A stretch of 64,000 nt of DNA. Source: Akkermansiaceae bacterium (lineage in GTDB: Bacteria > Verrucomicrobiota > Verrucomicrobiia > Verrucomicrobiales > Akkermansiaceae). Of the stretch, positions 1 through 64,000 are shown in pieces. How positions within the stretch are numbered: the stretch's first letter is position 1; each line of letters opens with the position of its first letter. The notes below the pieces were generated by a model that worked only from the letters and a program-made list of their open reading frames with translations, ran no database searches and had not been told where the DNA came from. A program made the position numbers and the translations under genes. The stretch covers positions 3,082-67,081 of the forward strand of contig JAYSYA010000274.1 in NCBI GenBank assembly GCA_043716765.1. The letters are read 5' to 3'.

Positions 1-1
1 G

Positions 2-180
2 CCCGCCACCAGCCCACTCCTGTCCCTTCTGGCTCTCGCCGCCTCTTGCTGCGCGTCTCTCCGAGCCGCCACTCCGAACATCATTCATCCTATGATGAGC
101 ACCTTCGCGCCCGGATGGTCGTGTGGACCGGGCTTGCGGACCGGAACCGGAAGGAAAGACCCCACGGATCGCGTCCGTAG
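2..180 (+). pseudogene. Possible internally deleted sulfatase-like remnant (signal peptide + PNII joined to a C-terminal helix)
   Basis: Frame from nt 2 reads ...LLSLLALAASCCASLRAATPNII, like a signal peptide plus the PNII start of secreted sulfatases. From nt 91 another frame reads YDEHLRARMVVW...* (TAG 178-180). Runs off the window edge. Confidence 0.25.
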
Positions 181-213
181 ATTCCCGGTTCAATCCAACC
201 CATCACCAAACAC

Positions 214-1641
214 ATGAAATTTATCCCCACAGGCTCGCGGTTCGCCGTATCGATGCCCCGCCGCGCGTTCGTCAAGAGCGCCCTCACCGCCGGAACCGCC
301 GCGATCCTGGCACCCCGCCTGGCCCTCGGCGCGAAGGCCGCCGCCGGCGAAAAAGTCAACCTCGCCTGCTGCGGCATCGGCAACCGTGGTGCGGAAATCA
401 TCAAGGAACTGCACCAAACCGGCCTCGCTAACATCGTCGCGCTGTGTGACACCGACATGGGTGCGCCGCACACGCAGGCCATCCTCAAGCTGTTTCCCGA
501 CGTCCCGCGTTTCCAGGATTTCCGCCAGATGTTCGACAAAATGGGCAAGGACATCGAAGCCGTTAGCGTGGGCACGCCGGACTTCTCACATTTCCCCATC
601 ACGATGCTCGCGATGTCGCAAGGCAAGCACGTGTATTGCGAGAAGCCGATGGGCCAGAGCTACCGGGAAATCCAGTTGATGATGGACGCCGAGACCAAAT
701 ACAAGGTCGTCGCGCAAATGGGCAACCAAGGCCACTCGGACGCCAACTATTTCCAGTTCAAGGCATGGGTGGACGCGGGCATCATTAAGGACGTCACCAA
801 AATCACCGCTTTCATGAACAACCCGCGGCGCTGGCACGGCATGAAGGTTTCGGACTTCCTGCCCAAGCAGCCCGTCCCCGACACCCTGGATTGGGACACC
901 TGGTTGGCGACGGCGCAGTTTCACGAATATAACAAGGGATACATTAACGGCGAGTGGCGCTCGTGGTATGACTTCGGCAACGGCGCTTTAGGCGACTGGG
1001 GCGCGCACATCTTCGACACCGCCCATCAGTTTCTCAATCTCGGCATGCCCACAGAGGTGGACCCGGTGATGCTGGAAGGCCACAGCCCGTTCATTTTCCC
1101 GCAGGCATCCACGCTCGCCTTCCGCTTCCCCGCGCGCGGCTCGATGCCGCCGCTGGAACTCACGTGGTATGACGGCACGAAAAACCTGCCGTCTCTGCCC
1201 GAAAACATCGGCGCGGCCGTCGTCGACAGCGACATCCCGCCGCCATCGACCGGCAAGGTGGAAACCAAGGCGCGGCCACCCGGCAAGGTCATCTACGGCG
1301 GAGATCTCACCTTCAAGGGCGGTTCCCACGGCAGCACCCTACAGATCCTCGGCCCCAAGGCCGCTGAAATGAAGTCCAGCCTGCCGGAAGTCCCGCGAAG
1401 CCCGTCCAATCACTTCAAGAATTTCCTGCTCGCCTGCAAGGGCCAGGAAACCTGCCGCTCATCGTTCGCGGTGGCCGGTCCGCTCTGCCAAGCAATGGCG
1501 CTGGGAGTCCTCGCCCAGCGGGTGAATGCCAAGCTGACCTTCGATCCCGTTTCCAAACAGATCACGAACCACAAGGTCGCCAACGAGCTGCTAGCCGGCG
1601 CTCCGCCGCGCAAGGAATGGGAGCAGTTCTTCAGCCTCTAA
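214..1641 (+). CDS. Gfo/Idh/MocA family oxidoreductase with Tat signal
   Basis: RRAFVK Tat motif; VNLACCGIGNRG Rossmann start; VGTPDFSHF; YCEKPM; LGDWGAHIFD. Confidence 0.9.
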   Translation: MKFIPTGSRFAVSMPRRAFVKSALTAGTAAILAPRLALGAKAAAGEKVNLACCGIGNRGAEIIKELHQTGLANIVALCDTDMGAPHTQAILKLFPDVPRFQDFRQMFDKMGKDIEAVSVGTPDFSHFPITMLAMSQGKHVYCEKPMGQSYREIQLMMDAETKYKVVAQMGNQGHSDANYFQFKAWVDAGIIKDVTKITAFMNNPRRWHGMKVSDFLPKQPVPDTLDWDTWLATAQFHEYNKGYINGEWRSWYDFGNGALGDWGAHIFDTAHQFLNLGMPTEVDPVMLEGHSPFIFPQASTLAFRFPARGSMPPLELTWYDGTKNLPSLPENIGAAVVDSDIPPPSTGKVETKARPPGKVIYGGDLTFKGGSHGSTLQILGPKAAEMKSSLPEVPRSPSNHFKNFLLACKGQETCRSSFAVAGPLCQAMALGVLAQRVNAKLTFDPVSKQITNHKVANELLAGAPPRKEWEQFFSL

Positions 1642-1717
1642 TCCGCGCCCCGAGCCTGAGACAATTTCCCGGTAGTTGGCTCTTTCCGCAATGCGGGACA
1701 GCCTGTTAACTCCGCGC

Positions 1718-2398
1718 ATGGCAGCCACTCCCCTCACCCGCACCTGTTCCGCGATCCTCGTGGCGGCGGGAGTGAGCCGACGGATGGGCTTCGACAAGCT
1801 CGCCTCGCCGCTGGCCGGAGTGCCGGTCTTGCGGCGGACGCTTGACGCGTTTCTAGCAGCGGAGTCCATCGCGGAGGTGGTGGTCGTTTGTCCCGCGGAA
1901 CGCTGGGAACTGCTAGACGGTGGTGAATTCTCCAAACCGGTCAGGCGGGTGGACGGCGGCGCGGACCGGCAGGATTCCGTGGTGGCCGGGCTTGCCGCCC
2001 TATCAGATGAAACGGACCTCGTCGCAGTGCATGACGCCGCGCGCCCCTTGGTTTCACCCGCGGACATCGATCGCTGTGTGGCGGCGGCACTTGAATTCCG
2101 CGCGGCCGCCCTCGCACGCCTCGTGACCGAGACCTTGAAGCGCTCCGACGCGGCGGACTTCAGCGCGGGCGCGGTTTCGCGGGAAAATCTCTGGTTCATG
2201 GAAACCCCGCAGGTTTTTGAAATCCCGCTGCTGTTGGAAGCCTACGAGGCGGTGGCGGCGCAAGGCCTGGCGGTGACCGATGAAGTCTCGGCCATGGAAG
2301 CAATCGGCGTTCAGGTCAAATTCATCGAGTCGATCCAGCCGAATTTGAAAATCACCACGCCCGCGGATCTCGCGCTGGCAGAAGCACTTTTACGATGA
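1718..2398 (+). CDS. ispD: 2-C-methyl-D-erythritol 4-phosphate cytidylyltransferase
   Basis: AAGVSRRMGFDK, RQDSV, VHDAARP, ETPQVF, NLKITTPADL motifs. ATG at 1718 chosen over the upstream GTG. Confidence 0.92.
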   Translation: MAATPLTRTCSAILVAAGVSRRMGFDKLASPLAGVPVLRRTLDAFLAAESIAEVVVVCPAERWELLDGGEFSKPVRRVDGGADRQDSVVAGLAALSDETDLVAVHDAARPLVSPADIDRCVAAALEFRAAALARLVTETLKRSDAADFSAGAVSRENLWFMETPQVFEIPLLLEAYEAVAAQGLAVTDEVSAMEAIGVQVKFIESIQPNLKITTPADLALAEALLR

Positions 2399-3639
2399 GC
2401 AAGGCAATCTACGAATGGCAGCAAATCCCCGGCGGCCCGCGTCTAGCAGTCGCGACGGTGACAGACTCCGAGTGCGCGGCGCTCTCGATTTACATCCCCG
2501 CAGGCAGCCGCGATGAATGGAATTTACCGGCCGGTCTCGCGCACTTCGTCGAGCACATGGTTTTCAAGGGCACCGCCCGCCGCAGCGCGCGCGAGCTGAG
2601 TTTTGAAATTGAAAACGCCGGCGGACAACTCAACGCCTGCACCTCCGAAGACCAAACGGTTTACGAAGGCCACGGTGAGGCGGACCTGATGCCGCTATTG
2701 GCCGACGTTCTCTCCGACATGGTCTGGCACGCGACGTTTCCCGAGCCGGAAATCGGCTTGGAGCGCGAGGTCATCAGCGAGGAAATCACGATGTATCGCG
2801 AAGCGCCGGCGGATCACATCGGCGATCTCATTTCGAGCGCCTTGTGGGGCGGCCACCCGCTGGGCAACGCGATTTCCGGCTCGCTGGAATCAATCGCGAT
2901 GATCGACCGGGAAATTCTAATGGATTTCCGCAACCGCCACCATTTCCGCAACGACGTGGTCATCGCCGCAGCCGGCCCGTTTACTCTGGACGAGGTGCTG
3001 GCGATGGTTTCACCGCACTTGCCGAAGGAATTCCACGCGCCGCACAAAGCGGTTCCGTTCGACCGGACAAAGGTGGTCCCGCAGACGATCGCGGAGGCGC
3101 GGGAAACCGACCAGCTCCAGCTCGCCCTCGCCTGGCACACGCCCGGGCGGCTCTCGGAATCCCGCCACGCACTGCGAATGCTGAGTATGATGTTAGGAGA
3201 AACCGCGAGCTCGCGACTGTTTCTCGAACTGCGCGAGGAACGCGGGCTCTGCTACCAGATCAGCAGCGACGTGACGTTCTTCGACGAGACCGGAGCCTTC
3301 GAAATCAGCGCCGGACTCGACCCGGAATCGCGTGAGGAAGCACTCGCCTGCATCCGCCGCGAAATCGACGACCTCGTCGCTAACGGCCCGCGCCCCGGCG
3401 AGCTAGACCGCGCGAAGCGCCTCACCATCGCCCTGAGCAAGCTCGCCTTCGAGACGACCAGTTCCCACGCCGGCTGGGCGGGCGAAGGCCTGCTCGACTT
3501 CGGCCACATCCCCGCGCCCCTGGACTGGCGGGCCAAGGTCATGGCGGTGACGGACGCGGACGTGCAAGCCATCGCCTGCGAAGTTTTTCTCGGCCGCGAA
3601 CCGGCAATGGCCGAGATCGGCGGACTGGAATCCGATTGA
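2395..3639 (+). CDS. M16 family zinc peptidase (pitrilysin-like)
   Basis: Inverted zinc motif HFVEH, GGQLNACT, SSRLFLELREERGLCY. Overlaps the ispD stop (ATGA). Confidence 0.9.
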   Translation: MSKAIYEWQQIPGGPRLAVATVTDSECAALSIYIPAGSRDEWNLPAGLAHFVEHMVFKGTARRSARELSFEIENAGGQLNACTSEDQTVYEGHGEADLMPLLADVLSDMVWHATFPEPEIGLEREVISEEITMYREAPADHIGDLISSALWGGHPLGNAISGSLESIAMIDREILMDFRNRHHFRNDVVIAAAGPFTLDEVLAMVSPHLPKEFHAPHKAVPFDRTKVVPQTIAEARETDQLQLALAWHTPGRLSESRHALRMLSMMLGETASSRLFLELREERGLCYQISSDVTFFDETGAFEISAGLDPESREEALACIRREIDDLVANGPRPGELDRAKRLTIALSKLAFETTSSHAGWAGEGLLDFGHIPAPLDWRAKVMAVTDADVQAIACEVFLGREPAMAEIGGLESD

Positions 3640-3649
3640 TAGAAAAATC

Positions 3650-4336
3650 ATGCCGCATCCCTTCCACCCGTTCACGCAAGAACACTTCGTCGCGCTCGGC
3701 ATCGGCGTGGCCGCGACGGCGGCGTTTCTTATCGCCGGCAAGCGCGGGGGCAACGGCCGTTACCTGGCGACCGCGCTGCTGGCCTTCCTTAACTTGAGCG
3801 CCTATCCGCTCGGCCAGGCAGCGTGGCTTTCATTAGACGCGCCGAAATCGATCGACAACATTCTGCCGCTGCACCTCTGCGACATCGCCGCGATCACGGC
3901 CGGCTTCGCCTTGATCACCAAGCGCCCGCTGCTCTGCGCGCTGACGTATTTCTGGGGGCTTGCAGCGACCTTGCAGGCACTTATCACGCCGGCCATCACC
4001 GTGGGATTCCCGCATCCGCCCTTCGTAATGTTTTTCATCCACCACTTCGCGGTGGTGACCGCCGCGCTCTATCTGCCACTGGTGGAAGGCTGGCGGCCGG
4101 CGCAACCGGTTTGGAAAAGCCCACTTGTCATCTCCGCCTGGTCGCTCGGCTACCTCGGCATGGCCATGGCCGTAAACAGCGTGTTAGGCAGCAATTTCGG
4201 CTTCGCTTGCCGCCCACCGGACAACCCCAGCCTGATCGACCATCTCGGCCCGTGGCCTTGGTATCTGTGCTCGATAATCGGGATCGCGCTGCTGTTCTAT
4301 TTCCTGCTGGCGCTGCCGTTCGCAAAACGGAAGTGA
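3650..4336 (+). CDS. Integral membrane protein, YwaF/TIGR02206-like
   Basis: Multiple TM segments; LPLHLCD, FFIHH, LGPWPWY motifs. Confidence 0.8.
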   Translation: MPHPFHPFTQEHFVALGIGVAATAAFLIAGKRGGNGRYLATALLAFLNLSAYPLGQAAWLSLDAPKSIDNILPLHLCDIAAITAGFALITKRPLLCALTYFWGLAATLQALITPAITVGFPHPPFVMFFIHHFAVVTAALYLPLVEGWRPAQPVWKSPLVISAWSLGYLGMAMAVNSVLGSNFGFACRPPDNPSLIDHLGPWPWYLCSIIGIALLFYFLLALPFAKRK

Positions 4337-4343
4337 GGTTCTG

Positions 4344-5690
4344 TCAGACGGGCCGGTCGTGCATTGAATTACGCCAGAAATCCAAACGCTCCCGGATGCG
4401 TTTCTCCATGCCCTGGTCGCCGGGCTGATAGTAAATTTTCCCCTCCGGCAAATAAGCCTGCGGAATGTAGGCACCCTCGTAATCGTGGGCGTAAAGATAC
4501 CGCATCGACTCCTCGGGCTCGCCGGACGCCGCAGCGATTTTCTTGCGGGTGTTCGTCCGTAAATGCACCGGCACGGCGAGCGTGCGGCCGTTTTCCACGT
4601 CATCCATCGCCCGGCCCAGCGCGGCGTAAGCGGTGTTGGATTTCGGCGCGGTCGCCAGATAGACCGTGGCCTGCGCCAGCGGAATCCGGCCCTCCGGCAT
4701 GCCGATGAATTCGAACGCCGCGTGCGCGTCCATCGCCACCCGCAGGGCGTTGGAATCCGCCAAACCGATGTCCTCCGAGGCGGAAATCACTAACCGCCGC
4801 AAGATGAAGCGCGGATCCTCGCCGGCGTGCAGCATTTTCGCCAGCCAGTAGAGCGCGGCATCCGGATCGGAACCGCGGATCGACTTGATGAAGGCGGAAA
4901 TCGTGTCGTGGTGCGCGTCGCCGTGGGCATCGTAAACCACCGCCTTGCGCTGGATGGATTCCTCCGCCACCGCCAAGGTCAGGTGGACCGAGCCATCGTC
5001 ATCGGGAGTGGTCAAAACCGCCAGCTCCAGCGCGCTCAACGCCTTTCTAACGTCACCATCGGATTTCTCTGACAAGTGCCGCAACGCGGCGGGATCGGCG
5101 ACCACTTGATATCCGCCTAGGCCGCGCTCCACGTCGGATAGAGCCCGCTCAAGGACACCGACCACGTCAGCCACCGGCACCGGCTCGAGCTGGAAAATTT
5201 GCGACCGCGAGACCAACGGCGAGTTCACGTGGAAATACGGATTGTGCGTCGTCGCGCCGATGAATCTAACGATTCCGCGCTCGATGTGCGGCAGCAGCAC
5301 GTCCTGCTGGGCTTTGTTGAAACGGTGGATCTCGTCGATGAAAAGGATGGTGGTCTCGCCACGCAAGTCGCGCCAGGTCCGCGCTTGGTCGATCTTCGCC
5401 CGGATCTCCGCGACGTTAGATTCCACGCCGTTGAGCGATTCAAAACGCGAGCCGGTCGTCCGCGCGATCACGCTGGCAAGCGTGGTTTTACCGGTCCCGG
5501 GCGGCCCGTAGAAAATCAGCGAGGTAAAGCGGTCCGACTCGATCGCCCGCCGCAGCAATTTCCCGGGAGCGAGAATATGTTGCTGCCCGGCCACCTCTTC
5601 CAGCGAGCGCGGCCGCATCCGCGCTGCCAGCGGCTCGGCGGGATTCGGCTTGTCAGTTAGGGCGGCGGGAGTGGTGAAAAGGTCGGACAC
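4344..5690 (-). CDS. rarA: Replication-associated recombination protein A (AAA+ ATPase)
   Basis: PLAARMRPRSL, GPPGTGKT, FIDEIHRFNKAQQD, SAFIKSIRGSDPDA, YAHDY. Start probably GTG at 5690 (VSDLF). Confidence 0.93.
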   Translation of the reverse strand: MSDLFTTPAALTDKPNPAEPLAARMRPRSLEEVAGQQHILAPGKLLRRAIESDRFTSLIFYGPPGTGKTTLASVIARTTGSRFESLNGVESNVAEIRAKIDQARTWRDLRGETTILFIDEIHRFNKAQQDVLLPHIERGIVRFIGATTHNPYFHVNSPLVSRSQIFQLEPVPVADVVGVLERALSDVERGLGGYQVVADPAALRHLSEKSDGDVRKALSALELAVLTTPDDDGSVHLTLAVAEESIQRKAVVYDAHGDAHHDTISAFIKSIRGSDPDAALYWLAKMLHAGEDPRFILRRLVISASEDIGLADSNALRVAMDAHAAFEFIGMPEGRIPLAQATVYLATAPKSNTAYAALGRAMDDVENGRTLAVPVHLRTNTRKKIAAASGEPEESMRYLYAHDYEGAYIPQAYLPEGKIYYQPGDQGMEKRIRERLDFWRNSMHDRPV

Positions 5691-5996
5691 AGCGGATTTC
5701 CCGCACCATCGCCGCAGCACGCCCGCCATTCCAGTCGATATTCCTTGCTGCAATTGCGAGATTTCCAACTTTCCTTAATCTTAAACCCCGATTGCGCCGC
5801 TTATGGCCGATTTTGAGACCAGTTGGCCGATTTAGGGACAATTTAATGCTTTCGTTATCCTGAATTTCAGGCAATTTGAATGCGTTCAGAGGCGCTTCGG
5901 TGCCAAAGAGCTCTCAGCCGAGAAGCCGAGTCCACACAAGTTCGTTTTTGATTTCCGGGGGGACGTCAACCGAGCAGGGCAACGCCGAGTGGCTCT

Positions 5997-6048
5997 GAAA
6001 AAAAGCGCGCGTTGCGAAATCCGGGGGGATATCCAACGCGCGCTTTTC
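5997..6048 (-). terminator. Intrinsic terminator downstream of the S41 peptidase gene
   Basis: Perfect 14-bp inverted repeat AAAAGCGCGCGTTG (6001-6014) / CAACGCGCGCTTTT (6034-6047), with a T-run after the stem on the minus strand, 20 nt past the stop. Confidence 0.7.
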
Positions 6049-6067
6049 TGTTATCCCGTGGCGTCGG

Positions 6068-7294
6068 TCACCGTCCGCCGGCGTGAACCGCAGCCAACGC
6101 CCGGATCGCCGCGACCATCACGGGATCTTCCCAAGCCGCGATTTTCTCCCGTTCGGCGGGTGCGAGCGCGTCGCTCTGGCAGCGCTTGACGAAATTCGCG
6201 CGGCCCGGGTCGTCGATGACCACCGTGACATCAGGCGTGATCCCCAGGCGGTGCGGCGTGTTTCCCGATGGCGTGTGATAAGTGGCGATGGTGAGCCGCA
6301 ACGCCGTGCCGCCGCCCATCGGAATGATGTTCTGCACCGAACCCTTGCCGTAGCTGACCTCGCCGACGACGGTGGCGCGCTTTAAATCCTGAAGTGCGCC
6401 GGCGGTCAGTTCCGAGGCGGAGGCGGACATCCGGTTGAGGAGGACGACCACTGGATAGTCGCGTTTCCGGCGTTGGCGGTCCGGGGTTTTCAGCGGTTCC
6501 GCCGCCTCACCTTCCCGGCCGCGGGTGGTGACCACGGCGGTGTTAGGCGGCAGAAAAAGCCCGAGAATCTTCACGGTTTCGTTCAAATCACCGCCGCCGT
6601 TATCGCGGAGATCGAAGACCAGCGATTTCATGCCGCTGTCTTCGAGCTCGTCGAGGGCAGCTTCCATTTCACGGGCGCAGCCACTGCCGAAAGTCGCCAG
6701 GCGGACGTAGCCGAGCCCGCTTTCCGGGTGCCAGATTTTCGACTCGGCGACCGAGCGCTGTTCCACCACGCGATGAACGAGCGCCACCTCGAACGGTTGC
6801 GGCGCGGCCGGCGACTTGAGCAACAGCCGGCTGGTCTCGCCCGCGGCGCGGCGCAGCGGTCCGAGCAACTCGGAGAAATCCGCGCCCTGGGTTTTCCGCC
6901 CGTCGATTTCCAACAGCCGCGAGCCGGGTAAAACGCCGGCAAGCGCCGCCGCGCCCAACGGGAAAACCGCAGCGATGTAGGGTCCGTCATCGCGCAATCC
7001 CAAGCTGATCCCGAGCGACGGCACCTCCGGATTGAGAGCTTGGTTTTCCTGCATTTGCCGGGCCATCTCCGGGTGGATGAACGACGAATGCGGATCGAGG
7101 CTGGCAAGCAGCCCTTCGAGCGCATGGTTGACGAGCCGGTCGTAAGCCAGACGGTCCGCATCCGGGTGGCGCTTGCGGACCGCCTCCAATACTTCGACGA
7201 AACGCTCGATCGCCGGGTAAGCCGCTTCGTCGGGATCAGGCGGCGCGGCGAAAGCGACCGAACTGATCCCGCAAAGCAAACAAACGAGTTTCAT
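6068..7294 (-). CDS. S41 family carboxyl-terminal processing protease (PDZ + peptidase)
   Basis: Signal peptide MKLVCLL; LDPHS; PDZ; DLRDNGGG; SASASE; GKGSVQ; YHTPSG. Start set at ATG 7294. Confidence 0.9.
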   Translation of the reverse strand: MKLVCLLCGISSVAFAAPPDPDEAAYPAIERFVEVLEAVRKRHPDADRLAYDRLVNHALEGLLASLDPHSSFIHPEMARQMQENQALNPEVPSLGISLGLRDDGPYIAAVFPLGAAALAGVLPGSRLLEIDGRKTQGADFSELLGPLRRAAGETSRLLLKSPAAPQPFEVALVHRVVEQRSVAESKIWHPESGLGYVRLATFGSGCAREMEAALDELEDSGMKSLVFDLRDNGGGDLNETVKILGLFLPPNTAVVTTRGREGEAAEPLKTPDRQRRKRDYPVVVLLNRMSASASELTAGALQDLKRATVVGEVSYGKGSVQNIIPMGGGTALRLTIATYHTPSGNTPHRLGITPDVTVVIDDPGRANFVKRCQSDALAPAEREKIAAWEDPVMVAAIRALAAVHAGGR

Positions 7295-7630
7295 CGCCGC
7301 AGAGGTAACATTTGCGGCTGCGGGCGATAGAGAAAAATGATCGGCCGCCCCCACGGATTTTTAAAATAATTTCGGTTGCGGGGAGGCGGGCGCGGGGTAG
7401 TCTCCCAACGACTGCTGTGTACGACTATTTTGGTAGCTGGCCCGAACCGATATGATTGAACCGGGGTCATCTTCCGATGGACGATGTCACGCCTTTTCAG
7501 GAAGACGGAAACCCATTGGACGACCCCACTTATTGAGTTTACGGAACGTGGCTCACAGCGCCAAGGACGGCACAGCGGTTTTCTTTTTTCATGGCTTGAT
7601 TTTACTCGGCTCTGCATGGTCTCGCGCGTG

Positions 7631-8407
7631 ATGCGATTTGCAGTGCTGGGCAGCGGGAGCGGAGGAAATGCGGCGGTCGTCGAGTGCGGCGGGCTGCGGC
7701 TGATGATCGATGCGGGATTGAGCGCGAAGCAGCTGTCGCTGCGACTCCAACAGGTAGGGATCGACCCCGCGTCGCTGGACGGGATTTTACTGACCCACGA
7801 GCACGGCGACCACGTCCGCGGGCTGAAGGTTTTTCTCAAACAGAACCCGGTGCCAGTGTTCACCACGCCGGCCACGGCGAGAGTGGTTCGGGAGGGCGGG
7901 ATCGAAGGCGGGACGTGGAAATTTTTCGAAGCGGGCCAAGTGTTCGCCATCGGCGGCATCGCGGTGGAGACCTTCGCGATTCAGCATGACGCGGTGGATC
8001 CGGTGGGTTTTGTGATCGGGCATGACACGCGGCGGCTGGGATTTCTATCCGACGCGGGATTCGTCACCCGCAGCATGACCGAACGCCTGCGCGGGCTGGA
8101 CGGGCTTTTCGTGGAGGCCAACTACGACGAAGGCCTGCTAGAAGCAGATATCAAGCGCCCGTGGTCGATCAAACAGCGGATCAGTTCGCGGCACGGCCAT
8201 TTGTCGAACGGCCAAGTCACCGAGTTGATCCGCGACATCGCCCACCCGGCGCTCGGGCGGGTGGTGCTCGGCCATTTGAGCTCGGACTGCAACACGCCGG
8301 ACACCATTCTATCAATGCTCCGGAGTTGTTTGGCGGATCTCGGTCACGGCCACATCGGCTTGCACTGCGCAGGCCAGCATGAGCCGACGGATTGGTTCGG
8401 ATTTTAA
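7631..8407 (+). CDS. MBL-fold metallo-hydrolase, YycJ/WalJ-like
   Basis: LGSGSGGNA, THEHGDH, HDAVDP, EANYD, GHLSN, LGHLS motifs. Confidence 0.88.
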   Translation: MRFAVLGSGSGGNAAVVECGGLRLMIDAGLSAKQLSLRLQQVGIDPASLDGILLTHEHGDHVRGLKVFLKQNPVPVFTTPATARVVREGGIEGGTWKFFEAGQVFAIGGIAVETFAIQHDAVDPVGFVIGHDTRRLGFLSDAGFVTRSMTERLRGLDGLFVEANYDEGLLEADIKRPWSIKQRISSRHGHLSNGQVTELIRDIAHPALGRVVLGHLSSDCNTPDTILSMLRSCLADLGHGHIGLHCAGQHEPTDWFGF

Positions 8408-9390
8408 AAGGGGCACTGGCGATCGCCACCGACTTGAACCGTGAGCGACCTCACCGCGAGGGCGGCGTTAGAAGACGCGTTGATCCGGTTTTGATCGAAC
8501 ATGGTTCCCGGCGGCAGTTTGCCAGAACAGAAAGCGGAACCTAACGGCACGCCTCCCTCGTGCAAAGTCACCTCGCCGGATTTGCGGTCGTAACGGAGCG
8601 TCACCGTCCGCGGACCCACCACGAGATTGCCAGGGAGGATGATCGGAACTCTCTGCTTCACATCCAGCGACCACGTGCGCTCGGGACCATAGGAGTCACC
8701 GAAGAAAATCACCTCGGTGCCTTTGTTGAAGAAGCTCACCCCGGCCCAGCCGTCGGTGTGGAACTCACCGTTCGAAGGTCGCCCGGCTTCAAGAGTCACC
8801 AGCACAACCGGCCGCAATCCATCAGGCAGGGTTGTGGGAAGGGCGAGAAAAACCGAGTAATTCATCCCGTCGATGCGATCACCCGAGATCGAGGGATTTC
8901 CATAATCCGCCCGCCATTCCGCTTTGATGAACGGCCCCGCGACAATCGGTTCGAAATGACCCAAGCCCTTGGAGAAACGACTCCCGTCGGCGGTGAAGGG
9001 CTCGATGCCGTCGGCACCCGAAACACGTCCCGCCTCGCCTGCGGATAGCCAAACCGCATCCGCAGAGCAACTAACCGCCGCAATTAATGGCGCGGGCTTC
9101 GCTCCGCGCCGGTAGAACAAGACGGCCAGCAAAGCCACCGCGGCAGCGGCGGCGGCGGCGAACCAAACGACTGCCGCAGGCAAGTTCCGCCTTGAGACGG
9201 GCACCGGTTTGCCGGTGATTAGACGGCCTTCGAATTCCTCGCACAGCGAGTGGTGCAGCAGCGCGTATTCGCCATAGGATTTCTCCAGTTCCGGCTCTAG
9301 CCGAAGCCGCTGTTGGAAGCCCGCAAAGGCTTCCTGTGAGATCGATCCGTCCAAAACCCGTTAGATGTGTTGGTGGTCGCTGCGTTTCAT
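8404..9390 (-). pseudogene. FecR-type anti-sigma factor pseudogene (in-frame TAA at codon 10, FecR core apparently deleted)
   Basis: ATG 9390 reads MKRSDHQHI*RVLDGSISQEAF, in frame with ORF 9354-8404. Cytoplasmic N-terminus and TM helix, then SADAVW joined directly to LSAGEAGRVS. The ATG overlaps the TGA of an upstream sigma fragment. Confidence 0.7.
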
Positions 9391-9452
9391 CCGGCGTTGT
9401 TGGAAATCGCTTGAAGCTGGCGCTCGATGCAGCGCTTCAGCGCTGCTCGTAG
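9387..9452 (-). pseudogene. 3' end of an ECF sigma factor gene
   Basis: Reads LRAALKRCIERQLQAISNNAG*, a typical ECF region-4 terminus, with ATGA coupling to the anti-sigma gene. The rest of the gene is replaced by helicase sequence. Confidence 0.6.
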
Positions 9453-12400
9453 GTTAAGGTAACTCGATCTCCGACTTCCACAAACAGGTCTGCGCTTCCG
9501 TCGGAGGCGACCGTCACTTCGTCGGCTAGCTCCAAGCTAGATTTTTCCTCCGCTTCGTTTTCAACCATCTCTTCGAAGATATCTTCCGTCTCCCACTGTG
9601 TGGTATCCTCAACCGCGCTCTGAAGACGGCGTTCTTCCAGAAAGTTTCTCAGACGTTCGGTTTCCTGGCGTGGGTTGTAGAACCAGTCTGTAGACCATAT
9701 TCGGTGGATGCGCCCCTTCCACCCAAGCGATTCGAGAATCTCTTGCCGGATGCGGTCGCGGTCCCGCACCGATGATCCACTGTGATACGTCGCCCCGTCG
9801 CACTCGATGCCGACCAGAAACTCACCGGGGCGGTCGGGATTGCGAACGGCCATGTCGATGAAAAATCCGGCCACGCCTAACTGGGGCTTAACTTCGTAGC
9901 CCAAGGCTGTCACCACGTTGGCCACCGAAATCTCGAAGTCGCTGTCGGGCTCCCGCTCGCCCTCGTCGGTAGTCACAAGCACTCCTCGTTTTGCGAAATC
10001 GAGGTAGTCGCGCAAAGCCTTGGTGCCGAGCGGAGTATGCATGTCGGTGACGATGTCCTCCGGCGCCATGGAAGTGAAAAGTTCGATCCGTCTTCTGGAA
10101 CGCGTGAAAAGCACGTTGAGGCGACGCCACCCATCGGGCCTGCTGATGGGACCGAAGTTTTGACGAAGTTTGTCCGTCCCTGGAGCTTTCCCGAATGTGG
10201 TTGAGATGAAGATAACGTCCCGCTCGTCACCCTGCACGTTTTCGAGGTTCTTGACGAAGAATGGCCAGCCTTCAGCTTCCCACCTGCCTATGAAATCGGC
10301 ACCCTCGTCGAAGGTTTTAAGTTTTTTGTCGAGCAGTTCCTCGATCAGTTCCCTTTGGGTTTGGTTAAGTGTTACAACGCCGAGCGATTCGTCGGGATGT
10401 TTGATCATGTGCTCGAGAACAGCGTCCACCAGACGTTGTGCCTCCGGAATGTTCTGCCGGTCTTTATATGAGCCACCTTTTACGTAGCGATACTTTACCC
10501 CGAGGCCTGGGCTCTTGGCATAGGGTGATGGGAAGACAATCAAGTTCTTGTAGAAGTGGTGATTCGAGAATGCGATGAGCGATTCGTGGTGCGACCGGTA
10601 ATGCCAGCGTAGGCTGCGCACCGGCGTGAAAAGCTGCTGGCAAATATCGAGGATACTTTCCATGCCGCTGATGGCGGCCGGAGCCTCGTCTTCGTCCTCG
10701 TCGTCTCCCGCATCTAGCATGCGGTCAAAGAAGTTGGTCGGAGGCAACTGCTTTGGATCTCCAACCACAACTAGCTGATACCCGCGGGCGATAGCACCCA
10801 AGGCATCTTCGGGGCGCAATTGGGACGCCTCGTCCATGACGACAAGATCGAACTTCAGAGCTCCCTGCTCAAGGTATTGGGCTACGGAGTGCGGTCCCAT
10901 CATGAAACAGGGTTTGAGTTCAAGGAGGGCATTGCCAGCCCGTTTCAGGAGTTGGCGGATTGGAATGTGACTGCGCTTTTTGCTGATTTCACGCCGCAGC
11001 AGGTGCATGTCGGTGAAGTCGCCCACGGTCGTACCTCGCTGCCCTTCTGGCACACAGGAACACAGTTCAATCTGGCTGGCGAAGTCTTTCCCGGTCAGTG
11101 AGATGATCTCTGCATCGAGGGCACTGAAATCTGATCGTGTCTTGTCGTGGGCTGCTCCATTGAACCGGGACAGCTCGGGGAATTCTTGATAAATTGATCT
11201 CCCGATGGATTGATAGACCGCAAACTCGAATGCATAGGCAAGGACCGACGAAGGCATTCTGCCGGATTCGAGGGCATCCGTGAAACTACCCAATCTTCTT
11301 TGGCGGGCTTGCTTTCGCAGCAAGAGATACTTCGACCAAGGAAGTATGGATCTCGGTGCGGCTGCCACAGTTTCCAGCCTGCCTGCTATTTCAGAGGGCG
11401 AATCGACCTTCAAGCCGGCCCGTACCTGTTTCTGCCATTCGCCCCACGAGAATGAACCGCGGGTTGCCAGACTCTCCAAGATCTCCCGCGCCTGGCGGCA
11501 CCCTTCGTCAATCTCACCGAAGAGTCTCTTGGCGAAATACAGCGCATCCGTTGCGTCTTCGGACAAAAGGCGTCTGCATACGGATGTCGGGAGTTCGAGT
11601 GCGCAAACGGCTTCGCCCCACTCGTGAGTCTGGGAAAGACGATCCAAATCCGTGGTGGCTCCATCGAACACCAGTCCGAGCAGGCGGCGCACATCTTCCG
11701 ATCCAGAGAAGCGGTCGAGAATGGATTTGGCCTCTGCTTCCTCAGCCGCAGCAGTAAAGACGTCTTTTGCGGAGGTTCCGTTTCGAGCGAAGGGGGAGAT
11801 TCGCTCGAGCACGCCCCTTGCAGCCAAAGCATCCTCGCGAGCGTGGACGACCATAGCGGGCCAGCCATCGAACTGGTTCCACTTTGGAATGGGCGCGAGC
11901 TTTGACCACGCAGCGTCGAATTCCGATTTTGCCGTGGCAAACTCTTGGGCGATGGACAAAGGAACTTGCTCTCCGGCGAACGTGAGCGCCTGTAAAGCCG
12001 TTTCAGCGGCGAGAGACGCATGAGCGGTTACTACGGGCAAAATCTCGGTCCAAGGGTCTCTTGCCAGACTTGCAAGATGGTCAAACTCCTCGCCTCCAGC
12101 TTCTTTGAGTTCTTTCTGCCCCCGCATCAGCAAGGCAAAGTCGGGCGCGGCCTCATCGAGTTCGGCCCTGGCTTCCATGAGGCTCAGCGCAATTATCGGA
12201 GAAAGTGCAATATCGGCTCGGACACCGAAGAACCCTGTTACTAGTCCGAGTCTTTCAACCGCCTCGGCCAGGAATTTTAACGCCATGTCCCACCCGTCCA
12301 CCCTGGCCTCGCGGAGTCCGGCAACCTCGGAGCCAAGGATGTTTCTAACGGACGCCTCAGCTTCTGCCAACCTTTCGGCAGCGGCTTTTACGGAATCTGC

Positions 12401-15400
12401 TTTAGCAGAAAGTTCGAGAAAGATGTTCGCGGGTATGGCTGTCAGATCGACCATGTCAACGAGACCGGGGCATTCGACAAGGAGGGCCTTGGCCGACCGG
12501 TACCAATCGTCAAGGCGGGCCATTTTCTCGGGATCCGTATCAAGTCCGCGAAATAGCCCGCCAAAGCATTCCTTAAATTCAGGATTGGAAACGAAGGCGT
12601 CGCTGGCCTCGATCCACTCGGCCAATCTCGCCAATTCGTCCGCGCGCTGACGTCCGGAAAGCTTGCGTTTGTCCTTTGAAAGTCCGGCATGGAGCTTCCT
12701 TGCCCTGCGGTAATCACTGTCAATGAGCGCGAAGAAGCCGTCCTTGCGGCGAAGGGCCGAAACAGCTGATTTGATTTCGGAGGGTGGTGGCAGAGCGTCC
12801 AAGTAAAGGAACGACTCGAATGACGCTCTGCGCTCCTTTTCGGCTGCTAGGGCTCCGCTGATTTTTTGAATCAGTTCTGTAGTCTGCGCTTGCCCGAAGG
12901 TTGGGCGTCGGTATTCGAGGAGATCGTCCGGAGCCAAAGCTGCGAGATTGGCAAGGACCTTGGCTTGGGCTACCGAACGGTCGGTCAGATCGAAAGTAAG
13001 GCCGAGCCGTTCGCTCACCTGTCGGCAGCAGGCCAGCGCTTCAGAGCAAGTTGCGATTTCGGCTTCCAACTGGGATTTCAGTCGTTCTATTTCTGCGACG
13101 GGTTTTGAGGCAAGGGGGAAGGACGCCAGATTGCGGGCCTCGGTGAGCGCTGCTGTGTCGACCGAGGCGTTTTTTGTAAGTCCGGGAAGCCAGTCCGGAT
13201 CGGCAAGACGGGTGACAGATTCCGGCGTGGTGTCGAACGGAAGACCGCGCCGCGAGGCTATAGCCCCGACACGTGAGACTGCGTCGGATAGGCTCTGGGC
13301 CGTTTTTAGAAGGCTCGCTGCGCGGGCGGATATTGAACGGATGGGCAAGTGGGATAAGCCTGCCGCTGAGACCTTTGCGGAATTCGAAAGAAAAGTGTCC
13401 AGTGCGGTTTTATCGATTGGTCCGTGGGGAGCTGCGGAGACACGAGCCGCAGACTCGAAACACTCCAAGGCCTTTTCTAGCCGATCTACGGTTTCCAAGG
13501 CACCACCGATGTCGGAAGCCATCAGGTTGGATGACAGCATCCGCTTTTCGGCCAACCTGCGCATATCGTCTATTTCGTCTGAGGCAAGTCTTGGGCCATC
13601 AGCTAGAATTCGCGCGGCTGATTCGAAGAGTCTTCGCGTCTTGGTAATGCCCGCAGCAACGTCCGACAACAGCCGCGAACTACGCTGGCCTTTTGGGTCC
13701 GATTCGGCGTCGAACATTCGCGCCAGCAGTGCGGGATCCGCCTTCTCGGGTATCGGGGGAATTCTGTCCAACTTCGTTCGCACCTTGGCAATCGAGGCTG
13801 TGTCTGGCTGCTCCCGGAAACCGAAATAGCTTACGACCTCGCGGGCTGAAATATCGGCACTGCGCGCATGATCCAGAGCCTGCTTGATCGTTCTGGCGAT
13901 GGCTTCATCGTCGGACGGAGCCAGCGGATCGGGCCGAAAACCCCACCACGGATGTCCTGAGTCGAAACGGCCAATCACGTCATGAAGATCGGCAAGGTCG
14001 GCTAACTGCGACCTGCGAGACTCGATGTCGTCTTGAGTCCACTTGGATGCATCAGGAAAGCCAATGGCGTTAACCTCCGCCGAAAGGTCGCCAAGCTCCT
14101 GCCGGCGGCGTTCTGCAGACCAAAATACTTCGTTGACCGTAAAACCCAGAGCATTGCCGACGCTGCTTCCCATTAGCTCGGCATACCGGGCAAGCTCGGA
14201 CTTCTTGCGCTTGAGTGTGGCCAGCTTTGCTTGGAACCTTGCGGGGGCTGGAAATCGTTCATCAATCCGCGCCTGAATATCCTCGAGGAGTTTTTTCTTC
14301 TGCGTCTTATGTGAATGCAGCTCGAGGCAAAAGTGGCCGAGACCAGCATGATTGAGGCGGTGGCGCACCACCTCGAGGGCTGCCAGCTTTTCGGAGACGA
14401 ACAGCACTTTCTTACCCGTCGAAAGGGCTGCGGCGATGATGTTGGTAATGGTCTGCGACTTGCCGGTTCCTGGCGGCCCGTTGATCACGAGGTTTTTGCC
14501 GGAAAGCACGTCTATGATCGCGCTGTGCTGCGACGAGTCGGCATCAAAGATAAGGGGTTGCGTGGCCTCTGGTCGCTGGTCGATGAGGTAGTCCTCGGCG
14601 TACAGCCCTCCGCCACCGCCTCCAGAGCGGCCCGAAAAAACTGACTTAATCAATTCGTGTTCGGTTAGTCCCGGGTTCTTCTTGGTGTCCAGATCAGACC
14701 AGATGGCGAGCTTGCCGAAGGAAAGCATGCCAAGGCTAATCTGTCGGCGCACCTTCCAGCGGCGCTTATTTTTGATCGCCTGCTCGATGCGGCTGAAATA
14801 GGCCTCCGGCTCTTCCTCTTCTTCAAACTCGGGGATGGAGAGTGTGAAATCGCGGCGCAGTTTTTCGCGCAAAGTGTGGTTCTCGGCCAGATCCTCACCG
14901 TTGTGCTGGACTGAATATTGATAGGTCCGCGTCTCCTGATCGATAGCACCCCTGGCGAGTGCCACCGGAAGCGAGAGGAGTGGAGCGAGCATCGCTCTCT
15001 CTGAGTCCTCGCTATCATAAAACTCGAGAAACCCGAACACCAGAAACAGCATGTTTGTACCGGTTTCTTCGATTGCCGTCTTTGCTTCACTGTTGATTTT
15101 ACGCAGCTGCTTCTCCAGCTCAGCCGGGTAAAACAAGGTTTGTAGCCCATGTAGCCTGCGTCCGCTGGCACCTGCCGGGTTCGGTTCGAACTCGAATGAA
15201 GGGGAGATACCCAGACGGGAGGCATGCAGCTTCACTTCAGGACGCTTTCCTTCGTAGGTATCGGGAGACGGCTCAGGAACGTATTTGAAGGGGACTCCCT
15301 TGCCGTCCATATAAAGTCGTGCGAACACTAAATTGATGTTGGGCTCGTCAGCAATCTGCACGCAGCGCCCCTTCGGATGTCGGAAGTTGAGCAAGCGATT

Positions 15401-15538
15401 GCGGGCGGAAAGGTCTAGCAGTCGCGTCCTTAGCCGCTCAATGGCTTCACCGACCGTAATGCCACCCGAGAAAATCTGGCCAACAAGCGTCTCCGCATCA
15501 TTTGCTTGGTAATCGCTGGTTTGAAGTTCGTCATCCAT
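9437..15538 (-). CDS. DUF4011 - SF1 helicase - Vsr/DUF559-like nuclease protein (Hhe-like), C-terminus probably truncated
   Basis: RLLDLSARNRLLNF (DUF4011); GPPGTGKSQT; VVMDEASQ; GDPKQLPPT; NVQGDERD; RRLNVLFTRSR; nuclease IDMAV...GIECDGATYHS...RIWSTDW. Start at ATG 15538 (MDDELQ). Codon usage is less GC-rich than the flanks. Confidence 0.88.
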   Translation of the reverse strand: MDDELQTSDYQANDAETLVGQIFSGGITVGEAIERLRTRLLDLSARNRLLNFRHPKGRCVQIADEPNINLVFARLYMDGKGVPFKYVPEPSPDTYEGKRPEVKLHASRLGISPSFEFEPNPAGASGRRLHGLQTLFYPAELEKQLRKINSEAKTAIEETGTNMLFLVFGFLEFYDSEDSERAMLAPLLSLPVALARGAIDQETRTYQYSVQHNGEDLAENHTLREKLRRDFTLSIPEFEEEEEPEAYFSRIEQAIKNKRRWKVRRQISLGMLSFGKLAIWSDLDTKKNPGLTEHELIKSVFSGRSGGGGGGLYAEDYLIDQRPEATQPLIFDADSSQHSAIIDVLSGKNLVINGPPGTGKSQTITNIIAAALSTGKKVLFVSEKLAALEVVRHRLNHAGLGHFCLELHSHKTQKKKLLEDIQARIDERFPAPARFQAKLATLKRKKSELARYAELMGSSVGNALGFTVNEVFWSAERRRQELGDLSAEVNAIGFPDASKWTQDDIESRRSQLADLADLHDVIGRFDSGHPWWGFRPDPLAPSDDEAIARTIKQALDHARSADISAREVVSYFGFREQPDTASIAKVRTKLDRIPPIPEKADPALLARMFDAESDPKGQRSSRLLSDVAAGITKTRRLFESAARILADGPRLASDEIDDMRRLAEKRMLSSNLMASDIGGALETVDRLEKALECFESAARVSAAPHGPIDKTALDTFLSNSAKVSAAGLSHLPIRSISARAASLLKTAQSLSDAVSRVGAIASRRGLPFDTTPESVTRLADPDWLPGLTKNASVDTAALTEARNLASFPLASKPVAEIERLKSQLEAEIATCSEALACCRQVSERLGLTFDLTDRSVAQAKVLANLAALAPDDLLEYRRPTFGQAQTTELIQKISGALAAEKERRASFESFLYLDALPPPSEIKSAVSALRRKDGFFALIDSDYRRARKLHAGLSKDKRKLSGRQRADELARLAEWIEASDAFVSNPEFKECFGGLFRGLDTDPEKMARLDDWYRSAKALLVECPGLVDMVDLTAIPANIFLELSAKADSVKAAAERLAEAEASVRNILGSEVAGLREARVDGWDMALKFLAEAVERLGLVTGFFGVRADIALSPIIALSLMEARAELDEAAPDFALLMRGQKELKEAGGEEFDHLASLARDPWTEILPVVTAHASLAAETALQALTFAGEQVPLSIAQEFATAKSEFDAAWSKLAPIPKWNQFDGWPAMVVHAREDALAARGVLERISPFARNGTSAKDVFTAAAEEAEAKSILDRFSGSEDVRRLLGLVFDGATTDLDRLSQTHEWGEAVCALELPTSVCRRLLSEDATDALYFAKRLFGEIDEGCRQAREILESLATRGSFSWGEWQKQVRAGLKVDSPSEIAGRLETVAAAPRSILPWSKYLLLRKQARQRRLGSFTDALESGRMPSSVLAYAFEFAVYQSIGRSIYQEFPELSRFNGAAHDKTRSDFSALDAEIISLTGKDFASQIELCSCVPEGQRGTTVGDFTDMHLLRREISKKRSHIPIRQLLKRAGNALLELKPCFMMGPHSVAQYLEQGALKFDLVVMDEASQLRPEDALGAIARGYQLVVVGDPKQLPPTNFFDRMLDAGDDEDEDEAPAAISGMESILDICQQLFTPVRSLRWHYRSHHESLIAFSNHHFYKNLIVFPSPYAKSPGLGVKYRYVKGGSYKDRQNIPEAQRLVDAVLEHMIKHPDESLGVVTLNQTQRELIEELLDKKLKTFDEGADFIGRWEAEGWPFFVKNLENVQGDERDVIFISTTFGKAPGTDKLRQNFGPISRPDGWRRLNVLFTRSRRRIELFTSMAPEDIVTDMHTPLGTKALRDYLDFAKRGVLVTTDEGEREPDSDFEISVANVVTALGYEVKPQLGVAGFFIDMAVRNPDRPGEFLVGIECDGATYHSGSSVRDRDRIRQEILESLGWKGRIHRIWSTDWFYNPRQETERLRNFLEERRLQSAVEDTTQWETEDIFEEMVENEAEEKSSLELADEVTVASDGSADLFVEVGDRVTLTYEQR

Positions 15539-15610
15539 GCTCTTCCGGAAAGTCACCAAATTACCTAGCAAATTCCCAGACTAGACAAGGGGGAATTCGT
15601 TTTCAGGGTA

Positions 15611-15730
15611 TCAATCCAAGAACTTCCCGGGATTCAAGATGCCGTTCGGATCGAACGCGTTCCTGAGCGCGCGGTGGGAAGGAGTCATCGCCGAGCGCAT
15701 GGCGGATCCAGGGCTTTTTGGCGAGGCCCA
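15611..15730 (-). pseudogene. 3' fragment of an FAD-linked oxidase (GlcD/FAD-oxidase_C type), frameshifted
   Basis: [18 protein letters not shown], then in another frame [21 protein letters not shown]. DPxGILNPGK is the family's hallmark C-terminus. Confidence 0.75.
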
Positions 15731-15732
15731 CC

Positions 15733-16117
15733 CTATCAGGTGGCTAAGCCCGGCGCATCAAGCTCGTCTCCGAACTCACTCAAGGCCGCGCTCATCCAGC
15801 CCAATTTCTATCTGATCGAAGAAGCCACCGTCGGCCTCCACCTCGAAGACGTCCAGCGCCTCATCGACGTCCTCCACCACCTCGTCGATGAGGGCCACAC
15901 CGTGGTCGTCATCGAGCACCACATGGCCGTCGCCGCCGAAGCTGACTGGATCCTCGACCTCGGCCCCTAAGCCGGCGACGGCGGCGGCCAGATCATCGCC
16001 CAAGGCCCGCCTGAAAAAATTGTGAAGTCCAAGACCTCCCGCACCGCGCCGTTTCTCAGGAAATCCTTAGGGAATTGGAGTTTCCCGCGATTTCCCAGCT
16101 TCAGCACGCTGAAATAA
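15733..16117 (+). pseudogene. uvrA: 3' fragment of a UvrA-type ABC ATPase with two nonsense codons and a frameshift
   Basis: [15 protein letters not shown] (TAA 15745), frame change, then [38 protein letters not shown]...[33 protein letters not shown] (TAA 15968). Confidence 0.85.
15985..16058 (+). repeat. uvrA 3'-end direct repeat, copy 1
   Basis: 74 bp, 65/74 identical to 17329-17402 by manual alignment. Confidence 0.9.
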
Positions 16118-16125
16118 GAAGGATC

Positions 16126-16177
16126 ATATTTTAAGTTCGGCTTTTAACTTGAAATATAAAAATCCATATTTCAAGTT
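16126..16177. promoter_or_regulatory. Palindromic operator-like site upstream of fic
   Basis: AACTTGAAATAT (16146-16157) N8 ATATTTCAAGTT (16166-16177) is a perfect 12-bp inverted repeat. An extra half-site ATATTTTAAGTT lies at 16126-16137. It ends 6 nt before the start codon. Confidence 0.6.
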
Positions 16178-16183
16178 TCTGCT

Positions 16184-17317
16184 GTGAACATCGAGGCATT
16201 CAAAGCAGGTCATCTGACCAAGCAATTCAAGTATTCCAGTTTTCAGCCGGAGACCATCAATCGGCAGTGGACTTGGCTGGATCCTGAGGTGAATGGACTG
16301 CTTTCCGAAGCAAATCGCTGGCTTGGCGAGCTGAACGCCTTCGGGAAAATCCTTCCTGACGTGGACACTTACATCCGGATGCACGCACTCAAAGAAGCCA
16401 ATGCGTCCAGCCGGATCGAAGGAACCCAGACGCGGATGGAAACCGCTGCCCGACCCATCGAGCAGGTAGAGCCGGAAAAGCGTGACGACTGGCAGGAGGT
16501 TCATCGCTATCTGGAAGCGATGGATCATGCCCTCGAAGGTTTGGGAAAGCTGCCGCTATCGAACCGGCTGCTTTGCCAGACCCACGCCATTCTGCTCGCG
16601 GGTGGACGGGGCGAAACAAAATCCCCCGGCGAGTTCCGCAGGAGCCAAAACTGGATCGGCGGATCCAGCCTCACCGACGCGGTGTTCATCCCTCCCCATC
16701 ACGACGATCTTCCCGCGCTCCTCACGGATCTTGAATCCTTCTGGCACAATGACGACATCCGGGTGCCCCACCTCATCCGGATCGCCATCAGCCACTATCA
16801 ATTCGAAACCATCCACCCGTTCCTTGATGGCAACGGGCGGATTGGCCGGCTGTTGATCACCCTTTATCTGATGGACAAGGAATTGCTGGTGAAGCCCTGC
16901 CTCTATCTATCCGATTTCCTCGAACGCCATCGGGACAGCTACTACGACGCCCTCACCGCCGTCCGCACCCGTAACGATCTGTTACACTGGGTTCGCTTTT
17001 TTCTGAGCGCTGTCCTTGAAACCGCGAAGGGTGCCGTGGCGACTTTCCGAAGCATCATGGAGCTGAAACAAGAGCTGGACGCGAAAATTCTTGGCTTGGG
17101 TCGCAGATCCGAAACCGGGACGCGTTTGCTCCAATACCTTTATATCAATCCTTATGTCGATGTGCCGGAAGTAACCAAGGCTCTCGGTATTTCTCCCGCC
17201 ACCGCCAACGCCTTGCTCGCCGAGTTTCTAAGGCTCGACATTCTAACTGAGCTTACCGGCTACCGGCGCAACCGCATCTTCCATTTCCACGCCTATTTCA
17301 AGCTTTTCCAGTCCTGA
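16184..17317 (+). CDS. Fic family protein (class II-like, C-terminal wHTH)
   Basis: Canonical HPFLDGNGRIGR; N-terminal inhibitory-type SSRIEG motif; PGEFRRSQNWIG; C-terminal HTH-like region ending GYRRNRIF. Confidence 0.92.
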   Translation: MNIEAFKAGHLTKQFKYSSFQPETINRQWTWLDPEVNGLLSEANRWLGELNAFGKILPDVDTYIRMHALKEANASSRIEGTQTRMETAARPIEQVEPEKRDDWQEVHRYLEAMDHALEGLGKLPLSNRLLCQTHAILLAGGRGETKSPGEFRRSQNWIGGSSLTDAVFIPPHHDDLPALLTDLESFWHNDDIRVPHLIRIAISHYQFETIHPFLDGNGRIGRLLITLYLMDKELLVKPCLYLSDFLERHRDSYYDALTAVRTRNDLLHWVRFFLSAVLETAKGAVATFRSIMELKQELDAKILGLGRRSETGTRLLQYLYINPYVDVPEVTKALGISPATANALLAEFLRLDILTELTGYRRNRIFHFHAYFKLFQS

Positions 17318-17328
17318 CCCGAAGACTA

Positions 17329-17402
17329 CGGCCAAATCATCGCCCAAGGCCCACCAGAGAAAATCGCCAGGTCCAAAACCTCCCGCACCGCGCCGTTTCT
17401 CA
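17329..17402 (+). repeat. uvrA 3'-end direct repeat, copy 2
   Basis: Encodes GQIIAQGPPEKIARSKTSRTAPFL, starts 11 nt after the fic stop, and reads on to TGA at 17420-17422. Confidence 0.9.
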
Positions 17403-17583
17403 AGATTGCTTTACGGCTTTGAAAAATGGACCGCGAGATTCTTCTCGCCCGAGGCCAACTGGAAGCGCGAAATTCATTCCGCGCGGAATTCTACGCATGC
17501 CTTTTCCCTCGCCATTCCCAGCCGGCGTTCACAACCTCCCGCAGCCTCCGGATCACCTGAGCCTCGCTAAAGCTTTCCCTGAA

Positions 17584-17775
17584 ATGTCCGTCCACTCGTC
17601 CCTCCAAAGCATCGGGAAACTCGAATCCGATCTCTGGGAAGCCGCGGACAACCTCCGCAGAATCGCTGAATGCAATTTCCTCCAACGCGAAACCCTCGCC
17701 CTCCAAAATCAAAGACTCCGCGCCGCGCGCGACCTGCTGCTGCCGAAGCCGATGAGCGGGGTGATCGAAGTTTGA
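17584..17775 (+). pseudogene. In-frame deletion scar: type I R-M HsdM N-terminus fused to HsdS C-terminus (63 aa)
   Basis: MSVHSSLQSIGKLESDLWEAADNLR (HsdM start motif LW.AAD.LR) joined at about 17659 to ...QNQRLRAARDLLLPKPMSGVIEV* (HsdS end motif RDLLLPKLMSGE). Confidence 0.8.
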
Positions 17776-17796
17776 TTCCAACCCGCCAACCATCCC

Positions 17797-18642
17797 ATGA
17801 TCCGTCCCCAAGATTCCGCCAGCGGCGGCAAGCCAGCATTCGATTCGAAGTCCTTGTTCCTGCAGCTCGAGCGTTCGCTTGGCAAGGTCCGGCCTGACGA
17901 GATCGGCGAGTCCCAGGAATGTTATTATGATGCGATGGAGGCCCGGACGGAGGAGGAGGCGCTTCGGCTTATGTCACGCGCGCTGGAACTCGATCCCGGG
18001 AATACGGACGCGTGGTTGCTGATGATGAGCCACACGCCGCCGCTGTCCGCGGACGAAGAGATCGGGACGCTGCGCAGGATCGTCGCGGGGGCGGAGGAGC
18101 GGATGGGCAAGCAGGCGTTCGAGGAATTCGCCGGTCATTTCTGGGGATTTGATGAAACCCGGCCCTACATGCGGGCGCGGGCCGCGCTGGCGGATGCGCT
18201 GCACCGTGCCGGGCGGATCGAGTCCGCCGCGGCGGAAGTGGAGGGCATGTTGGAGCTGAATCCGGGCGACAACCAAGGGCTGCGCTACCGCTTGCTGGGA
18301 ACCTATCTGGCCCTCGGGCGGATGGACGACGCCAGACGCCTGTTCGGCCAATATCCGGATGAGTTCGATTTCAACACGGTGTTCGCATGGGCGAAGGTGC
18401 TGGAGCGGTTCCTGTCCGGGAAACCGGCGGAGGCGTTGAAAGCGGTAATGGCAGCGGAAAGGCAGAATGGATTTTCAAAGAGCTATCTTCTGGGGCACCG
18501 GAAAATTCCCAAGAGCCTGCCGGATTCTTACGCGTCTGGCAGCAAGGAAGAGGCGGCATGTTTCGCCGGGGATCTGCAGTTGGCTTGGAATGCACATCCT
18601 GCGGCGAAGAAATGGCTGGCGGGCATGAATCCCAAAAAGTGA
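17797..18642 (+). CDS. Alpha-helical TPR-like hypothetical protein
   Basis: ALELDPGNTDAW, ETRPYMRARAALA, LNPGDNQGLRY TPR-like repeats. Intact 281-aa frame. Confidence 0.7.
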   Translation: MIRPQDSASGGKPAFDSKSLFLQLERSLGKVRPDEIGESQECYYDAMEARTEEEALRLMSRALELDPGNTDAWLLMMSHTPPLSADEEIGTLRRIVAGAEERMGKQAFEEFAGHFWGFDETRPYMRARAALADALHRAGRIESAAAEVEGMLELNPGDNQGLRYRLLGTYLALGRMDDARRLFGQYPDEFDFNTVFAWAKVLERFLSGKPAEALKAVMAAERQNGFSKSYLLGHRKIPKSLPDSYASGSKEEAACFAGDLQLAWNAHPAAKKWLAGMNPKK

Positions 18643-18731
18643 CGATTTGATTCACCGCCCCTGCCGCTGGATTGGGGGTGCCCGGCCGCTTCCGTGAGCT
18701 TGCCCTCTCCGGCAGGCTGACTGTGGTGGTA

Positions 18732-18906
18732 TCAGGCGACGGCTCGCTTGGGGAGCAACTTGAACAAATCTTCAAAGCGATCCAGCGTGAACGGCGTGCG
18801 CTTACCGACTTTCAGATCAGTCGCACGCGGCATAGACCTTCGAATCCAGCGAGGTCGCGGTGACGGTCTTTTTCGGGGCGGTTTTCTTGGCGCGTCTGGC
18901 GGGCAT
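18732..18906 (-). pseudogene. hsdM: Second HsdM deletion scar (N-terminus joined to near C-terminus)
   Basis: MPARRAKKTAPKKTVTATSLDSKVYAACD*, then in a shifted frame from about 18820, TDLKVGKRTPFTLDRFEDLFKLLPKRAVA*. Both resemble ends of EcoAI/EcoEI-like HsdM from memory. Confidence 0.6.
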
Positions 18907-18912
18907 GATGAA

Positions 18913-20364
18913 TCAGGAGGAAAGCCAGTAACAGGCGAGCGGAGCGGGGATGGCGAGGATCTTCGCGTTCAGCAACTCGCGTTCGCGGCCTTGCTTGGCC
19001 GAAGGAACATCGAACAGGCCGAAGTCCTCCCAACGCCGGGAAATGATGTAGCCGTGCTCGACCTTTTGGTTTTCGAGAAACAAGCGCAGGCCTTTGAACT
19101 TCCCGAGATCGAGCGGGCTATCCTGGTATTTTACCTCGAAAGGTACCAGGCGGTCGCCGATTTCAGCGATCAAATCCACTTCCAAATCCTTGTTAGCCTT
19201 GTCCCGCCAATAGGTGAAAACCGGTTGGTCCTCGTAGTAGCGGGTGAAGACGTGTTTGAAAAAAGCCGTCTCCACCGCGGCTCCCAGCCGGTCGGGCCGC
19301 TCCAACAGTTTCCGGCCGAGCAACAGCACCGACCCGGGCAGCGCGGCGTCCGCCAGATAGATTTTAGGCTTTCCGCGCAGGATCTCCTTGCCATAGCCGT
19401 GCGGGCGGAGCCGATAGATCAGGTGGGTGGACTCGAATAGATCGAGGAAGTTGTTCACCGAGTTCCGGTTCACGCCGTCCAGCTCGCGGGAAAGCGCGGC
19501 AACGTCGAGGATGCCGCCATCGTGGTAGCACAAATAGAGGAAAATCTTCTCCACCTCCAGCACCCGGCGCACGCCGTAGAGCGCGGTCATGTCGCGCTTC
19601 AACACCTTGTCCACGATGTCCTCGCGCAGCAGCCGCTGGCAGCGCGTTAGATCAGAAACGCTGGCCGGTTCCGGGAATCCGCCGCGCAGGAGGTAGTCAT
19701 GGAAATGCGGAGTCAGCGACTTCGCCTGGGCTGCCGTGCGGGCGAAGTCGCCGGGGCTCCAGTCGAAACACTGTTTCAGTGACTTCACCATCGGCACCGG
19801 GCCGGGATCGATCCCGCGCAGTTTGAGAAACTCCCCGAAGGAAAGCGTAGCCAGCGGCAATGTCTGCCAACGTCCGACCCCGGATTCCGCCTGCGCGGCA
19901 TGAAGCGGGCTGGCCGAGCCCGTCACCACGATCCGCCGCCCGCGCTTGAAATCGACCTGGTGCTTCAGCCACGTCTGCCACTCCGAGACATACTGGATTT
20001 CATCGAGAAACAGCCATTGCGGCTGCCCTGCGGTGGGCGGGAAAAGCTCTTCCCATGCCGCCAAGGTGCGCTCCAGCCCGGCGAGCTTTAGAATGGGATG
20101 GTCGAAAGTGGCGTAGAGGATGTTTCCGGTGGGCGGGCCATTTCCCACCAGATTGCGGATCGCTTGGCGCAGCAAGGTGGTTTTCCCGGTCTGCCGCGCT
20201 CCGCTCAGAACGAGCGCCCGGCGCGATTCCGTGTCGTTGATCCACGCCCGGATCGGCACGCTCGCCGATCGTTCCCAATCCGGCAGGTCGGATACGGGCA
20301 GCCCGGTCCACCAAGGATTGAACTCCTGGAGGACGGCGAAAAGTTCGGCTTTGGGCAGTTCCAT
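18913..20364 (-). CDS. AAA_14 ATPase with DUF4143 / PD-(D/E)XK-like C-terminus
   Basis: GARQTGKTT, LFLDEIQY, VTGSAS, RGGFPE, PKIYLADAAL, GAAVETAFF, EVDL...FEVKY. Confidence 0.9.
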   Translation of the reverse strand: MELPKAELFAVLQEFNPWWTGLPVSDLPDWERSASVPIRAWINDTESRRALVLSGARQTGKTTLLRQAIRNLVGNGPPTGNILYATFDHPILKLAGLERTLAAWEELFPPTAGQPQWLFLDEIQYVSEWQTWLKHQVDFKRGRRIVVTGSASPLHAAQAESGVGRWQTLPLATLSFGEFLKLRGIDPGPVPMVKSLKQCFDWSPGDFARTAAQAKSLTPHFHDYLLRGGFPEPASVSDLTRCQRLLREDIVDKVLKRDMTALYGVRRVLEVEKIFLYLCYHDGGILDVAALSRELDGVNRNSVNNFLDLFESTHLIYRLRPHGYGKEILRGKPKIYLADAALPGSVLLLGRKLLERPDRLGAAVETAFFKHVFTRYYEDQPVFTYWRDKANKDLEVDLIAEIGDRLVPFEVKYQDSPLDLGKFKGLRLFLENQKVEHGYIISRRWEDFGLFDVPSAKQGRERELLNAKILAIPAPLACYWLSS

Positions 20365-20422
20365 GCTTAATTCGCCTGTTTATGCTCTCTATAAAGAGCT
20401 TAATCCAGCCGATTATGCTTTT

Positions 20423-21042
20423 TTACGAAAAAACCCGTCTCAACGCGGCGGCCGGGAGGGACTTGATGGCTTTCAACTCGGCGCGCGCCGCGGTGAGGAT
20501 TTCCGTGGCGGCGGTGAGGCGGGCGTCGAGTTGCATAGTGAGATTGTCCTGCTGCTTGCGGCTCGGAAGGCAGACGTGAAACTCCCGTGCAGCGGGCATG
20601 TAAATGGTTTGATGGATCGCGCCGGACGACTTGGTTTCCATGTAGGCCTTCGATGCGCGCAGGGCCTGCATGAGGAAACGAGGTGCCAGATCGCTGCCGC
20701 AGATCCAGTTGAAGAAATGCTGACGGTGGCCATCGGTCGGCCTGCCCATGATTGTTGTGAAGCCGACTTGAACATCACGGCCGAAGACGACGGTGTCTTT
20801 GGGGAGAATGCGGGCGGACGAATTCTTAATTCCCAGAGGATTGGTGTAGCCTTTGGTCTCCATCGCCACCTTTGCCGTCGATGGCGCGGATGTCGGGGAA
20901 GGAAACCCAGGGAATTTCGCCGCCCCAACCCGGTTGGCGGCGGCTGGGGGTGTGACCGGATTTGAGACCGGCCTGGGTGGCAAGCCGCTGCCACGACCCA
21001 CCCGCCGAGCCGCAATCAATCCATCGTGTTTTTCCCGCTCAT
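20423..21042 (-). pseudogene. hsdS: Type I R-M specificity subunit remnant (single TRD, frameshift near 20870)
   Basis: KSGHTPSRRQPGWGGEIPWVSFPDIRAIDGK, +1 frameshift, then VAMETKGYTNPLGIKNSSARILPKDTV...LPSRKQQ...KSLPAAALRRVFS*. ATG 21042 overlaps the TGA of the duplicated hsdR end; most of the first TRD is missing. Confidence 0.78.
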
Positions 21043-21048
21043 GCGGCT

Positions 21049-21077
21049 AACAACCTCCGTTTGGTTTCCATGACGAG
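21049..21077 (-). repeat. hsdR 3'-end direct repeat, copy A
   Basis: AACAACCTCCGTTTGGTTTCCATGACGAG (29 bp) is identical to 21947-21975; weaker similarity extends about 25 bp further. The minus strand reads LVMETKRRL. Confidence 0.92.
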
Positions 21078-21116
21078 CCAGGCGGGATTGGCGGAGGCTT
21101 TGGCCGGATGGTTTTC

Positions 21117-21551
21117 TCATACCGCTTTAAGGAGTTGGAGGTCGGGGAGTGAATAGGATTTGAAGCCTGCATCGAAGGTAACGAAGGCAAGGTCCGCGGT
21201 TTTCGCCCAAGCGGCGAGATAGGCGTCCATCCAAAGCTTGGGCGAGGCCGTGCGCCCGGCGATGTGTTGCCGCCATGCCCCGTCGAGCCCGGCGGGTTCC
21301 ATGGGCAGGTAGGCGGTGCGGATGTCACCGACGAGTTTTTCCCAAACGTGCCAGGCATCGTCGGGGGTGTGTGTGTCGTCCCCCATGACGCTGCGGTTGA
21401 TGAGCAGGCGGAGGACGGTTTGCTGGAGCGGCCGGCACCAGCAGCAGGTTGCGGCAGGGCGCTCGCTCCACCAGTCAATGGCTGCGGCGTGATGTTGGTG
21501 GCTCTCGACGAGGATGGGCAGCCAGACGTTGGCGTCAACGAGGGCGGGCAT
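21117..21551 (-). CDS. vapC: VapC-type PIN domain toxin (TIGR00028-like)
   Basis: MPALVDANVWL, SHQHHAAA..WW, LWMDAYLAA, FVTFDAGF acidic PIN residues. Confidence 0.88.
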   Translation of the reverse strand: MPALVDANVWLPILVESHQHHAAAIDWWSERPAATCCWCRPLQQTVLRLLINRSVMGDDTHTPDDAWHVWEKLVGDIRTAYLPMEPAGLDGAWRQHIAGRTASPKLWMDAYLAAWAKTADLAFVTFDAGFKSYSLPDLQLLKAV

Positions 21552-21882
21552 GGGCGGCGAGTTCTTCTTGATCCATTTCCTCAAGCGCTTGCTCGACGGC
21601 TGCGGCGGGGATTTGCGGTGCTCCTTTTCTGGCTGGGATCAGCGGACCGCTGAGGCGGTAGCCCTGTGGGTAAGCCATACGCAGGCTCTCGGCGTCCCGA
21701 TGGCGGCTCAGTTGGGCCGGGGTAACGACCGGGATTTCGGCAGTGGTCCGCGAGCTACCACCCTCATCAAGCCATTTCTGAAAAAGATCCGCAGCCACCT
21801 CGCGGATGCGCCGCCCTTCTTCGGCCGTGCGGGCCTTGACCCGCCGGTAAAGGTCGTCCGGAATGTCGATGGTTGCCTTCAT
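21535..21882 (-). CDS. Ribbon-helix-helix antitoxin (VapB-like)
   Basis: MKATIDIPDDLYRRVKARTAEEG RHH start. Lies immediately upstream of the PIN gene and overlaps it. Confidence 0.82.
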   Translation of the reverse strand: MKATIDIPDDLYRRVKARTAEEGRRIREVAADLFQKWLDEGGSSRTTAEIPVVTPAQLSRHRDAESLRMAYPQGYRLSGPLIPARKGAPQIPAAAVEQALEEMDQEELAAHARPR

Positions 21883-21936
21883 GGATGGCAAGTTAGCTGG
21901 TTTCCTGTATCGCGTCAAGGTAGGCGGTGGGTGTCA

Positions 21937-22368
21937 TCAGGCGACGAACAACCTCCGTTTGGTTTCCATGACGAGTTGGGCGGGATGGCCGTGAGCCTGG
22001 AGGGCGGCGAGGCCGCCGGCGCGTTTGACGGCGGGGACGTCGAAGAGATCGGGGAATTCCAGGCCCGACGAGGGCGAGCAGCACGCCTTCGGTGGTGTTT
22101 CCGAAACCGGCGAGCCAGGCGGCATTAGCGGCGGCGAAGGCTTCCACGCGGTGGAGGCGGGCGCGGCGAGCTTTACCTTGTAGTCGGCCACTGAGACGGG
22201 CATCGCCTTGCCATCGACCTCGGCGACGAACGAGATGCCGCCATCGAGGATTTCCACGGTGACGCCACGGGCCTCGACTTTGATCGGGACGGGATTTCCA
22301 CCGCCTTCTTCCTCACTATCAGACGCGGGCGTTTTTCTCCGGGTGGCCATCCTTGACCGCGGCGGCAT
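21937..22368 (-). pseudogene. hsdR: Type I R-M restriction subunit C-terminal remnant with internal deletions and frameshifts
   Basis: IKVEARGV...VDGKAMPVSVADYKVKLAA / RVEAFAAANAAWLAGF / GLEFPDLFDVPAVKRAGGLAALQAHGHPAQLVMETKRRLFVA*, spread over two frames. Matches recalled EcoEI-type HsdR C-termini. Confidence 0.65.
21947..21975 (-). repeat. hsdR 3'-end direct repeat, copy B
   Basis: Exact 29-bp match to 21049-21077. Confidence 0.92.
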
Positions 22369-22414
22369 TCGAGCCGAAGACGGTTACACTGTCGTCGCCG
22401 GCGCGCGGCTTTTT

Positions 22415-23794
22415 TTAGAAGTGAATCGCGTGGCCTTCCGCCGCGAGGGTCGCCTCGTGGATGACTTCCGACATCGTCGGATGGGCGTGGATGGTGGCGT
22501 GGATTTCGGCACTGGTTAGCTCTTGGTCGAGGGCGAGTCCCATTTCGGCGATGAGCTCGGTGGCGTTCTCGCCGATGATGTGCGCGCCTAGCAGTTCGCC
22601 GTGTTTCTTGCCGTAAAGGAGCTTGGCGAATCCGTCCGGCTCACCGGAGGCGATGGCCTTGCCGATGGCGACGAACGGGATTTTCCCGACGGTGTATTCG
22701 ATGCCTTCTGCCTTGAGCGCGCGCTCGGTTTTCCCAACAGAAGCGACTTGCGGGTGGCAATAGGTGCAGCCGGGGAAATTGGTGACTTTGCGCGGCTTGT
22801 GGCCTTCGAGATACAAGCCTTCGACACACTGCACGGCTTCGAACGATGCGACGTGGGCGAGCCATGGCGGGCCGTTGATGTCGCCGGCGGCGTAAACTCC
22901 GGGGATGGAGGTTTCGTAGCGATCGCCGCATTTGATGTAGCCGCGGTCGAGCTCGGGCTCCAAGCCGCCGGGAAGCACGGGCTGGATGCCGATGGCGACC
23001 AGGCAGACTTCGGCGCTGAGCGTGCCGTTTTCCTTGGGACCTTCCACCGTGAGTTCGACGTGGGTGCCCTTGTCCACCGCGGCGGTGATCTTGGTGTTCG
23101 TGAGGCAGCGGATGCCTTGCTTGATGAGGGATTTTTCCAAGGCGTCGCCCACTTCGTCGTCCTCGACGGGGAGGATCCGCGGGGCCATTTCGACGAGCGT
23201 CACCTTGGTGCCGAAGGCATTGTAAATGTAGGCGAATTCGACGCCGATCGCGCCCGCGCCGATGATCAGCATCTCCTTCGGCTGCTGCGGGAGGTTCATC
23301 GCCTCCTTGGAGCCGATGACGGATTTGCCGTTGAACGGCAGGCCGGGAAGGGGGCGGCTTTTGCAACCGGTGGCGACGAGGATGTCCTTGGTTTCAAGGA
23401 GCTGGCGCGAGCCGTCGTTGCCGACCACGCCGACCTTGCCGGTGCCTTCGACCGAGCCGAAGCCGCGGACGTAGGCGATGCCGTTCTTTTTAAGCAGATA
23501 CTCAATGCCGCCGGCGAGGCGGTCGGAAACCTTGCGCGAGCGACCGACCACGGCGGACCAGTCGTAGGAAAGCCCTTCGATTTTCAAACCAAACTCAGCG
23601 GCCTTGTGGGTGAGCATGTGATAGACCTCGGCATTTTTGAGCAAGGCCTTGGTGGGAATGCAGCCCCAGTTGAGACAGGTGCCGCCAGCGCGGTCCGCTT
23701 CGACGCAGGCGACTTTTTTTCCAAGTTGGGCGGCGCGGATGGCGGCGACGTAGCCGGCAGGGCCGCCACCGATGACAATGAGATCGTAGGCCAT
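22415..23794 (-). CDS. lpdA: Dihydrolipoyl dehydrogenase
   Basis: GGGPAGY, GGTCLNWGCIP redox disulfide, GAGAIG, HAHPTMSE. Confidence 0.96.
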   Translation of the reverse strand: MAYDLIVIGGGPAGYVAAIRAAQLGKKVACVEADRAGGTCLNWGCIPTKALLKNAEVYHMLTHKAAEFGLKIEGLSYDWSAVVGRSRKVSDRLAGGIEYLLKKNGIAYVRGFGSVEGTGKVGVVGNDGSRQLLETKDILVATGCKSRPLPGLPFNGKSVIGSKEAMNLPQQPKEMLIIGAGAIGVEFAYIYNAFGTKVTLVEMAPRILPVEDDEVGDALEKSLIKQGIRCLTNTKITAAVDKGTHVELTVEGPKENGTLSAEVCLVAIGIQPVLPGGLEPELDRGYIKCGDRYETSIPGVYAAGDINGPPWLAHVASFEAVQCVEGLYLEGHKPRKVTNFPGCTYCHPQVASVGKTERALKAEGIEYTVGKIPFVAIGKAIASGEPDGFAKLLYGKKHGELLGAHIIGENATELIAEMGLALDQELTSAEIHATIHAHPTMSEVIHEATLAAEGHAIHF

Positions 23795-23932
23795 ATGATT
23801 TGATTTGTGGAGGATTGCTTGGGGAAACTGTCGCGACGACCAGGGATTGTCAAAGATGGAAAGGCGGAAATAGCATCCTCCGAAACTTCATTGTTTCCCA
23901 TTTCCGCAGATCCCGGCAGGCTGCGGCCAACG

Positions 23933-26900
23933 ATGAAAATCCTCCACAAGAACCTGCTCATTCTCGCTTCCGCCGGCTCTGGAAAGACCTTCCAGCTGGC
24001 GAACCGGGTGATCGGGCTGGTGGCGATGGGCGTGGCGCCGGAAAAGATCGTGGCGCTGACATTTACCCGCAAGGCCGCCGGAGAATTCGCGGACTCGGTG
24101 CTGACCAAGCTGGCGGCGGCCGCCAGCGACGAGCCAAAAGCCGCCGCACTACGCAAGGATTTGGCACTGCCGGACGCGGACTTCGCGGAGTCGCTGGAGC
24201 GGGTGGTCCGCGCCTTGCCGCGGCTCACGCTGGGGACGATGGATGGCTTTTTCGCCAAGGTCGTGCGCGGTTTTCAATATGAGCTCGGAATGACCGGCGG
24301 AAAATTTGAGCTGTTGGAAGGACCGCGGGCGGCAGCGGCGGCGGATGAAATTCTCGCCACGATGCTCGGCGAAACGTTGGAAGACGGAACCGGGGACGAT
24401 TTCCTGCACGCGTTCCGCCGGGCGACCATCGGCAAGGAAGACCAGAAAGTATTAGATGGTTTGCGCGACTTCGTGCAGAGCTGGCAGAGCCGCTTCCGCG
24501 CCGCGCACGGCCTGGAGTGGGGACCCGCAAGTCTCGCAGGTGTCGAGCTGGAGGATTGGGAAAAACACAAACACGACCTCGCCGCCAAGATCTCGCGCGG
24601 GCTCGACGGCATTGATTACACCGAAAAGCGCCAGCGTGAGGCCTTGGAGAAGGTGATAGAAAACCTTGTGAATCACACCATTGGCAGCGGCAGTCTCGGC
24701 GGGTCTGTTAGTCTGCTCGCTAACATTCTGGAGGCGGCTGGCAACGGGAACGGGTCGATGTCGGTGAAGTTTTACAAGGAGTTCATCATCGGCGGTCCGG
24801 CGGGCGAGGCACTCCGCAGCATGGTGAAGCTCGCGGCCCATTGCGAAATGGCGGCGGCACTCCACCGGACCCGCGCCGTGCGCGAGGTGGTCTCGGGCTA
24901 TGACGCCCGCTGCGAAAAACAACTTCGCCGCCGCGGCCTGCTCGGCTTTGACGACGTCAAAGTCCTGATGGGCGAGTGGGTCAAAGGCGAGGACGCGAGG
25001 TTGCGGCGCGAGGCCGTGGATTTCCGTCTCGACGCTCGCTACGAGCATTGGCTGCTGGATGAGTTTCAAGATACCAGTCGGTCGGACTGGATGGGACTGC
25101 TCCCACTCATCGACGAAGCGGCGGGCGAAGGCGAGGGCACGATGTTCATCGTGGGTGATCGCAAACAGGCGATTTACGCGTGGCGCGGCGGCGAGGTCGG
25201 ATTGTTTGGCGAGGTGATCGACCGCTATCAAGGCGGTTTGGAAATCGAGCCGATGGCGGAGTCCTGGCGTTCGTGCCCCGAGGTTTTAGCCTTGGTGAAC
25301 CAGGTCTGCGGGGATGCGACGACGCTGCGGGAGCTGTTCGGCGACGCCGCGGCCAAGTGGGAATGGCAGAAGCATGCTTCCGCAGAGCCATTGGCCTGTC
25401 CGACCCAATGCGGAGAGGCACGGGTGGAAGTGGTGGATGGGAAATGGGAGGAACGCTTGGAACGGCTGGGTGCATTACTCGACGAGCTCGGCGTCGGCAA
25501 GCGACCGATGACTTGCGGCGTGCTGGTGCGCAGTAACTCGATGGTGCGGGAGGTGGCGGACCATCTGCGGGCGAGGGGGCTGGATGTCATCGAGGAAGGC
25601 CGCCGCGAGCCGGCGAAGGACAATCCCGTAGGTATCGCGCTCGGGCATTTGCTCAAGTGGTTGGCAAATCCGGCGGACGCCTTCGCCCGCGAAGTTGTGG
25701 AAATGTCACCGCTGGCAGTCACCCTGAGGACCAGGTTTGGCGAACATTGGCAACAGGTCTGGGAGGGTCTGCTAGGACTCGCCTCGGAATCAGGTTTCGC
25801 CGGGATGATCGGAAAAGTGCTGGAAGACAACTGGACGGATTGGTCGGATTTCGGCCGCCGCCGCGCCGGAGATATTATGTCGGCGCTCGCCGGACTCGAC
25901 GCGCAGGGCGGAGCGACTCCGCAACAAGCTGCGGAATGGATCGGGCGACTCGAAGTGTCGCAAAGTCCGGGGATCGCCGCCGTGCAAGTGATGACTATTC
26001 ACAAGGCAAAGGGCCTCGGCTTCGACGTGGTGGTGCTGCCGGAGGTTCCTAACGACGGGCTGCCGTCATCGCAATATTTCGACGTGGCCGAGGCAGGCGG
26101 CTGGATCACCCAAACCCCGCCGAAGTGGGCGCGGGAGCTGATTCCGGAAATGCGCGCGGCGGAAGCGGAGTGGGCTGCGAGCCAGCGCTACGAGGCGTTC
26201 TGCATGCTTTACGTGGCTCTAACCCGCTCGAAACGCGGGCTTTATATCCTGCTGGAGCCCCCTGCCAAATCCCAACTGCCCGACAAACCATCGCTGGCTA
26301 ACTGGCTGGCGAGATCAATCTCCGCAACGGGCGAAGTCGGGGTGGCCTATCAGTCGGGGTCGCCGGGCTGGGTGGAGACCATTTCTCCATCAAGAATCCC
26401 TGAGGATATCGTTGCGGCGCCCCCGCTTGCCGCCGGTGTGATCCGCCGCGAACGAACGACGCCGAGTGGCGCGAAGAAAAAAGCGGCCGCTGCGGTGACA
26501 CATTCCGCGAGCGGAATGAAGTTCGGCAGCGAGGTCCACATCGCCTTCGAACAAGTTGGCTGGGTGGACGAAACGACCCCCGATCTACCCGCGAGCGACG
26601 CCGGGCTACTGGTGGCTGATTTGCTGCAAATCCCGGATTTGAGGAAACTCTTCGAGCGCGACGGACAAGCGGTGGAGCTGTTTCGCGAACAAGCGGTGGA
26701 CGCGGTGCTCGATGGCAAATGGCTCAGCGGGGTGATCGACCGGCTTCACCTCCACCGCGACGCTGCCGGCGTGGTGGACCGCGTGCGGGTGATTGATTTC
26801 AAAACCGATGGGCTGGATAAGATCACGGAACTGGTCGAGAGGTATTCCGGCCAGATGCAAGCCTATCGAGAAGTGATGGAACGGGCCTACCCCGCCGCGC

Positions 26901-26953
26901 GAGTCGAGTGCGTTCTTCTTTCCACACGCTCCCGCGAACACATTTCTATCTGA
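23933..26953 (+). CDS. addA: AddA/RecB-like UvrD helicase-nuclease
   Basis: ASAGSGKT, LTFTRKAAGE, LLDEFQDT, VGDRKQAIY, MTIHKAKGLGF, LYVALTRSK; C-terminal SGVIDRL...IDFKTD nuclease. Confidence 0.88.
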   Translation: MKILHKNLLILASAGSGKTFQLANRVIGLVAMGVAPEKIVALTFTRKAAGEFADSVLTKLAAAASDEPKAAALRKDLALPDADFAESLERVVRALPRLTLGTMDGFFAKVVRGFQYELGMTGGKFELLEGPRAAAAADEILATMLGETLEDGTGDDFLHAFRRATIGKEDQKVLDGLRDFVQSWQSRFRAAHGLEWGPASLAGVELEDWEKHKHDLAAKISRGLDGIDYTEKRQREALEKVIENLVNHTIGSGSLGGSVSLLANILEAAGNGNGSMSVKFYKEFIIGGPAGEALRSMVKLAAHCEMAAALHRTRAVREVVSGYDARCEKQLRRRGLLGFDDVKVLMGEWVKGEDARLRREAVDFRLDARYEHWLLDEFQDTSRSDWMGLLPLIDEAAGEGEGTMFIVGDRKQAIYAWRGGEVGLFGEVIDRYQGGLEIEPMAESWRSCPEVLALVNQVCGDATTLRELFGDAAAKWEWQKHASAEPLACPTQCGEARVEVVDGKWEERLERLGALLDELGVGKRPMTCGVLVRSNSMVREVADHLRARGLDVIEEGRREPAKDNPVGIALGHLLKWLANPADAFAREVVEMSPLAVTLRTRFGEHWQQVWEGLLGLASESGFAGMIGKVLEDNWTDWSDFGRRRAGDIMSALAGLDAQGGATPQQAAEWIGRLEVSQSPGIAAVQVMTIHKAKGLGFDVVVLPEVPNDGLPSSQYFDVAEAGGWITQTPPKWARELIPEMRAAEAEWAASQRYEAFCMLYVALTRSKRGLYILLEPPAKSQLPDKPSLANWLARSISATGEVGVAYQSGSPGWVETISPSRIPEDIVAAPPLAAGVIRRERTTPSGAKKKAAAAVTHSASGMKFGSEVHIAFEQVGWVDETTPDLPASDAGLLVADLLQIPDLRKLFERDGQAVELFREQAVDAVLDGKWLSGVIDRLHLHRDAAGVVDRVRVIDFKTDGLDKITELVERYSGQMQAYREVMERAYPAARVECVLLSTRSREHISI

Positions 26954-27054
26954 TTGATGGAGCGCTGCGCGACCCTGCGGATTTTTGAGAAATTCCGCGC
27001 TATTCTCCGCATGGGATTGCCATTGCCGAGCTTTGCCCTCTTAGTGATATCGCT

Positions 27055-28896
27055 ATGAGTCAATCAATCGAAACCTCTCACCTACCCTTGCAAAAATGGG
27101 TCGCTGCAATGACCGCCCTCTGCACCCCCGAAACGGTCGAGTGGTGCGACGGTTCGCAAGCAGAGTGGGACCGTCTGACGACGCTGATGGTGGACAAGGG
27201 GACCTTCACCCGCCTCAATCCTGCCAAGCGCCCTAACTCGTTCCTCGCCCGCTCGACACCGTCCGACGTCGCCCGCGTGGAAGACCGCACCTATATCTGT
27301 TCGAAACGCCGCGACGAAGCTGGCCCCACCAATCACTGGGCGGACCCCGCCGAGATGCGCACAAAGTTGAACGAAAAATTCAAAAGCGCCATGAAAGGGC
27401 GGACGATGTATGTCATCCCCTTCTGCATGGGTCCGCCCGACTCGCCGCTCGCCAAGATCGGCGTGGAAATTTCCGATAGTCCTTACGTGGTCGTCAACAT
27501 GCGGATCATGTGCCACATGGGTGCCCACGTCCTCAAGCGCCTCGAAGACGAAGCTAACGGCACGCTCGCCATTAAGCGCGACGGACACGGCCAGTTCATT
27601 CCCTGCCTCCACTCCGTCGGCGCGCCGCTTGAGCCCGGCCAAGCCGACTCCACCTGGCCCTGCTGCGATGACAAATACATCGTCCATTTTCCCGAGACCC
27701 GCGAGATCATGTCCTTCGGCTCGGGCTATGGCGGCAATGCCCTGCTAGGAAAAAAATGTCTTGCCCTGCGCATCGCTTCCAACATCGCCCGCGAGCACCA
27801 ATGGATGGCCGAGCACATGCTCATCGTCGGCATCCACGCGCCGAACGGCACCAAGAGCTACCTGACCGCCGCCTTCCCCTCCGCCTGCGGCAAAACCAAT
27901 CTTGCCATGCTCATCCCGCCCAAAGCCTATCTTGATGCGGGATGGAAGACCTCCATCGTCGGCGACGACATCGCCTGGCTGTGGCCTCATGCGGACGGCA
28001 AGCTCCACGCGATCAATCCGGAAACCGGCTTCTTCGGCGTGGCTCCCGGCACCGCTTACGAGACCAATCCCATCGCCATGGAGTCGATGAAGGAAAACAC
28101 CATTTTCACCAACGTCGCGCTAACGGATGACGGCGACGTCTGGTGGGAAGGCATGTCCCCGACCAAACCCGCGCACCTCATCGATTGGACCGGCAAGGAC
28201 TGGACGCCCGACTGCGGCCGCGCCGCCGCCCATGCCAACGCCCGCTTCACCGCGCCCGCCGTGCAGTGCCCGACCATCGACCCGGAGTGGCAAAATCCGG
28301 ACGGCGTGCCCATCGACGGCATCGTCTTCGGCGGCCGCCGCCCCACGACCATGCCGCTTGTCTATCAGGCATTCAACTGGAGCCACGGCGTTTACATCGG
28401 AGCCACCATGGGTTCGGAAATGACCGCCGCCGCCGCCGGCACCATCGGCAAGGTCCGCCGCGACCCGATGGCCATGCTGCCGTTCTGCGGCTATAACATG
28501 GGCGCGTATTTCGGCCATTGGCTGGAAATGCGCCGCTACCTGACCAGCCTGCCGCGCTTCTTCCACGTCAACTGGTTCCGCAAGGACGAAGACGGAAAAT
28601 TCCTGTGGCCCGGCTTCGGCGAGAACATGCGCGTCCTCGAATGGATCGTAAAACGCTGCCACGGTGCCGCCGCCGGCTACGAAACACAGATCGGTTGGAC
28701 TCCGGCGTTCGAGGATTTCAACATCGAAGGTCTCGAGGGCTTCAACCGCGAGAGCTACGACAAAGTCATGGCCTTCAACCGCGCGGAATGGAAGACGGAG
28801 CTCGTCAGCCAGGGAGAACTCTTCATCGACCTCTATGACGACCTGCCGAAGGAACTCATCTTCCAACGCGAGCTGCTAGCAGCGCGTCTGTCCTGA
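27055..28896 (+). CDS. pckG: Phosphoenolpyruvate carboxykinase (GTP)
   Basis: [57 protein letters not shown]. Confidence 0.97.
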
Positions 28897-28900
28897 GATG

Positions 28901-28976
28901 GAGAATGTGTCCCGGCGGTCTCAGCCGGGGGCGGTGGCTTTGAATCCGGCTGAGACAGCCGGAACACTTTGAAGCG
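28901..28976. repeat. 76-bp REP-like palindromic element, copy 1
   Basis: GAGAATGTGTCCCGGCGGTCTCAGCCGG...CCGGCTGAGACAGCCGGAACACTTTGAAGCG; internal stem GTCTCAGCCGG/CCGGCTGAGAC; 74/76 identical to 31683-31758. Confidence 0.93.
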
Positions 28977-28993
28977 GGGGAAGGAGCAGAACC

Positions 28994-29798
28994 TCAATAC
29001 GTCGGCATCGCACCGCAGCGGAAAACCGCATCCAGCACGTTCTTATCCGTCCGCGGATCATAACGAACAGTCATCGCGGTCCGGCGCTTCTCGTCGTGCC
29101 AATCCTTCCAATAAATCATCAGTGCCTTGCCATATTCCTTGTGCTCCACCACCGCTTTGATCTGCGAATCCAGCGACCCAATGGCGTGCTTCGTCTCGAT
29201 GAGTAATATCCCGTCCCGTGCCACCGTCCGGTTTTTCACACCGACGATGAAGTCCGGGAAAAACCGCCCGCCATCAGGGCGGACAATGGCCACCGAGTGC
29301 TTCTTCTTCACGGGATTCCGGTGCCACCACAGAACCGTTCCCTCCGGATCATGATCCAACAGCTTGGCGAACTCGACTTCCCACGGATTCAAATCCGCCG
29401 GGAAAACGCCATAAACATTCTTAAATGATAGATTTAGCTTCACCGGCGAATCCACAAATCCCGGCAACGGCTCCGTTTTCCGCGTGAATGAAAATCGCGC
29501 CGCGCAGGATTTCTCCACCTCGCGCAGCAAGCCGGGATGGCGGACAAGGATCAAGGCCAGCGCCACTTCCAGCCGCTCCTCATCCTCCGCCACCTCGGTC
29601 ATGCCATGATTGCGGAACTCCACCGCCAGCCGCTTTAGCAAGTGATCCTGCAAATCCTTCGGGCTTAAATATTGCTGCCGCAGGAGAAGCCATGCTGGCC
29701 TGTGCTTCCTGCAATTTGGTGAAAACCGTGCGGAGGAGCTCGTTCGTGGAATCCGTCCCGATGCCATGGCGGCGGAGAGAAAGGCGTTTCCGCCCCAT
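28994..29798 (-). pseudogene. Type III restriction (Res) subunit C-terminal remnant
   Basis: NVYGVFPADLNPWEVEFAKLLD...WWHRNP...FFPDFIV...LIETK PD-(D/E)XK nuclease end. Frameshifted near 29700; helicase domains absent. Confidence 0.7.
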
Positions 29799-29861
29799 GA
29801 GCGATCCAGCCGTTTAGTGATGAGGTGGGCGGCATTCAGGACGAGGATCTCGATGTGCCAC

Positions 29862-29984
29862 TTACCGGCGACTGTTATCCTGCTCCCACACCAGCCCGAA
29901 CCTCTTCCGGTCCCGCGCCTCCAGCAGCTCAACCAGCTGTTTCTTCGTCAGATCGCGAAATTTTGTCGGGTCATTGGCGGGCAC
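29862..29984 (-). pseudogene. Type III methyltransferase (Mod) N-terminal stub
   Basis: VPANDPTKFRDLTKKQLVELLEARDRKRFGLVWEQDNSRR*. The L..LLEARDR..FGLVWE pattern resembles Mod N-termini. Confidence 0.55.
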
Positions 29985-30141
29985 AGGCAAATTAATTGCC
30001 CAGCCTGTGGGGTGAGAAAAGAAATTCGGGCATTGGATTTCTCGTCAACGCGCGAGGTTTTGAGCAAAATGTCTGTCACCGACCTGTGATGGGAATGAGA
30101 AGTTCTCTTCCCATGAACTGGTTGTCTACGCCCTCGAGTGA

Positions 30142-30372
30142 CTAATGGGTCTTGCAGATCAGGAACTTCTCGAAATCACCCGTTGTCGGAGCACTGAACT
30201 CTTGGCGCCGGATGAAACCCCTCGATTCCAAGTCATTAATGCGCGTCCGAAGACGTGCAACCCGTGCGACTTGCTCGCTGGACTGAGCCTCAACGGTTTT
30301 GCGCAAGGCACCCGCAACCTTTTCGACGATCTCAGAAGTAACGGCGGTTGTGGAGGAAGAATTGGCGGTCAT
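30142..30372 (-). CDS. Small hypothetical protein (76 aa) downstream of the SDH protease
   Basis: MTANSSSTT...VARLRTRINDLESRGFIRRQEF..., overlapping the protease stop by 41 nt and followed by a hairpin at about 30089-30114. Confidence 0.5.
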   Translation of the reverse strand: MTANSSSTTAVTSEIVEKVAGALRKTVEAQSSEQVARVARLRTRINDLESRGFIRRQEFSAPTTGDFEKFLICKTH

Positions 30373-31204
30373 GACGGTTGATGTAGTCGGTGATGAACTC
30401 GGAATACGCAAGAATTTTAGTCCGCAGTTCAAGATCTGTCGAATAGTCTTCGATCTTGAGTTTGAGGAGGTTTTTAATGGTTCCCACCCCAATCTTTCTT
30501 CCGTGGGAATGCCAGATCTTGTTGTCCGAGAGCCTCATGGCAATTTCCTCGGCCCGCTGCTGCTTTTCGGATTCTGTGACCGGCTGCCCTATTTTGGTAG
30601 GATTCGAATCGTGGATTTTCCAATCCTTGAACTTGTATTCAACCAGCCATTTTTTGAGCAGTGTGATGGTGAGGTTTTTTGCCTGCTCGAACCTGCTGAG
30701 CATGGCCAAGTCCAGATTCTGAAGAATTACCAACTCGGCATCAGTCAGAGTTCCCAAGGCAGATTTCTCGACCATCTTCTCGACTTGATCCAAATATCCA
30801 AGAGCCGGAACCCAATCCTTGCCATTATGAACCTGGGGATCAATCGGCCCCAACGAAGACGTGTAGTCCATATAAATCGCATCACCTGAAAGAGCAAAAA
30901 TGGTGCCTGCGGACATTGCTTCGTCAGGAATGATGAACAAGACTTCAGAGTAGTGATACCGAATAATTTCAACCAGCTTTTCGACAGTCTCGGCGCTTCC
31001 TCCGGGGGTGTTCAGAACGATTGCAACCTTATCTCTTGTGGGCTTTTCCTCTCGTAAATCCTCGATGAACTCTCGAAATAATTTTTCAATCGACGGGAAG
31101 ATAGGGCCATGAAACAGAACCACATCAGCATTCAAATGCTGTTCAAGGGCCATGATCCGCTCCTTCGCGGTTTCTCTAATATGCGCATCAAATACTCTCA
31201 TCAT
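30332..31204 (-). CDS. SDH-family ClpP/crotonase-fold serine protease
   Basis: LNTPGG, AMSAGT (nucleophile Ser), SSLGPIDPQ, WHSHGR motifs. Low-GC codon usage. Confidence 0.88.
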   Translation of the reverse strand: MMRVFDAHIRETAKERIMALEQHLNADVVLFHGPIFPSIEKLFREFIEDLREEKPTRDKVAIVLNTPGGSAETVEKLVEIIRYHYSEVLFIIPDEAMSAGTIFALSGDAIYMDYTSSLGPIDPQVHNGKDWVPALGYLDQVEKMVEKSALGTLTDAELVILQNLDLAMLSRFEQAKNLTITLLKKWLVEYKFKDWKIHDSNPTKIGQPVTESEKQQRAEEIAMRLSDNKIWHSHGRKIGVGTIKNLLKLKIEDYSTDLELRTKILAYSEFITDYINRHDRQFFLHNRRYF

Positions 31205-31682
31205 TGTGGCTGGGTGGGTCGGTGATTGGATTGCGAGAAGATGACTTTTTTTATACTCCGAATAAGGTGCTTAAGGGTTACTCAGGGCGTAGGGTTTGTA
31301 GCAGTGGTGGTGGTGGCAAGTAGTAACGGAATAATGGATTTCTCCAACCGTTACTGGAAACTGGCAGAAGCTGTTTCTTTAGGAAGCTTCAAATGTGAAA
31401 AGCTAATATTTCCCACAAATCGCTCGTATTGAGCCGACTAGGATATTGGGACGGCTGCAATTGGATGAGCCTCGACATGACCTCGCACGGACCTCGGGGG
31501 CGATCTGTATCAACCTTGGCGTCGGCTCTTGCGGACCTCGGAGCGGTCAGTACAAAGCTGCGCACCGGCTGATACGAGCCTTGGGTTGGGCTGGGTTGAA
31601 ACTGGACATTGATCGCGATGACCTTTTTCGCATTCCGCATCAACCTCGGGACGCGCGGCGAGGGCCTTGGCTTGGGCTGAAA

Positions 31683-31758
31683 GAGAATGTGTCCCGGCGG
31701 TCTCAGCCGGGGGCGTTGGCTTTGGATCCGGCTGAGACAGCCGGAACACTTTGAAGCG
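31683..31758. repeat. 76-bp REP-like palindromic element, copy 2
   Basis: Direct repeat of 28901-28976 with 2 mismatches; ends 2 nt before the stop of the convergent PBP gene. Confidence 0.93.
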
Positions 31759-31760
31759 AA

Positions 31761-33476
31761 TCAGTTGTTCCCCAACCGCTTGACGAACTCGTCGAGCAGG
31801 GACTTGAGGCGGGGTTCGCGGGCGATGGCGGCGGGCTTGTCGAAGCCGAGCCAGATGGCGGTCGCGCCGCCGGGGCCGAGGCGGAGGGTCCAGGCGTCGC
31901 GCTCGGAACCGGTGGCTCCAGTGAAACAGCGGGTGCCGCCGGAGCGTTGCAAGACGCTGGTGGCATCGAGCGCGGCGGTGGGGCTGAGGGCGGCGCTCAG
32001 AACGGGCTTGGCTTTGTAAATCACCTCGCCGGTGCTGTCGCGAATTTCCTGAATCAGATAGGGTTTGGCGCGTTTTCCCTGGTTGCCGAGGGTGGCGAGA
32101 CCGATCGACATTTCTCGGGGGGTGGCGGCGACGGAGCCGCGGAACAGGTCCTCGGTTTGGACAAAGGGGCCGGCGATGTGGACGCCGCAACGTTTGGCGA
32201 GGCGTTCCACTTCGGATGGGCCGATCTGGCGGCCGGTTTGCACGGGCTTGCCGGGCAGCACGAGCTTGCCCCGCTCGGCGGCGGCGGCGGCGACGAAGGG
32301 TTCGAAAGCGGACCCGAGATCGCGGCGGGAGCGGCTGCGGTCGACGCGCGAGTCGCTGAAATTTCGCCCGCCGATGAGGGCAAGGGTGGCACCGCTGCGG
32401 ATCTCGGTGGTGACTGCGGCATATTGCAGATAGGCGGGCTCGGTGCCGGAGACGTGGTTGGCTTCGGTGGGGTGCGCCCATGTTTTTTCCCCCTCCAGGT
32501 CCTCGACGGCGCGGGTGAGTTCGGTTTCGAGGCGGTTCTGCCAGGATGCGTCCAAGGTGGTGTGGACCGTGAGACCGCCGAGCTTGATGTCGTCCGCTTC
32601 AAGGATGCGGTCGAGTTCGCCGCGCACGGCTTGCAGGGCATAGGATGTCTGGGTTTCACGCTGCTCCTCACTGACTAGGTTGACGGGCTCGGCGGCAATC
32701 TGATCGCGGCGGGCGGGATCGATGAGCTTCATCACGACCAGTCGGTTGAGCGTTTGGCTGCGCTGTTGGAGGGCGGCATCGAGATTGCGCAGGGGCGAGA
32801 AGGCGTTGGGGCCGCGGATGATGCCGACGATCATTGAGCATTCACCTTCGCTGAGGTTGCGGGCGGGTTTGCCGAAATAGGTGCGCGCCGCTTGCTCGAC
32901 GCCATCGGCACCGGCCCCGAAATAGACGCGGTTAAGGTAGTGGGTGAGGATCTCGTCCTTGGTGTAGCGGGATTCAACTCGGAGTGTCAGCGCGATGGCG
33001 AGGAATTTGGCGTGCAGGGATTTCTGCTTTAGTTTGAAGCTCAGCCGCGAGAGCTGCATGGTGAGCGTCGAAGCGCCCTGGGTAAAATCCCAATCCTTGA
33101 CGTTCCTAACTGTCGCCCGGAGCAAGCCGCGGAAATCGACTCCGCCGTGCTCGAAAAACCGCGCGTCTTCGCGGGCGCGCAGCGATTTCACCAGGAAGTC
33201 CGGGATGTCCTCGCGCTTCACCAGCTTGCCGCTGTTACTGCCGGGGGCGGTGATTTCCTGGCCCTTGCGGTCATAAAAAGTGGTGCCAGCGGGGAGCTTG
33301 GCGACCTCGTCCATGTCAAAGCGCATCGCGAGCATGAAGTAGAAGAACGCGAAGCCGAACAGGGCGATGAATCCCGCGAGCGAGAGTTGGAACAGTAATG
33401 TCACCGGGCCGTGCAGCCACGCGGGGAGCCAGCGCTTCCAAAACGACGGTGGATGGATGGGACGCCAGGTGGACAT
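31761..33476 (-). CDS. Class A PBP-like transglycosylase with degenerate transpeptidase domain
   Basis: TM anchor, EDARFFEHGGVD, GASTLTMQL. Transpeptidase SxxK reads SAFE; no SxN or KTG. Confidence 0.85.
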   Translation of the reverse strand: MSTWRPIHPPSFWKRWLPAWLHGPVTLLFQLSLAGFIALFGFAFFYFMLAMRFDMDEVAKLPAGTTFYDRKGQEITAPGSNSGKLVKREDIPDFLVKSLRAREDARFFEHGGVDFRGLLRATVRNVKDWDFTQGASTLTMQLSRLSFKLKQKSLHAKFLAIALTLRVESRYTKDEILTHYLNRVYFGAGADGVEQAARTYFGKPARNLSEGECSMIVGIIRGPNAFSPLRNLDAALQQRSQTLNRLVVMKLIDPARRDQIAAEPVNLVSEEQRETQTSYALQAVRGELDRILEADDIKLGGLTVHTTLDASWQNRLETELTRAVEDLEGEKTWAHPTEANHVSGTEPAYLQYAAVTTEIRSGATLALIGGRNFSDSRVDRSRSRRDLGSAFEPFVAAAAAERGKLVLPGKPVQTGRQIGPSEVERLAKRCGVHIAGPFVQTEDLFRGSVAATPREMSIGLATLGNQGKRAKPYLIQEIRDSTGEVIYKAKPVLSAALSPTAALDATSVLQRSGGTRCFTGATGSERDAWTLRLGPGGATAIWLGFDKPAAIAREPRLKSLLDEFVKRLGNN

Positions 33477-33515
33477 GGGGAGGAAATTTGAGATTTGAAA
33501 TCTCAGATTTAATTT

Positions 33516-35816
33516 CTAATCGACAGGAATGGCTTTGAGCGGGATGTCGGCGTCTTCTTGGACAGGTTGGGCGCGGAGCGGAACCGGCTCGACAGAGGTG
33601 AGAGCGGACTCGTCCACGGCCAGGGCTCTGGCGGGGTGGAGCGGGCAGAGGTCGTTAGCGGGCAGGGCGATGTCTGCGGGAACGCGGTCCTGATAGGCGG
33701 TGCCGGCGATTTGGCAGCCGTTGGTGGAGCGTTTGCCCGAGTGGCGGCAGAGTTCCATTTCGACGAGGTTGGACTTGCTGTTGAGCTTGCCGGCTTTGTA
33801 GCCGAGGCGGTCGGCGGTTTTCATGATGTCCACCCAGACGGGTAGCGAGAGGGCGGAGCCGTAGCCGCCGTGGATGGTTTTTTGCGGGGTGTCGAAGCCG
33901 ACCCAGACGGCGCAAGTTAGAGTGGAGGTGTATCCCGCGAACCAGGCGTCCTTGAAATCGTTTGTGGTGCCGGTTTTGCCGCCGCAGGGTTTGTCAAAAC
34001 CGAGGCGGGTGACGGAGGCGGCGGTGCCGTGGGTGGCGACTTCGTTGAGGATGCGGGAGACGGACCACGCGGAACCTTCCTTGGCTGCGGGGTAGGGGAG
34101 CGGCGGGGTGGCGTAGAGGATGTTGCCGTCGCGGTCCTTGATTTCCGAGATCAAATAGGGGCGGTAACGGGTGCCGTCGTTAGGGAAAATGGTGTAAGCG
34201 GTGGCGACCTCCCATGGCGAGGCTTCCCATGAGCCGAGAAAGGACGAGGGGTTTTCCGGCATCTGCGTGGTGAAGCCGGCCATCCGCGAAACTTCCTTGA
34301 CGCGGGGGATGCCGGCGTAGTTGCCGACACGGACGGACATGGTGTTGCGGGAGCGGATGAGGCCGTAGGAAACCGGCTGCATGCCGCCGAATTTGCCATC
34401 GGAATTCTGTGGCCGCCAGGTGCCGCCGCCTTTAATCTCGCCGCTTTCTAGCGGGCCGTCGCTGATGCTGGTGTCCGGGCGCAGGCCGCGGTCGAACGCG
34501 GATAGATAGACGAATGGCTTGAACAGCGAGCCGATCTGGCGGCGGGCCTGGGTGGCACGGTTGAATCTCGATTCGTTGGCGTCGCGGCCGCCGATGACGG
34601 CGAGCACGGCTCCGGTGCGGTTTTCGACGACGACAGCGGCACCTTGGATGTAGGCGGGCTCCTTGCGTTTTTCCGTTGGAGCCTCCCGCCAGGCGGTGCG
34701 GGTGGGATGGGAGTATCCTGATAGGCGCTCGACTTCGCGGAGCTTTTTGTCCAGCGCTTCTTCGCCTTTGCGCTGGATGCGGAGGTCGATGGTGGTGGTG
34801 ATATTAAGCCCGCCGAGATCGATGTTTTCCTTTTCGAGAATCACTTCCAAGTCGCGGCGGATGGCGTCCATCGCGTAGGATTCCTGGCTTTCGCGCCGCC
34901 ATTCCGGCCTGACTTCGATGGGTTCCGCCTTGGCGGCGTCGGCCTCGGCTTGGGTGATGACCCCGGCGGTGACCATCCGGTCGAGGGTGGTGCCGCGTTC
35001 GCGGGTGGCGGCTTCCATTGACTTGAAGGGATTGAAGGAATCCGGGCCGCGGACGATGCCGGCGAGGAGGGCGGCTTGCGAAAGCGTTAGTTCGGACGGG
35101 TGTTTTTCGAAATAAATCCGGGAGGCCTCGCCGACGCCTTTGATCTGGCGGCCCCAGTTGATCTGGTTGATGTAGGCTTCGAGGATGTCGTCTTTTTCCA
35201 GCGACGCTTCGAGGCGGAAGGCGATGGCGATTTCGAGCATTTTGCGGTCGAGCTGGCGGACCGTGTCGCCGCGGTTTTCGCCGCGCTTGAGTTGGAAGAT
35301 GTCTGAGACGAGCTGCTGGGTGAGGGTCGAGGCGCCTTCTTTTTTGCCGCCAAGGTTTTTGAGAACCGCGCGGCCGATGCCGATGAGATCGACGGCACCG
35401 TGTTGATAGAACCGCTCGTCCTCGCGGGCGAGGATGGCCTTGCGGAAATCCGCGGCAACTTGGTGGAGCGGGACGAGCGAGCGTTTTTCGCCGTGGATGC
35501 GGCCGATTTCCTCGCCGAGGCGGTCGTGGATGATCGAGCGCTCGGGCATCTCGTGGATTTTCGCGAGATCGTATTTCTGGGCGCGGACGCCGTAAGCGAT
35601 GGCCAGAAAGACGAGGCCGTAAATGCCCGCGACGAGCGGATATCCGGCGAGGCGGAGCAGGAATTTCACCGGCGTGGCAAACGGGCGCGTGACCAGATTG
35701 AAGAGGTGAAAGGGCCACAACAGCAGGATCGATAGGCCGCCGGGACCGCGCGAGGGGGCGCCTTCGGGCGCTTCACTGCGGCGGCGGTTGGTGTCTGGCG
35801 GGTTGCGTTTTGGCAT
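33516..35816 (-). CDS. Class A penicillin-binding protein (PBP1A family)
   Basis: EDERFYQHG, GASTLTQQL, RKMLE; SLFK, SRN, KTG motifs intact. Confidence 0.93.
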   Translation of the reverse strand: MPKRNPPDTNRRRSEAPEGAPSRGPGGLSILLLWPFHLFNLVTRPFATPVKFLLRLAGYPLVAGIYGLVFLAIAYGVRAQKYDLAKIHEMPERSIIHDRLGEEIGRIHGEKRSLVPLHQVAADFRKAILAREDERFYQHGAVDLIGIGRAVLKNLGGKKEGASTLTQQLVSDIFQLKRGENRGDTVRQLDRKMLEIAIAFRLEASLEKDDILEAYINQINWGRQIKGVGEASRIYFEKHPSELTLSQAALLAGIVRGPDSFNPFKSMEAATRERGTTLDRMVTAGVITQAEADAAKAEPIEVRPEWRRESQESYAMDAIRRDLEVILEKENIDLGGLNITTTIDLRIQRKGEEALDKKLREVERLSGYSHPTRTAWREAPTEKRKEPAYIQGAAVVVENRTGAVLAVIGGRDANESRFNRATQARRQIGSLFKPFVYLSAFDRGLRPDTSISDGPLESGEIKGGGTWRPQNSDGKFGGMQPVSYGLIRSRNTMSVRVGNYAGIPRVKEVSRMAGFTTQMPENPSSFLGSWEASPWEVATAYTIFPNDGTRYRPYLISEIKDRDGNILYATPPLPYPAAKEGSAWSVSRILNEVATHGTAASVTRLGFDKPCGGKTGTTNDFKDAWFAGYTSTLTCAVWVGFDTPQKTIHGGYGSALSLPVWVDIMKTADRLGYKAGKLNSKSNLVEMELCRHSGKRSTNGCQIAGTAYQDRVPADIALPANDLCPLHPARALAVDESALTSVEPVPLRAQPVQEDADIPLKAIPVD

Positions 35817-35912
35817 CTGCGTGCGAATCCTAAGCGATCCTCCGCCGACGATCCACCCTTGTTATCAAGACAGACGAAGTGGCGCGGCGGTGGCGCTGTG
35901 GAGCATACAACC

Positions 35913-36908
35913 ATGAAAGCGAATTCGTTTTTTCCCCTCGCCTGCGTTTGTTGGTGGCTGGCTCCCGGAGTTTCGCGGGCGAGTGAGCCGGTGCGTGATT
36001 TGAGAGACCTCGCGAAATTGGAGGGCAAGGTCGAGGCGGTTTCCGCCAAAATGATGCCCGCCACGGTGGCGCTGCTGTCGGAGAAAACCGGCTCTTCGGG
36101 CTCCGGCGTGATCACCACCGCAGACGGCCTGATCCTGACCGCCGCGCACGTCGTCCAAGGCGCGGCAGAAGTGTTGGTGGTTTTCCCAGACGGCGAGCAA
36201 GTCCCGGGAAAAGTCCTCGGCGCGAACTATTCAAAAGACATCGCGATGGTGCAAATCGCCCACAAGGGGCCGTGGCCGTTCGCGGCGATGGGCGCTTCGA
36301 AGCCGCTGGCTGCCGGCGACTGGGTGGTCGCGCTCGGCCACTCGGCGGGCTTCGATGCGGCACGCACGCCGCCGGTTCGCTTCGGCCGGGTGGTCTCGAA
36401 AGGCCCGGGAAATTTCCTGACCACCGACTGCACCCTGATCGGCGGTGACTCGGGCGGGCCGCTGTTTGATCTGGACGGGAAAATCGTTGGCATCAATTCC
36501 TCAATCGGCATTTCCCTAACGAATAACAACCACGCAGGCATCGACGGCTTCAAGGAGGACTGGGACCGCATCCGCGCCGGAGAGGCATGGGGGCGGCTCT
36601 CGATGAATCCGTTCGCCAACCCGGAAATGCCGGTGCTCGGCATCGGCATGGGAATGCGCCGCGCGTTCAAGGGCGTGCCGGTGGAGAGCGTGGTCCCGGA
36701 ATCTCCGGCCGCCGCCGCAGGAGTTCGGGCCGGCGATGTGATTGAATCGCTCGACGGCAGCGCCGTTGGTGATGCGAACAAGCTGCTTCAGGTGCTCGCG
36801 AAAAAACAACCGGGCGAGACGGTGAAGCTCGGCCTGCTGCGGGACCGCAAATCACTGGAGGTGCAGGTCGTTTTGGCCCGCCGGGAAACTCTTTTTGACG
36901 AACGCTAA
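35913..36908 (+). CDS. S1C (HtrA-like) serine protease with PDZ domain
   Basis: Signal peptide; TAAHV, KDIAMV, GGDSGGP catalytic triad; C-terminal PDZ. Confidence 0.9.
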   Translation: MKANSFFPLACVCWWLAPGVSRASEPVRDLRDLAKLEGKVEAVSAKMMPATVALLSEKTGSSGSGVITTADGLILTAAHVVQGAAEVLVVFPDGEQVPGKVLGANYSKDIAMVQIAHKGPWPFAAMGASKPLAAGDWVVALGHSAGFDAARTPPVRFGRVVSKGPGNFLTTDCTLIGGDSGGPLFDLDGKIVGINSSIGISLTNNNHAGIDGFKEDWDRIRAGEAWGRLSMNPFANPEMPVLGIGMGMRRAFKGVPVESVVPESPAAAAGVRAGDVIESLDGSAVGDANKLLQVLAKKQPGETVKLGLLRDRKSLEVQVVLARRETLFDER

Positions 36909-36919
36909 GCAACACCACC

Positions 36920-38107
36920 ATGAAACTGATTGTTTATTTCATCATCGCCCTTGGACTGCCTAACGCCTTGCGTGCGCAGGACGACATTCCCCTGCTTTTG
37001 CCGGAGGAGCGCCAAGCCGTCGATACGCAGGCCGACGAGTTCAACGAAGCGATCAAGCCCGCCATCGCCACTGCGGCGAAGTCCACGGTGCGGGTGTGGT
37101 CCGGCTCGCGGCGGCTGGCCTACGGCACCGTTGTCGGGGACGGCAGCAAGGTTCTAACCAAGTGGAGTGAGGTCGCCCGCGCGCGCGGGGACTTGCGCGT
37201 GGACGCTGGAGACGAGAGCCGCGCCGTCAAGCTTGCGGGCGTCTATCAAGACGAAGATCTGGTGCTGTTGGAAATTGAAGGCAAGCCGCTCACTCCGGTG
37301 AGCTGGTCATTAGAATCTCCCAGACTCGGCCGTTTTCTCGCTGCGCCACAGCCGGACGGGCGGCTCGCCGCGTTCGGCGTGGTGAGCGTGCTCAGCCGGA
37401 ACCTGCGCGATACGGATCTCGCTTATCTTGGCGTGATCGGGGAACCTGGCTTTACCAGTCAAGGCGTCAAGATCAGGCACGTGGACGCAAATTCCGGCGC
37501 GCACGCTGCGGGATTGAAGCCGGGAAATGTGATTTTGAAAGTCGGCGAACGGCCGATCTCTGGGCTGCTGGAGTTGAAAAACGCCATGACTGGAGTCGTT
37601 CCGGGCGCGAAAATTTCCCTGCTCGTCGAGGCCAACGGCGGAGAAAAAGCAGTCGAAGTGACAGTAGGAAACCGCCCCCAGCTGTCGCAGTTTGCCAACG
37701 GCCGGCTTGAGCTGATGGAGCGCATGGGCGGTGCGGTTAGCCAGGTGCGGGATTCGTTCACCCAGGTGATCCAGACCGACATGCGGCCGAAGCCGAACCA
37801 AGTCGGCGGGCCAGTGGTGGATCTGCAAGGGCGGGTGTTAGGTATCACCATGGCGCGCGCGGACCGGACTCGCTCGTTCGTGATGCCAGCCGCAGCGGTG
37901 GTGGATTTGCTCAAGAAAGAGCCCGGCAATCCGGCGCTGGCCCAAGTGAGACAGGAAGAAAAAGAAGTGCCGTCGACCGCGCTCGGAAATGTGCAACGCG
38001 GGCGGGTCATGCCTGGTGGCGAGGACCGGATGCGCCGTCATCTCAGCGACATGCAGCGGCTGATGGACCACCTGCACCAGGAAATGGAAGCGCTGGAAGA
38101 ACGGTGA
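36920..38107 (+). CDS. Secreted PDZ-containing protease homolog, catalytic His/Ser not conserved
   Basis: Split trypsin-like fold: LTKWSE in place of TxxHV and PNQVGGP in place of G(N/D)SGGP; internal PDZ. Confidence 0.72.
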   Translation: MKLIVYFIIALGLPNALRAQDDIPLLLPEERQAVDTQADEFNEAIKPAIATAAKSTVRVWSGSRRLAYGTVVGDGSKVLTKWSEVARARGDLRVDAGDESRAVKLAGVYQDEDLVLLEIEGKPLTPVSWSLESPRLGRFLAAPQPDGRLAAFGVVSVLSRNLRDTDLAYLGVIGEPGFTSQGVKIRHVDANSGAHAAGLKPGNVILKVGERPISGLLELKNAMTGVVPGAKISLLVEANGGEKAVEVTVGNRPQLSQFANGRLELMERMGGAVSQVRDSFTQVIQTDMRPKPNQVGGPVVDLQGRVLGITMARADRTRSFVMPAAAVVDLLKKEPGNPALAQVRQEEKEVPSTALGNVQRGRVMPGGEDRMRRHLSDMQRLMDHLHQEMEALEER

Positions 38108-38202
38108 GGAGGGGTGAGGTTCCGTCGACCCGGGCTGACCAAAGGTCAACCCTCCTTAAAGGCTCGGCTTGCCCACGGACCGGTTTCCCGCCATGCAGCG
38201 GC

Positions 38203-38751
38203 ATGCCCATCGTGCTCGCCTCCTCATCTCCCCGCCGCCGTGAATTGCTGGAGCAGGCGGGGGTGCGTTTCGAGGTGGTGGCTTCCCCGGCGGAGGAGAT
38301 CCACGATGCGGCGATGCAGCCGGATTTGCTGTGCGAGTTGAACGCGACTTTAAAAGCCGCAGCCGTAGCAGTCTCGCGGCCCGACGCGACAGTGATCGGC
38401 TCGGACACGCTGGTATTCATCGACGATCTGCCGCTGGGAAAACCCGTGGATTTGGAGGAGGCGCGCGGGATGTTGCGGCGTCTATCCGGCCGCACGCACC
38501 GGGTCTGCACCGGCGTCTGCATCATCTATCCAGGCGGCGAGAAAAAGGTATTTCACGACACCACGGAGGTCACGTTCCTAACGCTCGACGACGCGGCGAT
38601 CGAGGACTACTTCGCGCTCGTCAACCCGCTGGACAAGGCCGGGGCTTATGGCATCCAGGAGTCCGGCGAGCGGATCATCGCCGGGATTCGCGGGAATTTC
38701 GACAACGTGATGGGCCTGCCAGTGGCCAAGGTGATTGCGGCGCTGGGATGA
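38203..38751 (+). CDS. maf: Maf family nucleoside triphosphate pyrophosphatase
   Basis: LASSSPRRRELL, IGSDT, GKP, DKAGAYGIQ, NVMGLP. Confidence 0.93.
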   Translation: MPIVLASSSPRRRELLEQAGVRFEVVASPAEEIHDAAMQPDLLCELNATLKAAAVAVSRPDATVIGSDTLVFIDDLPLGKPVDLEEARGMLRRLSGRTHRVCTGVCIIYPGGEKKVFHDTTEVTFLTLDDAAIEDYFALVNPLDKAGAYGIQESGERIIAGIRGNFDNVMGLPVAKVIAALG

Positions 38752-39758
38752 ATCGGATTGCGCGGCCGCAGACCATGGGCGAAGAATTCAGCATGCAGTC
38801 GCCGCACCGGTATCCGGTCATTTTCAATCCCAAGGCCCGCAGCCAAAAGGGTGGGCGGGTGCTGCGCTTCATCGAGAGTCACGCGGACCGCCTCGCGTTG
38901 CACCCGACGCATCACGCCGGGGAAGCGCGTGAAATCGCGGCCCGCTTCGCTGCGGCGGGCGAGCCGGTGATCATCGTCGCCGGCGGCGACGGCACGCTGA
39001 ACGAGGTGGTCAACGGGTTGGCCGGATCGCGGACGGTGCTGGGGGTTTTGCCCGCGGGCACGATGAATGTTTTTGCCCGGGAGATGGGCATTCCGTTTGA
39101 TTCGCTGGAGCGGGCGTTCCAGGTGATTGAGCGCGGCTTCATCCAAGAAGTGGATTTGTTCGAGGCTAACGGCGCGCCGTTCGTGCAGATGGCGGGCGTG
39201 GGATTCGACGCGATGGTCATTGAGGAAACGACGTGGGAGGCGAAGAAAATGTTAGGTCCGCTCGCCTATCTGTTGGCGGGGATAAAGGTGCTGGGCGAGA
39301 CCCCGCCGAAGCTGGAGGTGATTCTGCCAGACGGCCGGCGCGAGGAGGGCGTGGCGGTGCTTGCCGGGAACGGCGCGCTATACGGCGGGCCGTTCAAATT
39401 TTTCCGCAACGCGAACAACCACGACTCGAAGCTCGAGGTGCTCGTTTACAAGGAGGCGGGCTATCGGATTGTGCTGGATTCGCTGCGCGGGCTGGCTTTC
39501 GGGGGCATCGATCTGATGGCATCGACGAGTTATTTCCAAGCGCGGGAATTCGTCGTCAAGGCGGAGTGCGGAGTGCCGGTGGAGGTGGATGGCGAGTGGC
39601 TCGGCCGATTTTCCGAGACCCGGTTCGCGGAGTCGGTCAACCGGCTGCGGGTGATCGCGCCGGAGGTACCGCTGGCGGGCGGCTTCGCGGATTCGGTGAA
39701 GTCCTTGCTGCAATGGCCACGCAGGCCGGTGGAACTTCAAACCACGCGCAGCCGATGA
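38748..39758 (+). CDS. Diacylglycerol/lipid kinase family protein (YegS/DagK-like)
   Basis: IFNPKA, AGGDGTLNEV, PAGTMN, AGVGFDA, VEVDGE. Start at ATG 38748 or 38793. Confidence 0.88.
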   Translation: MNRIARPQTMGEEFSMQSPHRYPVIFNPKARSQKGGRVLRFIESHADRLALHPTHHAGEAREIAARFAAAGEPVIIVAGGDGTLNEVVNGLAGSRTVLGVLPAGTMNVFAREMGIPFDSLERAFQVIERGFIQEVDLFEANGAPFVQMAGVGFDAMVIEETTWEAKKMLGPLAYLLAGIKVLGETPPKLEVILPDGRREEGVAVLAGNGALYGGPFKFFRNANNHDSKLEVLVYKEAGYRIVLDSLRGLAFGGIDLMASTSYFQAREFVVKAECGVPVEVDGEWLGRFSETRFAESVNRLRVIAPEVPLAGGFADSVKSLLQWPRRPVELQTTRSR

Positions 39759-40423
39759 AGGCTGAGGGAAAGGGAACTCTCCGGCAGTGGTCGCGGCGCT
39801 TGGCGCTATTTTTGCTGGCGCTGGTCCTGAGTGTTTTCGGGGTGGTGGGCTACGCGAATGTCACGGCGGTGTGGGCGTCCCGCGGCCGGCTTTTCACCGA
39901 GGTCGCGGAACTCCCTGCGGCGAAGGTGGGTTTGGTGTTCGGCACGACCGACCGGGTGAACGGGCGGGAAAACTTGTATTTCCGCTACCGGATCGACGCG
40001 GCGGTGCGGGTTTGGAAATCTGGTAAGCTGGAGACGTTGATCGTCTCGGGCGACAATCGGTCCCGCTATTATAACGAGCCGGAGAAGATGAAGCAGGCGC
40101 TGATTGAGCGCGGGATTCCCGGGGACCGAATCGTGTGTGACTTCGCGGGCTTGCGGACGTTGGATTCGGTGGTGCGGGCGAAGGAAATTTTCGGCGCGGA
40201 TTCGATGTTGTTTATTAGCCAGCGCTTCCAGAACGAGCGGGCGATCTATCTTGCGCAGGCGAACGGCATCAAGGCTTACGGTTTCAACGCCCGCGATGTC
40301 GAAACCCAAGCGGGCTGGAAAACCCGGCTCCGCGAGGTGGGCGCGCGGGTGAAAATGTGGCTGGACGTGAATTTCCTCAACACCCGGCCGAGTCATCTCG
40401 GGGAAAAGATCGAGCTGCCGTGA
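39755..40423 (+). CDS. SanA/YdcF (ElyC-like, DUF218) protein
   Basis: N-terminal TM; VSGDN, YNEP, DFAGLRTLDS, SQRFQNERA. Confidence 0.88.
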   Translation: MKAEGKGTLRQWSRRLALFLLALVLSVFGVVGYANVTAVWASRGRLFTEVAELPAAKVGLVFGTTDRVNGRENLYFRYRIDAAVRVWKSGKLETLIVSGDNRSRYYNEPEKMKQALIERGIPGDRIVCDFAGLRTLDSVVRAKEIFGADSMLFISQRFQNERAIYLAQANGIKAYGFNARDVETQAGWKTRLREVGARVKMWLDVNFLNTRPSHLGEKIELP

Positions 40424-40431
40424 GGGGCTAC

Positions 40432-40588
40432 CCGGAGTGCGGCACGCTCTGCTGCCGCCGGCGGGGGATGGAAGCTCTGCTCCATGGGGTGCGGAGCTCT
40501 TTCTCTTTACGGCGCATGAAGAGGCTCCGCACCGCATTTGGCAGAGCCGGAGCTGCCGTGGGCGCGAGCAGAGCGTCGCGCACTCCGG
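40432..40588. repeat. REP doublet / REPIN-like hairpin (157 bp)
   Basis: Outer inverted repeat CCGGAGTGCGGCACGCTCTGCT (40432-40453) vs AGCAGAGCGTCGCGCACTCCGG (40567-40588), 20/22 complementary; nested inner GTGCGGAGC/GCTCCGCAC pair. Confidence 0.75.
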
Positions 40589-40775
40589 TCACCAATCATC
40601 ACTGGCCAACAAACGGGTTTCCATGAAATTGTGCCAGACTTTCACACCCGGTGTTGCATCCTGCTGGTTCGCCCATTTCGCCGAAATTGAATGCACTTTT
40701 CTCAACATCGCCCTAAATGATTCCGCCCCTTCTTTCGGAGCCTCCGCCATGAAATGATAGTGATTCGAAAAGGGA
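40589..40775 (-). mobile_element. Remnant of a REP-associated tyrosine (Y1/HUH) transposase
   Basis: FSNHYHFMAEAPKEGAESFRAMLRKVHS...NQQDATPGVKVWHNF.ETRL. The HUH motif is present; the catalytic-Tyr region is missing. Confidence 0.7.
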
Positions 40776-40974
40776 TTTTCCCGCGAACAGGGTGTCCGGC
40801 GCTTGTTTTTTCCACACGAGGCGGATGTCTTCAGCTTCGCGGTCGGGCCGTGCCGGGTATTCGGTTTTCCAAACCGGAGGGCTGCGTGGAATCCTCCGCC
40901 TAGGAGAGAGGGGTATGCTGAAGTCGCGCCTCGGGGCGGCGGCTTTGACAAAAAAGGGATGGCGCGGGAGCGGG

Positions 40975-41150
40975 TCATATTGGCCAGGATTGCTCGGTGA
41001 AGCTGAAAATACGGCGCGGCTCGCGGTTGCCGATGAGAGTGGGACGCTTGCGGTAATCATACGCCTCGCGGCGCAGGCGAACCGGCAATGATTGCCGGAC
41101 TGAGGCGCAGTCGCGCTGCTGCGGTGCGGATGTCAGCGGCATAGTGCAGC
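40975..41150 (-). pseudogene. Possible C-terminal fragment of an HTH/ImmA (HigA-like) protein
   Basis: IRTAAARLRLSPAIIAG, then in a shifted frame RLRREAYDYRKRPTLIGNREPRRIF. Resemblance from memory only. Confidence 0.3.
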
Positions 41151-41344
41151 CAATGAATCGTGCGAAGCCATCTCCCCACCGGACGACTCATTTAGCGCCC
41201 TGGGCCATGCGTGTTCCCATCGATTTCCCTCGCCGCCGCTCCTTGGCTAATCCGGCAAAAAGTCACAACGCATTGTAGTTTTTTCTACGTTTACCAACGC
41301 CCCATCCCGCGCCTCACCGCCGCGCACCGCGACTTCCTGCCCCT

Positions 41345-41636
41345 CGCTGAGTTGGAGAAAACCGTCAAACTTGATTCCGGTTACGCCCGCGCCTGGTATA
41401 ACCTCGGCCTCGCCCGCAACGGCATGGGCCAGCAACAAGAAGCTATCACAGCACTGCTCCAAGGCGAAGCCGCCGATCCTAACGACTCCGCGATCCCTTG
41501 CGCCCGCGCCACCATCCACGCGCGGCTCGGCCAGCGAAATGAAGCCCTCGCCGCCGCCACCCTCGCCCTCCAGCTCCGCTCGGATTTCACCGAGGCGATG
41601 CAACTCATCCAAGCGCTTTCCCGCCCATCGCGCTGA
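41345..41636 (+). pseudogene. C-terminal TPR fragment
   Basis: LEKTVKLDSGYARAWYNLGLA...ADPND..ARATIHARLGQ..EA TPR repeats, with no plausible native start. Confidence 0.6.
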
Positions 41637-41673
41637 GCGTGATCCGACTGTTTCAGTCAGGTGACAGCGCTGC

Positions 41674-41940
41674 TCACTCTTCCTCGAACTTACGGCTGAT
41701 GAGGTCGCCGAGCGCTTCGAGCGCGGCGTCGGCATCGGAACCATCCGCGCTGATCGAAATGACCGAGCCGTTGCCGGCGGCAAGCATCATAAGGCCCATG
41801 ATGCTCTTGCCATCGACTTCCTCGCCATCTTTTTCAACGAAAATGTCGGACTGGAAGCGGTTGGCCGTTTTGACGAATTGCGCGGCGGGGCGAGCGTGGA
41901 TGCCGAGCTTGTTGAGAATGGTGTAGTCTTTTTGGGCCAT
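41674..41940 (-). CDS. ptsH: HPr phosphocarrier protein
   Basis: GIHARPAA (His15), VDGKSIMGLM (Ser46). Confidence 0.95.
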   Translation of the reverse strand: MAQKDYTILNKLGIHARPAAQFVKTANRFQSDIFVEKDGEEVDGKSIMGLMMLAAGNGSVISISADGSDADAALEALGDLISRKFEEE

Positions 41941-42098
41941 GGGAAAAGGCTTGCGCCGGGCGGAATGTAGAAAGGGAACCGGGCGGCTCCAAGGTAAAAG
42001 TTACGGAACAATTTGCTGCCATCCGAGCCCGGAAAAACAAAGAGCCAGCCCGCGTTTTCACGGACTGGCTCTTTCAGAAAACGGATCTTTGCGGCGCT

Positions 42099-42341
42099 TT
42101 ACGGCAGCAGGTTGATCGCGCGGGATTGCTTGATCGCGTTGTTAATCTTGCGATGCAGCTTGGCGGAAACTCCGGTGACGCGGCGCGGAAGAATTTTCCC
42201 GGTTTCGGTCGTGAATTTGGTAAGAAGCTCCGGGTTGGTGGCGACGACTTGATCGGCCGGAATGTCATGACGGCGACGCGTCATCCGACGGTTCGCCTTA
42301 CGGAAGTTGATACGGCGCTGAATTGTTTTTGGCTCGGACAT
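42099..42341 (-). CDS. rpsR: 30S ribosomal protein S18
   Basis: [19 protein letters not shown]...[12 protein letters not shown]. Confidence 0.93.
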
Positions 42342-42364
42342 GGGAAATGGGGCGGAGTGCGCGG

Positions 42365-42538
42365 TTAGCGGAGTTCGCGGTGGAGAGTGCGGCGCTTGAG
42401 GAAGTGATTGAATTTCACTTTCTCGAGGCGACCTGGCGTGCGGAGGCTCTTCTTGTTACGCGTGGTGACGTAACGTGAGGTCGGCTTGCCCTCGGCTTTC
42501 GCTTCGGTGCATTCTAGGATGATAATCTCGCGTGGCAT
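42365..42538 (-). CDS. rpmG: 50S ribosomal protein L33 (57 aa, not in the ORF track)
   Basis: [57 protein letters not shown]. Confidence 0.95.
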
Positions 42539-42562
42539 GACTGGTGGGGCGCGGACTTTGCT

Positions 42563-43585
42563 TTAATCGTCGTCCTCGTCAAGAGAAACCGTTTCAGAAT
42601 CTTCATCTTCGGCATATTTGCCTCCGCTGAAGCCGACTTCGTTGGATGGACGGAAGCGGCGGTTGCCATATTCCTTCTCCCACTGGCCTTGGCATTCGAC
42701 CGTCAGACGGGCGAACGGGATGGCTTCGAGGCGGGCTTGGGGAATCTTGCGGGCGGACATTTCGCAAATGCCGTAGGATCCCTGCTTGATCCGATAAAGC
42801 GCCTGCTCGATTTCATAGAGCGCGTCCTGCTCCTTCGCGAGCACGGAGAGGGCAAAGTCGCGGTCGTAGGCATCGCTGCCGGCATCGCCTTGATGCTGGC
42901 CGCTGCCGGATGCTTCGGACCCTTCCGGCGCATTGCGGATGGTATCGCGGGCCATGCCGGAAACAGCGTCCACGAGGTCGTCGCGGAGATCGAGGAGACG
43001 CTGGCGTTGCTTCTGGACGAAGGCAACGCTGTGAGTGCCGTTGCTGCCGGGAGTGACCGGACCGTCTGAATGAGTCGGCGCTGCCTTGGGTGGCACGAAG
43101 GGCGGTCTAACCGGCGCGGGTGGCGCGGGGAAATCAACGACGGAAGAGCGGGGTTTGGTGACAGGCACTTTTTTCGCGGGGGACGCCTTGACCTGAGCCT
43201 CGACCTTGACCGGCTCAACCGTCACGGCTTTTGGAGTTTTCGCTGGCTTGGCGATCTCCTTCGCAGGCGGGGAAACTTTGTTGACCAGCTTTTCGACAAC
43301 CTTTTTTTCCACAGACGCCGCTTTTTCCACAGGCAACGCTTTTTGAGCAGCCACTGTTTTCTTCACAAACACCGCTTTTTTAACAGGCATCGCTTTCTTA
43401 ACAGTTGGAGCCGTAGCTCCTTTTTTCACGGTCTTCGGAGCAGCTTTCTTCACCGCAGGCGCAGGTTTCTGGGCCGCTTTAGCCAGAGGCTTTTTAGCCG
43501 CCGGTAGCGGCTTCGAGGGCTTGACTGCGGGCTTCGCTTTCCCCTTATGGGGAGCAGGTTTGGGAGTGGTTTTCTTCGCGGCCAT
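42563..43585 (-). CDS. DksA/TraR family transcription factor with long Lys/Ala/Pro-rich N-terminus
   Basis: Coiled coil with DAGSDAYD tip; YGICEMSARKIPQARLEAIPFARLTVECQ. Confidence 0.88.
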   Translation of the reverse strand: MAAKKTTPKPAPHKGKAKPAVKPSKPLPAAKKPLAKAAQKPAPAVKKAAPKTVKKGATAPTVKKAMPVKKAVFVKKTVAAQKALPVEKAASVEKKVVEKLVNKVSPPAKEIAKPAKTPKAVTVEPVKVEAQVKASPAKKVPVTKPRSSVVDFPAPPAPVRPPFVPPKAAPTHSDGPVTPGSNGTHSVAFVQKQRQRLLDLRDDLVDAVSGMARDTIRNAPEGSEASGSGQHQGDAGSDAYDRDFALSVLAKEQDALYEIEQALYRIKQGSYGICEMSARKIPQARLEAIPFARLTVECQGQWEKEYGNRRFRPSNEVGFSGGKYAEDEDSETVSLDEDDD

Positions 43586-43790
43586 GGCGCAGAGATGAGG
43601 ATGCGGGTGATAGAAAAATTCGCCGCACTACCCGAAATGGAATTTCGGTGACGTGACGAGCGCGGTGGGTTAGCCCGTGATCTACACTCCAGCAAGCGGA
43701 AACTTCATGCCCTGCCAAAATAAGTGATTCGTCAGGTTTTAGGCGGGAGACTTGAAATGCCTGCGCGGGTCACTAAGGTGCGGCCCCGCC

Positions 43791-44513
43791 ATGCAGCTCA
43801 GCGCCATCGTCGAAGCCCTTCTCATCGCCTCTCAAAATCCGCTCCCCTCCGAGGAAATTGCCCGGTTGGTGCGCGCCCGCGCGGCGGAGGCGGAAGACGT
43901 CAAAATTCGCGAGACCGAGGAGGGCAAAGAATCCCCTGCCCTGCCGGATTGGCTAGTCGTCCTCACCGTGACGTCCGCGGAAAAAGTCACCGAAGCCATC
44001 GCCGAGCTGAACCAAGCCTATCAGGAAGGCCAGCGCGCCTTCACCATCATCGAGCGCCCAAAGGGCTGGAAAGTCTTCACCCGTATCGAATACGGCGAAT
44101 TCGTCCGCCAGCTTTTCCCCGGCCGCAAACCCGAGCGGATGAGCGGCCCGGCGATGGAGACCCTCGCCATCATCGCCTATCGCCAGCCTATCACCAAGGC
44201 CGCCATCGAAGCCGTCCGCGGCGTGGCTTGCGACGGAATGATCCAAAAACTCCTCGACCGCGACCTGATCCGCATCGGCGGCCGCGCCGAGCTGCCGGGC
44301 CGCCCGCTGCTTTATGAAACGACCGATCTCTTCTTTGAGCACTTCGGCATCCGCTCCATCGACGACCTCCCGAACGCCTCGGAACTCCGCAAGGTGAAAC
44401 TGCCCGAGCCCGAACAAGCGCCGGCACCTGCTGACTCCGAGCAACAACTCGCTTTCGGCGCGGTCGGCGTCCCGGCTGCCGCAGCGGGCGACGAATCCTT
44501 CTCCGAGTCCTAA
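43791..44513 (+). CDS. scpB: SMC-Scp complex subunit ScpB
   Basis: VEALLIAS, AMETLAIIAYRQPITKAAIEAVRGV, GRPLLYETT..FFEHFG...DDLP. Confidence 0.95.
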   Translation: MQLSAIVEALLIASQNPLPSEEIARLVRARAAEAEDVKIRETEEGKESPALPDWLVVLTVTSAEKVTEAIAELNQAYQEGQRAFTIIERPKGWKVFTRIEYGEFVRQLFPGRKPERMSGPAMETLAIIAYRQPITKAAIEAVRGVACDGMIQKLLDRDLIRIGGRAELPGRPLLYETTDLFFEHFGIRSIDDLPNASELRKVKLPEPEQAPAPADSEQQLAFGAVGVPAAAAGDESFSES

Positions 44514-44530
44514 CTTTCCCACTTTTTGCC

Positions 44531-45601
44531 GTGAATCTCGACGACATCCGCAGCCAGATCGATAACATCGATCACGACCTTCTCAACCTTCTCTCCCGCC
44601 GCGCCGACCTCGTCCATGAAGTGGGCGTGGTCAAAAAGCGCGACAACCTGCAAATATACGCGCCCGAGCGTGAGGAAGCACTCCTCCGCCGGCTCATCGA
44701 GATGAACCAAGGCCGCCTGCCGGAGAAATCGATCCGGGCGATTTACCGGGAAATCATGTCCGCCGCGCTCGCGTTGGAAGACAATCTCACCATCGCCTAC
44801 CTCGGCCCGGAAGGGACTTGGACCCACCAGGCCGCGATCAAAAAGTTCGGCCACTCGGTGAACTACTCCGCGCAGCCGAATTTCTCCGACGTCTTCGACC
44901 AAGTCGCCCGCCGCGCCGCAAGCTACGGCGTGGTGCCCATCGAAAATTCCACCGAAGGCGCGGTCTCGCACACGCTCGACTTGTTCGTCGACTCGCCGTT
45001 GCACATTTGCTCGCAGATTTTATTGCGCATCGAAAACGGCTTGATGGCGGCGATTCCACGCTCGGAAATCAAGACGCTCTATTCGCACCCGCAGGTGTTC
45101 GGCCAATGCCGCGCCTGGATTTTGAGAAATTTCCCGGAGGCGGATCTCGTCGAGGTTTCCTCCACCACCAAGGCCGCACAAATCGCTCGCGACCAGTCCG
45201 CCCACGGAGCCGCCGCCCTCGGTGGACCGCTCGCTGCGGAAATGTACGGACTCACGCTGCTTGAAGAATCCATCCAAGACCGCGCCACCAACACGACACG
45301 CTTCCTCGTCATCGGCGAAAAACCCTGCCCAGCCACCGGCAACGACCGCACCTCCATCCTTTTCGCCATCCACGATCGCCCCGGCTCGCTGGTCAAAGCG
45401 CTTCAAGCCTTCGATCAATTCCACATCAACATGTCGAAAATCGAGTCCCGCCCGTCCAAGCGCAAGGACTGGGAATACATCTTCTATGTCGATCTCGCCG
45501 GCCACTGTGACGACGCAAAAGTCGCCGAAGCCCTCGAAGAACTCAGCAAGCACTGCTCGCTCGTCAAACTCCTCGGCTCCTATCCGGACGCCGGGGAATA
45601 A
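44531..45601 (+). CDS. pheA: Chorismate mutase / prephenate dehydratase (P-protein)
   Basis: IRSQIDNID CM domain; YLGPEGT, VPIENSTEG, NTTRFLVIG, DRPGSL ACT, ESRP. Confidence 0.96.
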   Translation: MNLDDIRSQIDNIDHDLLNLLSRRADLVHEVGVVKKRDNLQIYAPEREEALLRRLIEMNQGRLPEKSIRAIYREIMSAALALEDNLTIAYLGPEGTWTHQAAIKKFGHSVNYSAQPNFSDVFDQVARRAASYGVVPIENSTEGAVSHTLDLFVDSPLHICSQILLRIENGLMAAIPRSEIKTLYSHPQVFGQCRAWILRNFPEADLVEVSSTTKAAQIARDQSAHGAAALGGPLAAEMYGLTLLEESIQDRATNTTRFLVIGEKPCPATGNDRTSILFAIHDRPGSLVKALQAFDQFHINMSKIESRPSKRKDWEYIFYVDLAGHCDDAKVAEALEELSKHCSLVKLLGSYPDAGE

Positions 45602-45667
45602 ACTCGCTAAAAATCGATGCATTGCAAGCTAGCCTTCCCGAAATAAAGCTGAGTAGCATCCCGCCGC

Positions 45668-46954
45668 ATGAATGGAACAGTGGAATTGATCATCGATGGC
45701 AAGCCTCTAACGCTGCCGACAATCGTAGGAACTGAGGGGGAAGTCGGCATCGACATCGGCACCCTTCGCAGCAAAACCGGCGCGATCACGCTCGATCCCG
45801 CCTACGGCAACACTGGTGCCTGCAAAAGCGCGATCACCTTTATCGACGGCGAAAAAGGCATTCTCCAATATCGCGGCTACGACATCGCCGAGCTCGCCCA
45901 GAAAAGCACCTTCGTCGAGACCGCCTACCTTCTCATCTACGGCGAACTCCCCACCGCCGCTCAGCTCAGCGAGTTTTCCGGCCTGCTCACGGACAACGAA
46001 ATGCTCCATGAAGGCATGCGCCACCATTTCGAGGGATTCCCGCCCAGCGCCCATCCGATGGCCATCCTTTCCTCAATGATCAACGCGGCGTCCTCCTATC
46101 ACCCGAACCTGATCCACGCCCGGGAAGAGCGCTTCCCTTACCACGCCGCGCGCCTGATTTCGCAGGTCCGCACCATCGCTGCCTTCTCCTACCGCAAGGC
46201 CCAAGGACTGCCTTCCATCTATCCGAAAACCACTCTTAAATACACCGCGAACTTCCTCCACATGATGTTCTCGTATCCGGGTGAAGACTGCGAACTGAAG
46301 CCGGAAATCGTCAAGGCGCTCGACCTCATTTTCCTGCTCCACGCCGACCACGAGCAAAATTGCTCCACCTCCACCGTGCGGATGGTCGCTTCCAGCCGCG
46401 CCAATCTTTTCGCCTCCGCCTCCGCCGGCGTCTGCGCCCTCTGGGGCCCGCTCCACGGCGGTGCCAACCAAGCCGTCCTCGAAATGCTCGAGGAAATTCA
46501 CAAGGAAGGCGACGACGGCACGAAATTCCTCACTGCCGTGAAAAATAAAACTGGCAACCGCAAGTTAATGGGCTTCGGCCACCGCGTTTACAAAAATTTC
46601 GATCCGCGCGCCGTCATCATCAAGGAGCAATGTGACAAGGTGCTCGCCCAACTCCACGTCTCCGATCCGCTGCTCGACATCGCCAAAAAGCTCGAGGAAA
46701 TCGCCCTGCACGACGAATACTTCATCTCCCGGCGACTCTACCCGAACGTCGATTTCTACAGCGGCATCATCATGCGCGCCATCGGCATCCCGATGGACAT
46801 GTTCACCGTGCTGTTTGCCATCGGCCGGATGCCCGGCTGGGTCGCCAATTTCAAGGAAGTCATGGACGACCCGGACAGCCGCATCTCGCGCCCGCGCCAG
46901 ATCTACACGGGAGCAACTCTCCGCTCTTACAAGCCGCTCGCCGAACGCGCCTGA
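45668..46954 (+). CDS. gltA: Citrate synthase
   Basis: [41 protein letters not shown]. Confidence 0.97.
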
Positions 46955-47584
46955 CAGCGCCCTCCTTTTAAAAGACGACGTTTGCGGTGCCCAGCGTAGC
47001 TGGCGCTTCCCGCCGCGATGGAATCTTCTGGGCCACCCCCGCCAGCAGACCCGCTCGATGTTCGACTACATCGAAACTTTGACGCATCTAACGGAATCCA
47101 ATAAATTCGTTGTCGAGGCGTCTCACCCGCCGTCTTTCTGACCGAGAGATGCGACTTTAACAAGTCGGAGGTCGGGCTCCGCTTGGCTTCGGCCCAGCTG
47201 TCGCTTTACCTCGGTATTGCCTCACCACTGCAAGCCGAGTGAATATTCACGCTCCGAAATATCATTGTCTGCTTACCATAAATAGACCTAAATATTAGTA
47301 TGAATTTAAGCTAAATATTCCAGCCCGGCATCGTAATAAATGTTTATTTTGAAGGATAAGTTAAGGATTACGCATTGCGAAAATCGAACCCCATTAATAA
47401 CGTTAGTCGCTGCATTTTATTTATTTATAGCAAAAGGAAAGCCATAAGCGAACAAATTTCTTGAAGTTGTCTGCTAGTGATCGGATAGCTTTTTCGTTGA
47501 ACGTTGAAATATCAATATTCAGCTCCCCCTTAGCGCTTATTAAACCCCTCGGTTATTGCCTTAACTGCTCGTATTATCAATCCG

Positions 47585-48055
47585 ATGAAACCTTTATCAT
47601 TATTCCCCTTGATCAGTGCCACCGTCGTCCTCTGTGCGACTCCGTCCTTTGCCAAATCCCGGCCAACCCCCGGTAAGGATCCAGCTCCCGGAAAGTCGCA
47701 AAAGTGCACCCGCGTTGATTTCGACCACAATAACAACGGTTGGGGCAACGGCGACCAAGATGCCCCGGGTAATAGCGGTAACCACAACAACGCGGAGAAT
47801 GGCTCTGGCAACAGTAACCCCGGAGGCCCGGGTAAGAACGAAGCGGCCAACAACGGCTGGGGCAACGGTGACCAAAAACCACCCGGCAACAGTGGCAATA
47901 ACAACAACGCCGAAAACGCCAAGGAGGCAGCCACTCAAAAGGAATTGCAGCGACTCGAAGCCGAAGCTCTCGCCAAAATCGGTGTGAAAAATCAAACAGC
48001 CAAATCCAACGCAACCCCTCAAGCGAGCGCCATCGTCGCACGGCGCGCGAAGTAA
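47585..48055 (+). CDS. Small secreted Asn/Gly-rich protein with a duplicated 23-aa motif
   Basis: Signal peptide ending PSFA; NNGWGNGDQDAPGNSGNHNNAEN (47732-47800) and NNGWGNGDQKPPGNSGNNNNAEN (47849-47917), 20/23 identical with synonymous third-position changes. Confidence 0.75.
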   Translation: MKPLSLFPLISATVVLCATPSFAKSRPTPGKDPAPGKSQKCTRVDFDHNNNGWGNGDQDAPGNSGNHNNAENGSGNSNPGGPGKNEAANNGWGNGDQKPPGNSGNNNNAENAKEAATQKELQRLEAEALAKIGVKNQTAKSNATPQASAIVARRAK

Positions 48056-48202
48056 TCATTCCAGTCGGAACCCGTATCGCTGGCGGTCTTCGTTTCTTGC
48101 CTGATCTCAGGCGCATTCTATGGCTTTGCTCACTCGCCGGTGGGTGAAACCATGGCATGTACGAGGATCGTTTAAGGAGGAAAGAAGACAAACCTCCGGG
48201 CG

Positions 48203-50455
48203 ATGTATGGATTACCTTTCCTGCTTGCTGTAACTACTGCAAATCCAGTCCCTGCATTTTTCATGGTCTTCTCACTACCTGATTCGGCACGCGCGGCGCT
48301 TTTAGGAATCGTCGGCAAGGGCGTGCCCATCCTGGGGCTTCTTACGTTCGGCCTGCTCTTCCCCGCGCTGGTTACGTGGGGCGGCTCGACCAATCTCATC
48401 AATTGGGGTCCTGGACTCCTGCTAGCGGGCGCAACCTGCCTGCTGCTACTCGACAAAGACCGTCTCGCAATGCGTGGCGGCGCGCTTCACACCGATTTTT
48501 TCCTGTTACTTCTCGCGCTCTTATTTGTCCGGGCGCGAAATTCACCGGACGTCTCCGCCGCGGCAAACAACTCCGCGCTAATTGCTTTGGTGGCGGCCGG
48601 CTTTCTCATCGGCAAATTGGCCGGCATCACCAAATCCCGCGCGCTGTTCATCGGCCTCGCGCTGGTGTCCATGCTCAATTTGTTCTGCTCGGTGACACAA
48701 ATGGGCGATCCGGAATGGAATCTCATCTATCCTTGGCGTTCGGGAGGATTTCCCTCCGGTCTGTTCGCCCATTACAGCTACTCGGCGGCTTTTTGTCTGG
48801 GCACGATCGGCCTGCTCCTGTCCCGCTGTTATAAAGAAGGGGTCTGGCTGAAAGCCGTTTTCATCGGCGGAGCGGTGTCCTCGCTCATCACAATTCCGCT
48901 GAGCCTCTCGCGGGGCGCGAATCTGGCGCTTGCCTTCATGGTAGCCGCCGCCTGCGCGCTCCTGCTCGCGCGGGCGTTCTCGAAATCCAAATCGGTCGTC
49001 AGCACTTGGCTGCCCGCCGTCGCGCTGCTTGGCTTGGTCCTGATTTTCGCAACCTCCCTCGTCCCATTAATTAACCGCGGCAGGGGACCTGCCGGATTCT
49101 ACGCCGATGACGGGAGAATGGGCTTTTGGAATGCCGCGATACAGATTTCAGCGAACCACCCATGGCTGGGAGGTGGACCGGGCAGCTTCGCGAGAGACGT
49201 CTTTCACGTGTTGGACAACCTGACGCTTGAACCCGGCATGGTCCACAACGAAGCATTACAGCTGGCGGTTGATTTCGGTTACCCCGCGCTGATCGCCATG
49301 GCCGCCCTCATTCTCGTGCCCGTGATCCTTTGTTTCTGGCGCTACGTGAACAGGACTGATGCGGCCAATACCTCGTGGGCGGCGATCGGGCTGCTTGCGA
49401 TGCTGTTCCAATCCAACTTTGAGAGTATTTTGCACGCCGCTCCCGGAGCATTTGTCGCAGCGCTCACTCTGGGACAAATCTGCCGCGGCTTATGGAACGT
49501 GGGACCGAGCCCAACCTTTGAAACTGCCGAAGGGGCAAACGCCAAAATCCGTCCCGAGCTCCATTTTTTGACCGCAATCAAAGCCCACGTCGCCGATTAC
49601 GCCGCAGGACACCCGGAGGCCACCTCCAAGCTGGTGGTCTTGCTGTCCCAGTCAAAGGACGAGCAGTGGCGAAAAGGATCGTATCGCCTAAGCTACTGGG
49701 CAAAAGTCCACAATCAAGACGCGCTTGCCAGAGCGGTGACAGATTTGGGAGTCCAAGCATCGGAGGAGCTCAACCGCCTTTCGCCAAGGAAAAACCCGCT
49801 CGCCGAGGAGCGCTTCGGCAGCCGCGCCCTCGGAAATCTCGCCATCGCCGGATGCGCGCTTCCCACCGCCCTCGCCGGAGCGACCCTCACCCAAGCCCTC
49901 ATCGACGCATGGGTCCCGGTTTACCTCCCGGGGCAGCTGTCGGTTTCCAAGTGCTTCAATCAACTCCTTAGCGTGGTCGAGAAAAAACCCGGCTTGGGCA
50001 TCGACCGCAAAGTCCTGTCCGCCGCCCGAGATTGCATCTATTCATTTGAGAGCCAGGAAGCCCGCGAATACTGGGCCACCGCCTATCGCGCCCGGATTGT
50101 CCGCGCCATCCCCGGGTGGCGAACCGACCCCGGCGCGGCGCTCCAACTTGCGGAAATCACCGGCTGGGCAAGCGATTCGGAATCCGCGCTGAACTTTTAC
50201 AACCACGCCATCGCCATTCAAGGCGGCAACGAATCGCTGTTCATGGCCCACGCGTTCAAGGGCCAGTATTTGTACGAACTCAGCATCTCTGCGGGCGCAG
50301 CCGGCCAGATGACCCAGCAGAAATTCTACGGGCAACAGGCGATCGAGTGCTTCCAAAACGCCAATGCCGCATTGGAAAACCACCGGCGCAGTCTTTCTCC
50401 CTACTTCGACAAAATGTTGCGCGAATGCGAAACGTTCAAAAAGCAGGACATGTGA
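48203..50455 (+). CDS. O-antigen ligase (Wzy_C)-like membrane protein with helical/TPR-like C-terminus
   Basis: About 12 TM segments; FPSGLFAHYS, SLSRGA, RMGFW, PWLGGGPGSF, HNEALQ. The true start may be downstream. Confidence 0.8.
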   Translation: MYGLPFLLAVTTANPVPAFFMVFSLPDSARAALLGIVGKGVPILGLLTFGLLFPALVTWGGSTNLINWGPGLLLAGATCLLLLDKDRLAMRGGALHTDFFLLLLALLFVRARNSPDVSAAANNSALIALVAAGFLIGKLAGITKSRALFIGLALVSMLNLFCSVTQMGDPEWNLIYPWRSGGFPSGLFAHYSYSAAFCLGTIGLLLSRCYKEGVWLKAVFIGGAVSSLITIPLSLSRGANLALAFMVAAACALLLARAFSKSKSVVSTWLPAVALLGLVLIFATSLVPLINRGRGPAGFYADDGRMGFWNAAIQISANHPWLGGGPGSFARDVFHVLDNLTLEPGMVHNEALQLAVDFGYPALIAMAALILVPVILCFWRYVNRTDAANTSWAAIGLLAMLFQSNFESILHAAPGAFVAALTLGQICRGLWNVGPSPTFETAEGANAKIRPELHFLTAIKAHVADYAAGHPEATSKLVVLLSQSKDEQWRKGSYRLSYWAKVHNQDALARAVTDLGVQASEELNRLSPRKNPLAEERFGSRALGNLAIAGCALPTALAGATLTQALIDAWVPVYLPGQLSVSKCFNQLLSVVEKKPGLGIDRKVLSAARDCIYSFESQEAREYWATAYRARIVRAIPGWRTDPGAALQLAEITGWASDSESALNFYNHAIAIQGGNESLFMAHAFKGQYLYELSISAGAAGQMTQQKFYGQQAIECFQNANAALENHRRSLSPYFDKMLRECETFKKQDM

Positions 50456-50475
50456 TCCCTGCAATTCCTTACTCC

Positions 50476-51285
50476 CTAGCCATTTCTCCGCGGCCGGAAT
50501 CCCAGCGCGAAACGCAGCACCGCAAGCGGCAAAGCACATAGAACGAGTGCCGCCGCCGCCGTCTTCAGCCCCGGATAGACCCGCGCGGCCTTGCGATCCA
50601 CCGCCGCCAACGACTCGGCGACAACCTGCTCTTTCGGCACGTAAAACGACTTCCTCGCCGGGATCTCGGCCGCATTCCCCCCGCGCCGGGCGACTTGCCC
50701 GAACTCCGTCCGCACCGGCCCAGGGCACACCGCGAGCACGGAAATTCGATGCTCCCGCAACTCAATCCGCAGCGCCTCCGAAAAACTCGTCACATACGCC
50801 TTAGTCGCCGCGTACACCGCGAAATCCGGAATCGGAATCACGCTGGCCAGCGAGCTCACGTTGACGATCGCCCCGCCGCCGCGCCGGATCATTTCCGGGA
50901 TCAGCGCATGGGTGAGATGGGTGAGCGCCTCGATGTTCACGCTGAGCATTGACTGAAGCTTTCCCCAGTCCGAGGAAATGAACTCGCCATAATCCCCCAG
51001 ACCCGCGTTATTGACTAACAAATCAGGCAGCAACCCCCTCGCCGCCAAGGTCGCCACCATCTCGTCACGCTCGGCCGCGCGGTTCAAATCGACCGCGAAA
51101 ACTGCCACTGAGACATGCGGAAACCCGGCGCGGATGCGATCTGCAAGTTGTTGCAACAAGGACTCGCGACGCGCCACCAACACCAGCGTGCGAACCCGCG
51201 GCGCGATCTGAAAGGCGAACTCCTCGCCCAAGCCGGACGAAGCGCCGGTGACGAGGGCACTAGAAAAGGAAGCGGCTGCAGGCAT
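50476..51285 (-). CDS. Short-chain dehydrogenase/reductase
   Basis: TGASSGLG, NNAG, YAATK, CPGPVRT. Confidence 0.92.
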   Translation of the reverse strand: MPAAASFSSALVTGASSGLGEEFAFQIAPRVRTLVLVARRESLLQQLADRIRAGFPHVSVAVFAVDLNRAAERDEMVATLAARGLLPDLLVNNAGLGDYGEFISSDWGKLQSMLSVNIEALTHLTHALIPEMIRRGGGAIVNVSSLASVIPIPDFAVYAATKAYVTSFSEALRIELREHRISVLAVCPGPVRTEFGQVARRGGNAAEIPARKSFYVPKEQVVAESLAAVDRKAARVYPGLKTAAAALVLCALPLAVLRFALGFRPRRNG

Positions 51286-51608
51286 GGGCCGTCACTACAC
51301 TGGGCTGGCGTTGAGCGCAAGATGCATCCCCGAGCCACGTATGAGAAACCTCATTCGCCACGGGAAAAACTGAGTTTCCACCCACAACTCAAAGCCGACG
51401 TGACCACCCCGCGCCACGCCCAACGAATCGGGCTGAAATTGCAAGCACCCGTCCACAAAGCCACCGTCACCATGACCTTCACACCGCTGCCTGCCAAGCA
51501 AACGGTGAAGTGGAAAAACCTCCGATTCGGGACCAAAACGAATCGATTGCCAGCGCGGCGGATCTCGGTATGCTCCGCGCTCCGGCGAAAAATACCGGCT
51601 TTTATCCC

Positions 51609-52607
51609 ATGAATCATCCCCATGTAGCGATCGTAGGTGCGACGGGTGCCGTCGGCGTAGAAATGCTCCTTTGCCTCGAACAGCGAAATTTCCCGCTTAG
51701 CAAATTGACCTTGCTCGCATCGGTGAGATCCGTCGGCAAAAAGATGATCTTCCGCGGCGAGGAAATTACCGTGCAGGAACTCACCCACGATTCGTTCGTC
51801 GGCATCGACATCGCGCTCTTCAGCGCGGGCGGCGGGATTTCCCAGGAGTTCGCCCCGTCCGCCGCAGCCGCCGGCGCGGTCGTGATCGACAACTCCTCCG
51901 CCTTCCGGATGGAAGCGGACGTGCCGCTCGTCGTGCCGGAAATCAATCCGGAGGCCGCGAAAAACCACCCGCGCAACATCATCGCCAATCCGAACTGCAC
52001 GACGATCATTTCGCTGATGGCACTCGCGCCCCTGCACCAGGCGTTCGGCCTGCGCTCGGTCATCGCCTCGACCTATCAGGCTGTCTCGGGCTCGGGCGCG
52101 CAAGGCATCGTCGAGCTGGAAGAGCAGATGAAAGCGATCACCGCCGGTGAGCCGGTAACCTTGAAGGTCTACCCGCGCCAGATCGCCTTCAACGTGATCC
52201 CGCAGGTGGACGCCTTCACCGAAAACGGCTACACCAAGGAAGAGCTCAAAATGCTCCACGAAGGCCGGAAAATCATGAATCTTCCCGAGCTGCGAGTGTC
52301 CTGCACCTGCGTGCGGGTGCCGGTCTATCGGTCGCACTCGGTTTCCATCACCGCGCAGTTCGAGCGCCCGGTCGATGTCGCCGCAGCCCGCGCCGCCTAC
52401 GCGGGCAAGCCCGGCGTGCAAGTCATCGATGACCCGGCGAACAAAGTCTTCCCGGTGCCGCTCGACACCACCGGCAAGGACGACTGCCTCGTCGGCCGCA
52501 TCCGCAAGAACCTGGTATTCGACAACGCGCTCGACCTCTGGGTGGTGGGCGACCAGGTCCGCAAGGGTGCCGCGCTCAACGCCGTGCAGATCGCGGAGAT
52601 CTTTTGA
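51609..52607 (+). CDS. asd: Aspartate-semialdehyde dehydrogenase
   Basis: GATGAVG, DNSSAFR, ANPNCTT, STYQAVSGSG, CVRVPV..SHS, KGAALNAVQIAE. ATG at 51609. Confidence 0.96.
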   Translation: MNHPHVAIVGATGAVGVEMLLCLEQRNFPLSKLTLLASVRSVGKKMIFRGEEITVQELTHDSFVGIDIALFSAGGGISQEFAPSAAAAGAVVIDNSSAFRMEADVPLVVPEINPEAAKNHPRNIIANPNCTTIISLMALAPLHQAFGLRSVIASTYQAVSGSGAQGIVELEEQMKAITAGEPVTLKVYPRQIAFNVIPQVDAFTENGYTKEELKMLHEGRKIMNLPELRVSCTCVRVPVYRSHSVSITAQFERPVDVAAARAAYAGKPGVQVIDDPANKVFPVPLDTTGKDDCLVGRIRKNLVFDNALDLWVVGDQVRKGAALNAVQIAEIF

Positions 52608-52615
52608 AGAGATGG

Positions 52616-52705
52616 AGAGTTGAAAGTTGAGGGTTGAGAGCAAGAAAATGAACGGCTCCTGATCTTCCTCTTCCCTATCAACCCTCAACCTCCAACTCTC
52701 AACTT
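52616..52705. repeat. Intergenic inverted array of heptamer-like units
   Basis: AGTTGAA/AGTTGAG/GGTTGAG units followed by complementary TCAACC/CTCAACC/CTCAACT units, able to form a long hairpin. Confidence 0.5.
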
Positions 52706-52711
52706 CTGCCG

Positions 52712-53593
52712 ATGGACTTGAAAACCTACCTCGCCACCCGCGCTGCGGAAGTGGATGCGGCGATGGATGCCTTTTTGCCGAAGGCAAAGGAGCGCCCGGC
52801 CACGATCCACGCCGCGATGCGTTACAGCGTTTTCGCTGGCGGCAAGCGCTTGCGGCCCGTGCTTTGCCTAGCAGCCGCGGAAGCCTGCGGCGGGGAAATT
52901 TCCAACGCCCTCGCCCCGGCCTGCGCGGTGGAGCTGATGCACACCTATTCGTTAGTCCATGATGATTTGCCAGCGATGGATGACGACGACCTGCGCCGCG
53001 GCCGCCCCACCTGCCACAAGGTTTATGGCGAAGGCATGGCCGTGCTTTGCGGCGACGCGCTGCTAACAGAATCATTCATCGTCCTCGCACAAGCACCGAC
53101 GACGAAGCGCTACGGCACCCGCCACTACATCGCCGAGCTGGCGGAAACCGGCGGCAGTAGAAAACTCATCGGCGGGCAAGTGATGGACTTGGAAGGCGAA
53201 GGCCAAAAACTCACCAAACGCGACCTCGTCCGCATCCACGAAGCGAAGACCGCCGCCCTCCTAACGACTTCCTTGCGGCTCGGCGCAATGACCGCCAACG
53301 CGACTCCGGCGAAGCTCAAAGCACTCACCCTTTTCGGTCACGCGCTCGGCCTCGCCTTCCAAGTCATCGACGACATCCTCGACGTGACCCAAAGCACCGA
53401 TACGTTAGGCAAAACTGCGGGCAAGGACCAAGCCGTGGACAAGTCCACCTACCCCGCCATCCTCGGACTCGACGCGTCCCGCAAAGAAGCCGCGCGGCTA
53501 ACGAAAACCGCGATGGATGCGCTCACGCCGTTCGGCCCCAAAGCCGCGCGCCTGGAGGAAATCGCCACCCACTTGCTGAAGCGGGAATATTGA
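52712..53593 (+). CDS. ispA: Polyprenyl diphosphate synthase (FPP/GGPP synthase)
   Basis: GGKRLRP, HDDLPAMDDDDLRRG, KT, FQVIDDILD, GKTAGKD. Confidence 0.92.
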   Translation: MDLKTYLATRAAEVDAAMDAFLPKAKERPATIHAAMRYSVFAGGKRLRPVLCLAAAEACGGEISNALAPACAVELMHTYSLVHDDLPAMDDDDLRRGRPTCHKVYGEGMAVLCGDALLTESFIVLAQAPTTKRYGTRHYIAELAETGGSRKLIGGQVMDLEGEGQKLTKRDLVRIHEAKTAALLTTSLRLGAMTANATPAKLKALTLFGHALGLAFQVIDDILDVTQSTDTLGKTAGKDQAVDKSTYPAILGLDASRKEAARLTKTAMDALTPFGPKAARLEEIATHLLKREY

Positions 53594-53637
53594 GCCGTCG
53601 AAAAGTAGCGGCGACCGGTGACCGCCGCCGCATACAA

Positions 53638-54789
53638 TCACTCGGTCTCCGGCGGCATGAGCGCGCCCCACGGGGTGTCTCCCATTTTCGCGATCACCAC
53701 CGCCTTCGGCCAAGACGACAACGCCGGGAAATCCAAATTTTGCCAACCCTTCGGAGAGTCGCTGCTGCACAGCCAGTTGGCATCGGAGACGATGTGCAGT
53801 TTTTTGCCGTCTTTAAGGGTAGCGCGGAAGCGCAGGGCCATCCCGGCGGCTCCCTCTCTGTTGCGGCCCTCAACGGCGATGACATTGCCGCTGCCCGGCC
53901 TGAGCTGGGCCAGCACGTCGTAACTGCTGGGAGTTTTCCAATCACCGCCCATCCCGAGATGGACGCCGTTGATGAGCAGGCGGTGCTCGTCGTCGCAAAT
54001 CACGGTGACGGCGGCGCTGTCAACGTCAGCCGGAAGCTGAAATTCCCGCCGGAAAAACACCTTTTCATTCTTAGCGGGCTGGTTGGTTTTCCAGATCCAG
54101 GCTGCGGTCGGCGTGCCTCCCGGCGCGGCCTTGCCGCCCTGCTGGATTCGCAAGTGCTTAAACTCCGTCTTCATCGCCTGTCCCGCATGGACCTGCAACG
54201 CGATTACGCCTTTGGCGGAGCGCTTTTCCCGCTGCACGTCTTGGATTTCCGCCGCTAACTTGCCGTTGACGAAATGGCGGAGCATTTGCCCTTGAGCCAC
54301 GATCCGGTAGGAATTCCAAACTGCCAGATCCACGGTCGGCACCTCGAGCAGACCGGTTACTTCCGGAGTGTCGCCGAGTTTGACCCGCTGGCCGCGCTCG
54401 CAGGCGATTCCCCGACCCTTTTCCTCGTAGAGCATCCCGAGGTAGGATGGCTGTGGATGCAGATCCAGCTGATAGCCGCCGACCACCCACTTGGTGGGAT
54501 CGATCAAGCGGCTGCGGTATTGCACACCGGAGTTGTTGCCGCTGACGCGGGCTTGGAATTCGAGTTCGAAATCTCCCGGCTCGCCGCCCTGCCAGATTAG
54601 AAAGGAGTTGGCGTCGATTTTGCGGCCGACATCGTCGGTTTCGCCGATCAGCACGCCATCCTCCACCCGCCACAGTCGGGAATCACCGGACCAACCGGCG
54701 AGATCCGTGCCGTTGAAAAGCGCTTGCCAGCCAGCACGGCACGGCAAGACCGCCATCAGAAGGCAGAGCGGAATTAAAATTCGAGTCAT
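53638..54789 (-). CDS. Secreted DUF1080 (3-keto-disaccharide hydrolase) protein with C-terminal beta-sandwich
   Basis: Signal peptide; LFNGTDLAGW, NNSGVQYRS, GYQLD, GVIALQVH; C-terminal WIW...FFRREF...GSGNVIAVEG module. Confidence 0.82.
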   Translation of the reverse strand: MTRILIPLCLLMAVLPCRAGWQALFNGTDLAGWSGDSRLWRVEDGVLIGETDDVGRKIDANSFLIWQGGEPGDFELEFQARVSGNNSGVQYRSRLIDPTKWVVGGYQLDLHPQPSYLGMLYEEKGRGIACERGQRVKLGDTPEVTGLLEVPTVDLAVWNSYRIVAQGQMLRHFVNGKLAAEIQDVQREKRSAKGVIALQVHAGQAMKTEFKHLRIQQGGKAAPGGTPTAAWIWKTNQPAKNEKVFFRREFQLPADVDSAAVTVICDDEHRLLINGVHLGMGGDWKTPSSYDVLAQLRPGSGNVIAVEGRNREGAAGMALRFRATLKDGKKLHIVSDANWLCSSDSPKGWQNLDFPALSSWPKAVVIAKMGDTPWGALMPPETE

Positions 54790-54869
54790 CCGGCCTTGGA
54801 TACGGGCCACGGATTCCCGGGTTTTCACAAATAATCCCTGACCCGCGACTTCCCCTCTCGCGATCCATT

Positions 54870-55805
54870 TCAAGCTTCCGCCAAGAGGTTGCGGAAATAG
54901 GCGATGGTGGCGTCGAGACCTTGGTCCAGCGAGATCGTCGGCTCCCAGCCGAGCTCGGCTTTAGCCAGCGTGATGTCTGGCTGGCGCTGCTTCGGGTCAT
55001 CGCTAGGAAGCGGGAGAAAAGTGATTTCCGAGGCTCCACCGACTTTTTTCAAAACCAACTGCGCCAGCTGCAGCATCGTGAACTCGCCCGGATTGCCGAT
55101 GTTGACTGGGCCGGTAAGCGTCGGGTGGTTCATCAGCCGGATGAAGCCCTCGATCAAATCGTCCACATAACAGAACGAGCGGGTCTGGCTGCCGTCACCG
55201 TAAATGGTGAGGTCGCGCCCTTGGAGCGCCTGCACGATGAAATTCGAAACCACGCGGCCGTCGTCCGGCAACATCCGCGGACCGTAGGTGTTGAAAATTC
55301 GGACCACCCGGATATCGACCTGGTTCTGGCGGTGATAGTCGAAAAACAAGGTTTCGGCGCAGCGCTTGCCCTCGTCATAACAGGCGCGGATGCCGATGGG
55401 ATTGACGTTTCCGTGATACGATTCCGGCTGCGGATGGACGTCGGGATCGCCGTAAACTTCCGAAGTGGATGCTTGGAAAACCCGTGCGCCGGTGCGCTTC
55501 GCTAGACCGAGGCAATGGATCGCGCCCATGACCGAGGTTTTCGTGGTCTTGATCGGGTTGTGTTGGTAGTGCGGCGGCGACGCGGGGCAGGCGAGGTTGT
55601 AAATTTGATCGACCTCGTATTTAAAAGGCTCGGTCACGTCGTGGCGGACGAGCTCGAAGTAAGGATTGCCCATCAGGTGGGCGATGTTGCGCTTCCGGCC
55701 GGTGAAAAAGTTGTCCAAGCAGATGATTTCATTTCCCTCGCCGAGTAGCCGTTCACAGAGATGGGAGCCAAGGAAGCCTGCTCCACCGGTAATTAAAATG
55801 CGCAT
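54870..55805 (-). CDS. UDP-glucuronate decarboxylase (UDP-xylose synthase)
   Basis: [52 protein letters not shown] at 55805. Confidence 0.93.
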
Positions 55806-55926
55806 GCCCGCGAAATCAGCAGCATCCGCCAAGCAAATCAAGAATCGATCCGGCAAACTCCGCGACGGCCGCAGACTTTGTTCAAATTGGTTTGAACTCT
55901 CAGGACAGATCGCTAAGTTTCGGCCC

Positions 55927-56430
55927 ATGGGCGACCTGCTGGACGGAGACCAACACGAAATGGACCCCTTGGAACTCCAAGTGGTGGCCATGTTCGTGGA
56001 TGGCGTCCGCGTTTTGGGCCTGCCCCGTTCGATCGGAGAAATTTACGGGCTGCTTTTCATTTCACAATCCGCCCTCTCCTTGGACGATCTGGTTTGCCGC
56101 CTCCGCATCAGCAAAGGCTCTGCCAGCCAAGGGCTGCGGATGCTCAAAAGCCTCGGTGCGGTCCGCGAAACGGACGGCGGAGCCGATCGCCGCACGTATT
56201 ACGAACCCGCGATCGAGCTCAAGCGCCTCGCCGGCGGCTTCATCCGCGAGCAAATCCGACCGCATCTGGAGAATGGAAAAACCAAGATCGACCGGCTGGC
56301 GGAAAGCGCGCGCGTAATCGACGACCCCGAGCGCAGGAAATTTTTTGGCGAGCGCGTCGAACGGCTGGAAACATGGATGCGCAGCGGCGGCAGAGTGCTT
56401 CCCGTACTTCAAAAACTTCTCGGCCAATGA
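55927..56430 (+). CDS. GbsR/MarR-like winged-helix regulator
   Basis: [40 protein letters not shown]. Overlaps the next gene (ATGA). Confidence 0.82.
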
Positions 56431-56978
56431 ACACCACTGACCCACAGCTTCCCGAATGGTTCTGCCTCCGCTGCCAAACGAAACGCGAGCACATCGCCGC
56501 CGGACATTTGCGCCAACTCGAAGGCGTTGAGGTTTTCTGCCCCCGCCTCCGCTACCGCAAAGCCACCCGCCGCGGCAAAATCTGGTGGGTCGAGCCGATG
56601 TTTCCCGGCTACCTGCTGGCGAAATTCAACGTGGGCGAAATGGAGCGCGCCGTCACTTTCTGCCAAGGCGTCCGCGGTCTGGTGCGCTTCGGCTCGGAAA
56701 TCCCGCCCGTCCCCGAGTCATTCGTGGAGGCGATCAAACACGAAATCCTCAACCGCAAGGGAGCCGAGCATGATGAGCTCGTCACGCTCAGCCCGGTCAT
56801 TCAAATCGGCGATGAAGTGGAAGTCGCCTTCGGCCCGCTCCAAGGGATGCAGGGAACCGTCGTCGCGGTTCCATCCGCCACCGAGCGGGTAAAAATTCTC
56901 ATCGAATTTCTCGGAAACCCACAGGCGGTCGATATGGACCTCTTCTCCCTTCTTCTTCCGAGACGTCCAGCTCCCTGA
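56427..56978 (+). CDS. RfaH-like NusG paralog (transcription antiterminator)
   Basis: WFCLRC, EPMFPGYL, GVRGLVRFG NGN domain; GDEVEVAFGPLQGMQG KOW domain. Confidence 0.88.
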   Translation: MNTTDPQLPEWFCLRCQTKREHIAAGHLRQLEGVEVFCPRLRYRKATRRGKIWWVEPMFPGYLLAKFNVGEMERAVTFCQGVRGLVRFGSEIPPVPESFVEAIKHEILNRKGAEHDELVTLSPVIQIGDEVEVAFGPLQGMQGTVVAVPSATERVKILIEFLGNPQAVDMDLFSLLLPRRPAP

Positions 56979-57136
56979 AATTAAGAACGTTTCCTACGTG
57001 ATCTCGTTACTCATTTTTTGAATTTCCCATTCCATACTCGCCGCAGTCACCGGCAAAAACTTCCCCGCCGATGACCGCTCACCCCAGCCGCCCGCTTAAC
57101 CCAGGTTTCTCTCCAACTCGGATGAGATCGACCAAG

Positions 57137-57148
57137 GGCGGTAGCGTG
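57137..57148 (+). promoter_or_regulatory. ops (operon polarity suppressor) element
   Basis: Exact GGCGGTAGCGTG, preceded by ACCAAG (JUMPStart-like), in the leader between the NusG paralog and the polysaccharide genes. Confidence 0.8.
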
Positions 57149-57176
57149 GAAGCCGCCGCTCCCGACTTTTCCGACC

Positions 57177-58349
57177 TTGGAAGCTGACAAATCCACCGAC
57201 TTCCTAATCATCGGTGCCGGCTTTTCCGGACTTGTGATCGCTGAGCGCCTGTCCGCGGCCGGCTGGAAATGCGTCATCGTGGACCGCCGCGAGCACCTCG
57301 GCGGCAACGCCCGTGACGGCATCAACGCCGCCGGCGTCCTCACCCATCATTACGGCCCGCACTACTTCCGCTCCAACTCACCGCGAATCGTCGATTATCT
57401 ATCCAGTTTCACCGCGTGGCACAAGGTCAGCTACACCATCAAAAGCCACGCCCGCGGCCGCTACTGGAGTTTCCCGATCAATCTCAACACCTTCGAGGAA
57501 TACCTCGGCCAGCCTTCAACCACGGAAGAATTCACCGCCTGGCTGGAGCAAAAAAGAATCCACGTCACAGACCCGCAAAACTCCGAGGAAGTCATCATTT
57601 CCCAAGTCGGCCGCGAACTCTACGAACTGTTTTTCGAAGGCTACACGCTCAAACAATGGAAGCGCCACCCGCGCGAACTCGACGCCTCGGTCTGCGGCCG
57701 CATCCCCGTCCGCACGAACCGCGACGACCGCTATCTATCCGAATCCTTCCAGGCTCTGCCCAAACACGGCTACACCGCGCTTTTTGAAACGATGCTCAAC
57801 GCCTCTCCCGGCGTCGAACTCCACCTCGGCGTGGATTACGAAGAAGCCCGCGCTCGCTGGAACTACAAGCACCTCGTCTTCACCGGTGCCATCGATGAAT
57901 TCTACGGCCGCCGCTTCGGCGCACTGCCCTACCGCTCACTCCGCTTCGAGCACGAATCGTTCTCCGCCGAACAACTGCGCGCCCGCGAGCCCGTTTCAGG
58001 CAAACCCGGCTTCTGGCAGCCTGCAATGCAGGTCAACTATCCGGAACCCGACGTGCCATTCACTCGCATCGTCGAGATCAAGCACGCCACTGGCCAACAG
58101 ATCGACGCCACCACCACCGTCCGCGAGTTTCCCAAAGACTGGACACCTGACGACGAGCCGTTCTATCCGGTCCCCGCGCCGGAGGCCCGCGCCGCGTTCC
58201 TCCGCTACTCCGAGCTCGCCACCGCCGAGCCGCACACCAGCTTCATCGGCCGCCTCGCCACCTACCGTTATTATAACATGGACCAGGTCACCGCCATGGC
58301 CATCGCCGAGGCGGACAAACTCATTTCCACATACGGATCCAATCTATGA
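57177..58349 (+). CDS. glf: UDP-galactopyranose mutase
   Basis: [44 protein letters not shown] start. Confidence 0.93.
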
Positions 58350-59284
58350 CCAAACTATTCATCGCGGGACACCGCGGCATGGTCGGTTCGGCGCTCGTGA
58401 GCCAAGCCGAAAAACTCGGCGGCTATCAGCTCCTCTCCGCCACCCGCGACCAGCTCGATCTCTGCGACCAACACGCCGTCTTTGATTTCCTCGCCGCAGA
58501 AAAACCGGACGTCGTCATCATCGCCGCCGCCAAAGTCGGTGGCATTCACGCGAATTCCACCTACCCGGCGGACTTCATTTACGAAAATCTCAACATCGCC
58601 TCAAACCTCGTCGAAGGCAGCCGCCGCGCCGGAGTGCCGCGCGCGTTGTTCCTTGGTTCGTCCTGCATCTATCCAAAAATGGCACCTCAACCGATGCCGG
58701 AAGACTGCCTGCTCACCGGGCCGCTGGAAATCACTAACGAAGCTTACGCCATCGCCAAAATCGCCGGACTCAAGCTTTGCCAGCACTACCGCGCCCAGCA
58801 CGGACTGCTGTATCACAGCGCCATGCCCACCAACCTCTACGGCCCCGGCGACAACTACCACCCGGAGAACTCCCACGTCATCCCCGCCCTGATCCGCCGC
58901 TTCCACGAAGCCAAGGAACGAGGCGACGCCGCCGTCACGATCTGGGGCACCGGCACCCCGCGCCGCGAGTTCCTCCACGTCCACGACCTCGCCGCCGCCT
59001 GCTTCCACCTCTTGGCGTTAGAATCGCCGCCGGACTGGGTGAACGTCGGCGTCGGTGATGACGTCACGATTCTCGAACTCGCCACGCTTGTCGCCAAAAC
59101 CACCGGCTTCACCGGCGAGATCCTAACCGACGCCACCAAGCCCGACGGCACCCCGCGCAAGCTGCTGGATATTTCAAAGATCAAGGACACTGGCTGGCAG
59201 CCCCAAGTCCCCTTCGCAGATGGGCTCGCCGCGGCCTATCAGGATTTCCTCTCCACCCTTGCAACCGGTGAGGCTCGTCTCTAA
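58346..59284 (+). CDS. fcl: GDP-L-fucose synthase
   Basis: [53 protein letters not shown]. Confidence 0.95.
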
Positions 59285-59302
59285 AAAAATCACCTTCAAC
59301 AC

Positions 59303-60418
59303 ATGAAAAAAGCACTCATCACCGGCATCACCGGGCAAGACGGTTCCTACCTCGCTGAATTCCTGCTCGAAAAAGGCTATGAAGTCCACGGCATCAAGCG
59401 CCGCGCCTCGCTCTTCAACACTCAGCGGATCGACCACATTTATGAGGACCCACACGTCGAGAATTCCCGCTTCCGCTTGCACTACGGCGACCTCGCTGAC
59501 AGCTCGAACCTCACCCGCATCATCAGCGAGGTCCAACCGGACGAAGTTTACAACCTCGGCGCGCAATCCCACGTGGCCGTCTCTTTCGAAGCTCCCGAAT
59601 ACACTGCGGACGTCGATGCCATCGGCACGCTGCGGCTGTTGGAAGCGATCCGTTTCCTCGGACTCGAAAGGAAAACCCGGTTCTATCAGGCGTCCACCTC
59701 CGAGCTCTACGGCTTGGTCCAGGAAATTCCGCAGAAGGAAACCACTCCTTTCCACCCGCGTTCTCCATACGCCGTCGCCAAGATGTATGCCTACTGGATC
59801 ACGGTGAATTACCGCGAAGCCTACGGCATGTATGCGTGCAACGGCATCCTCTTCAACCACGAATCCCCGCGCCGCGGCGAGACCTTCGTCACCCGCAAGA
59901 TCACCCGCGCCATTGCTAACATCGCCCAAGGCCTCGAAGCCTGCCTGTTCCTCGGCAACATCGATTCCCTCCGCGACTGGGGCCACGCCAAGGACTACGT
60001 CCGCATGCAATGGATGATGCTCCAACAGGAAACCGCCGACGATTTCGTCATCGCCACCGGCAAACAGATTTCCGTCCGCGAGTTCGTCCGCATGGCCGCT
60101 CGCGAGGCCGGCATCCACCTGGCATTCTCCGGCGAGGGCGAAAAGGAAATCGCCACCGTCACCGCCGTCGATCCCCACCTCGCCCCGGCGGTGTCCGTGG
60201 GGGCCGTCGTCGTCAAGGTCGATCCCCGCTACTACCGCCCCGCCGAAGTGGAAACCCTGCTAGGCGACCCGACCAAGGCGAAGGATAAACTTGGCTGGGT
60301 TCCGGAAATCACCGTCGAGCAAATGTGCGCCGAGATGGTCGCCCACGACCTCGACATCGCCCGCCGCCACTCGCTGCTTAAATCCCACGGCCATCACGTT
60401 TCCGTCTCCAAAGAGTAG
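59303..60418 (+). CDS. gmd: GDP-mannose 4,6-dehydratase
   Basis: [40 protein letters not shown]. Confidence 0.97.
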
Positions 60419-60477
60419 CCGAAAAGCGAAAGGCAAGATTGCATCCGGTCGAACACTTGCACTCAACTCCATCCATC

Positions 60478-61560
60478 ATGCAAAAAGTCTTTGTCTCAGG
60501 CTGTTATGACATCCTCCACGCCGGCCACCTCCAGTTCTTCGAGGAGGCCCGCGCGCTGGGAGACTATCTGATCGTGTCATTCGCTTCCGCCGAGGTGCTT
60601 TGGCATCACAAGCGGCGCAAGCCATCCATTCCGGACGACCACAAGCGCGCTTTGCTCCAAGGCTTGCGGATGATCGACGAAGTCATCGTCACCCAAGGCC
60701 ACAAAGAGGGACTCGACTTTGAGCAAGACTTCCTCCGCATCCGCCCCGACTTTCTCATCGTCACCGAGGACGACAAATACGGCGACGTGAAGCGCGAACT
60801 CTGCGCCGCGGTCGGCGCGGAATACACTGTTCTCGCCAAAACCCCGCCGCGCTTCGAACCGGTCTCTACCAGCTCGATCGTCCGCTGGGTCCAAGCACCT
60901 ACCGAAGCGCCCTTGCGGATCGATTTCGCCGGGGGCTGGCTCGACGTCCCGCGCTTCTCCCGCCCCGGTGAGTTCGTGGTAAATTGCGCGATTTCCCCGC
61001 TCGTCTCCCTCCGCGAGTGGCCCTACGAAAAGCAAGCCGGCCTCGGCGGCAGTGGCGCGTGGGCCCTGCTCAATGGCCGCGACGGCGTGGACTCGGAAAT
61101 CGACCTCGGCGTCGGTTGGCAAGACCCCGCCGTGATTCGCGAGACAGGGCTTTGCGTCTGGCGCTCCGGGAAAAAACCGGCGCTCGATTTCAAACAGAAC
61201 GGCGATTTTCTAACCGGCCGCATGGCGGTTTACTGGACTGGCAGCCCGCACGACACACCCGGCGTCGCCAATCATCCGCGCGACTATGATGGCATCGCCC
61301 GCAGCGCCCGGGTCGCCCGCGAAGGCGCGCTCCAAGCCGATATCCGCTGCCTGGCTGACGGCGTCCATCTCTATCACATGACCCAGCTCGCGGAAGGCAT
61401 GGACCCCCTGCCGGAAATCCCCGGTGCCATCGCCCGCAAATACTGCGGCGGCGGTCACGGCGGCTACGCGCTCTATCTGTTTGACGAGCCCGCCCTCCGC
61501 GACACCGCCATCGCCACCACTCCGGAGCTTCGCGCTGTCGAACCGTTCTGCCGCGTCTGA
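60478..61560 (+). CDS. Fusion of a HIGH-type nucleotidyltransferase and a GHMP-like sugar kinase
   Basis: GCYDILHAGH (HxGH) N-domain; PLRIDFAGGWLD, GLGGSGA, GWQD, KYCGGGHGG in the C-domain. Confidence 0.75.
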   Translation: MQKVFVSGCYDILHAGHLQFFEEARALGDYLIVSFASAEVLWHHKRRKPSIPDDHKRALLQGLRMIDEVIVTQGHKEGLDFEQDFLRIRPDFLIVTEDDKYGDVKRELCAAVGAEYTVLAKTPPRFEPVSTSSIVRWVQAPTEAPLRIDFAGGWLDVPRFSRPGEFVVNCAISPLVSLREWPYEKQAGLGGSGAWALLNGRDGVDSEIDLGVGWQDPAVIRETGLCVWRSGKKPALDFKQNGDFLTGRMAVYWTGSPHDTPGVANHPRDYDGIARSARVAREGALQADIRCLADGVHLYHMTQLAEGMDPLPEIPGAIARKYCGGGHGGYALYLFDEPALRDTAIATTPELRAVEPFCRV

Positions 61561-61582
61561 AGAAATCAGTTAGCCTGTTAAT

Positions 61583-62347
61583 TTGAAGACCGTCTGCATC
61601 ATCGGCCTGCCCGTCGCGGCGACCACTTACGCCGGAGCCGTGGAATGGATCCTGGAGCACGCCCGGAGAAACGACCGCGCCTACGCCGTGGAGGCCGCCA
61701 ACACCCACGTCGCCGCCTTGGCCCGCAGCGATGAGGACTTCGGCGAGTCCATGCGGCGCTTCGACTTGATCTGCCCCGACGGCATGCCGCTCGTCTGGGC
61801 GCTCAACTCCCGGCTCGCCGCGGACGAAAAACTTCGCGCCCGGGTTTACGGGCCGACCCTGATGTTGGAAACGCTCAAGGCGACTAACGGACTCTCGGAA
61901 TTCAAACATTTCCTGCTTGGCGGCATGCAAAGCACGCTGGACGAGTTGACGCGCAACTTCGCCACCCGCTTCCCTAACGTCGCCATCGCCGCCTCCCACT
62001 CGCCACCGTTCGGAGAGTGGCCGGAAAGCGAATTCGAGCTCATCGCGGAGAAAATCCGGAGCTCGGGAGCCAACCTCGTGTGGGTCGGCCTCGGCTGCCC
62101 GAAGCAGGAGCATTGGATCGCCCACAACAGGCACCGCCTGCCGCCGGGCGTCTATTTCGGCATCGGCGCGGCCTTCGCCTTCCACGCGGGCGAAGTCAGA
62201 CAATCGCCGCCCGTCCTCCAGCGCCTCGGCTTGGAATGGGCCTATCGCGTGGCGATGGAGCCCCGCCGACTCTTCAAACGTTACTTTGTTTACAACTCCC
62301 TTTTTATCTACCACCTCCTGCGCGAGCGCATTTTCCCGAACCACTGA
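61583..62347 (+). CDS. WecB/TagA/CpsF family glycosyltransferase
   Basis: [36 protein letters not shown]...EPRRLFKRY. Confidence 0.93.
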
Positions 62348-62364
62348 AAAACCCTAACTTTCTT

Positions 62365-63753
62365 ATGCCTATCAAATCCATCTGCTGCCTCGGTGCCGGT
62401 TACGTCGGCGGCCCCACCATGGCCATGATCGCCGCCAAGTGCCCTCACATCAAGGTGACCGTCGCGGACATGAATGAACAGCGCATCGCCGCTTGGAACT
62501 CGGACACCCTGCCCGTTTACGAGCCCGGTCTCGACGCCATCGTCGCCTCCGCCCTCCACCGGAACCTCCATTTCACCACCGACATCCGCTCCGCCATCGC
62601 CGGCGCGGATCTGATCTTCGTTTCGGTCGGCACGCCCACCAAGTCCTACGGCATCGGTGCCGGTCGCGCTGCGGACCTCCGGTATATCGAGTCCGCCGCC
62701 CGCCTGATCGCGGAAGTTTCAGAGGGCCATAAAATCATTGTCGAAAAAAGCACGATCCCGGTCAAAACCGCCACCGCGATCAAGTCGATCCTCGCCGCGA
62801 ACTCTCCTAACGGCGCAACCTTCCAAGTCCTATCCAACCCCGAGTTCCTCGCAGAAGGCACCGCCATCGAAGACCTCCAATGCCCGGACCGGATTCTAAT
62901 TGGTGGTGAAATCACCCCTGAAGGCAACGCCGCCGTCGAAGCCCTTGTGTCGATCTATGCCCATTGGATCCCCCGCGAGCGCATCCTCACCACCAACCTC
63001 TGGTCGGCGGAACTTTCCAAGCTCGTCGCCAACGCTTTCCTCGCCCAACGGATTTCCTCCATCAACTCCATCTCCGCTCTCTGCGAGGCCACCGGTGCCG
63101 ATGTCAACGAGGTCGCCCGCGCCATCGGCATGGACTCACGGATCGGCCCAAAATTCCTCAAAGCCTCCGTCGGCTTCGGCGGGTCCTGCTTCCAAAAAGA
63201 CCTCCTCAACCTCGTCTATCTCTGCGAGTCCTTCAACCTCCCGGAGGTCGCGGAATACTGGCGTCAAGTCGTGCAGCTCAACAACTGGCAGAAGTCGCGC
63301 TTCGTCGAGAAAATCGTCCGCACCCTGTATAACACCGTCAACGGCAAGCGGATCGCCATCCTCGGCTTCGCTTTCAAAAAGGACACCAACGACACCCGCG
63401 AATCCCCCGCCATCCAGGTCTGCCGCGACCTTCTCCACGAACGCGCCCACCTCGCCATTTACGACCCGCGAGTCAGCGCGGAAAATATCCATCAGGATCT
63501 AATCGCCGCCGGTGTGCCAGCGGAGCTCATCGCCACCAACGTGGAGATTTGCAGCGACCCCTACACTGCGGCCGCCGGGGCGCACGCCCTCGCCACCCTC
63601 ACCGAATGGGACGAATTCCGCACCCTCGACCTGCCGCGCGTTTATGACCTCATGCTCAAGCCCGCCTTCGTTTTCGACGGCCGCGCCGTCCTTTCCCTGG
63701 AAGCGCTCGTCGCCCACGGCTTCGAGGCCTTTGTCATCGGCAAAGGGCTGTGA
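62365..63753 (+). CDS. ugd: UDP-glucose 6-dehydrogenase
   Basis: [55 protein letters not shown] at 62365. Confidence 0.95.
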
Positions 63754-63863
63754 GATAAAACCCCGAGTCCGCTGAAATTAACGCTGCGCTGCGAGATTTT
63801 TGAGATTTTCCGTCGCTCCTCGTTGATCTTCGTTTCAGATCTCTCCCTTTCAGCATTCACCCC

Positions 63864-64000
63864 ATGAACATCCACCCCGAGTTCCACCGCTTTTTGCAGC
63901 GCCACGACAAGGAAAGCCTTCTCGGCCAACGCGGCCTCGTCGTCTGGCTTTGCGGGTTGTCCGGCTCGGGGAAATCCACCATCGCCAACGCCGCCGAGCG
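63864..64000 (+). CDS. cysC: Adenylyl-sulfate kinase, partial (runs off the window)
   Basis: MNIHPEFHRFLQRHDKESLLGQRGLVVWLCGLSGSGKSTIANAAER; typical CysC P-loop context. Confidence 0.82.
   Translation, partial: MNIHPEFHRFLQRHDKESLLGQRGLVVWLCGLSGSGKSTIANAAE

Follow-up and report, generated by a model that had tools for sequence, protein, structure and literature searches.

Passenger genes between duplicated gene ends in an Akkermansiaceae defence island, and recurrence of the arrangement at the uvrA end across the genus

The window analysed here is the whole stretch of 64,000 nucleotides taken from contig JAYSYA010000274.1 of an Akkermansiaceae metagenome-assembled genome (MAG). Where uvrA and lpdA ancestrally converged in this clade, at ~9.4 to 22.4 kb, there is now a defence island in the course of erosion; a conserved core block and a cassette between two REP-like hairpins follow. 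In the list below and throughout, G, C and L denote genomes, contigs and loci, respectively, and D1, D4 and D2 are the three direct repeats.

9437..15571, minus strand: Hhe-type DUF4011 helicase-nuclease (anti-phage), the left part of the defence island
15575..15697, minus strand: 3' fragment of a GlcD-like FAD-linked oxidase (translation; Pfam FAD-oxidase_C, E=2.6e-5)
15727..16079, plus strand: proximal uvrA copy, a 3' pseudogene stub including D1 copy 1 (nhmmer, tblastn)
16080..16183, plus strand: fic promoter region with the palindrome AACTTGAAATAT-N8-ATATTTCAAGTT at 16146-16177, read from the sequence
16184..17317, plus strand: intact gene of a SoFic-type Fic protein (Fic_N, Fic and C-terminal wHTH in Pfam)
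17320..17422, plus strand: distal uvrA copy, the displaced native tail, with D1 copy 2 (nhmmer E=3.5e-20)
17427..17775, plus strand: collapsed remnant of a type I hsdM-hsdS pair (alignment to G080, where the pair follows uvrA)
18913..20452, minus strand: AAA_14/DUF4143 (PDC-S01) ATPase cassette, ORF 18913-20364 (Pfam, PADLOC PDC-S01)
20423..21019, minus strand: hsdS remnant with one target-recognition domain (PADLOC Specificity_I, E=2.3e-28)
21039..21098, minus strand: distal hsdR tail with stop codon (D4 copy), 20 nt before the hsdS remnant
21117..21918, minus strand: vapBC cassette, with vapC at 21117-21584 and vapB at 21535-21882 (ATG; listed from TTG at 21918)
21937..22368, minus strand: proximal hsdR 3' stub of 143 codons with the other D4 copy, abutting the lpdA stop
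22415..28896, mixed strands: conserved core block of lpdA (minus), AddA-like helicase-nuclease (plus) and GTP-PEPCK (plus) (Pfam)
28901..28976, plus strand: REP-like hairpin copy 1, 4 nt past the PEPCK stop
28994..29932, minus strand: remaining 3' part of a res gene, type III restriction (similarity to a G014 ResIII protein)
30332..31204, minus strand: intact SDH-type ClpP-fold serine protease (Pfam SDH_protease; NCBIfam match under cut-off)
31683..31758, plus strand: second copy of the REP-like hairpin, separated by 2 nt from the stop codon of the PBP gene (minus strand, 31761-33476)

The large helicase-nuclease matches DUF4011, AAA_11/12 and MTES_1575 in Pfam, Hhe/PDC-S37 in PADLOC and Hhe_antiphage in NCBIfam. 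Synteny of the core block with G001, G077 and G067 starts at 22415 and ends at 28929-28932. The gene order at the junction is uvrA, vapCB, lpdA, addA in G067 and uvrA, hsdM, hsdS and, after an interval, hsdR in G080 (HsdM, HsdS and HsdR assigned by Pfam); positions 17329-17658 of the window align to the uvrA tail and hsdM start of G080, and positions 17688-17775 to its hsdS end.

A preliminary description had placed three passengers between duplicated host sequences: fic between two diverged uvrA 3' ends, vapBC between two hsdR 3' ends and the SDH cassette between two REP hairpins. Upon remeasurement, the three repeats are confirmed to be real as described, and the gene identities hold with corrections. 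The uvrA repeat D1 (15976-16077 and 17320-17421, period 1344) comprises 102 nt with 79% identity, and the hsdR repeat D4 (21039-21093 and 21937-21991, period 898) comprises 55 nt with 85% identity and an exact core of 29 nt. The REP-like repeat D2 (28901-28976 and 31683-31758, period 2782) comprises 76 nt with 97% identity and brackets the type III res remnant together with the SDH-protease cassette. An exact 25-29-mer repeating inside 19.5 kb is unexpected (chance ~1e-9), and the exact repeat cores, 25 and 29 nt long, come close to the length reported to be the minimal segment for RecA (Shen & Huang 1986). Because the copies of each repeat have diverged, they do not represent an assembly duplication. 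The ends of uvrA and hsdR are each present twice as claimed, but the copies in the window are dead pseudogene stubs, not the ends of intact genes.

The proximal uvrA stub, ~350 nt in length, is 91% identical at the nucleotide level to the real uvrA of the genome on contig C65 (nhmmer E=9e-59 against the uvrA-tail profile); it has lost 29 nt by deletion, is interrupted by an in-frame TAA (15968-15970) and has diverged in its last few codons. The fic gene is recognized by PADLOC as SoFic (E=1.7e-114), with an NCBIfam SoFic match under the cut-off, and palindromes like that in its promoter region stand upstream of or beside fic homologues in other phyla. The distal uvrA tail has kept the original stop codon and runs on into the native downstream flank; in G067, G068 and G080, the native junction at uvrA is collinear with this tail and flank. 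The two copies differ by 6 synonymous and 4 non-synonymous codon changes, a pattern that fits two functional alleles, of which the donor allele would have arrived with the passenger. The intact uvrA is split over contigs C181 and C65 of this MAG of 336 contigs, and its downstream end enters a multi-copy repeat.

In the second case, the last 60 aa of the 143-codon stub match the C-termini of EcoEI-type (EcoEI_R_C-bearing) HsdR proteins, which are directly followed by hsdS. The same order is found in G139 and G136, and the distal hsdR tail with the hsdS remnant is the native hsdR-hsdS junction. The vapBC cassette has its own promoter within 21883-21921, and VapC contains a PIN domain (Pfam) and matches TIGR00028 over the cut-off. 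In G067, a block 90% identical to 21122-21921 at the nucleotide level lies between uvrA and lpdA; the ATPase block begins ~88 nt before the start of the ORF, ends with the stop codon and has a counterpart of 92.8% nucleotide identity downstream of uvrA in G068, where the flanks differ. Since the divergence of both cassettes from G067 and G068 equals that of the core genes (90% vs 90%), the present layout owes as much to vertical inheritance and hotspot erosion as to fresh entry. The vapBC and ATPase blocks may be old residents with neat borders that result from deletion stopping at functional limits rather than from cassette mobility. The expectation that duplicated hsdR ends would bracket variable cargo in relatives was not borne out: a search for recurrence of the hsdR tail found no relatives with duplicated hsdR ends, and none of five VapC homologue loci has flanking repeats.

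The third repeat turned out to be a member of a dispersed family of palindromic REP-like hairpins, with at least 17 loci in the MAG, instead of a duplicated gene end; in the nearest relatives, a hairpin already follows the stop codons of both the PEPCK and the PBP gene. Copy 2 is orthologous to the hairpin after the PBP gene in G077 and G001. Copy 1 bears the PBP-type loop and flank and not the PEPCK-type hairpin of the relatives. The GC content of the SDH protease DNA is 47-51%, against ~60% in the flanks, and across 249 aa the res remnant has 34% identity to the C-terminus of a ResIII protein of 822 aa that is encoded next to a methylase in G014.

The arrangement at the uvrA end recurs in the genus. 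When the ~12 kb that follow uvrA were searched with a profile in ~45 genomes, five proved to have at least one spare uvrA tail behind a full uvrA, and, as anticipated for relatives, the cargo bracketed by the duplicated ends varies between genomes. In four of the five, the cargo is a 638-aa protein (G022), a 206-aa protein (G021), a 171-aa protein (G023) or a 9-kb segment encoding DUF3800, a type ISP methylase, a YhcG nuclease and a PLD-SNF2 helicase (G018); in G008, the tails are in tandem without cargo. Orphan uvrA tails occur in G004 and on contig C229 of G021. A filled and an empty site can be compared directly: in G070, uvrA is followed by its neighbour, and in G023 by the cargo, an 83-nt tail and the same neighbour. 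In G023, the proximal end is foreign and the distal tail is like the allele of G070 and G068, and the pair shows that the distal tail is the native allele.

Duplicated ends also surround fic genes in many phyla. When repeats of at least 50 nt were counted, duplicated ends of neighbouring genes were found hugging the gene at 8 of 68 SoFic loci, compared to 2 of 112 control ORFs (Fisher p=0.007). The duplicated sequence is the groEL 3' end at L195; 5' ends are duplicated at L147 and L160 (hsdR) and at L170 (a DUF1801 gene), and the host gene keeps one intact copy in each of these four. At L146, the flanking copies have different, internally compensated terminator stems between identical flanks, and none of the fic repeat pairs is above 92% identity. 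The copies at the window uvrA, at L146 and in the fic pairs look like alleles rather than fresh duplicates.

We consider recombinase-free, homology-anchored insertion-duplication followed by deletional erosion to be the best reading of these loci, with a probability somewhat better than even. Such a process would be akin to insertion with long target duplication (ILTD), as published for restriction-modification (R-M) genes, but with cargo other than R-M. The comparisons made here establish how the cassettes are built, that they recur, that recombinases are absent and that the distal tails are native; from these we infer the recombination route itself. Small self-contained expression units, each consisting of a promoter and one or more ORFs up to the stop codon (SoFic and vapBC in the window, other cargo in relatives), would enter without a recombinase of their own. 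Related donor DNA would bring a shared gene end, that of uvrA or of an hsdR, with a different passenger and recombine through this end, the far end being joined illegitimately inside the recipient copy; alternatively, a circular fragment would be integrated by a single crossover. The gene would then end in donor sequence, followed by the passenger and by the recipient's own tail, pushed downstream as a stub. Repeated rounds, with deletions stopping at the limits of functional units, would leave intact passengers piled between gene stubs, and the uvrA body would later have been lost from the window locus, with the intact gene on C181 and C65. The SDH/type III cassette would stem from a like event in a REP-like hairpin serving as the 3' flank of the PBP gene, to which a REP x REP rearrangement was possibly added, bringing PEPCK alongside. 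The earlier proposal of integrase-free mini-cassettes entering at conserved gene ends is partly supported: for the uvrA end by its recurrence, its varied cargo and the native distal tail of the G023/G070 pair; for hsdR, no recurrence was found in relatives, and the REP pair is not a gene end.

It is unlikely, in our judgement, that the cassettes are decayed or satellite site-specific islands, with a replacement 3' end of uvrA (and hsdR) in attP, an integrase lost or acting in trans and cargo lying between attL/attR remnants. Integrase-borne islands bring along a substitute for the 3' end of the gene they target (tRNA, icd and others), so that the gene remains whole and its own end survives as a stub beyond the island; this classic footprint is shared by the cassettes, and the arrays of uvrA tails resemble the partial-tRNA arrays of island hotspots. 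The earlier observation that no recombinase or transposase gene lies in or beside the cassettes holds, however: there is no tyrosine integrase (PF00589) on the contig of the window, no serine recombinase (PF00239) in its genome and no Pfam match naming a transposase in the flagged region. Neither does PF00589 match any contig with extra uvrA tails, including that of the 9-kb G018 element, and PF00239 is absent from the eight genomes searched except for a single match in G004 on another contig. Several tyrosine recombinase genes are present elsewhere in every genome searched and could act in trans, as proposed for the integrase-less H47 island of E. coli, which is excised and integrated by host functions (PMC3191183). 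Like H47, the cassettes are small, have no recombinase of their own, are flanked by extensive imperfect direct repeats and would rely on host functions; H47 is distinguished by recombination at four defined segments and without RecA. Further differences from integrase-borne islands are that the cassettes comprise as little as one gene and have many targets, and that the repeats vary from 83 to ~590 nt with no common sequence at the cassette ends, which counts against a fixed att site. Moreover, the fic family lies between unrelated gene ends (groEL, hsdR, uvrA) in different phyla and would have needed a new attP each time.

Rather improbable, too, is in-situ long target duplication, the original ILTD reading, under which foreign DNA, joined at a staggered break or through template switching in replication, would have led to copying of the target stretch in place, giving copies identical at birth that diverged later. 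ILTD of restriction-modification gene complexes (Nobusato et al. 2000, cited in Furuta, Abe & Kobayashi 2010, PMC2853133) is described in the latter paper as yielding small inserts (<20 kb) without a mobility gene, by an unknown mechanism, between direct, long and variable repeats (30 to ~420 bp) that are single-copy at the empty site and often overlap the last bases of a gene. The cassettes of the window and the genus are likewise small and free of mobility genes, with long variable direct repeats at gene ends. In favour of such an origin, the uvrA copies in G022 (96% over at least 185 nt) and in G008 (95-96%) are closest to each other, as would be expected of target duplication in situ more than of donor and recipient alleles, and more than one process may operate; the REP pair of the window is 97% identical with a unique loop in common, and in the published R-M cases the two copies resemble each other more than they do the empty site (PMC2853133, Table 3). 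By contrast, the window uvrA copies differ mostly at synonymous sites, the distal copy of G023 is nearer to the empty-site allele than the proximal copy is, L146 has compensated alternative hairpins, and no near-identical young pairs exist among the fic or the window uvrA and hsdR repeats. The repeats found here, diverged (79-89%) and resembling donor and recipient alleles, differ from those of ILTD, and one housekeeping gene end has been reused across the genus, leaving tail arrays. The cargo (SoFic, VapBC, SDH protease, unknown proteins) is also non-R-M, and therefore cleavage by the cargo cannot be the cause.

Erosion alone, under which the repeats would be what is left of once larger copies, tandem or paralogous (a second uvrA, a full R-M operon), with cassettes that never moved and REP hairpins juxtaposed by rearrangement, is highly improbable. 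It agrees with the core-like divergence of vapBC and the ATPase, with the many further stubs of the region (GlcD', hsdM-S', hsdS', res') and with the pre-existence of both REP sites in relatives, but fails to explain the short tail directly after each passenger and before the native downstream flank, the filled and empty sites, the enrichment around fic genes and the PBP-type character of REP copy 1. An assembly or binning artefact can be dismissed almost entirely, despite the fragmentation of the MAG and the split uvrA, since an assembler would neither create nor collapse repeats so diverged (79-97%) and the same architecture is seen elsewhere, among others in G008, a genome assembled into two contigs, and on a contig of 143 kb in G022.

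Insertion-duplication as preferred here has parallels in several systems. Loci of rhs, cdiA and T6SS effectors carry arrays of "orphans" formed by C-terminal displacement, in which an incoming gene end and its passenger displace the resident end and orphans accumulate downstream; the end exchanged there is a toxin domain, whereas here it serves as anchor only, and the passenger has no relationship to uvrA or hsdR. Homology-facilitated illegitimate recombination and Campbell-type insertion-duplication have been described in natural transformation (de Vries & Wackernagel 2002; Prudhomme et al. 2002; cited in PMC2884548), and according to the citing paper, one homologous anchor suffices to capture foreign DNA, and a circular donor that crosses over once leaves a copy of the anchor on either side of the insert, with the host recombinase alone. 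Those are laboratory observations; for the present organism, competence, RecA dependence and the form of the donor are hypothetical. Integrase-free defence and TA islets that are exchanged through homologous recombination at flanking core genes are exemplified by the core defence hotspots of P. aeruginosa (PMC10250203), by TA islets (PMC13617665) and by the minimal mobile elements of Neisseria (PMC3787668). These share with the present loci a variable hotspot between conserved genes, the lack of mobility genes and tiny islets containing only TA or defence genes; however, two-sided allelic replacement leaves no duplicated gene end, so the stubs found here indicate one-sided or single-crossover events.

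The idea is not new in kind, as ILTD of R-M genes (PMC2853133) and homology-facilitated capture have already been published. What the loci described here represent is a little-known mode of insertion, in which defence and TA genes come to lie between diverged spare gene ends, and which recurs genus-wide at the uvrA end and around Fic genes in many phyla.

Three direct repeats in the window, reported in the preliminary description with intact passenger genes between their copies, were all recovered with the periods claimed, and each pair encloses one passenger unit (fic, vapB/vapC or an SDH-type protease block):

15976-16077 and 17320-17421: uvrA-end repeat, 102 nt, 79% identity, period 1344
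16184-17317: intact Fic gene, cargo of the uvrA-end pair
21039-21093 and 21937-21991: hsdR-end repeat, 55 nt, 85% identity, period 898, with an exact 29-nt core
21117-21918, minus strand: vapB/vapC, cargo of the hsdR-end pair
28901-28976 and 31683-31758: REP-like hairpin repeat, 76 nt, 97% identity, period 2782
28994-29932: ORF, 3' remnant of a type III res gene, in a low-GC block (47-51%)
30332-31204: SDH-type ClpP-fold protease in the same low-GC block, cargo of the REP pair

The accompanying claim that no recombinase or transposase gene lies nearby holds as well: tyrosine integrases (PF00589) had no match on C195, the contig of the window, serine recombinases (PF00239) had none anywhere in the genome, and no Pfam match of the ORFs within the flagged region named a transposase. 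The footprints that bear on RecA-dependent recombination through one homologous anchor are allele-like pairs of copies and exact repeat cores of 25-29 nt.

In this genome, a fragmented MAG, the working uvrA encodes a double UvrA of ~1900 codons, as is usual in the genus, where the open frame of this length contains duplicated UvrA modules. It is split between contigs C181 and C65, which overlap by 98 nt; ~100 nt past the uvrA stop, C65 enters a sequence that recurs at the ends of C124, C204 and C246, and with this multi-copy repeat at its end the gene could not be joined to C195. Next to the Fic gene, the window contains the following fragments:

15575-15697: 3' fragment of a GlcD-like gene
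15727-16079: uvrA stub (copy 1), the last ~350 nt, 91% identical to the working uvrA
16146-16177: palindrome associated with fic
17320-17422: uvrA stub (copy 2), the last ~100 nt, with the authentic ending ...KIALRL* and its stop codon

Copy 1 is interrupted by an in-frame TAA, has lost a stretch of 29 nt and has diverged in its final codons. Six synonymous and four non-synonymous codon differences separate the two copies, a pattern characteristic of a pair of alleles, each of which evolved within a working gene. In the complete genomes of the genus uvrA is not found near PEPCK, and on the basis of this distance the fragment was at one point taken for an orphan import, a reading overturned by the gene layouts of three related genomes, G067, G068 and G080. 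These showed that, for the sub-clade, the window locus represents an ancestral uvrA junction. In all three, the native junction of uvrA is matched by copy 2 together with its flank; in G067 the gene order is uvrA, vapCB, lpdA, addA, and in G080 uvrA is directly followed by an intact hsdM-hsdS-(two passengers)-hsdR. Window positions 17329-17775 are a collapsed remnant of the uvrA tail, hsdM start and hsdS end of that G080 layout. From these layouts, copy 2 and all sequence to the right of it constitute the native downstream side of uvrA in the sub-clade. The fic cassette, together with a foreign-ended uvrA copy, is placed before the displaced native tail, and the locus has since lost the uvrA body. 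An exact empty site for the three cassettes of the window was not found among the relatives compared.

The surrounding region is a decaying defence island, which comprises an Hhe helicase-nuclease, the SoFic-type Fic, a PDC-S01 (AAA_14/DUF4143) ATPase, a fragment of a type I S-subunit and VapBC, along with the GlcD-like and type III res remnants listed above; synteny with the closest genomes is limited to lpdA, addA and PEPCK (22415-28932). Two units of the island recur in relatives. The vapBC block of G067 is 90% identical to window positions 21122-21921, a value equal to that of the neighboring core genes, and the common block extends from the stop codon of vapC to ~40 nt upstream of the vapB start. 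The ATPase block (18913-20452) sits downstream of uvrA in G068 (positions 1921-3460 of the extracted locus L060; 92.8%), with both flanks unrelated, and spans exactly the interval from the stop codon to ~88 nt upstream of the start. The borders of the two blocks are alike in that each runs from promoter to stop codon. Such units would be explained by deletions that halt at functional limits, leaving intact only what lies between promoter and stop codon. A suspected repeat around the ATPase gene of G068 was discarded, the flanking matches being adjacent and not identical parts of the GlcD-like fragment. Remnants of an ECF sigma/anti-sigma pair overlap the Hhe gene at its 3' end (8404-9502), and 46 nt from there recur at a contig end downstream of uvrA in G068 (L060, 4081-4126); this shared stretch suggests a different gene order in that genome.

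At the hsdR-end pair, an ORF of 143 codons (21937-22368, minus strand) matches over its last 60 residues the C-termini of EcoEI-type HsdR proteins from two genomes of the same order, in both of which hsdR runs straight into hsdS. The distal hsdR copy (21039-21098) stops 20 nt short of an hsdS remnant, and thus the native hsdR-hsdS junction is preserved. The VapC between the copies belongs to TIGR00028 (score 82.6 against a cut-off of 73.6) and has a PIN domain; the overlapping vapB gave no family match. Duplicated hsdR ends did not recur in relatives: a search of 150 of them returned only two distant HsdR C-termini, and among 400 genomes of the phylum VapC homologues occupy six loci, none of the five examined having flanking repeats. 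The hsdR case stands alone. For the third pair, the identification as REP hairpins stood, the element being palindromic, REP-like and present at no fewer than 17 loci of the MAG; it is not a gene end. With REP/BIME-type palindromes this family shares a short imperfect palindrome, many dispersed copies and a position just after stop codons. Its short form is a 34-nt perfect hairpin, AATGTGTCCCGGCTG-TCTC-AGCCGGGACACATT, its long form (~70 nt) consists of two halves split by a variable loop, and orthologous sites alternate between the two (window 28901-28976 versus the related genomes G077 and G001). In G077 and G001, PEPCK and the PBP gene lie at separate loci, each with a REP-like hairpin directly past its stop codon, and both sites are single-copy. 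Both window copies have one unique loop in common, and in its variant bases and flank copy 1 follows the PBP-type copy and not the hairpin of the PEPCK type found in relatives. Duplication or recombination therefore appears to have produced copy 1 from copy 2, and in the REP case an insertion may have been combined with a REP x REP rearrangement.

In four relatives, duplicated uvrA ends bracket variable cargo. A nucleotide profile built from the terminal 200 nt of uvrA in 29 genomes of the genus, applied to ~12 kb downstream of uvrA in ~45 genomes, yielded the following spare tails:

G022: second uvrA tail beyond a cargo gene for a 638-aa protein
G021: second uvrA tail beyond a cargo gene for a 206-aa protein
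G023: second uvrA tail beyond a cargo gene for a 171-aa protein
G018, contig C192 (L089, reverse strand), 108-9067: 9-kb block between two uvrA tails
G008, contig C2 (L082), 1-430: two tandem extra uvrA tails after the real stop, without cargo
G004: orphan uvrA tail
G021, contig C229 (L053, reverse strand), 5821-7884: orphan uvrA tail between a vWA-domain gene and a VapC-like PIN gene

The uvrA repeats of relatives range from 83 to ~590 nt, with a different length in every case, and searches with PF00589 and PF00239 detected no recombinase gene on any contig with extra or orphan tails. A filled/empty pair is provided by G023 and G070, in which one and the same convergent neighbor follows the 83-nt distal tail in the former and the uvrA stop in the latter; the distal tail of G023 resembles the G070/G068 allele and the end of its own working uvrA differs. 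The G018 block, which lacks an integrase, encodes a DUF3800 protein, a type ISP-like methylase with a specificity domain, a YhcG/DUF1016 nuclease and a PLD-SNF2 helicase and is a candidate composite defence system; R-M-like cargo was seen between uvrA tails in this genome only. The extra tails of G008 (~75 nt each, ~159 nt apart) are 95-96% identical, and the orphan tail on C229 of G021, distant from the real uvrA of that genome, retains 67% amino acid identity with one TAG.

The Fic protein was assigned to SoFic by PADLOC (E=1.7e-114) and contains the Pfam domains Fic_N and Fic and the motif HPFLDGNGRIGR (SoFic family motif HPFxDGNGR); its score against the NCBIfam equivalog, 167, is below the cut-off of 550. 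Its nearest relatives are merely 52-66% identical and scattered across many phyla, with none near uvrA, and no homologue from 60 relatives or from 80 loci of the species collection is flanked by uvrA ends. Direct repeats of 59-171 nt (72-92% identity) nonetheless hug fic in 8 of 68 testable loci, compared with 2 of 112 control ORFs of similar size from the same loci, both from one locus (Fisher p=0.007, with a control of modest size). These repeats are ends of adjacent host genes, one intact copy of which is retained in each case:

L195 (Nitrospirae MAG JAJXTW010000294.1), 640-2480: groEL 3' end, fic cassette, degenerate 95-nt groEL tail, vapB-like antitoxin gene
Marinobacter and a gammaproteobacterial MAG: hsdR 5' ends repeated, fic between hsdS and hsdR
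DUF1801 locus: repeat of the promoter and 5' end of a DUF1801 gene

The array of stub and cassette in L195 is the arrangement of the window at a different housekeeping gene. The borders of the fic cassettes have no common sequence except for an operator-like palindrome in the fic promoter, TGAAA(T)ATA-N8-TAT(A)TTTCA. It accompanies SoFic-type genes across phyla, either in the promoter or just downstream (in L195 and in the fic loci L170, L164 and L147, besides the window), and may be a binding site for the C-terminal winged helix of Fic.

Taken together, the evidence fits a recombinase-free capture through a shared gene end. Homologous recombination could act on one side, the second joint forming illegitimately within the tail of the recipient's gene, or a circular fragment could enter by a single crossover (insertion-duplication). 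Such capture would account for the foreign proximal end and native distal stub, for the allele-like divergence and variable length of the repeats and for the absence of conserved cassette ends; the different genes that follow uvrA without any stub in many genomes would be explained by two-sided replacement or by capture with deletion. The pattern also matches homology-facilitated illegitimate recombination and insertion-duplication as observed in the laboratory (references in PMC2884548). Duplication of the target in situ also fits some of the data: in G022 and G008 the uvrA tail copies are nearest to one another, for which reason a single mechanism is not claimed, and sliding identity between the G021 and G022 tails did not separate donor from native. 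At one fic locus (L146), on the other hand, the flanking copies share their outer sequence and have terminator stems that differ but are internally compensated, a state that drift acting on a single duplicated copy would hardly produce. An integrase working in trans, for which the H47 island is a precedent (PMC3191183), may also have acted, although these loci differ from site-specific integrative islands in the absence of an integrase (PF00589) from C195 and the extra-tail contigs and of a fixed att core, the repeats varying in length and the fic junctions having no sequence in common.

The pattern observed matches the insertion with long target duplication (ILTD) published for gene complexes of R-M systems in, among others, Helicobacter, Haemophilus and Neisseria (PMC2853133). 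The window repeats (102, 55 and 76 nt) exceed the 30 bp of ILTD, the inserts are shorter than 20 kb with no mobility gene in or adjoining them (Pfam; PF00589, PF00239), and an empty site with a single repeat copy and conserved flanks is supplied by G023/G070 for the genus, though not for the window's own three cassettes. The published cargo consists of R-M systems, whereas that of the window is SoFic, VapBC and the SDH protease; long target duplication is therefore not confined to R-M systems, and DNA cleavage by the cargo cannot be required. A 2026 study described TA-only islets, with a palindrome duplicated on either side of a TA operon (PMC13617665). To these descriptions the present data add cargo other than R-M systems, a single housekeeping gene end that is reused across a genus, a filled/empty pair whose distal tail is native and an enrichment measured around one Fic family.

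These observations bear on how defence and TA genes move without a nearby integrase or transposase, and they offer a testable footprint in four parts: an anchor gene end, a displaced native tail, genome-specific cargo and the recurrence of this signature at one Fic family across many phyla. Should the homology-anchored route hold, every conserved gene end would be a potential landing pad, and past insertions in genomes and MAGs could be located, and put in order, from their tail stubs. More speculatively, and in our judgement rather doubtfully, single-gene defence and TA units (SoFic, PDC-S01 ATPases, VapBC and others) might form a general class of recombinase-free cassettes, whose only integration module would be a conserved host-gene terminus carried from the previous host; relatives would install them by their own recombination machinery, displacing their own tail and regenerating a repeat-flanked unit able to loop out and move again. 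If this is true, successive invasions would have left a datable fossil record in the arrays of tail stubs at genes such as uvrA.

Follow-up and report, generated by a model that had tools for sequence, protein, structure and literature searches.

A SoFic-type fic gene between two diverged uvrA 3' ends in an Akkermansiaceae genome, and a probable integrase-free route of insertion behind uvrA

CIMEs are cis-mobilisable, att-flanked elements derived from integrative elements, and are known from Streptococcus thermophilus, at the 3' end of the gene fda. Homology-facilitated illegitimate recombination, a process reportedly described by de Vries and Wackernagel in 2002, is said to start from one-sided homology. 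A further route, known for restriction-modification units since 2000, is insertion with long target duplication (Nobusato et al., 2000, via Furuta, Abe & Kobayashi, 2010, NAR 38:2428, PMC2853133); no mechanism is reported for it, and it has been attributed to the restriction-modification genes themselves. The criteria applied there were direct repeats of more than 30 bp that occur singly in an insert-free relative, an insert of less than 20 kb without mobility genes, and the presence of R and M genes. At the locus described here the repeat exceeds 30 bp, a relative has the empty site, and the insert is below 20 kb and free of mobility genes, but its cargo is a fic gene and not an R and M pair. 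In laboratory experiments, a single crossover was enough to integrate circularised DNA of partial homology, and in the products the foreign DNA stands between duplicated copies, 109-950 bp long, of the homologous locus (Amarir-Bouhram et al., 2011, PLoS One, PMC3240628). Defence hotspots flanked by core genes have been reported, according to the abstracts, in E. coli (PMC10121019) and P. aeruginosa (PMC10250203). As for the cargo itself, Sofic is an anti-phage toxin for which EF-Tu AMPylation, toxicity and protection have been documented (PMC12249575; bioRxiv 10.64898/2026.07.09.737422); SoFic binds its own promoter in the 100 bp located upstream of its start codon (bioRxiv 10.64898/2026.07.09.737422), and an AS1 antitoxin gene is known downstream of the E. 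coli H397 Sofic (PMC12249575).

The window, that is, the whole stretch of 64,000 nucleotides analysed here, lies on an 84-kb contig (C195; JAYSYA010000274.1) of a metagenome-assembled genome (GCA_043716765.1) comprising 336 contigs and 3.4 Mb, with 2.7% estimated contamination. The initial annotation had proposed a fic gene bracketed by two diverged copies of the uvrA 3' end, and a direct repeat at that place was borne out both by a repeat search (15976-16077 versus 17320-17421; 102 nt, 79% identity, spacing 1344) and by BLAST of the region against the whole assembly, in which the core of the repeat measured 77 nt (87%, E=4e-20). The nine mismatches counted in that annotation, several of them synonymous, were recovered in a 24-codon core (15986-16057 versus 17330-17401), where they fall in eight codons, six synonymous and two replacement (V/A and K/R); its repeat length of 74 bp was too short, as the similarity continues to the uvrA stop position, which reads TGA at 17420-17422 in copy 2 and TGG at 16076-16078 in copy 1. 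The features of the locus are collected in Table 1.

Table 1. Features at and around the fic insertion, in window coordinates.
Feature	Position	Strand	Description and basis
Hhe-like DUF4011 helicase-nuclease gene	9437..15571	-	2044 aa; NCBIfam Hhe_antiphage, ProA; Pfam DUF4011, AAA_11/12, MTES_1575
glcD-like FAD-linked oxidase 3' fragment	15611..15731	-	about 40 codons, frameshifted; matches the 3' end of an intact ORF at 78% identity
Dead uvrA 3' fragment	15732..16078	+	about 116 codons (about 125 uvrA codon positions); translations and alignment to the intact C65 uvrA
Repeat copy 1	15976..16077	+	closing ~33 codons of the dead uvrA fragment; its tail type, FLR..LG, is that of G160
Putative Fic operator	16126..16177	+	three 12-mers ATATTT(T/C)AAGTT; ends 6 nt short of the GTG start codon
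SoFic-type class II Fic gene	16184..17317	+	intact, 377 aa, GTG start; Pfam Fic_N and Fic; PADLOC SoFic
Repeat copy 2	17320..17422	+	displaced uvrA tail, last ~31-34 codons, natural stop; tail type ARSK..KIALRL*, as in the C65 uvrA
Native uvrA-downstream sequence	17423..17775	+	hairpin and hsdM leader, then what is left of a type I restriction-modification operon as an HsdM-N/HsdS-C fusion; G080 alignment

These data agree with the view that the copies are two alleles and not a fresh duplication, the two tails being of different types and copy 2 differing from the intact uvrA of the same genome mostly synonymously (10 synonymous and 2 replacement codons). At the nucleotide level copy 2 is 85% identical to its own genome's uvrA and 85-87% to the alleles of other species; as it is no nearer to the former than to the latter, the assignment of donor and recipient depends on a few characters in less than 100 nt. 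The second copy does not belong to an unrelated gene: it forms a uvrA tail that keeps the natural stop, and behind it comes the native downstream sequence of uvrA, as seen in the relative G080. The proposed Fic cassette of about 1.3 kb at a uvrA end likewise held, at about 1.24 kb, and uvrA followed by this fic was also found in G160 and, with remnants of fic behind an intact uvrA, in G144 and G138. What did not hold is a functional uvrA upstream of fic: that copy is the end of a pseudogene fragment, and the intact uvrA of the genome lies on a separate short contig, C65. The independent Logan assembly of run SRR23617193 contains a contig that matches window positions 16029-17407 at 100% identity, and as it spans both junctions, these are no artefact of this assembler. 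In the window the uvrA tail stands in frame with fic behind the TGA; this is not the case in G160, and the frame match was therefore taken as chance.

The dead uvrA fragment carries two in-frame TAA stops, one at 15745-15747 replacing the Glu of LSGGE and the other at 15968-15970, a 29-nt deletion with a frameshift, and the loss of its natural stop by the change of TGA to TGG. With gaps left out it is 89-91% identical to the uvrA alleles of the genus. We rejected the reading of this upstream copy as foreign on the ground of 82% identity to the genome's own uvrA, because gap columns had inflated the difference and the gap-free value of 89% lies in the between-species range. The truncated 5' end of the fragment abuts that of the glcD-like fragment, whose intact match is a 474-aa ORF (G000:C246:9430-10854) and whose orthologous 3' ends occupy other loci in G077, G067 and G144. 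An apparent extension of uvrA homology upstream of 15732, produced by a forced global alignment, was likewise discarded, that sequence being the glcD-like 3' end on the opposite strand. Next on the minus strand follows the Hhe-like gene, whose product scored 1451 bits against NCBIfam Hhe_antiphage, under the cut-off of 2000, and which is a putative neighbouring defence gene of the same island. It had no match in the five close relatives G067, G077, G144, G160 and G138, and is missing at the corresponding place in the closest of them, G067, in comparison with which the synteny of the left side is compatible with an inversion or rearrangement whose breakpoint lies close to window position 8407, the contigs being fragmented. 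The contig with the intact uvrA, C65, enters a multi-copy repeat 95 nt past the uvrA stop, which is also present on C124, C204 and C246; comparison of its end across the assembly contigs gave no join to the window contig, and in an assembly of this kind C65 could be mis-binned.

On the right side, the window aligns from 17329 to 17658 with G080, running from the uvrA end directly into hsdM (72.8%), and from 17688 to 17775 with the 3' end of the G080 hsdS. In G080 the genes hsdM (736 aa), hsdS (410 aa) and hsdR (1128 aa) are all intact, and there is no insert: a single uvrA end is followed by the sequence that in the window follows copy 2, so that G080 displays the empty site. G067 also has a single uvrA end, followed by the sequence found in the window from 21122 onward. 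The occupied site was found in a second species, G160, with the order uvrA, fic, tail and with left and right junctions as in the window, its fic having suffered an internal deletion of 859 nt. G144 and G138 have an intact uvrA, then the same intergenic region and fic remnants with 78-91% nucleotide identity; behind the remnant in G144 there may be a decayed tail, at an alignment score that was reached by 12 of 500 shuffles. The possibility that the uvrA tail belongs to a general Fic mobile unit was rejected, because none of the 92 best homologues of Fic in other genomes has uvrA beside it.

The fic gene itself was confirmed as intact with its catalytic motif, as the initial annotation had it. 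The protein consists of an N-terminal helix with the inhibitory motif SSRIEG, a Fic core with HPFLDGNGRIGR and, at the C terminus, a winged-helix domain (Pfam Fic_N 4.8e-22, Fic 4.5e-18), and both motifs conform to the class II definition, HxFx(D/E)GNGRxxR for the catalytic and (S/T)xxxE(G/N) for the N-terminal inhibitory motif. The SoFic-type assignment, for which the initial annotation had called for a profile comparison, was upheld by PADLOC (PDLC03963 SoFic, E=1.7e-114, with residues 16-376 covering profile positions 5-359 of 361) and by phmmer, which aligned the solved SoFic structures 9tcl, 3eqx and 3zcn with residues 43-365, including the C-terminal domain, at E~1e-36; in these alignments HPFLDGNGRIGR and SSRIEG correspond to HPFIDGNGRTGR and SSEIEN of SoFic. 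With the NCBIfam SoFic equivalog model NF046030 the protein obtained 167.3 bits against a cut-off of 550, and thus shares the architecture without being an equivalog. Full-length homologues with 52-66% identity occur in many phyla, and among the 209 genus genomes searched the window fic is the only intact copy of its kind.

Upstream of fic, the three 12-mers of the putative operator begin at 16126 (direct), 16146 (inverted) and 16166 (direct), with an exact spacing of 20 nt. They persist in G160, G138 and G144, where the cassettes are decayed, and the same direct-inverted-direct layout, with other sequences, is present upstream of Fic homologues in other phyla. Downstream of fic we found no ORF for an AS1-like antitoxin; the only small ORFs there, of 44-54 aa at 17406-17570, fall within the 5' leader of hsdM, and no Pfam match was obtained for the one of 44 aa. 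Rfam, promoter and terminator scans of 15.4-17.9 kb gave nothing informative. By homology to SoFic, the protein would most likely act as a dimeric AMP-transferase that is auto-inhibited and that, via the winged-helix domain, keeps its own promoter repressed; when triggered, it would most likely AMPylate EF-Tu and stop translation, resulting in abortive infection.

We then asked how far the uvrA end is used beyond this genome. A second uvrA 3' fragment was present in at least 14 of the 209 genus genomes, in at least 11 of these carriers behind other cargo. A strict tail motif occurred two or more times in 9 of the 113 genomes having it (209 searched), with 1 hit for the control, and BLAST added diverged second copies in G139, G023, G021, G096 and G147. 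Between uvrA and the displaced fragment lie a PDC-S24 Fic in G096 and G206, a PIN toxin in G139, a 171+57-aa pair in G023, an AAA_16 ATPase in G175, a DUF4143 ATPase in G112, a 9-kb Type ISP/PLD-helicase/YhcG/DUF3800 island in G018, and unknown proteins in G022 and G021. With different cargos having settled at uvrA in other species, the 3' end of this gene is a hotspot for defence genes throughout the genus. The displaced fragments are always on the distal side and measure 21, 27, 31-38, 73, 74, 91 and 214 codons. In five genomes (G139, G023, G018, G022 and G100) the displaced copy is closest to the genome's own uvrA end, at rank 1 of 24; in G022 the duplicated stretch comprises 348 nt at 97.7% identity, and in some relatives such as this one the duplication is a true and recent target duplication.

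To account for the locus as a whole we favour, with a probability of roughly 0.6, an integrase-free insertion behind uvrA, with the 3' end of that gene as the anchor for homologous recombination by the host. A unit of about 1.24 kb, made up of the operator and the SoFic-type fic gene, would have inserted directly behind uvrA and thereby duplicated approximately the last 100-115 nt of this gene; host homologous recombination would have had the conserved uvrA 3' end as its sole homology, and no dedicated recombinase would have been involved. We infer the route from the end products, and the order of events is likewise reconstructed. The insertion may have proceeded by single-crossover (Campbell-type) integration of circularised DNA containing part of the uvrA 3' end and the cargo, or by a one-sided, homology-facilitated illegitimate replacement, and either would give the same product, namely a uvrA with a donor-type 3' end, the cargo, the displaced uvrA tail of the recipient and the native downstream DNA. 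G160 would carry the same event or a descendant of it, and two more species decayed versions. In the window genome a later event would have displaced the former uvrA end (about 116 codons) as well, after which this piece presumably decayed while fic stayed intact, the working uvrA being now elsewhere.

Among the alternatives, it is unlikely that duplication came first, that is, that the uvrA tail and its hairpin were tandemly duplicated by slippage or unequal crossing-over and that genes were later inserted, or swapped, between the copies. Such arrays do exist: the near-complete genome G008 (2 contigs) has three tandem 158-nt units without cargo, each consisting of the last 21 uvrA codons and the hairpin. 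Moreover, once two copies are given, cargo could be exchanged by ordinary double crossover, which would explain why the displaced tails begin alike in G018 (at LGPEAG), G139 (at AGDG) and G000 (at (PE)..GGQ), within about 35 nt of each other. The G008 unit, however, starts at codon -21 and includes about 95 nt of hairpin, and the window copy 1 lacks the hairpin beyond some 15-20 nt; so short a unit does not yield the fragments present in G021, G096 and G022, which measure 73-214 codons, and every cargo would still require an insertion step of its own.

Rather improbable, too, is site-specific integration of non-autonomous, CIME-like cassettes, with the uvrA 3' end as attB and a tyrosine or serine recombinase supplied in trans or by a parent island since lost. 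Classically, an integrative island is marked by a direct repeat at a conserved gene's 3' end, and tyrosine recombinases are encoded on other contigs of the genome. The clustered starts of the three tails would also be expected from this process; they fit a single specific site as well as one ancestral scaffold with later swaps of cargo. Against it, no tyrosine-recombinase domain (PF00589) was detected on the whole 84-kb window contig, and no recombinase family matched any of the annotated cargo ORFs of G018, with its 9-kb island, G022, G096, G021, G139, G175, G112, G206 and G023. Displaced fragments that range from 21 to 214 codons do not mark one fixed crossover point, the cargo-side junctions of different cargos have no sequence in common that we could find, and the G022 duplication is far above the length of an att core.

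Finally, a chimeric assembly that merged reads of two strains with different uvrA alleles, for which the fragmentation and estimated contamination of the genome and the position of its intact uvrA on a separate contig could be adduced, is very improbable in view of the identical Logan contig across both junctions, the same structure and fic-tail junction in another species (G160), and analogous brackets in at least 12 further genomes, some of them near-complete assemblies.

Going beyond an integrase-free insertion at this one locus, we tentatively suggest, as a possibility that we hold to be somewhat doubtful, that the units bracketed by uvrA tails form a recombinase-free cassette system, in which the repeats release a circle that re-enters by RecA at the uvrA 3' end of related genomes. 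Such a circle would consist of the cargo and one uvrA tail, so that a single crossover would suffice for re-entry, and the uvrA end would act genus-wide as a portable attachment site for Fic, toxin-antitoxin, ATPase and restriction cargos. Each arrival would push the earlier uvrA end outward, and the stack in the window (about 116, then about 33 codons) would be a record of acquisitions. The glcD-like 3' fragment before the Hhe-like gene, and a repeat of the hsdR end around vapBC in the window, could then be products of the same process with other anchors.

These results bear on how defence genes enter hotspots without an integrase or a transposase. That one gene end is reused throughout the genus by unrelated cargos, together with the clues that have survived there (an empty site, a junction common to two species, duplications of variable length and allele signatures of donor and recipient), argues for a general host-recombination route which is not specific to restriction-modification genes, and the uvrA site offers a concrete system in which this route can be tested.

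Compared with the described systems, the locus is nearest to insertion with long target duplication, with which it has in common a short unit without mobility genes and long repeats of variable length; several of the published repeats reach into the 3' end of the gene upstream. Those cases came from a screen for R and M genes and were ascribed to a property specific to restriction-modification, such as DNA breakage, whereas the uvrA site has received Fic, PIN toxin, ATPase and unknown cargos in addition to a restriction island; it is also one core gene end that has been hit repeatedly across the genus, with displaced ends that appear stacked, and the copies in the window are 13-21% diverged and bear different allele signatures. 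The products of single-crossover integration (PMC3240628), for which one-sided homology is enough, have the same topology and a duplication in the same size range; those events were obtained in the laboratory with plasmid or marker DNA, while the uvrA site is known from its natural end products. As regards the cargo, the window Fic resembles SoFic of S. oneidensis and E. coli (PDB 3eqx, 3zcn, 9tcl) in its three-part architecture and in its catalytic and inhibitory motifs, and its putative operator is an AT-rich repeat array at most 60 nt from the start codon, in the region where SoFic binds its own promoter; it differs as a distant homologue that falls below the equivalog cut-off and is not followed by an AS1-like gene. 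CIMEs and the uvrA units alike have cargo without a recombinase, direct repeats around it at a housekeeping gene's 3' end, and tandem accretion. The repeats of CIMEs are short, fixed att cores produced by a known family of integrases, whereas those at uvrA vary tenfold in length, with neither a cognate integrase nor a fixed crossover core found for them, though three of the starts cluster. The hotspots of E. coli and P. aeruginosa, to judge from their abstracts, are similar in having variable defence genes between core genes, often without genes of mobile elements; these abstracts are silent on fragments of the core genes, and it is such displaced fragments, recording successive acquisitions, that form the hallmark of the uvrA site.

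The sole long direct repeat returned by a repeat search across 15.0-18.5 kb measures 102 nt at 79% identity (15976-16077 and 17320-17421, spacing 1344), with a 77-nt core at 87% by BLAST against the whole assembly (E=4e-20). It extends as far as the uvrA stop codon, TGA at 17420-17422 in the downstream copy (copy 2) and mutated in the upstream one (copy 1). The repeat with 9 mismatches, several of them synonymous, described in the initial annotation was recovered: 8 of its 24 codons differ between the copies by 9 nt, and 6 of these 8 are synonymous. The working uvrA that the same annotation implied upstream of fic was not found, as copy 1 is the end of a dead uvrA fragment and not of a gene. 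Homology to uvrA upstream of copy 1 reaches back only to about 15732, and the fragment, ~116 codons spanning about 125 uvrA codon positions, carries two TAA codons, a 29-nt deletion and a lost stop codon. At about 15731 its truncated 5′ end meets, head to head, the truncated end of a glcD-like fragment, the intact paralogue of which lies on contig C246. The glcD-like fragment and the Hhe-like gene show the same arrangement, a core-gene 3′ end with a defence gene, as the uvrA fragment and fic.

The intact uvrA of the source genome (at least 1292 aa) lies on contig C65 and could not be linked to the window, because this contig enters a multi-copy repeat 95 nt past the uvrA stop codon. The repeat (at least 100-175 nt, G000:C65:3977-4151, also at the ends of C124, C204 and C246) probably represents a dispersed element, such as an insertion sequence, at which the assembly breaks off. 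The uvrA genes of this genus have an unusual length (1292 to about 1500 aa) and contain several ABC segments that are paralogous to one another (C65; loci L113-L116 and L126); on contig C253 there is another uvrA-like gene, more distantly related at 39% identity.

Copy 2 retains the natural uvrA tail (ending in ARSKTSRTAPFLKIALRL and the stop codon), and the sequence 3′ of it is the one directly 3′ of uvrA in G080, a relative with a single uvrA end and no fic insert, where an intact type I restriction-modification operon follows (hsdM 736 aa, hsdS 410 aa, hsdR 1128 aa). In G067, which at about 90% nt identity is the closest relative, the equivalent of window 21122 onward begins about 100 nt past uvrA. 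Judged by these two downstream matches, the site in the window is the native uvrA position, and 8.4-21.1 kb is an island in which defence genes and the debris of such genes have gathered. The island flanks (window 1-8407 and 21122-64000) are in inverted relative order in comparison with G067:C23 and C114; G067:C23 runs from window 8407 through contig C23 of the source genome and then into the right end of C195, the contig on which the window occupies 3082-67081, in reverse. This order would indicate that the segment was inverted or otherwise rearranged, one breakpoint being at the island, near 8407. Duplicated gene ends also enclose another passenger of the island, a PIN-domain gene (21117-21584, minus strand) with a 55-nt direct repeat on either side (85%, 21039-21093 and 21937-21991, spacing 898). 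The uvrA tail is in frame with fic (17315-17422), with the fic TGA alone between them, and read-through would add 34 residues; this shared frame is probably due to chance, because G160 lacks it.

When all 209 genus genomes were searched at the DNA level, this fic was found, at 78% nt identity or more, in four only. The adjacency of uvrA and this fic in other genomes, named as a test in the initial annotation, was observed in the three relatives among them; the fic/tail junction reads TGA CCCGAAGACTACGGCCAAATCATCGCC in the window vs TGA TTTGAGGACATGGCAGGTCATCGCC in G160. The neighbourhoods of 92 Fic loci of more distant kinds, from other phyla, contain no uvrA.

The Fic protein has the intact catalytic motif that had been noted (HPFLDGNGRIGR, with Pfam Fic_N and Fic matched), and the suggested comparison with SoFic profiles gave a full-length PADLOC SoFic match (E=1.7e-114). 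Solved SoFic structures matched at E~1e-36, with alignments covering the Fic core as well as the C-terminal domain, and the inhibitory motif SSRIEG aligned to SSEIEN of SoFic. The NCBIfam equivalog cut-off was not reached, and homologues with 52-66% identity are spread over many phyla; the protein is a new, distant SoFic-type member. Sofic is a single-protein anti-phage system and toxic, and in E. coli it is accompanied by a downstream 47-aa antitoxin, AS1 (PMC12249575). No AS1-like gene was found at the window fic, for which we infer, from homology, a SoFic-like function.

Just 5′ of the fic start codon, three 12-mers ATATTT(T/C)AAGTT follow each other in steps of exactly 20 nt (16126, 16146 inverted, 16166). 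The direct-inverted-direct layout recurs, with other sequences, upstream of many Fic homologues: in SoFic-type genes of several phyla a roughly 12-nt motif is present three times and ends 10-25 nt before the start (besides window 16126-16177, loci L013, L084, L091, L070, L076, L092 and L024). Motif sequences vary from homologue to homologue, as though the operator changed together with the specificity of the winged helix. The SoFic dimer binds the 100 bp that precede the start codon of its own gene (bioRxiv 10.64898/2026.07.09.737422).

Features of the window, state of the fic cassette by genome, and cargo between uvrA and a displaced uvrA fragment
Feature	Location	Strand	Remark
Hhe-like helicase-nuclease	9437-15571	-	2044 aa; next after glcD-like fragment on this strand
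glcD-like FAD oxidase gene, 3′ fragment	15611-15731	-	roughly 40 codons
uvrA fragment, lesion	15745-15747		TAA replacing Glu of ABC signature LSGGE
uvrA fragment, lesion			29-nt deletion and frameshift
uvrA fragment, lesion	15968-15970		TAA
uvrA fragment, lesion	16076-16078		stop codon lost, TGA to TGG
fic	16184-17317		377 aa; only ORF between copies; Pfam Fic_N and Fic; HPFLDGNGRIGR
HsdM-N/HsdS-C fusion	17584-17775		all that remains in window of type I operon intact in G080
fic cassette	G000 (source genome)		fic intact
fic cassette	G160		uvrA end, same operator region, fic with 859-nt internal deletion, same fic/tail junction, second uvrA tail
fic cassette	G144		intact uvrA, same intergenic sequence, then fic promoter fused to last 56 codons
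fic cassette	G138		intact uvrA (1300 aligned residues), same intergenic sequence, 94-nt fic piece
Cargo	G096, G206		PDC-S24-type Fic
Cargo	G139		PIN toxin
Cargo	G023		gene pair, 171 and 57 aa
Cargo	G175		AAA_16 ATPase
Cargo	G112		DUF4143 ATPase, 95% protein identity to window 18913-20364
Cargo	G018		9-kb island: Type ISP enzyme, PLD-helicase, YhcG nuclease, DUF3800
Cargo	G022, G021		unknown proteins
Cargo	G008		none; three tandem 158-nt units

The uvrA 3′ end was a recurrent hotspot. A strict uvrA-tail pattern (codons for K-x-S-R-T-A-P-F) matched 113 of the 209 genomes, with one match for the reversed pattern used as control. It occurred at least twice in nine genomes (three times in G000 and G008; also G160, G112, G018, G100, G175, G022 and G206), and BLAST added further diverged second copies in G139, G023, G021, G096 and G147. 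The displaced fragments, 21-214 codons long, were distal to the cargo in every case. At least some of them are independent, true target duplications, because the displaced copy is closest to its own genome's uvrA end in five genomes (rank 1 of 24; 97.7% in G022). The window DUF4143/AAA_14 ATPase (PADLOC PDC-S01, 18913-20364, minus strand) has its counterpart at L147 (G112:C137:106-1557); this gene has apparently been exchanged between lineages in recent times, because its protein identity far exceeds the similarity of the two uvrA ends, about 81% nt.

The units of G008 (L144, G008:C2:3660600-3661110) lie directly behind uvrA, each with the last 21 uvrA codons and a long REP-like hairpin. These tandem cargo-free units might suggest that duplication came first and cargo later, an order we regard as unlikely. 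Slightly less probable still is an integrase acting in trans, to which three tail boundaries within about 35 nt could point; recombinase families had no match among the annotated cargo ORFs, and the 84-kb contig carrying the window has no tyrosine-recombinase domain. An assembly artefact in this MAG (336 contigs, 3.4 Mb) is highly improbable, given the same structure in G160 and a Logan contig of SRR23617193 identical at 100% to window 16029-17407, so that both junctions were assembled independently.

The product has the order uvrA, cargo, a displaced uvrA 3′ piece that varies in length, native downstream DNA. This order results when circularised DNA with part of the uvrA end and the cargo enters by a single crossover; it also results from a replacement that is homologous at one end, in uvrA, and illegitimate at the other, within the 3′ region of uvrA. 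For the single-crossover route in E. coli, a duplicated homologous locus was reported in 56 of 60 recombinants, with 109-950 bp in the 14 sequenced (PMC3240628). The proximal copy would then be donor-type and the distal copy recipient-type. The tail of copy 1 is of the FLR..LG type, as in G160, and that of copy 2 of the ARSK..KIALRL-stop type, as in the genome's own uvrA, from which it differs by 10 synonymous vs 2 replacement codons, so that copy 2 was coding until recently. The differing tail types and mostly synonymous changes, a signal in <100 nt, support the earlier proposal of two alleles; by overall nt identity, copy 2 is not tied to the genome's own allele in particular. The former uvrA end (~116 codons) is now dead and sits behind another cargo, and the working uvrA is elsewhere; a later insertion like the first may account for this in the fragmented MAG, where the left side is complicated by the rearrangement relative to G067 with its breakpoint near 8407.

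The fic/uvrA structure agrees with the published description of insertion with long target duplication (PMC2853133), except for the class of cargo. In that work the mechanism was left open and a property of restriction-modification genes was suspected; the cargos at uvrA include genes other than restriction-modification genes, which argues for a general route. New here is the repeated occurrence, at a single core-gene end in many members of a genus and with cargos outside the restriction-modification class, of a type of insertion that is known but mechanistically unexplained.

Follow-up and report, generated by a model that had tools for sequence, protein, structure and literature searches.

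Type I restriction-modification (R-M) operons may embed accessory or defence genes, as is the case of prrC, which lies inside the EcoprrI hsd locus. Pseudogenes in bacterial genomes are reportedly eroded by a deletional bias (Mira, Ochman and Moran 2001; Kuo and Ochman 2010), and chromosomal toxin-antitoxin (TA) loci are said to stabilise the neighbouring DNA against large deletions (Szekeres et al. 2007, cited in PMC4803016). The locus that we describe here lies in a stretch of 64,000 nucleotides from an Akkermansiaceae bacterium (GCA_043716765.1 JAYSYA010000274.1:3082-67081; hereafter the window), the minus strand of which carries, from 22384 to 18747, the remnants of an EcoAI-like type I R-M operon in the order hsdR-hsdS-cargo-hsdM. 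We consider it highly probable that an EcoAI-like (type IB-like) operon, acquired horizontally, has eroded here and that its passengers were spared during piecemeal deletion. The process is the deletional erosion of a dead defence operon, which is already known and calls for no new mechanism; the locus is a clear but ordinary case of it. As in loci of the prrC/EcoprrI type, the intact relatives of this operon carry unrelated cargo between their hsd genes. The differences from these loci and from the EcoAI/FtnUII operons are the order hsdR-hsdS-cargo-hsdM, the ATGA-coupled hsdR/hsdS junction and the fact that the hsd genes of the window are dead.

The reference for this reading is the intact operon of a relative (L020), with an hsdR of 792 aa, an hsdS of 385 aa and an hsdM of 570 aa, whose HsdR matches the EcoAI/FtnUII model NF046051 with an E-value of 6e-135 and 451 bits, below the 550-bit cut-off of that model. 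This operon family has a variable slot between hsdS and hsdM, occupied in intact relatives by a ParE-type TA pair, by unknown proteins or by a COG1373 ATPase. The remnants were mapped by tblastn, using the L020 proteins as queries against the window, and every remnant claimed by the first-pass annotation was recovered on the minus strand (Table 1). With L020 and L023 as references, the remnants of all three genes align collinearly, with significant E-values and in alternating frames, and thus retain the gene order of the family, as a relic of it should. The separate internal deletions proposed for each hsd gene could be resolved at the nucleotide level against L020, and indels of 1 and 4 nt are present besides the larger deletions. 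This homology is clear only once close intact relatives are used: Pfam models found no match for hsdR or hsdM in the raw remnant ORFs, and an E-value of 0.22 at best for hsdS. A DNA-level search of 40 relatives returned no hsd homology, only the ATPase in G040, in a non-hsd context, and short TA motifs. Homology with the relatives of the genus ends exactly at the lpdA stop codon; a second border of the island, sought through lpdA synteny, was not found within reach.

Table 1. Remnants and passengers of the operon, in minus-strand order (window coordinates)
Feature	Position	Strand	Evidence
hsdR fragment 1, helicase domain 1	22322..22384	-	aa 240-260 of 792-aa relative; tblastn 81% identity, E 1e-4
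hsdR fragment 2	22162..22323	-	aa 592-645; tblastn 70% identity, E 2e-17
hsdR fragment 3	22067..22165	-	aa 709-741; tblastn 76% identity
hsdR fragment 4	21937..22077	-	aa 747-792 and stop; tblastn 61% identity over 22077-21940
vapB putative antitoxin gene, 115 aa from ATG at 21882	21535..21882	-	weak RHH match; same gene pair in L163, L164
vapC PIN-domain toxin gene, 144 aa	21117..21551	-	PF01850, TIGR00028, full-length homologues
Second copy of hsdR 3' end (repeat copy 2)	21039..21093	-	tblastn: aa 777-792 at 21089-21042
Vestigial hsdS start (MSGKNTMD*) and N-terminal half of TRD2, other frame	20871..21042	-	tblastn
hsdS C-terminal half of TRD2 and C-terminal conserved helix, 146-aa ORF	20423..20911	-	homologues, tblastn
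Conserved ATPase upstream region with 27-nt palindrome	20365..20452	-	sequence comparison across contexts
Intact 483-aa AAA_14/DUF4143 (COG1373) ATPase, PD-(D/E)XK-type C-terminal domain	18913..20364	-	Pfam, PADLOC
hsdM scar	18747..18906	-	tblastn; junction sequence

The hsdR gene has suffered at least 4 deletions, which are a 5' truncation to aa 240, the losses of aa 261-591 and of aa 646-708, and a loss of 26 nt near aa 742-750. The first fragment begins about 30 nt past the lpdA stop codon and is 91% identical to L020 over 57 nt by blastn; a deletion of about 1 kb joins it to the second, which is read in another frame. A deletion of about 190 nt precedes the third fragment and the frameshifting 26-nt deletion precedes the fourth, the final 55 nt of which are one copy of a repeat described below; together, these last two pieces reach an E-value of 3e-20 in tblastn. 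The earlier description of a C-terminal remnant with internal deletions and frame changes was therefore accurate as to deletions and frames, but the remnant is not purely C-terminal, since its first piece, of 21 aa, comes from the helicase domain. A scan of the whole genome with PF08463 gave no match, so that the EcoEI_R_C domain is undetectable at the locus, and a search of PDB sequences with the 143-aa ORF of the remnant yielded just spurious matches to repeat proteins. When the same ORF was used in a HMMER search of 1.84 billion proteins, the matches were mostly other short C-terminal fragments.

Of hsdS, TRD1 and the central conserved region are lost, and TRD2 and the C-terminal conserved region alone are kept. 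Two overlapping pieces are recovered by tblastn, aa 68-118 at 21020-20871 (frame -3) and aa 105-264 at 20911-20429 (frame -1, E 2e-60), which bears out the proposal of a single TRD with a frameshift: TRD2 is split by a 1-nt insertion, after which the C-terminal piece, containing a pair of +4 and -1 indels, follows. The database homologues of this fragment carry PF01420. The hsdM gene is likewise reduced to a scar, as had been claimed, in which codons 1-30, starting 6 nt past the ATPase stop, run out of frame into codons 421-445 (aa 1-30 at 18906-18820, 83% identity, E 2e-8; aa 421-445 at 18821-18747, 72% identity, E 2e-7). Aa 31-420 and 446-570 are gone, which removes the methyltransferase domain and the last 125 aa; scanning the whole genome with PF02384 (N6_Mtase) gave no match at this locus. 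As the helicase, nuclease and methyltransferase domains are absent from the remnants, we infer that the R-M activity of this locus has been lost: the HsdR core, the HsdM catalytic domain and the two-TRD HsdS of a working type I system are all missing. It had also been stated that none of the remnants is visible as a clean ORF. There are indeed no clean genes, but parts can be read as short ORFs (143 aa and 198/146 aa), which are chimeric or truncated and have matching ORFs in public protein collections (P0019, P0001).

Between the hsdR and hsdS remnants lies the first passenger, a vapBC pair flanked by a 55-nt direct repeat (21039-21093 and 21937-21991), 85% identical (47 of 55 positions). The 25-nt core of this repeat occurs exactly twice in the window, against 0 occurrences expected by chance; about 30 nt in the core of the copies are perfect and the edges have diverged. 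The repeat as a conserved helix of hsdS was a candidate that could be ruled out. We read it as the end of hsdR because the HsdR of L020 ends in ETKRRLFVA exactly like copy 1, and the duplicated hsdR end reported in the first-pass annotation is found again inside copy 2. This second copy holds the GGAGG and the ATGA overlap from which hsdS starts when the operon is intact. The empty hsdR/hsdS junction, as seen in L020 and L054, has a single repeat copy. The predicted antitoxin and toxin genes between the copies are both whole, as had been noticed: vapC matches PF01850 (E 1.9e-9), scores above the TIGR00028 cut-off (82.9 against 73.6 bits), has many full-length 144-aa homologues and shares 17 nt with the end of vapB. 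For vapB, the match to RHH_10 is weak (E 0.012), and the vapB-vapC pair is conserved in L163 and L164. A conserved promoter-like element, TTGACG-17 nt-TAACTT, is located upstream of vapB.

This arrangement resembles an insertion with long target duplication, according to the criteria described by Furuta, Abe and Kobayashi 2010 (PMC2853133; see also Nobusato et al. 2000): the insert holds vapBC alone, with no mobility gene, its repeats exceed 30 bp and overlap the 3' end of a gene, and the empty site has a single copy. It departs from those cases in that the cargo is a TA pair and not an R-M unit, the target is inside an R-M operon and the repeats are just 85% identical. In L023, a second, unrelated antitoxin cassette lies between a similar duplication.

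The second passenger is the ATPase that occupies the hsdS-hsdM slot. Its intactness, another claim of the first-pass annotation, is borne out by both of its domains (PF13173, E 4e-28, then PF13635, E 5e-29, the AAA_14 plus DUF4143 architecture) and by an end-to-end alignment with its relatives at 91-97% aa identity. Walker A (GARQTGKT), Walker B (LFLDE) and EVD...FEVK motifs are readable, and DUF4143 has been classed in the PD-(D/E)XK nuclease family (PMC3424549). The protein matches seven PADLOC models of PDC-S01 (best E 1.9e-44); this COG1373 system is itself a candidate, and the defence role of the ATPase is putative. Upstream of the gene, a 27-nt palindrome, GGATTAAGCTCTTTATAGAGAGCATAA, occurs once in this genome and accompanies the ATPase in every context seen. 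L023 and Roseibacillus persicicus (L054/L082) carry the same ATPase at this position, with 91% and 71% aa identity, respectively. A search for relatives with an intact hsdR-hsdS-ATPase-hsdM operon had been named as a check; the proposed order is indeed found in L023 and L054, both of which carry inactivating damage in their hsd genes.

The first-pass annotation had proposed that the passengers were spared through selection or addiction. This is supported for the ATPase, which is under strong purifying selection: its dN/dS is 0.039-0.056, at dS of 0.28-1.45, in comparisons with L023, L061 and L062, and it is intact in at least 6 lineages with differently broken hsd genes. For VapBC, retention by selection or by toxin-mediated addiction is plausible, judging from where the deletions fall. 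In a simulation under a naive model, five internal deletions, placed at random and matching the observed ones in size, avoid both passengers in 0.5% of the trials. The pair resembles TA-stabilised chromosomal DNA in that it stands intact amid DNA that is being deleted and is the main survivor in L163 and L164; the difference is that its protective effect would here be read from the deletion pattern alone. Both passengers are also found, at about 89-93% nucleotide identity, in unrelated non-hsd contexts (L061, L062, L163 and L164), which argues that they are autonomous and probably mobile cassettes rather than mere survivors. Mobility therefore contributes, and it counts against our reading that it, or a recent arrival, could account for some of their intactness.

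The relatives look like successive stages of one decay. From the intact L020, the series would pass through the point-inactivated L023 (three nonsense codons, and a deletion in hsdM) and L054 (a -1 frameshift in hsdR), the partly deleted operon copies of L143 and L145, and the window, to end-stage scars: in L061 and L062, the ATPase is preceded by about 30 nt from the 3' end of hsdS, and in L164, vapBC is accompanied by a partial hsdR end. The history that we propose starts with an operon acquired horizontally in the form hsdR-hsdS-[cargo slot]-hsdM, which would have gained its passengers while still in use. The hsdS-hsdM slot would have been taken by a COG1373 ATPase-nuclease gene equipped with a promoter region of its own, and a vapBC cassette would have entered the ATGA junction of hsdR and hsdS, duplicating some 50 nt at the 3' end of hsdR in a way that kept both the hsdR stop and the ribosome-binding site of hsdS. 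The restriction system would have been inactivated next, after which the deletional bias usual in bacteria would have stripped each hsd gene of most of its length, in at least 7 separate events. The deletions that survived would be those sparing both the ATPase, through purifying selection, and vapBC, through selection or toxin-mediated addiction; since only such deletions survived, the operon would have collapsed gene by gene and not in one large deletion. As in pseudogene erosion by deletional bias, the loss is piecemeal, by many small and medium deletions, with relatives at different stages. Here, however, all three genes of an operon are at the scar stage together, and the surviving segments are set by two embedded functional cassettes.

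The intactness of the passengers would be uninformative on selection or addiction if these were young or still moving and had reached an operon that was already dead. We consider this unlikely, even though a long target duplication flanks vapBC, L163 has this vapBC cassette and its promoter placed between genes for an ABC transporter and a HAD hydrolase, and the ATPase cassette, which is bounded by 20452 and 18913, is found among uvrA-like fragments in L061 and L062. The hsdS-hsdM slot also holds the ATPase in L023, which is distant (dS about 1.45), and in Roseibacillus L054, for which synonymous sites are saturated; its co-residence is therefore old, and the hsdS 3' scar in the L061 and L062 copies and the hsdR-end scar in L164 indicate that those copies derive from an hsd context, and not the reverse. 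Furthermore, the repeat copies have diverged to 85% identity, the vapBC insertion left intact both the stop of hsdR and the start of hsdS, in keeping with a filter of selection in a working operon, and a dN/dS of 0.05 means constraint on the ATPase at any age. An artefact of assembly or consensus, whereby the organism would have whole genes and the contig would collapse or mis-join the reads of a mixed population, is the least probable of the alternatives and can hardly be credited. The genome is admittedly a MAG of 336 contigs with 2.7% contamination, but the deletions, at least 7 in number, have specific junctions and lie, like the indels, within a contig of 84 kb, no errors affect the passengers between the scars, and independent assemblies from other samples (L061, L062, L141, L143, L145 and L164) show related but different decayed states.

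A further point against erosion of a dead operon is the 146-codon hsdS fragment, the dN/dS of which is 0.09 against L141 (8 non-synonymous and 24 synonymous changes over 134 codons), a comparison with an 848-bp contig at about 1x coverage. This value gives no sign yet of relaxed constraint, which means that decay is very recent or that some selection persists. The fragment could then be alive, working for example with the neighbouring ATPase or with an HsdM from elsewhere in the genome, and in line with this its pair of +4 and -1 indels preserves the frame and L143 and L145 have similar fragments, of 145-169 aa, ahead of their ATPase genes. These counterparts, however, are the end of a longer hsdS frame that a nonsense codon or an in-frame deletion has interrupted; the closest relatives of the ATPase, in L061 and L062, are under the same constraint and do not have the fragment; and the N-terminal half of its TRD is missing. 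These broken frames and the absence from L061 and L062 rule out a conserved two-gene module of the HsdS fragment and the ATPase, and we regard a live fragment as very improbable.

The erosion of a dead operon remains our preferred reading, and it has practical consequences: the hypothetical ORFs of 143 and 146 aa are pseudogene debris that should not be annotated as genes, and a type I methylation motif is not expected from this locus. With its relatives, the locus offers an unusually complete set of snapshots, from point inactivation to gene-by-gene deletion and orphan passengers with 30-nt scars, and it agrees with what is already proposed on deletional bias and on retention mediated by TA systems or by selection. 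In Verrucomicrobia, COG1373 ATPases and VapBC pairs that stand as orphans may often be all that is left of R-M operons. Wherever the ATPase fills the hsdS-hsdM slot (the window, L023, L054, L143 and L145), the hsd genes are broken, each time independently and in a manner specific to the lineage, whereas operons with other or no cargo appear intact where checked, with a full-length hsdR in 6 of 6 cases from an unbiased search (L055-L060), all three hsd genes being confirmed intact in L020 only. One could speculate from this that the COG1373/PDC-S01 cassette triggers the decay of its host operon, then outlives it and moves on with a small hsd scar, a scenario that we find quite doubtful, somewhat more so than that of young passengers. 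If it were true, the promoter and the palindrome of the cassette, placed between hsdS and hsdM, may disturb the expression of hsdM and select for the loss of restriction. Against our preferred reading, lastly, the ATPase itself is not indispensable, since its coding sequence is gone from at least one lineage, L163, where the palindrome alone remains beside vapBC.

The collapse of the type I R-M operon around intact passengers, proposed in the first-pass annotation, is confirmed as an observation, and its interpretation is supported. Between lpdA and a convergent TPR gene, the ORF listing and Pfam recovered the antitoxin, vapC and ATPase claimed to be intact, and these are the only three clean minus-strand genes of the locus, the DNA around them holding only short odd ORFs. 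The raw remnants were uninformative against Pfam and the PDB, and a whole-genome N6_Mtase scan gave no match at the locus. In a database search, the 198-aa hsdS-like ORF retrieved Methylase_S proteins (57-90% identity), the contigs of which served as references. One of them, L020, encodes hsdR (792 aa; ResIII, SWI2_SNF2, EcoEI_R_C), hsdS, 61-aa and 524-aa genes, hsdM (570 aa) and a PLD protein; its hsdS is uninterrupted over all 385 aa, and its start codon overlaps the stop of hsdR in an ATGA, so that this operon is fully intact. Against the EcoAI/FtnUII model, the L020 HsdR reaches E 6e-135, yet stays under the model cut-off.

Frameshift-aware mapping against the proteins of an intact relative, with inspection of the nucleotide junctions, established the claimed remnants of all three hsd genes and supports their loss through separate internal deletions, distinct in each gene. 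The hsdR remnant consists of four pieces in alternating frames, which implies a 5' truncation ending ~30 nt past the lpdA stop and deletions of ~1 kb, ~190 nt and 26 nt. In hsdS, a vestigial start (MSGKNTMD*) is followed by TRD2 and the C-terminal helix, TRD1 and the central conserved region having been lost; against the 88%-identical contig L141, it shows a 1-nt insertion (GGCAAAGG vs GGCAAGG) and a +4/-1 indel pair. The hsdM scar begins 6 nt past the ATPase stop with codons 1-30, which run directly, in another frame, into codons 421-445; neither the catalytic domain nor the final 125 codons survive. Roughly 19% of hsdR, 53% of hsdS and 9% of hsdM are thus retained.

Features of the locus and its neighbourhood (window coordinates)
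Feature	Position	Strand	Basis
lpdA	22415-23794	minus	
lpdA stop codon	22415-22417	minus	
hsdR piece, aa 240-260	22384-22322	minus	frameshift-aware mapping
hsdR piece, aa 592-645	22323-22162	minus	frameshift-aware mapping
hsdR piece, aa 709-741	22165-22067	minus	frameshift-aware mapping
hsdR piece, aa 747-792	22077-21940	minus	frameshift-aware mapping
55-nt repeat, two copies	21937-21991; 21039-21093		
RHH-like ORF, 115 aa	ATG at 21882	minus	ORF listing, Pfam
PIN protein, 144 aa, overlapping the RHH-like ORF	21551-21117	minus	ORF listing, Pfam
hsdS C-terminal fragment, 146 codons	20423-20863	minus	
27-nt palindrome GGATTAAGCTCTTTATAGAGAGCATAA	20376-20402		
AAA_14/DUF4143 ATPase, 483 aa	20364-18913	minus	ORF listing, Pfam
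TPR gene	17797-18642		
Short hsdM/hsdS-like ORF	17584-17775	plus	six-frame translation
102-nt repeat, two copies	15976-16077; 17320-17421		
SoFic-type fic	16184-17317	plus	
uvrA-like remnant	15613-16077		
Hhe-like helicase, 2044 aa	9437-15571	minus	PADLOC

The hsdR end was also said to be duplicated, and indeed a 55-nt direct repeat (85% identical, perfect core of ~30 nt) corresponds to the final 16-18 codons of hsdR, both copies reading ...METKRRL..A* and matching the L020 HsdR C-terminus (...ETKRRLFVA). Copy 2 keeps the GGAGG and ATGA with which hsdS begins when the operon is intact, and the repeat is single-copy at the hsdR/hsdS junction of L020 and L054 (Roseibacillus persicicus KCTC 12988). 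By the criteria of PMC2853133, vapBC between these repeats qualifies as an insertion with long target duplication. L023, another reference contig, also has the hsdR end twice at this junction (8941-8984 and 9672-9713), around other cargo, a 70-aa Unstab_antitox-type gene with a degraded partner; the junction was therefore struck at least twice and looks like a recurrent insertion site.

We also searched L020 HsdR in 400 genomes of the order, followed by local tblastn, which added seven genomes (L054-L060) with the arrangement hsdR-hsdS-[0 to 2.9 kb variable cargo]-hsdM. The cargo is a COG1373 ATPase in L054, uncharacterised proteins in L055-L057, a ParE-type toxin-antitoxin pair in L058 and L059, and nothing in L060. 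The gap contents across L055-L060 and L020 are unrelated, and include 141+262, 247+153, 372+125+415 and 61+524 aa. Relatives with an intact operon carrying the ATPase had been proposed as a check: the gene order was found in L054 and in L023 (hsdR, small antitoxin gene, hsdS, 483-aa AAA_14/DUF4143 ATPase, hsdM), but both carry hsd mutations.

The relatives seem to form a decay series. It starts with L054, where an hsdR T-run carries a -1 frameshift, and passes through L023, where nonsense codons interrupt hsdR twice and hsdS once and hsdM has both a deletion and a frameshift, L145, with an in-frame hsdS deletion and hsdM cut past codon 89, and L143, where a nonsense-bearing hsdS is joined to ~160 nt of hsdR. 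In L061 (a Luteolibacter MAG) and L062, the ATPase (97% and 95% aa) is preceded by no more of hsdS than its last ~30 nt, and the neighbours differ, being uvrA-like fragments and an Hhe C-terminus. The series also takes in L164, where vapBC (89% nt) precedes part of the hsdR end, and L163, where nothing but the ATPase palindrome comes after vapBC. Since L023, L143 and L145 were retrieved by a search biased by its length filter towards truncated HsdS, the apparent rule that every ATPase-bearing operon is broken is not established.

The ATPase is under constraint, with dN/dS of 0.054 against L061 (dS 0.28), 0.056 against L062 (dS 0.39) and 0.039 against L023 (dS about 1.45), and its Walker A, Walker B and EVD...FEVK motifs are intact. 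DUF4143 belongs to the PD-(D/E)XK family (PMC3424549), and PADLOC assigns the protein to candidate system PDC-S01. An AT-rich upstream region always accompanies the gene; its palindrome, which may be an operator or recombination site, lies upstream in every context and occurs once in the genome. In L163, it stands alone directly past vapC (4798-4824), without the ATPase gene. In a simple simulation that placed five internal deletions at random, with sizes as observed, both passengers were missed by all of them in 0.5% of trials. A caveat to the interpretation is that vapBC and the ATPase are autonomous, probably mobile cassettes. Erosion by deletion, held in bounds by neighbours that are selected or addictive, is already known, so the novelty is modest.

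The hsdS C-terminal fragment differs from the independently truncated copy in L141 (284-724) by 8 non-synonymous and 24 synonymous changes (dN/dS 0.09). Such constraint is surprising for a pseudogene and might speak for co-option; this is unlikely, as the fragment is missing from L061 and L062, and we read the low ratio as recent decay.

The closest genus relatives share nucleotide homology (81-92%) as far as the lpdA stop codon, where it breaks off exactly, and in the nearest one lpdA is followed by ilvC and housekeeping genes; this makes the DNA past lpdA a variable island. The neighbourhood forms a defence island, with a SoFic-type Fic protein and an Hhe-like helicase matching the PADLOC Hhe and PDC-S37 models. 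The window copy of the helicase gene may have lost part of its 3' end, as L061 encodes a longer C-terminus beyond the shared ...DGSADLFVEVGDRV motif. The intact fic gene lies between two direct copies of a 102-nt sequence (79% identical) that represents the 3' end of a uvrA-like ABC gene, itself reduced to a remnant; L061 has an intact C-terminal half of this gene. There, the ATPase cassette (93% nt) lies between partly overlapping copies of window 15613-15776 (355-456, 2213-2275, 3996-4398), and is another passenger between duplicated host sequences. Finally, the short ORF beside the TPR gene reads as an HsdM N-terminus (LESDLWEAADNLR) joined to an HsdS C-terminus (...LRAARDLLLPKPMSGVIEV), apparently all that is left of a second type I system, unrelated to the first and shrunk to about 190 bp.

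What the first reader, a model, noticed from the sequence alone, without database searches (positions are those of the whole stretch)
21039..21975. vapBC module inserted with duplication of the hsdR 3' end
Seen: an exact 29-bp direct repeat (with diverged extension, HPAQLVMETKRRLFVA* vs NPAWLVMETKRRLLAA*) flanking the RHH antitoxin and PIN toxin. The downstream copy's TGA overlaps the ATG of the hsdS remnant, so it preserves the original hsdR-hsdS coupling. Inference: the TA pair entered the R-M operon at the hsdR end and may have stabilised the locus after the R-M died.
Basis: partly seen in the sequence, partly recalled or inferred. Interest (0 to 1): 0.62.

Follow-up and report, generated by a model that had tools for sequence, protein, structure and literature searches.

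The report
Toxin-antitoxin pair lodged in dead restriction operon
A small toxin-antitoxin gene pair sits between two copies of the last ~19 codons of a restriction-enzyme gene. This is an old arrangement that let the pair enter the operon without breaking it, and here the pair has outlived the operon, which has since decayed around it.

Summary
A 55-nt direct repeat (47/55 identical, 29-nt exact core, 898 nt apart, unique in the genome) brackets an intact vapB/vapC pair on the minus strand.

The repeat is the 3' end of a type I hsdR gene. The downstream copy ends in ATGA, the start of a half-deleted hsdS.

All seven related operons found in the same order have hsdR-TGA overlapping hsdS-ATG with no insert. 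That is the empty site.

A metagenome contig (L107) holds the occupied state with an intact 791-aa hsdR and an hsdS open to the contig end. The order is hsdR, vapBC, a 44-nt second tail (95% identical), hsdS.

The same two junctions occur around vapBC copies only 73-94% identical. Tail scraps also travel with the pair into places with no recognisable R-M gene (L098, L095, L104); in L100 a scrap of hsdS comes too.

In this window the R-M is wrecked: hsdR is four scraps, hsdS half is gone, and hsdM is 27 codons. vapBC stays under purifying selection (dN/dS 0.07-0.29). The "TA stabilised the locus" idea is therefore not supported.

The closest known process is "insertion with long target duplication". 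This is a moderately interesting new variant of a known kind.

The parts
21937..22384 (-). hsdR remnant. Four scraps of a ~790-aa type I restriction subunit, matching residues 241-259, 591-644, 708-740 and 746-791 of the L107 HsdR. They are joined by internal deletions and frameshifts. The 143-aa ORF 21937-22368 is the last piece.
21937..21991 (-). Upstream copy of the hsdR tail (HGHPAQLVMETKRRLFVA*). The exact 29-nt core is 21947-21975 and the stop codon is 21937-21939.
21883..21936 (-). Spacer plus a conserved upstream element of vapB: TTGACG, 17 nt, TAACTT, then 7 nt to the ATG. The 25-nt element CGATACAGGAAACCAGCTAACTTGC is conserved in every related cassette examined. It is a probable promoter/operator with no Shine-Dalgarno, so the mRNA may be leaderless.
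   Evidence: The sigma-70 consensus scan did not call it, so its function is inferred from conservation only.
21535..21882 (-). vapB, a 115-aa antitoxin with an RHH-like N-terminus (MKATIDIPDDLYRRVKARTAEEGRRIREV).
   Evidence: RHH_10 E=0.012; MazE6 E=0.8, weak. Relatives are called as 113-116 aa, with one 83-aa exception. dN/dS is 0.07-0.17.
21117..21551 (-). vapC, a 144-aa PIN-domain toxin. Its start overlaps the vapB end by 17 nt.
   Evidence: TIGR00028 E=3.1e-23, above cut-off; PIN; D6, D109, D127 invariant; M. tuberculosis VapC43, 7vwo, E=1.3e-5; dN/dS 0.12-0.29.
21039..21116 (-). Downstream copy of the hsdR tail. It begins right after the vapC stop (ENHPAKASANPAWLVMETKRRLLAA*). The repeat proper is 21039-21093 and the exact core is 21049-21077. 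It contains GGAGG 11 nt before the hsdS ATG, and its TGA overlaps that ATG.
20423..21042 (-). hsdS remnant. The original start codon (21040-21042) is followed by a frameshift and a deletion of the first ~205 residues. TRD2 and the C-terminal conserved region are kept (20429-20993).
   Evidence: Methylase_S only E=0.22; 57-66% identity to G193 HsdS residues 206-393, E=2e-58.
20380..20407 (-). 28-nt motif GGATTAAGCTCTTTATAGAGAGCATAAAC between the hsdS remnant and the ATPase gene. The same motif lies just after vapC in a relative (L092) that has lost the tail and hsdS.
18913..20364 (-). Intact 483-aa AAA_14/DUF4143 ATPase, a passenger gene of the operon. It is 70.6% identical to the gene at the same place in the G193 operon.
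18741..18821 (-). hsdM remnant. Only 27 codons are left, matching residues 441-467 of G193 HsdM.

Best explanation
This is a decayed descendant of an old, non-disruptive insertion of a type II vapBC toxin-antitoxin cassette. The cassette is about 0.84 kb: an upstream element, a 115-aa RHH antitoxin and a 144-aa PIN RNase toxin.

It entered at the overlapping hsdR-stop/hsdS-start junction (GCATGA) of a type I R-M operon. The operon order is hsdR-hsdS-passenger-hsdM, and the HsdR has an EcoEI_R_C tail.

The insertion came with a duplication of the last ~19 codons of hsdR. The upstream copy keeps the HsdR C-terminus and stop. The downstream copy keeps the GGAGG and ATGA that hsdS needs for translation. 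The operon could therefore stay functional, as the intact hsdR and open hsdS start of locus L107 suggest.

Later, in this Akkermansiaceae lineage, deletions removed most of hsdR, the first half of hsdS and nearly all of hsdM. vapBC and the DUF4143 ATPase stayed intact.

Shown: the repeat, the identities of all parts, the empty and occupied states in other genomes, the shared junctions, the decay, and purifying selection on vapBC.

Inferred:
- vapBC is an active addiction module, so deletions that reach into it are counter-selected. That would explain why scraps of hsdR tail survive right beside it.
- The duplication arose either by single-crossover (Campbell-type) entry of a small circle carrying its own hsdR tail, or by insertion at widely staggered breaks.
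For: Repeat and anatomy.

hsdR identity of the repeated piece.

hsdS, hsdM and ATPase identities and the extent of the deletions.

Empty site: 7 of 7 same-subfamily operons among 401 genomes of the order have hsdR ...RLFAA/IFVA + TGA overlapping the ATG of a Pfam-confirmed hsdS, with no vapBC. One of them (G193) is syntenic, down to the DUF4143 ATPase.

Occupied state with intact hsdR: L107 has a 791-aa HsdR with all domains, then vapB, vapC, a 44-nt second tail (42/44 identical) and ATGA-hsdS.

Shared junctions:
- vapC-stop|tail in the window, L100, L095, L098 and L107.
- tail-stop|vapB upstream element in the window, L098, L104 and L107.

Tail-bearing cassettes fall on both sides of the main split of the VapC tree.

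vapBC is functional-looking and under selection.

Mismatches between the two copies cluster at both ends. P=0.011 for a 29-nt clean run among 8 random mismatches in 55 positions.
Against:
- VapB's RHH assignment is weak (E=0.012; E=0.8).
- The L107 contig ends inside hsdS, so a complete working R-M with the insert is not shown.
- Orthologous and paralogous tail copies are about equally similar across genomes (my count). A single ancient duplication therefore cannot be separated from repeated re-integration or gene conversion.
- The VapC tree is poorly resolved: 12 of 18 inner branches are open.
- The empty-site operons are from other genera, not from the same species.
Confidence: 0.75

Rival explanations
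1. Homology-guided hopping cassette. The hsdR tail is a working part of the mobile unit. Recombination between the two tails releases a ~0.9-kb circle (vapBC plus one tail). The circle re-enters any operon of this hsdR subfamily by a RecA crossover in the conserved tail. That would regenerate tail-vapBC-tail each time and leave hybrid copies.
For: - The 29-nt identical core is about the minimal length for efficient homologous recombination (established knowledge). It is flanked on both sides by diverged sequence, as hybrid attL/attR-like copies would be.
- Tail pieces accompany vapBC in contexts with no recognisable R-M gene (L098, L095, L104); in L100 the tail comes with an hsdS scrap.
- Within-genome copies are as similar as between-genome copies.
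- In L100 the whole block lies between two copies of a glcD-like 3' end. These differ by 18 synonymous against 5 non-synonymous codon changes, so two alleles were brought together, as a Campbell entry of foreign DNA predicts.
Against: - The non-R-M contexts are equally well explained by R-M decay in place. L098 keeps a DLFD...ETKRRLFVA hsdR scrap, L100 keeps an hsdS scrap, and L092 keeps the hsdS-ATPase intergenic motif.
- The clean core coincides with the part of the tail under double constraint, the HsdR C-terminus plus the hsdS ribosome-binding site.
- None of 7 naive operons in the order carries the cassette.
- No circle or empty-site reads could be sought.
Confidence: 0.15
2. Recent local event. 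The TA entered this genome's own hsdR end, and the two copies have drifted apart since.
For: The structure in the window alone fits it. Differences between the two copies are mostly non-synonymous: 6 against 1 in 19 codons, as expected for drift in dead sequence.
Against: - Identical junction positions occur in L107 and L098, whose vapBC differs from this one by dS 0.6-1.3.
- The same positions occur in L100 at 92.5% identity but in another genomic place.
- Mismatches are not randomly spread (P=0.011).
Confidence: 0.05
3. Integrase-less remnant of a site-specific integrative element (a CIME-like unit) whose att site is the hsdR 3' end.
For: Direct repeats that include a gene's 3' end and a short identical core are typical of elements that integrate into gene ends (established knowledge). 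Breakpoints of the scraps in L095 and L098 fall within GGAAACCAAACGGAGG.
Against: - There is no recombinase gene in or beside the unit here, or in L107, L100 or L098.
- Related cassettes are bracketed by duplications of other genes and of very different lengths: glcD 209 nt, icd ~140 nt. That does not fit one att site.
Confidence: 0.05

Closest known systems
Insertion with long target duplication (Nobusato et al. 2000, Gene 259:99; Furuta et al. 2010, PMC2853133)
   Same: - A small selfish gene unit with no transposase or integrase.
- It is flanked by direct repeats longer than 30 bp that are single-copy at the empty site of related genomes.
- The repeat often covers the 3' end of a neighbouring gene (here).
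   Different: - The cargo is a toxin-antitoxin pair, not an R-M system. Their operational definition requires R and M genes in the insert.
- The target lies inside an R-M operon, at an overlapping stop/start.
- The empty sites seen here are in other genera, not in the same species.
- The copies are diverged (85%), whereas most published cases are near-identical.
VapBC type II toxin-antitoxin systems (e.g. M. tuberculosis VapBC43, PDB 7vwo)
   Same: - A PIN-domain toxin with conserved acidic residues.
- A small upstream antitoxin gene that overlaps the toxin start.
- TIGR00028 membership above the curated cut-off.
   Different: Sequence identity to any solved VapC is low. The antitoxin's RHH fold is only weakly detected. 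The RNA target is unknown.
Toxin-antitoxin homologues embedded in type I R-M loci (pneumococcal tvr locus with phd-doc-like tvrAT, Kwun et al. 2018, PMC6265443)
   Same: A TA-like pair sits between hsd genes of a type I system. Direct repeats and circular intermediates occur at that locus.
   Different: The tvr locus has its own tyrosine recombinase, and its repeats shuffle hsdS halves. TvrAT acted as a regulator, not a demonstrable addiction module. Here there is no recombinase and the repeats are hsdR ends.
Passenger genes in type I R-M operons of the same subfamily
   Same: Relatives of this operon carry passengers between hsdS and hsdM: a DUF4143 ATPase, a STAND-like ATPase, DUF1828, and a ParE/Unstab_antitox TA pair.
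   Different: Those passengers lie at the hsdS-hsdM gap and show no duplication of the neighbouring gene end. Only the vapBC at the overlapping hsdR/hsdS junction has one.

Membership tests
VapBC type II toxin-antitoxin | Toxin with a PIN domain and its conserved acidic residues | tested here: met
   TIGR00028 E=3.1e-23 (82.6 bits against a cut-off of 73.6). Pfam PIN E=1.9e-9. D6, D109 and D127 are invariant in 11 relatives. A profile hit to VapC43 gives E=1.3e-5.
VapBC type II toxin-antitoxin | Small antitoxin gene immediately upstream, co-oriented and overlapping the toxin gene | tested here: met
   vapB 21535-21882 overlaps vapC 21117-21551 by 17 nt. The same two-gene layout occurs in every related locus.
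VapBC type II toxin-antitoxin | Antitoxin with a DNA-binding fold (RHH, AbrB or similar) | tested here: inconclusive
   RHH_10 E=0.012, below the gathering score. MazE6 E=0.8. No NCBIfam hit.
VapBC type II toxin-antitoxin | Toxin arrests growth and the antitoxin neutralises it | not testable with these tools
   This needs expression in a laboratory strain. The only indirect support is dN/dS of 0.07-0.29.
Type I R-M operon (HsdR with EcoEI_R_C tail) | hsdR, hsdS and hsdM all present and intact | tested here: not met
   In the window hsdR is four scraps, hsdS lacks residues 1-205 and hsdM is 27 codons. The locus is a remnant, not a working system.
Type I R-M operon (HsdR with EcoEI_R_C tail) | The repeated segment is homologous to the HsdR C-terminus | tested here: met
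   phmmer hits end in ...ETK(R/E)R(L/M)FAA and carry EcoEI_R_C, ResIII and Helicase_C. There is 72% identity to residues 746-791 of the L107 HsdR. The Pfam model itself does not reach the remnant.
Insertion with long target duplication | Direct repeat longer than 30 bp flanking the insert, with no mobility gene inside | tested here: met
   55 nt here and 44 nt in L107. The 898-bp unit holds only vapB and vapC.
Insertion with long target duplication | The repeat aligns to a single copy at an empty site in a related genome | tested here: met
   7 of 7 related operons have one tail and no insert. They belong to other genera, so this is not the intraspecific comparison used in the papers.
Insertion with long target duplication | The insert contains R and M genes (operational criterion of Furuta et al. 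2010) | tested here: not met
   The cargo is a TA pair. It therefore works like that class but is not a member by their definition.
Site-specific integrative element or CIME | attL/attR made by a dedicated recombinase, either present or demonstrably acting in trans | tested here: not met
   No recombinase is present in the unit or its neighbours in the window, L107, L100 or L098. Related cassettes are flanked by duplications of other genes and other lengths.

The most novel reading that the evidence does not exclude
The tail-flanked vapBC is a recombinase-free, homology-guided mobile cassette. Its two hsdR tails let it loop out as a ~0.9-kb circle. It could then re-enter any type I operon of this subfamily by a host RecA crossover in the highly conserved tail, the hsdS ribosome-binding region. 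Each entry would preserve both flanking genes.

More broadly, small selfish modules in these Verrucomicrobia (vapBC at glcD and icd ends, fic at uvrA ends) may spread by Campbell-type entry of circles that carry a copy of a host gene's 3' end.
Probability: 0.2. Interest if true: 0.7.

Novelty: new variant of a known kind. Interest (0 to 1): 0.45.

Why it matters
It gives a clear natural series for one selfish gene pair:
- an empty site (seven operons);
- an occupied site with hsdR still intact (L107);
- an occupied site in a wrecked operon (this window);
- bare TA pairs still carrying scraps of hsdR tail in unrelated places.

This shows three things. First, it shows how a gene pair can be slotted between two translationally coupled, overlapping genes without harming either, by duplicating the shared end. 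Second, it extends "insertion with long target duplication", described for R-M systems, to a toxin-antitoxin cargo that parasitises an R-M operon. Third, it shows that the TA outlives its host operon. The scraps can therefore serve as tracers of where a TA pair used to live. It does not reveal a new kind of system.

Tried and rejected
- Pfam and NCBIfam on the 143-aa "hsdR" ORF and on the hsdS remnant gave nothing usable. Whole-genome scans with EcoEI_R_C and Methylase_S also missed the locus. Identity had to come from phmmer against representatives and tblastn with relatives' proteins.
- A DNA search of 40 relatives found no orthologous locus.
- The sigma-70 scan found no promoter. The vapB upstream element is therefore called from conservation only.
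- I checked whether VapC relatives in the order are generally flanked by long repeats. Only 3 of 29 were: one a tandem vapBC duplication, one a REP-like hairpin, and one an icd 3' end.
- I checked whether passengers at the hsdS-hsdM gap also carry duplications. None did.
- I considered that the third CATGGAAACCAA in the hsdS remnant is meaningful. One extra match against 0.29 expected is not significant.
- I considered assembly artefact. I rejected it because the repeat core is only 29 nt and independent assemblies share the junctions.
- The VapC tree could not order the events because it was too short and poorly resolved.
Full report
**1. The observation**

All genes of the locus lie on the minus strand. 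One search reports a direct repeat at 21039-21093 and 21937-21991: 55 nt, 47/55 identical, 898 nt apart. One search gives the exact 29-nt core, which I place at 21049-21077 and 21947-21975. The repeat has no third copy in the 3.4-Mb assembly.

Similarity ends exactly at the stop codon in both copies.

Between the copies are two genes:
- a 115-aa gene with an RHH-like N-terminus (21535-21882);
- a 144-aa PIN gene (21117-21551; TIGR00028 E=3.1e-23), which overlaps the first by 17 nt.

The downstream TGA overlaps an ATG whose frame dies after 8 codons.

**2. What the flanks are**

The upstream 143-aa ORF has no Pfam or NCBIfam hit. The EcoEI_R_C model finds nothing in the whole genome.

A HMMER search of 1.8 billion representatives found 32 relatives. 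The informative ones are HsdR C-termini with ResIII, Helicase_C and EcoEI_R_C. All end in ...ETK(R/E)R(L/M)FAA.

Against an intact 791-aa HsdR (L107), the window keeps only residues 241-259, 591-644, 708-740 and 746-791.

Using the proteins of a syntenic operon (G193, locus L055), one search shows:
- The downstream ORF is HsdS residues 206-393 (E=2e-58). The first TRD is deleted.
- The 483-aa AAA_14/DUF4143 gene is full-length at 70.6% identity.
- hsdM is reduced to 27 codons at 18741-18821.

So the R-M is dead, and lpdA abuts the hsdR scrap.

**3. Empty and occupied sites elsewhere**

An HMM of the tails searched against 401 genomes of the order gave seven full-length same-subfamily hits. The organism is an Akkermansiaceae MAG, judging from the titles of related records.

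In all seven, hsdR ends ...FAA or ...FVA, and its TGA overlaps the ATG of a Pfam-confirmed hsdS. The operon order is hsdR-hsdS-(0 to 3 passengers)-hsdM. No vapBC lies at the junction.

Close VapC relatives were then traced to their contigs. L107 (VapC 74% identical) carries, in order:
- an intact hsdR;
- TGA, then within 8 nt the vapB upstream element;
- vapB and vapC;
- 15 nt, then a 44-nt second tail (42/44 identical);
- ATGA and a genuine HsdS N-terminus.

That is the occupied state with hsdR intact. The contig ends inside hsdS.

**4. The arrangement is old and travels**

The junction vapC-stop|tail is shared by the window, L100 (92.5% nucleotide identity), L095, L098 and L107. The junction tail-stop|vapB upstream element is shared by the window, L098, L104 and L107.

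Yet L098, L095 and L104 have no recognisable R-M gene nearby, and L100 keeps only an hsdS scrap:
- L098 lies between a PQQ propeller gene and RNase PH.
- L104 lies after a glutamate dehydrogenase gene.
- L100 lies after a glcD-like gene.
- L092 lies after an ABC ATPase gene. It has lost both tails but keeps, right after vapC, the 28-nt motif that in the window lies between hsdS and the ATPase gene.

Other relatives have no scraps at all (L093, L096, L101-103, L108-113).

Tail-bearing cassettes sit on both sides of the main split of a poorly resolved VapC tree. Synonymous divergence between the window and L107 or L098 is 0.6-1.3. dN/dS stays at 0.07-0.29 for both genes.

The simplest reading has three steps. 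There was one old insertion into an R-M operon. The operon then spread. It later decayed independently in several lineages, and the TA survived with whatever scraps lay next to it.

**5. How it most likely works**

VapC is a PIN RNase with invariant D6, D109 and D127, related to M. tuberculosis VapC43. VapB is the cognate antitoxin and probable autorepressor.

A 25-nt element (CGATACAGGAAACCAGCTAACTTGC) between a TTGAC and the ATG is conserved in all cassettes. It leaves only 7 nt before the start, so the mRNA may be leaderless. This is inferred; the consensus scan did not call a promoter.

The duplication solves a specific problem. hsdR and hsdS overlap (ATGA), and the GGAGG for hsdS lies inside the last hsdR codons. 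Any plain insertion there would either truncate HsdR or strip hsdS of its initiation region. With the tail duplicated, both are kept. This step is inferred from anatomy and from L107.

**6. How the duplication arose**

This is not settled. The mismatches between the window's copies cluster at both ends (P=0.011 for the 29-nt clean run). Hybrid copies left by a crossover in the core would look like this. So would stronger constraint on the core.

In L100 the whole block (vapBC, tail, hsdS scrap) lies between two 209-nt copies of a glcD-like 3' end. They differ by 18 synonymous and 5 non-synonymous codon changes. G000 has a single copy of this 3' end attached to its own glcD-like gene on another contig. 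The two L100 copies are therefore alleles brought together, which favours Campbell-type entry of foreign DNA carrying its own copy of the target end, at least for that event.

A VapBC of the same family elsewhere in the order lies between copies of an icd 3' end. The window also has fic between two uvrA ends. Passengers at the hsdS-hsdM gap show no duplication.

**7. Comparison with what is known**

The closest described process is "insertion with long target duplication" of R-M units. Here the cargo is a TA and the target is an R-M operon, so it works like that class but fails its R+M criterion.

TA homologues inside a type I locus are known from the pneumococcal tvr locus, which has its own recombinase. 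No recombinase is present here.

The claim that the TA stabilised the locus is not supported, because the R-M genes were deleted up to the TA's edges.

**8. Verdict**

The insertion-with-duplication reading is supported and now backed by empty and occupied sites. The event is old rather than local. The stabilisation idea is rejected.

This is a new variant of a known kind, of moderate interest.

Noticed in passing
window 15611-15731 (minus strand): An orphan, frameshifted copy of the 3' end of a glcD-like FAD oxidase gene (...[13 protein letters not shown]...[13 protein letters not shown]). It lies about 40 nt upstream of the start of the 2044-aa helicase-nuclease ORF. It is 78% identical to the genome's own glcD end on another contig (C246) and 84% identical to the copies that bracket vapBC in L100. 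The glcD end therefore looks like a recurrent landing site whose scraps move with cargo genes.
   Followed up: partly
window 15976-16077 and 17320-17421 (plus strand): A 102-nt direct repeat (79% identical, 1344 nt apart). This is the same architecture as the vapBC case. No intact uvrA lies upstream.
   Followed up: partly
L100 3998-4205 and 5482-5690 (JANOZJ010000307.1, oriented with vapBC on +): A block of vapBC plus hsdR tail plus hsdS scrap is bracketed by a 209-nt duplication of a glcD-like 3' end (88% identical). There are 18 synonymous against 5 non-synonymous codon differences, so the two copies are alleles, not a drifted duplicate.
   Followed up: yes
L085 (G126:C34), about 965-1118 and 1986-2130 in vapC-plus orientation: A 36-37% identical VapBC of the same family sits between two copies of the 3' end of a monomeric isocitrate dehydrogenase gene (...GKPVDIGGYYQPDP...). 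The downstream copy is decayed.
   Followed up: partly
window 20380-20407; L092 4797-4824: A 28-nt motif with a short palindrome (GGATTAAGCTCTTTATAGAGAGCATAAAC) lies in front of the DUF4143 ATPase gene. It reappears immediately after vapC in a same-genus relative that lacks the tail and hsdS. It may be an operator of the ATPase gene that survived a deletion.
   Followed up: no
window 18913-20364 (minus strand): An intact AAA_14/DUF4143 ATPase is conserved at the same position (between hsdS and hsdM) in the G193 operon. Like vapBC, it has outlived the R-M genes.
   Followed up: partly
L059 4515-5074 and the same place in L060: A different TA pair (Unstab_antitox antitoxin plus ParE toxin) lies between hsdS and hsdM in two operons of the same R-M subfamily. 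There is no flanking duplication.
   Followed up: yes
window 20631-20642, 21061-21072, 21959-21970; also 21899-21905: CATGGAAACCAA occurs three times in the 64-kb window, all within this locus (0.29 expected). Two are the repeat copies and the third is inside the hsdS remnant. The vapB upstream element also contains GGAAACC. Whether VapB recognises this motif is unknown.
   Followed up: partly
L055-L061 (seven related operons): This HsdR subfamily has the gene order hsdR-hsdS-(passengers)-hsdM, with hsdR and hsdS translationally coupled by GCATGA. From my own recall rather than a check made here, described type I operons usually place hsdM directly before hsdS, so this order would be unusual.
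   Followed up: partly
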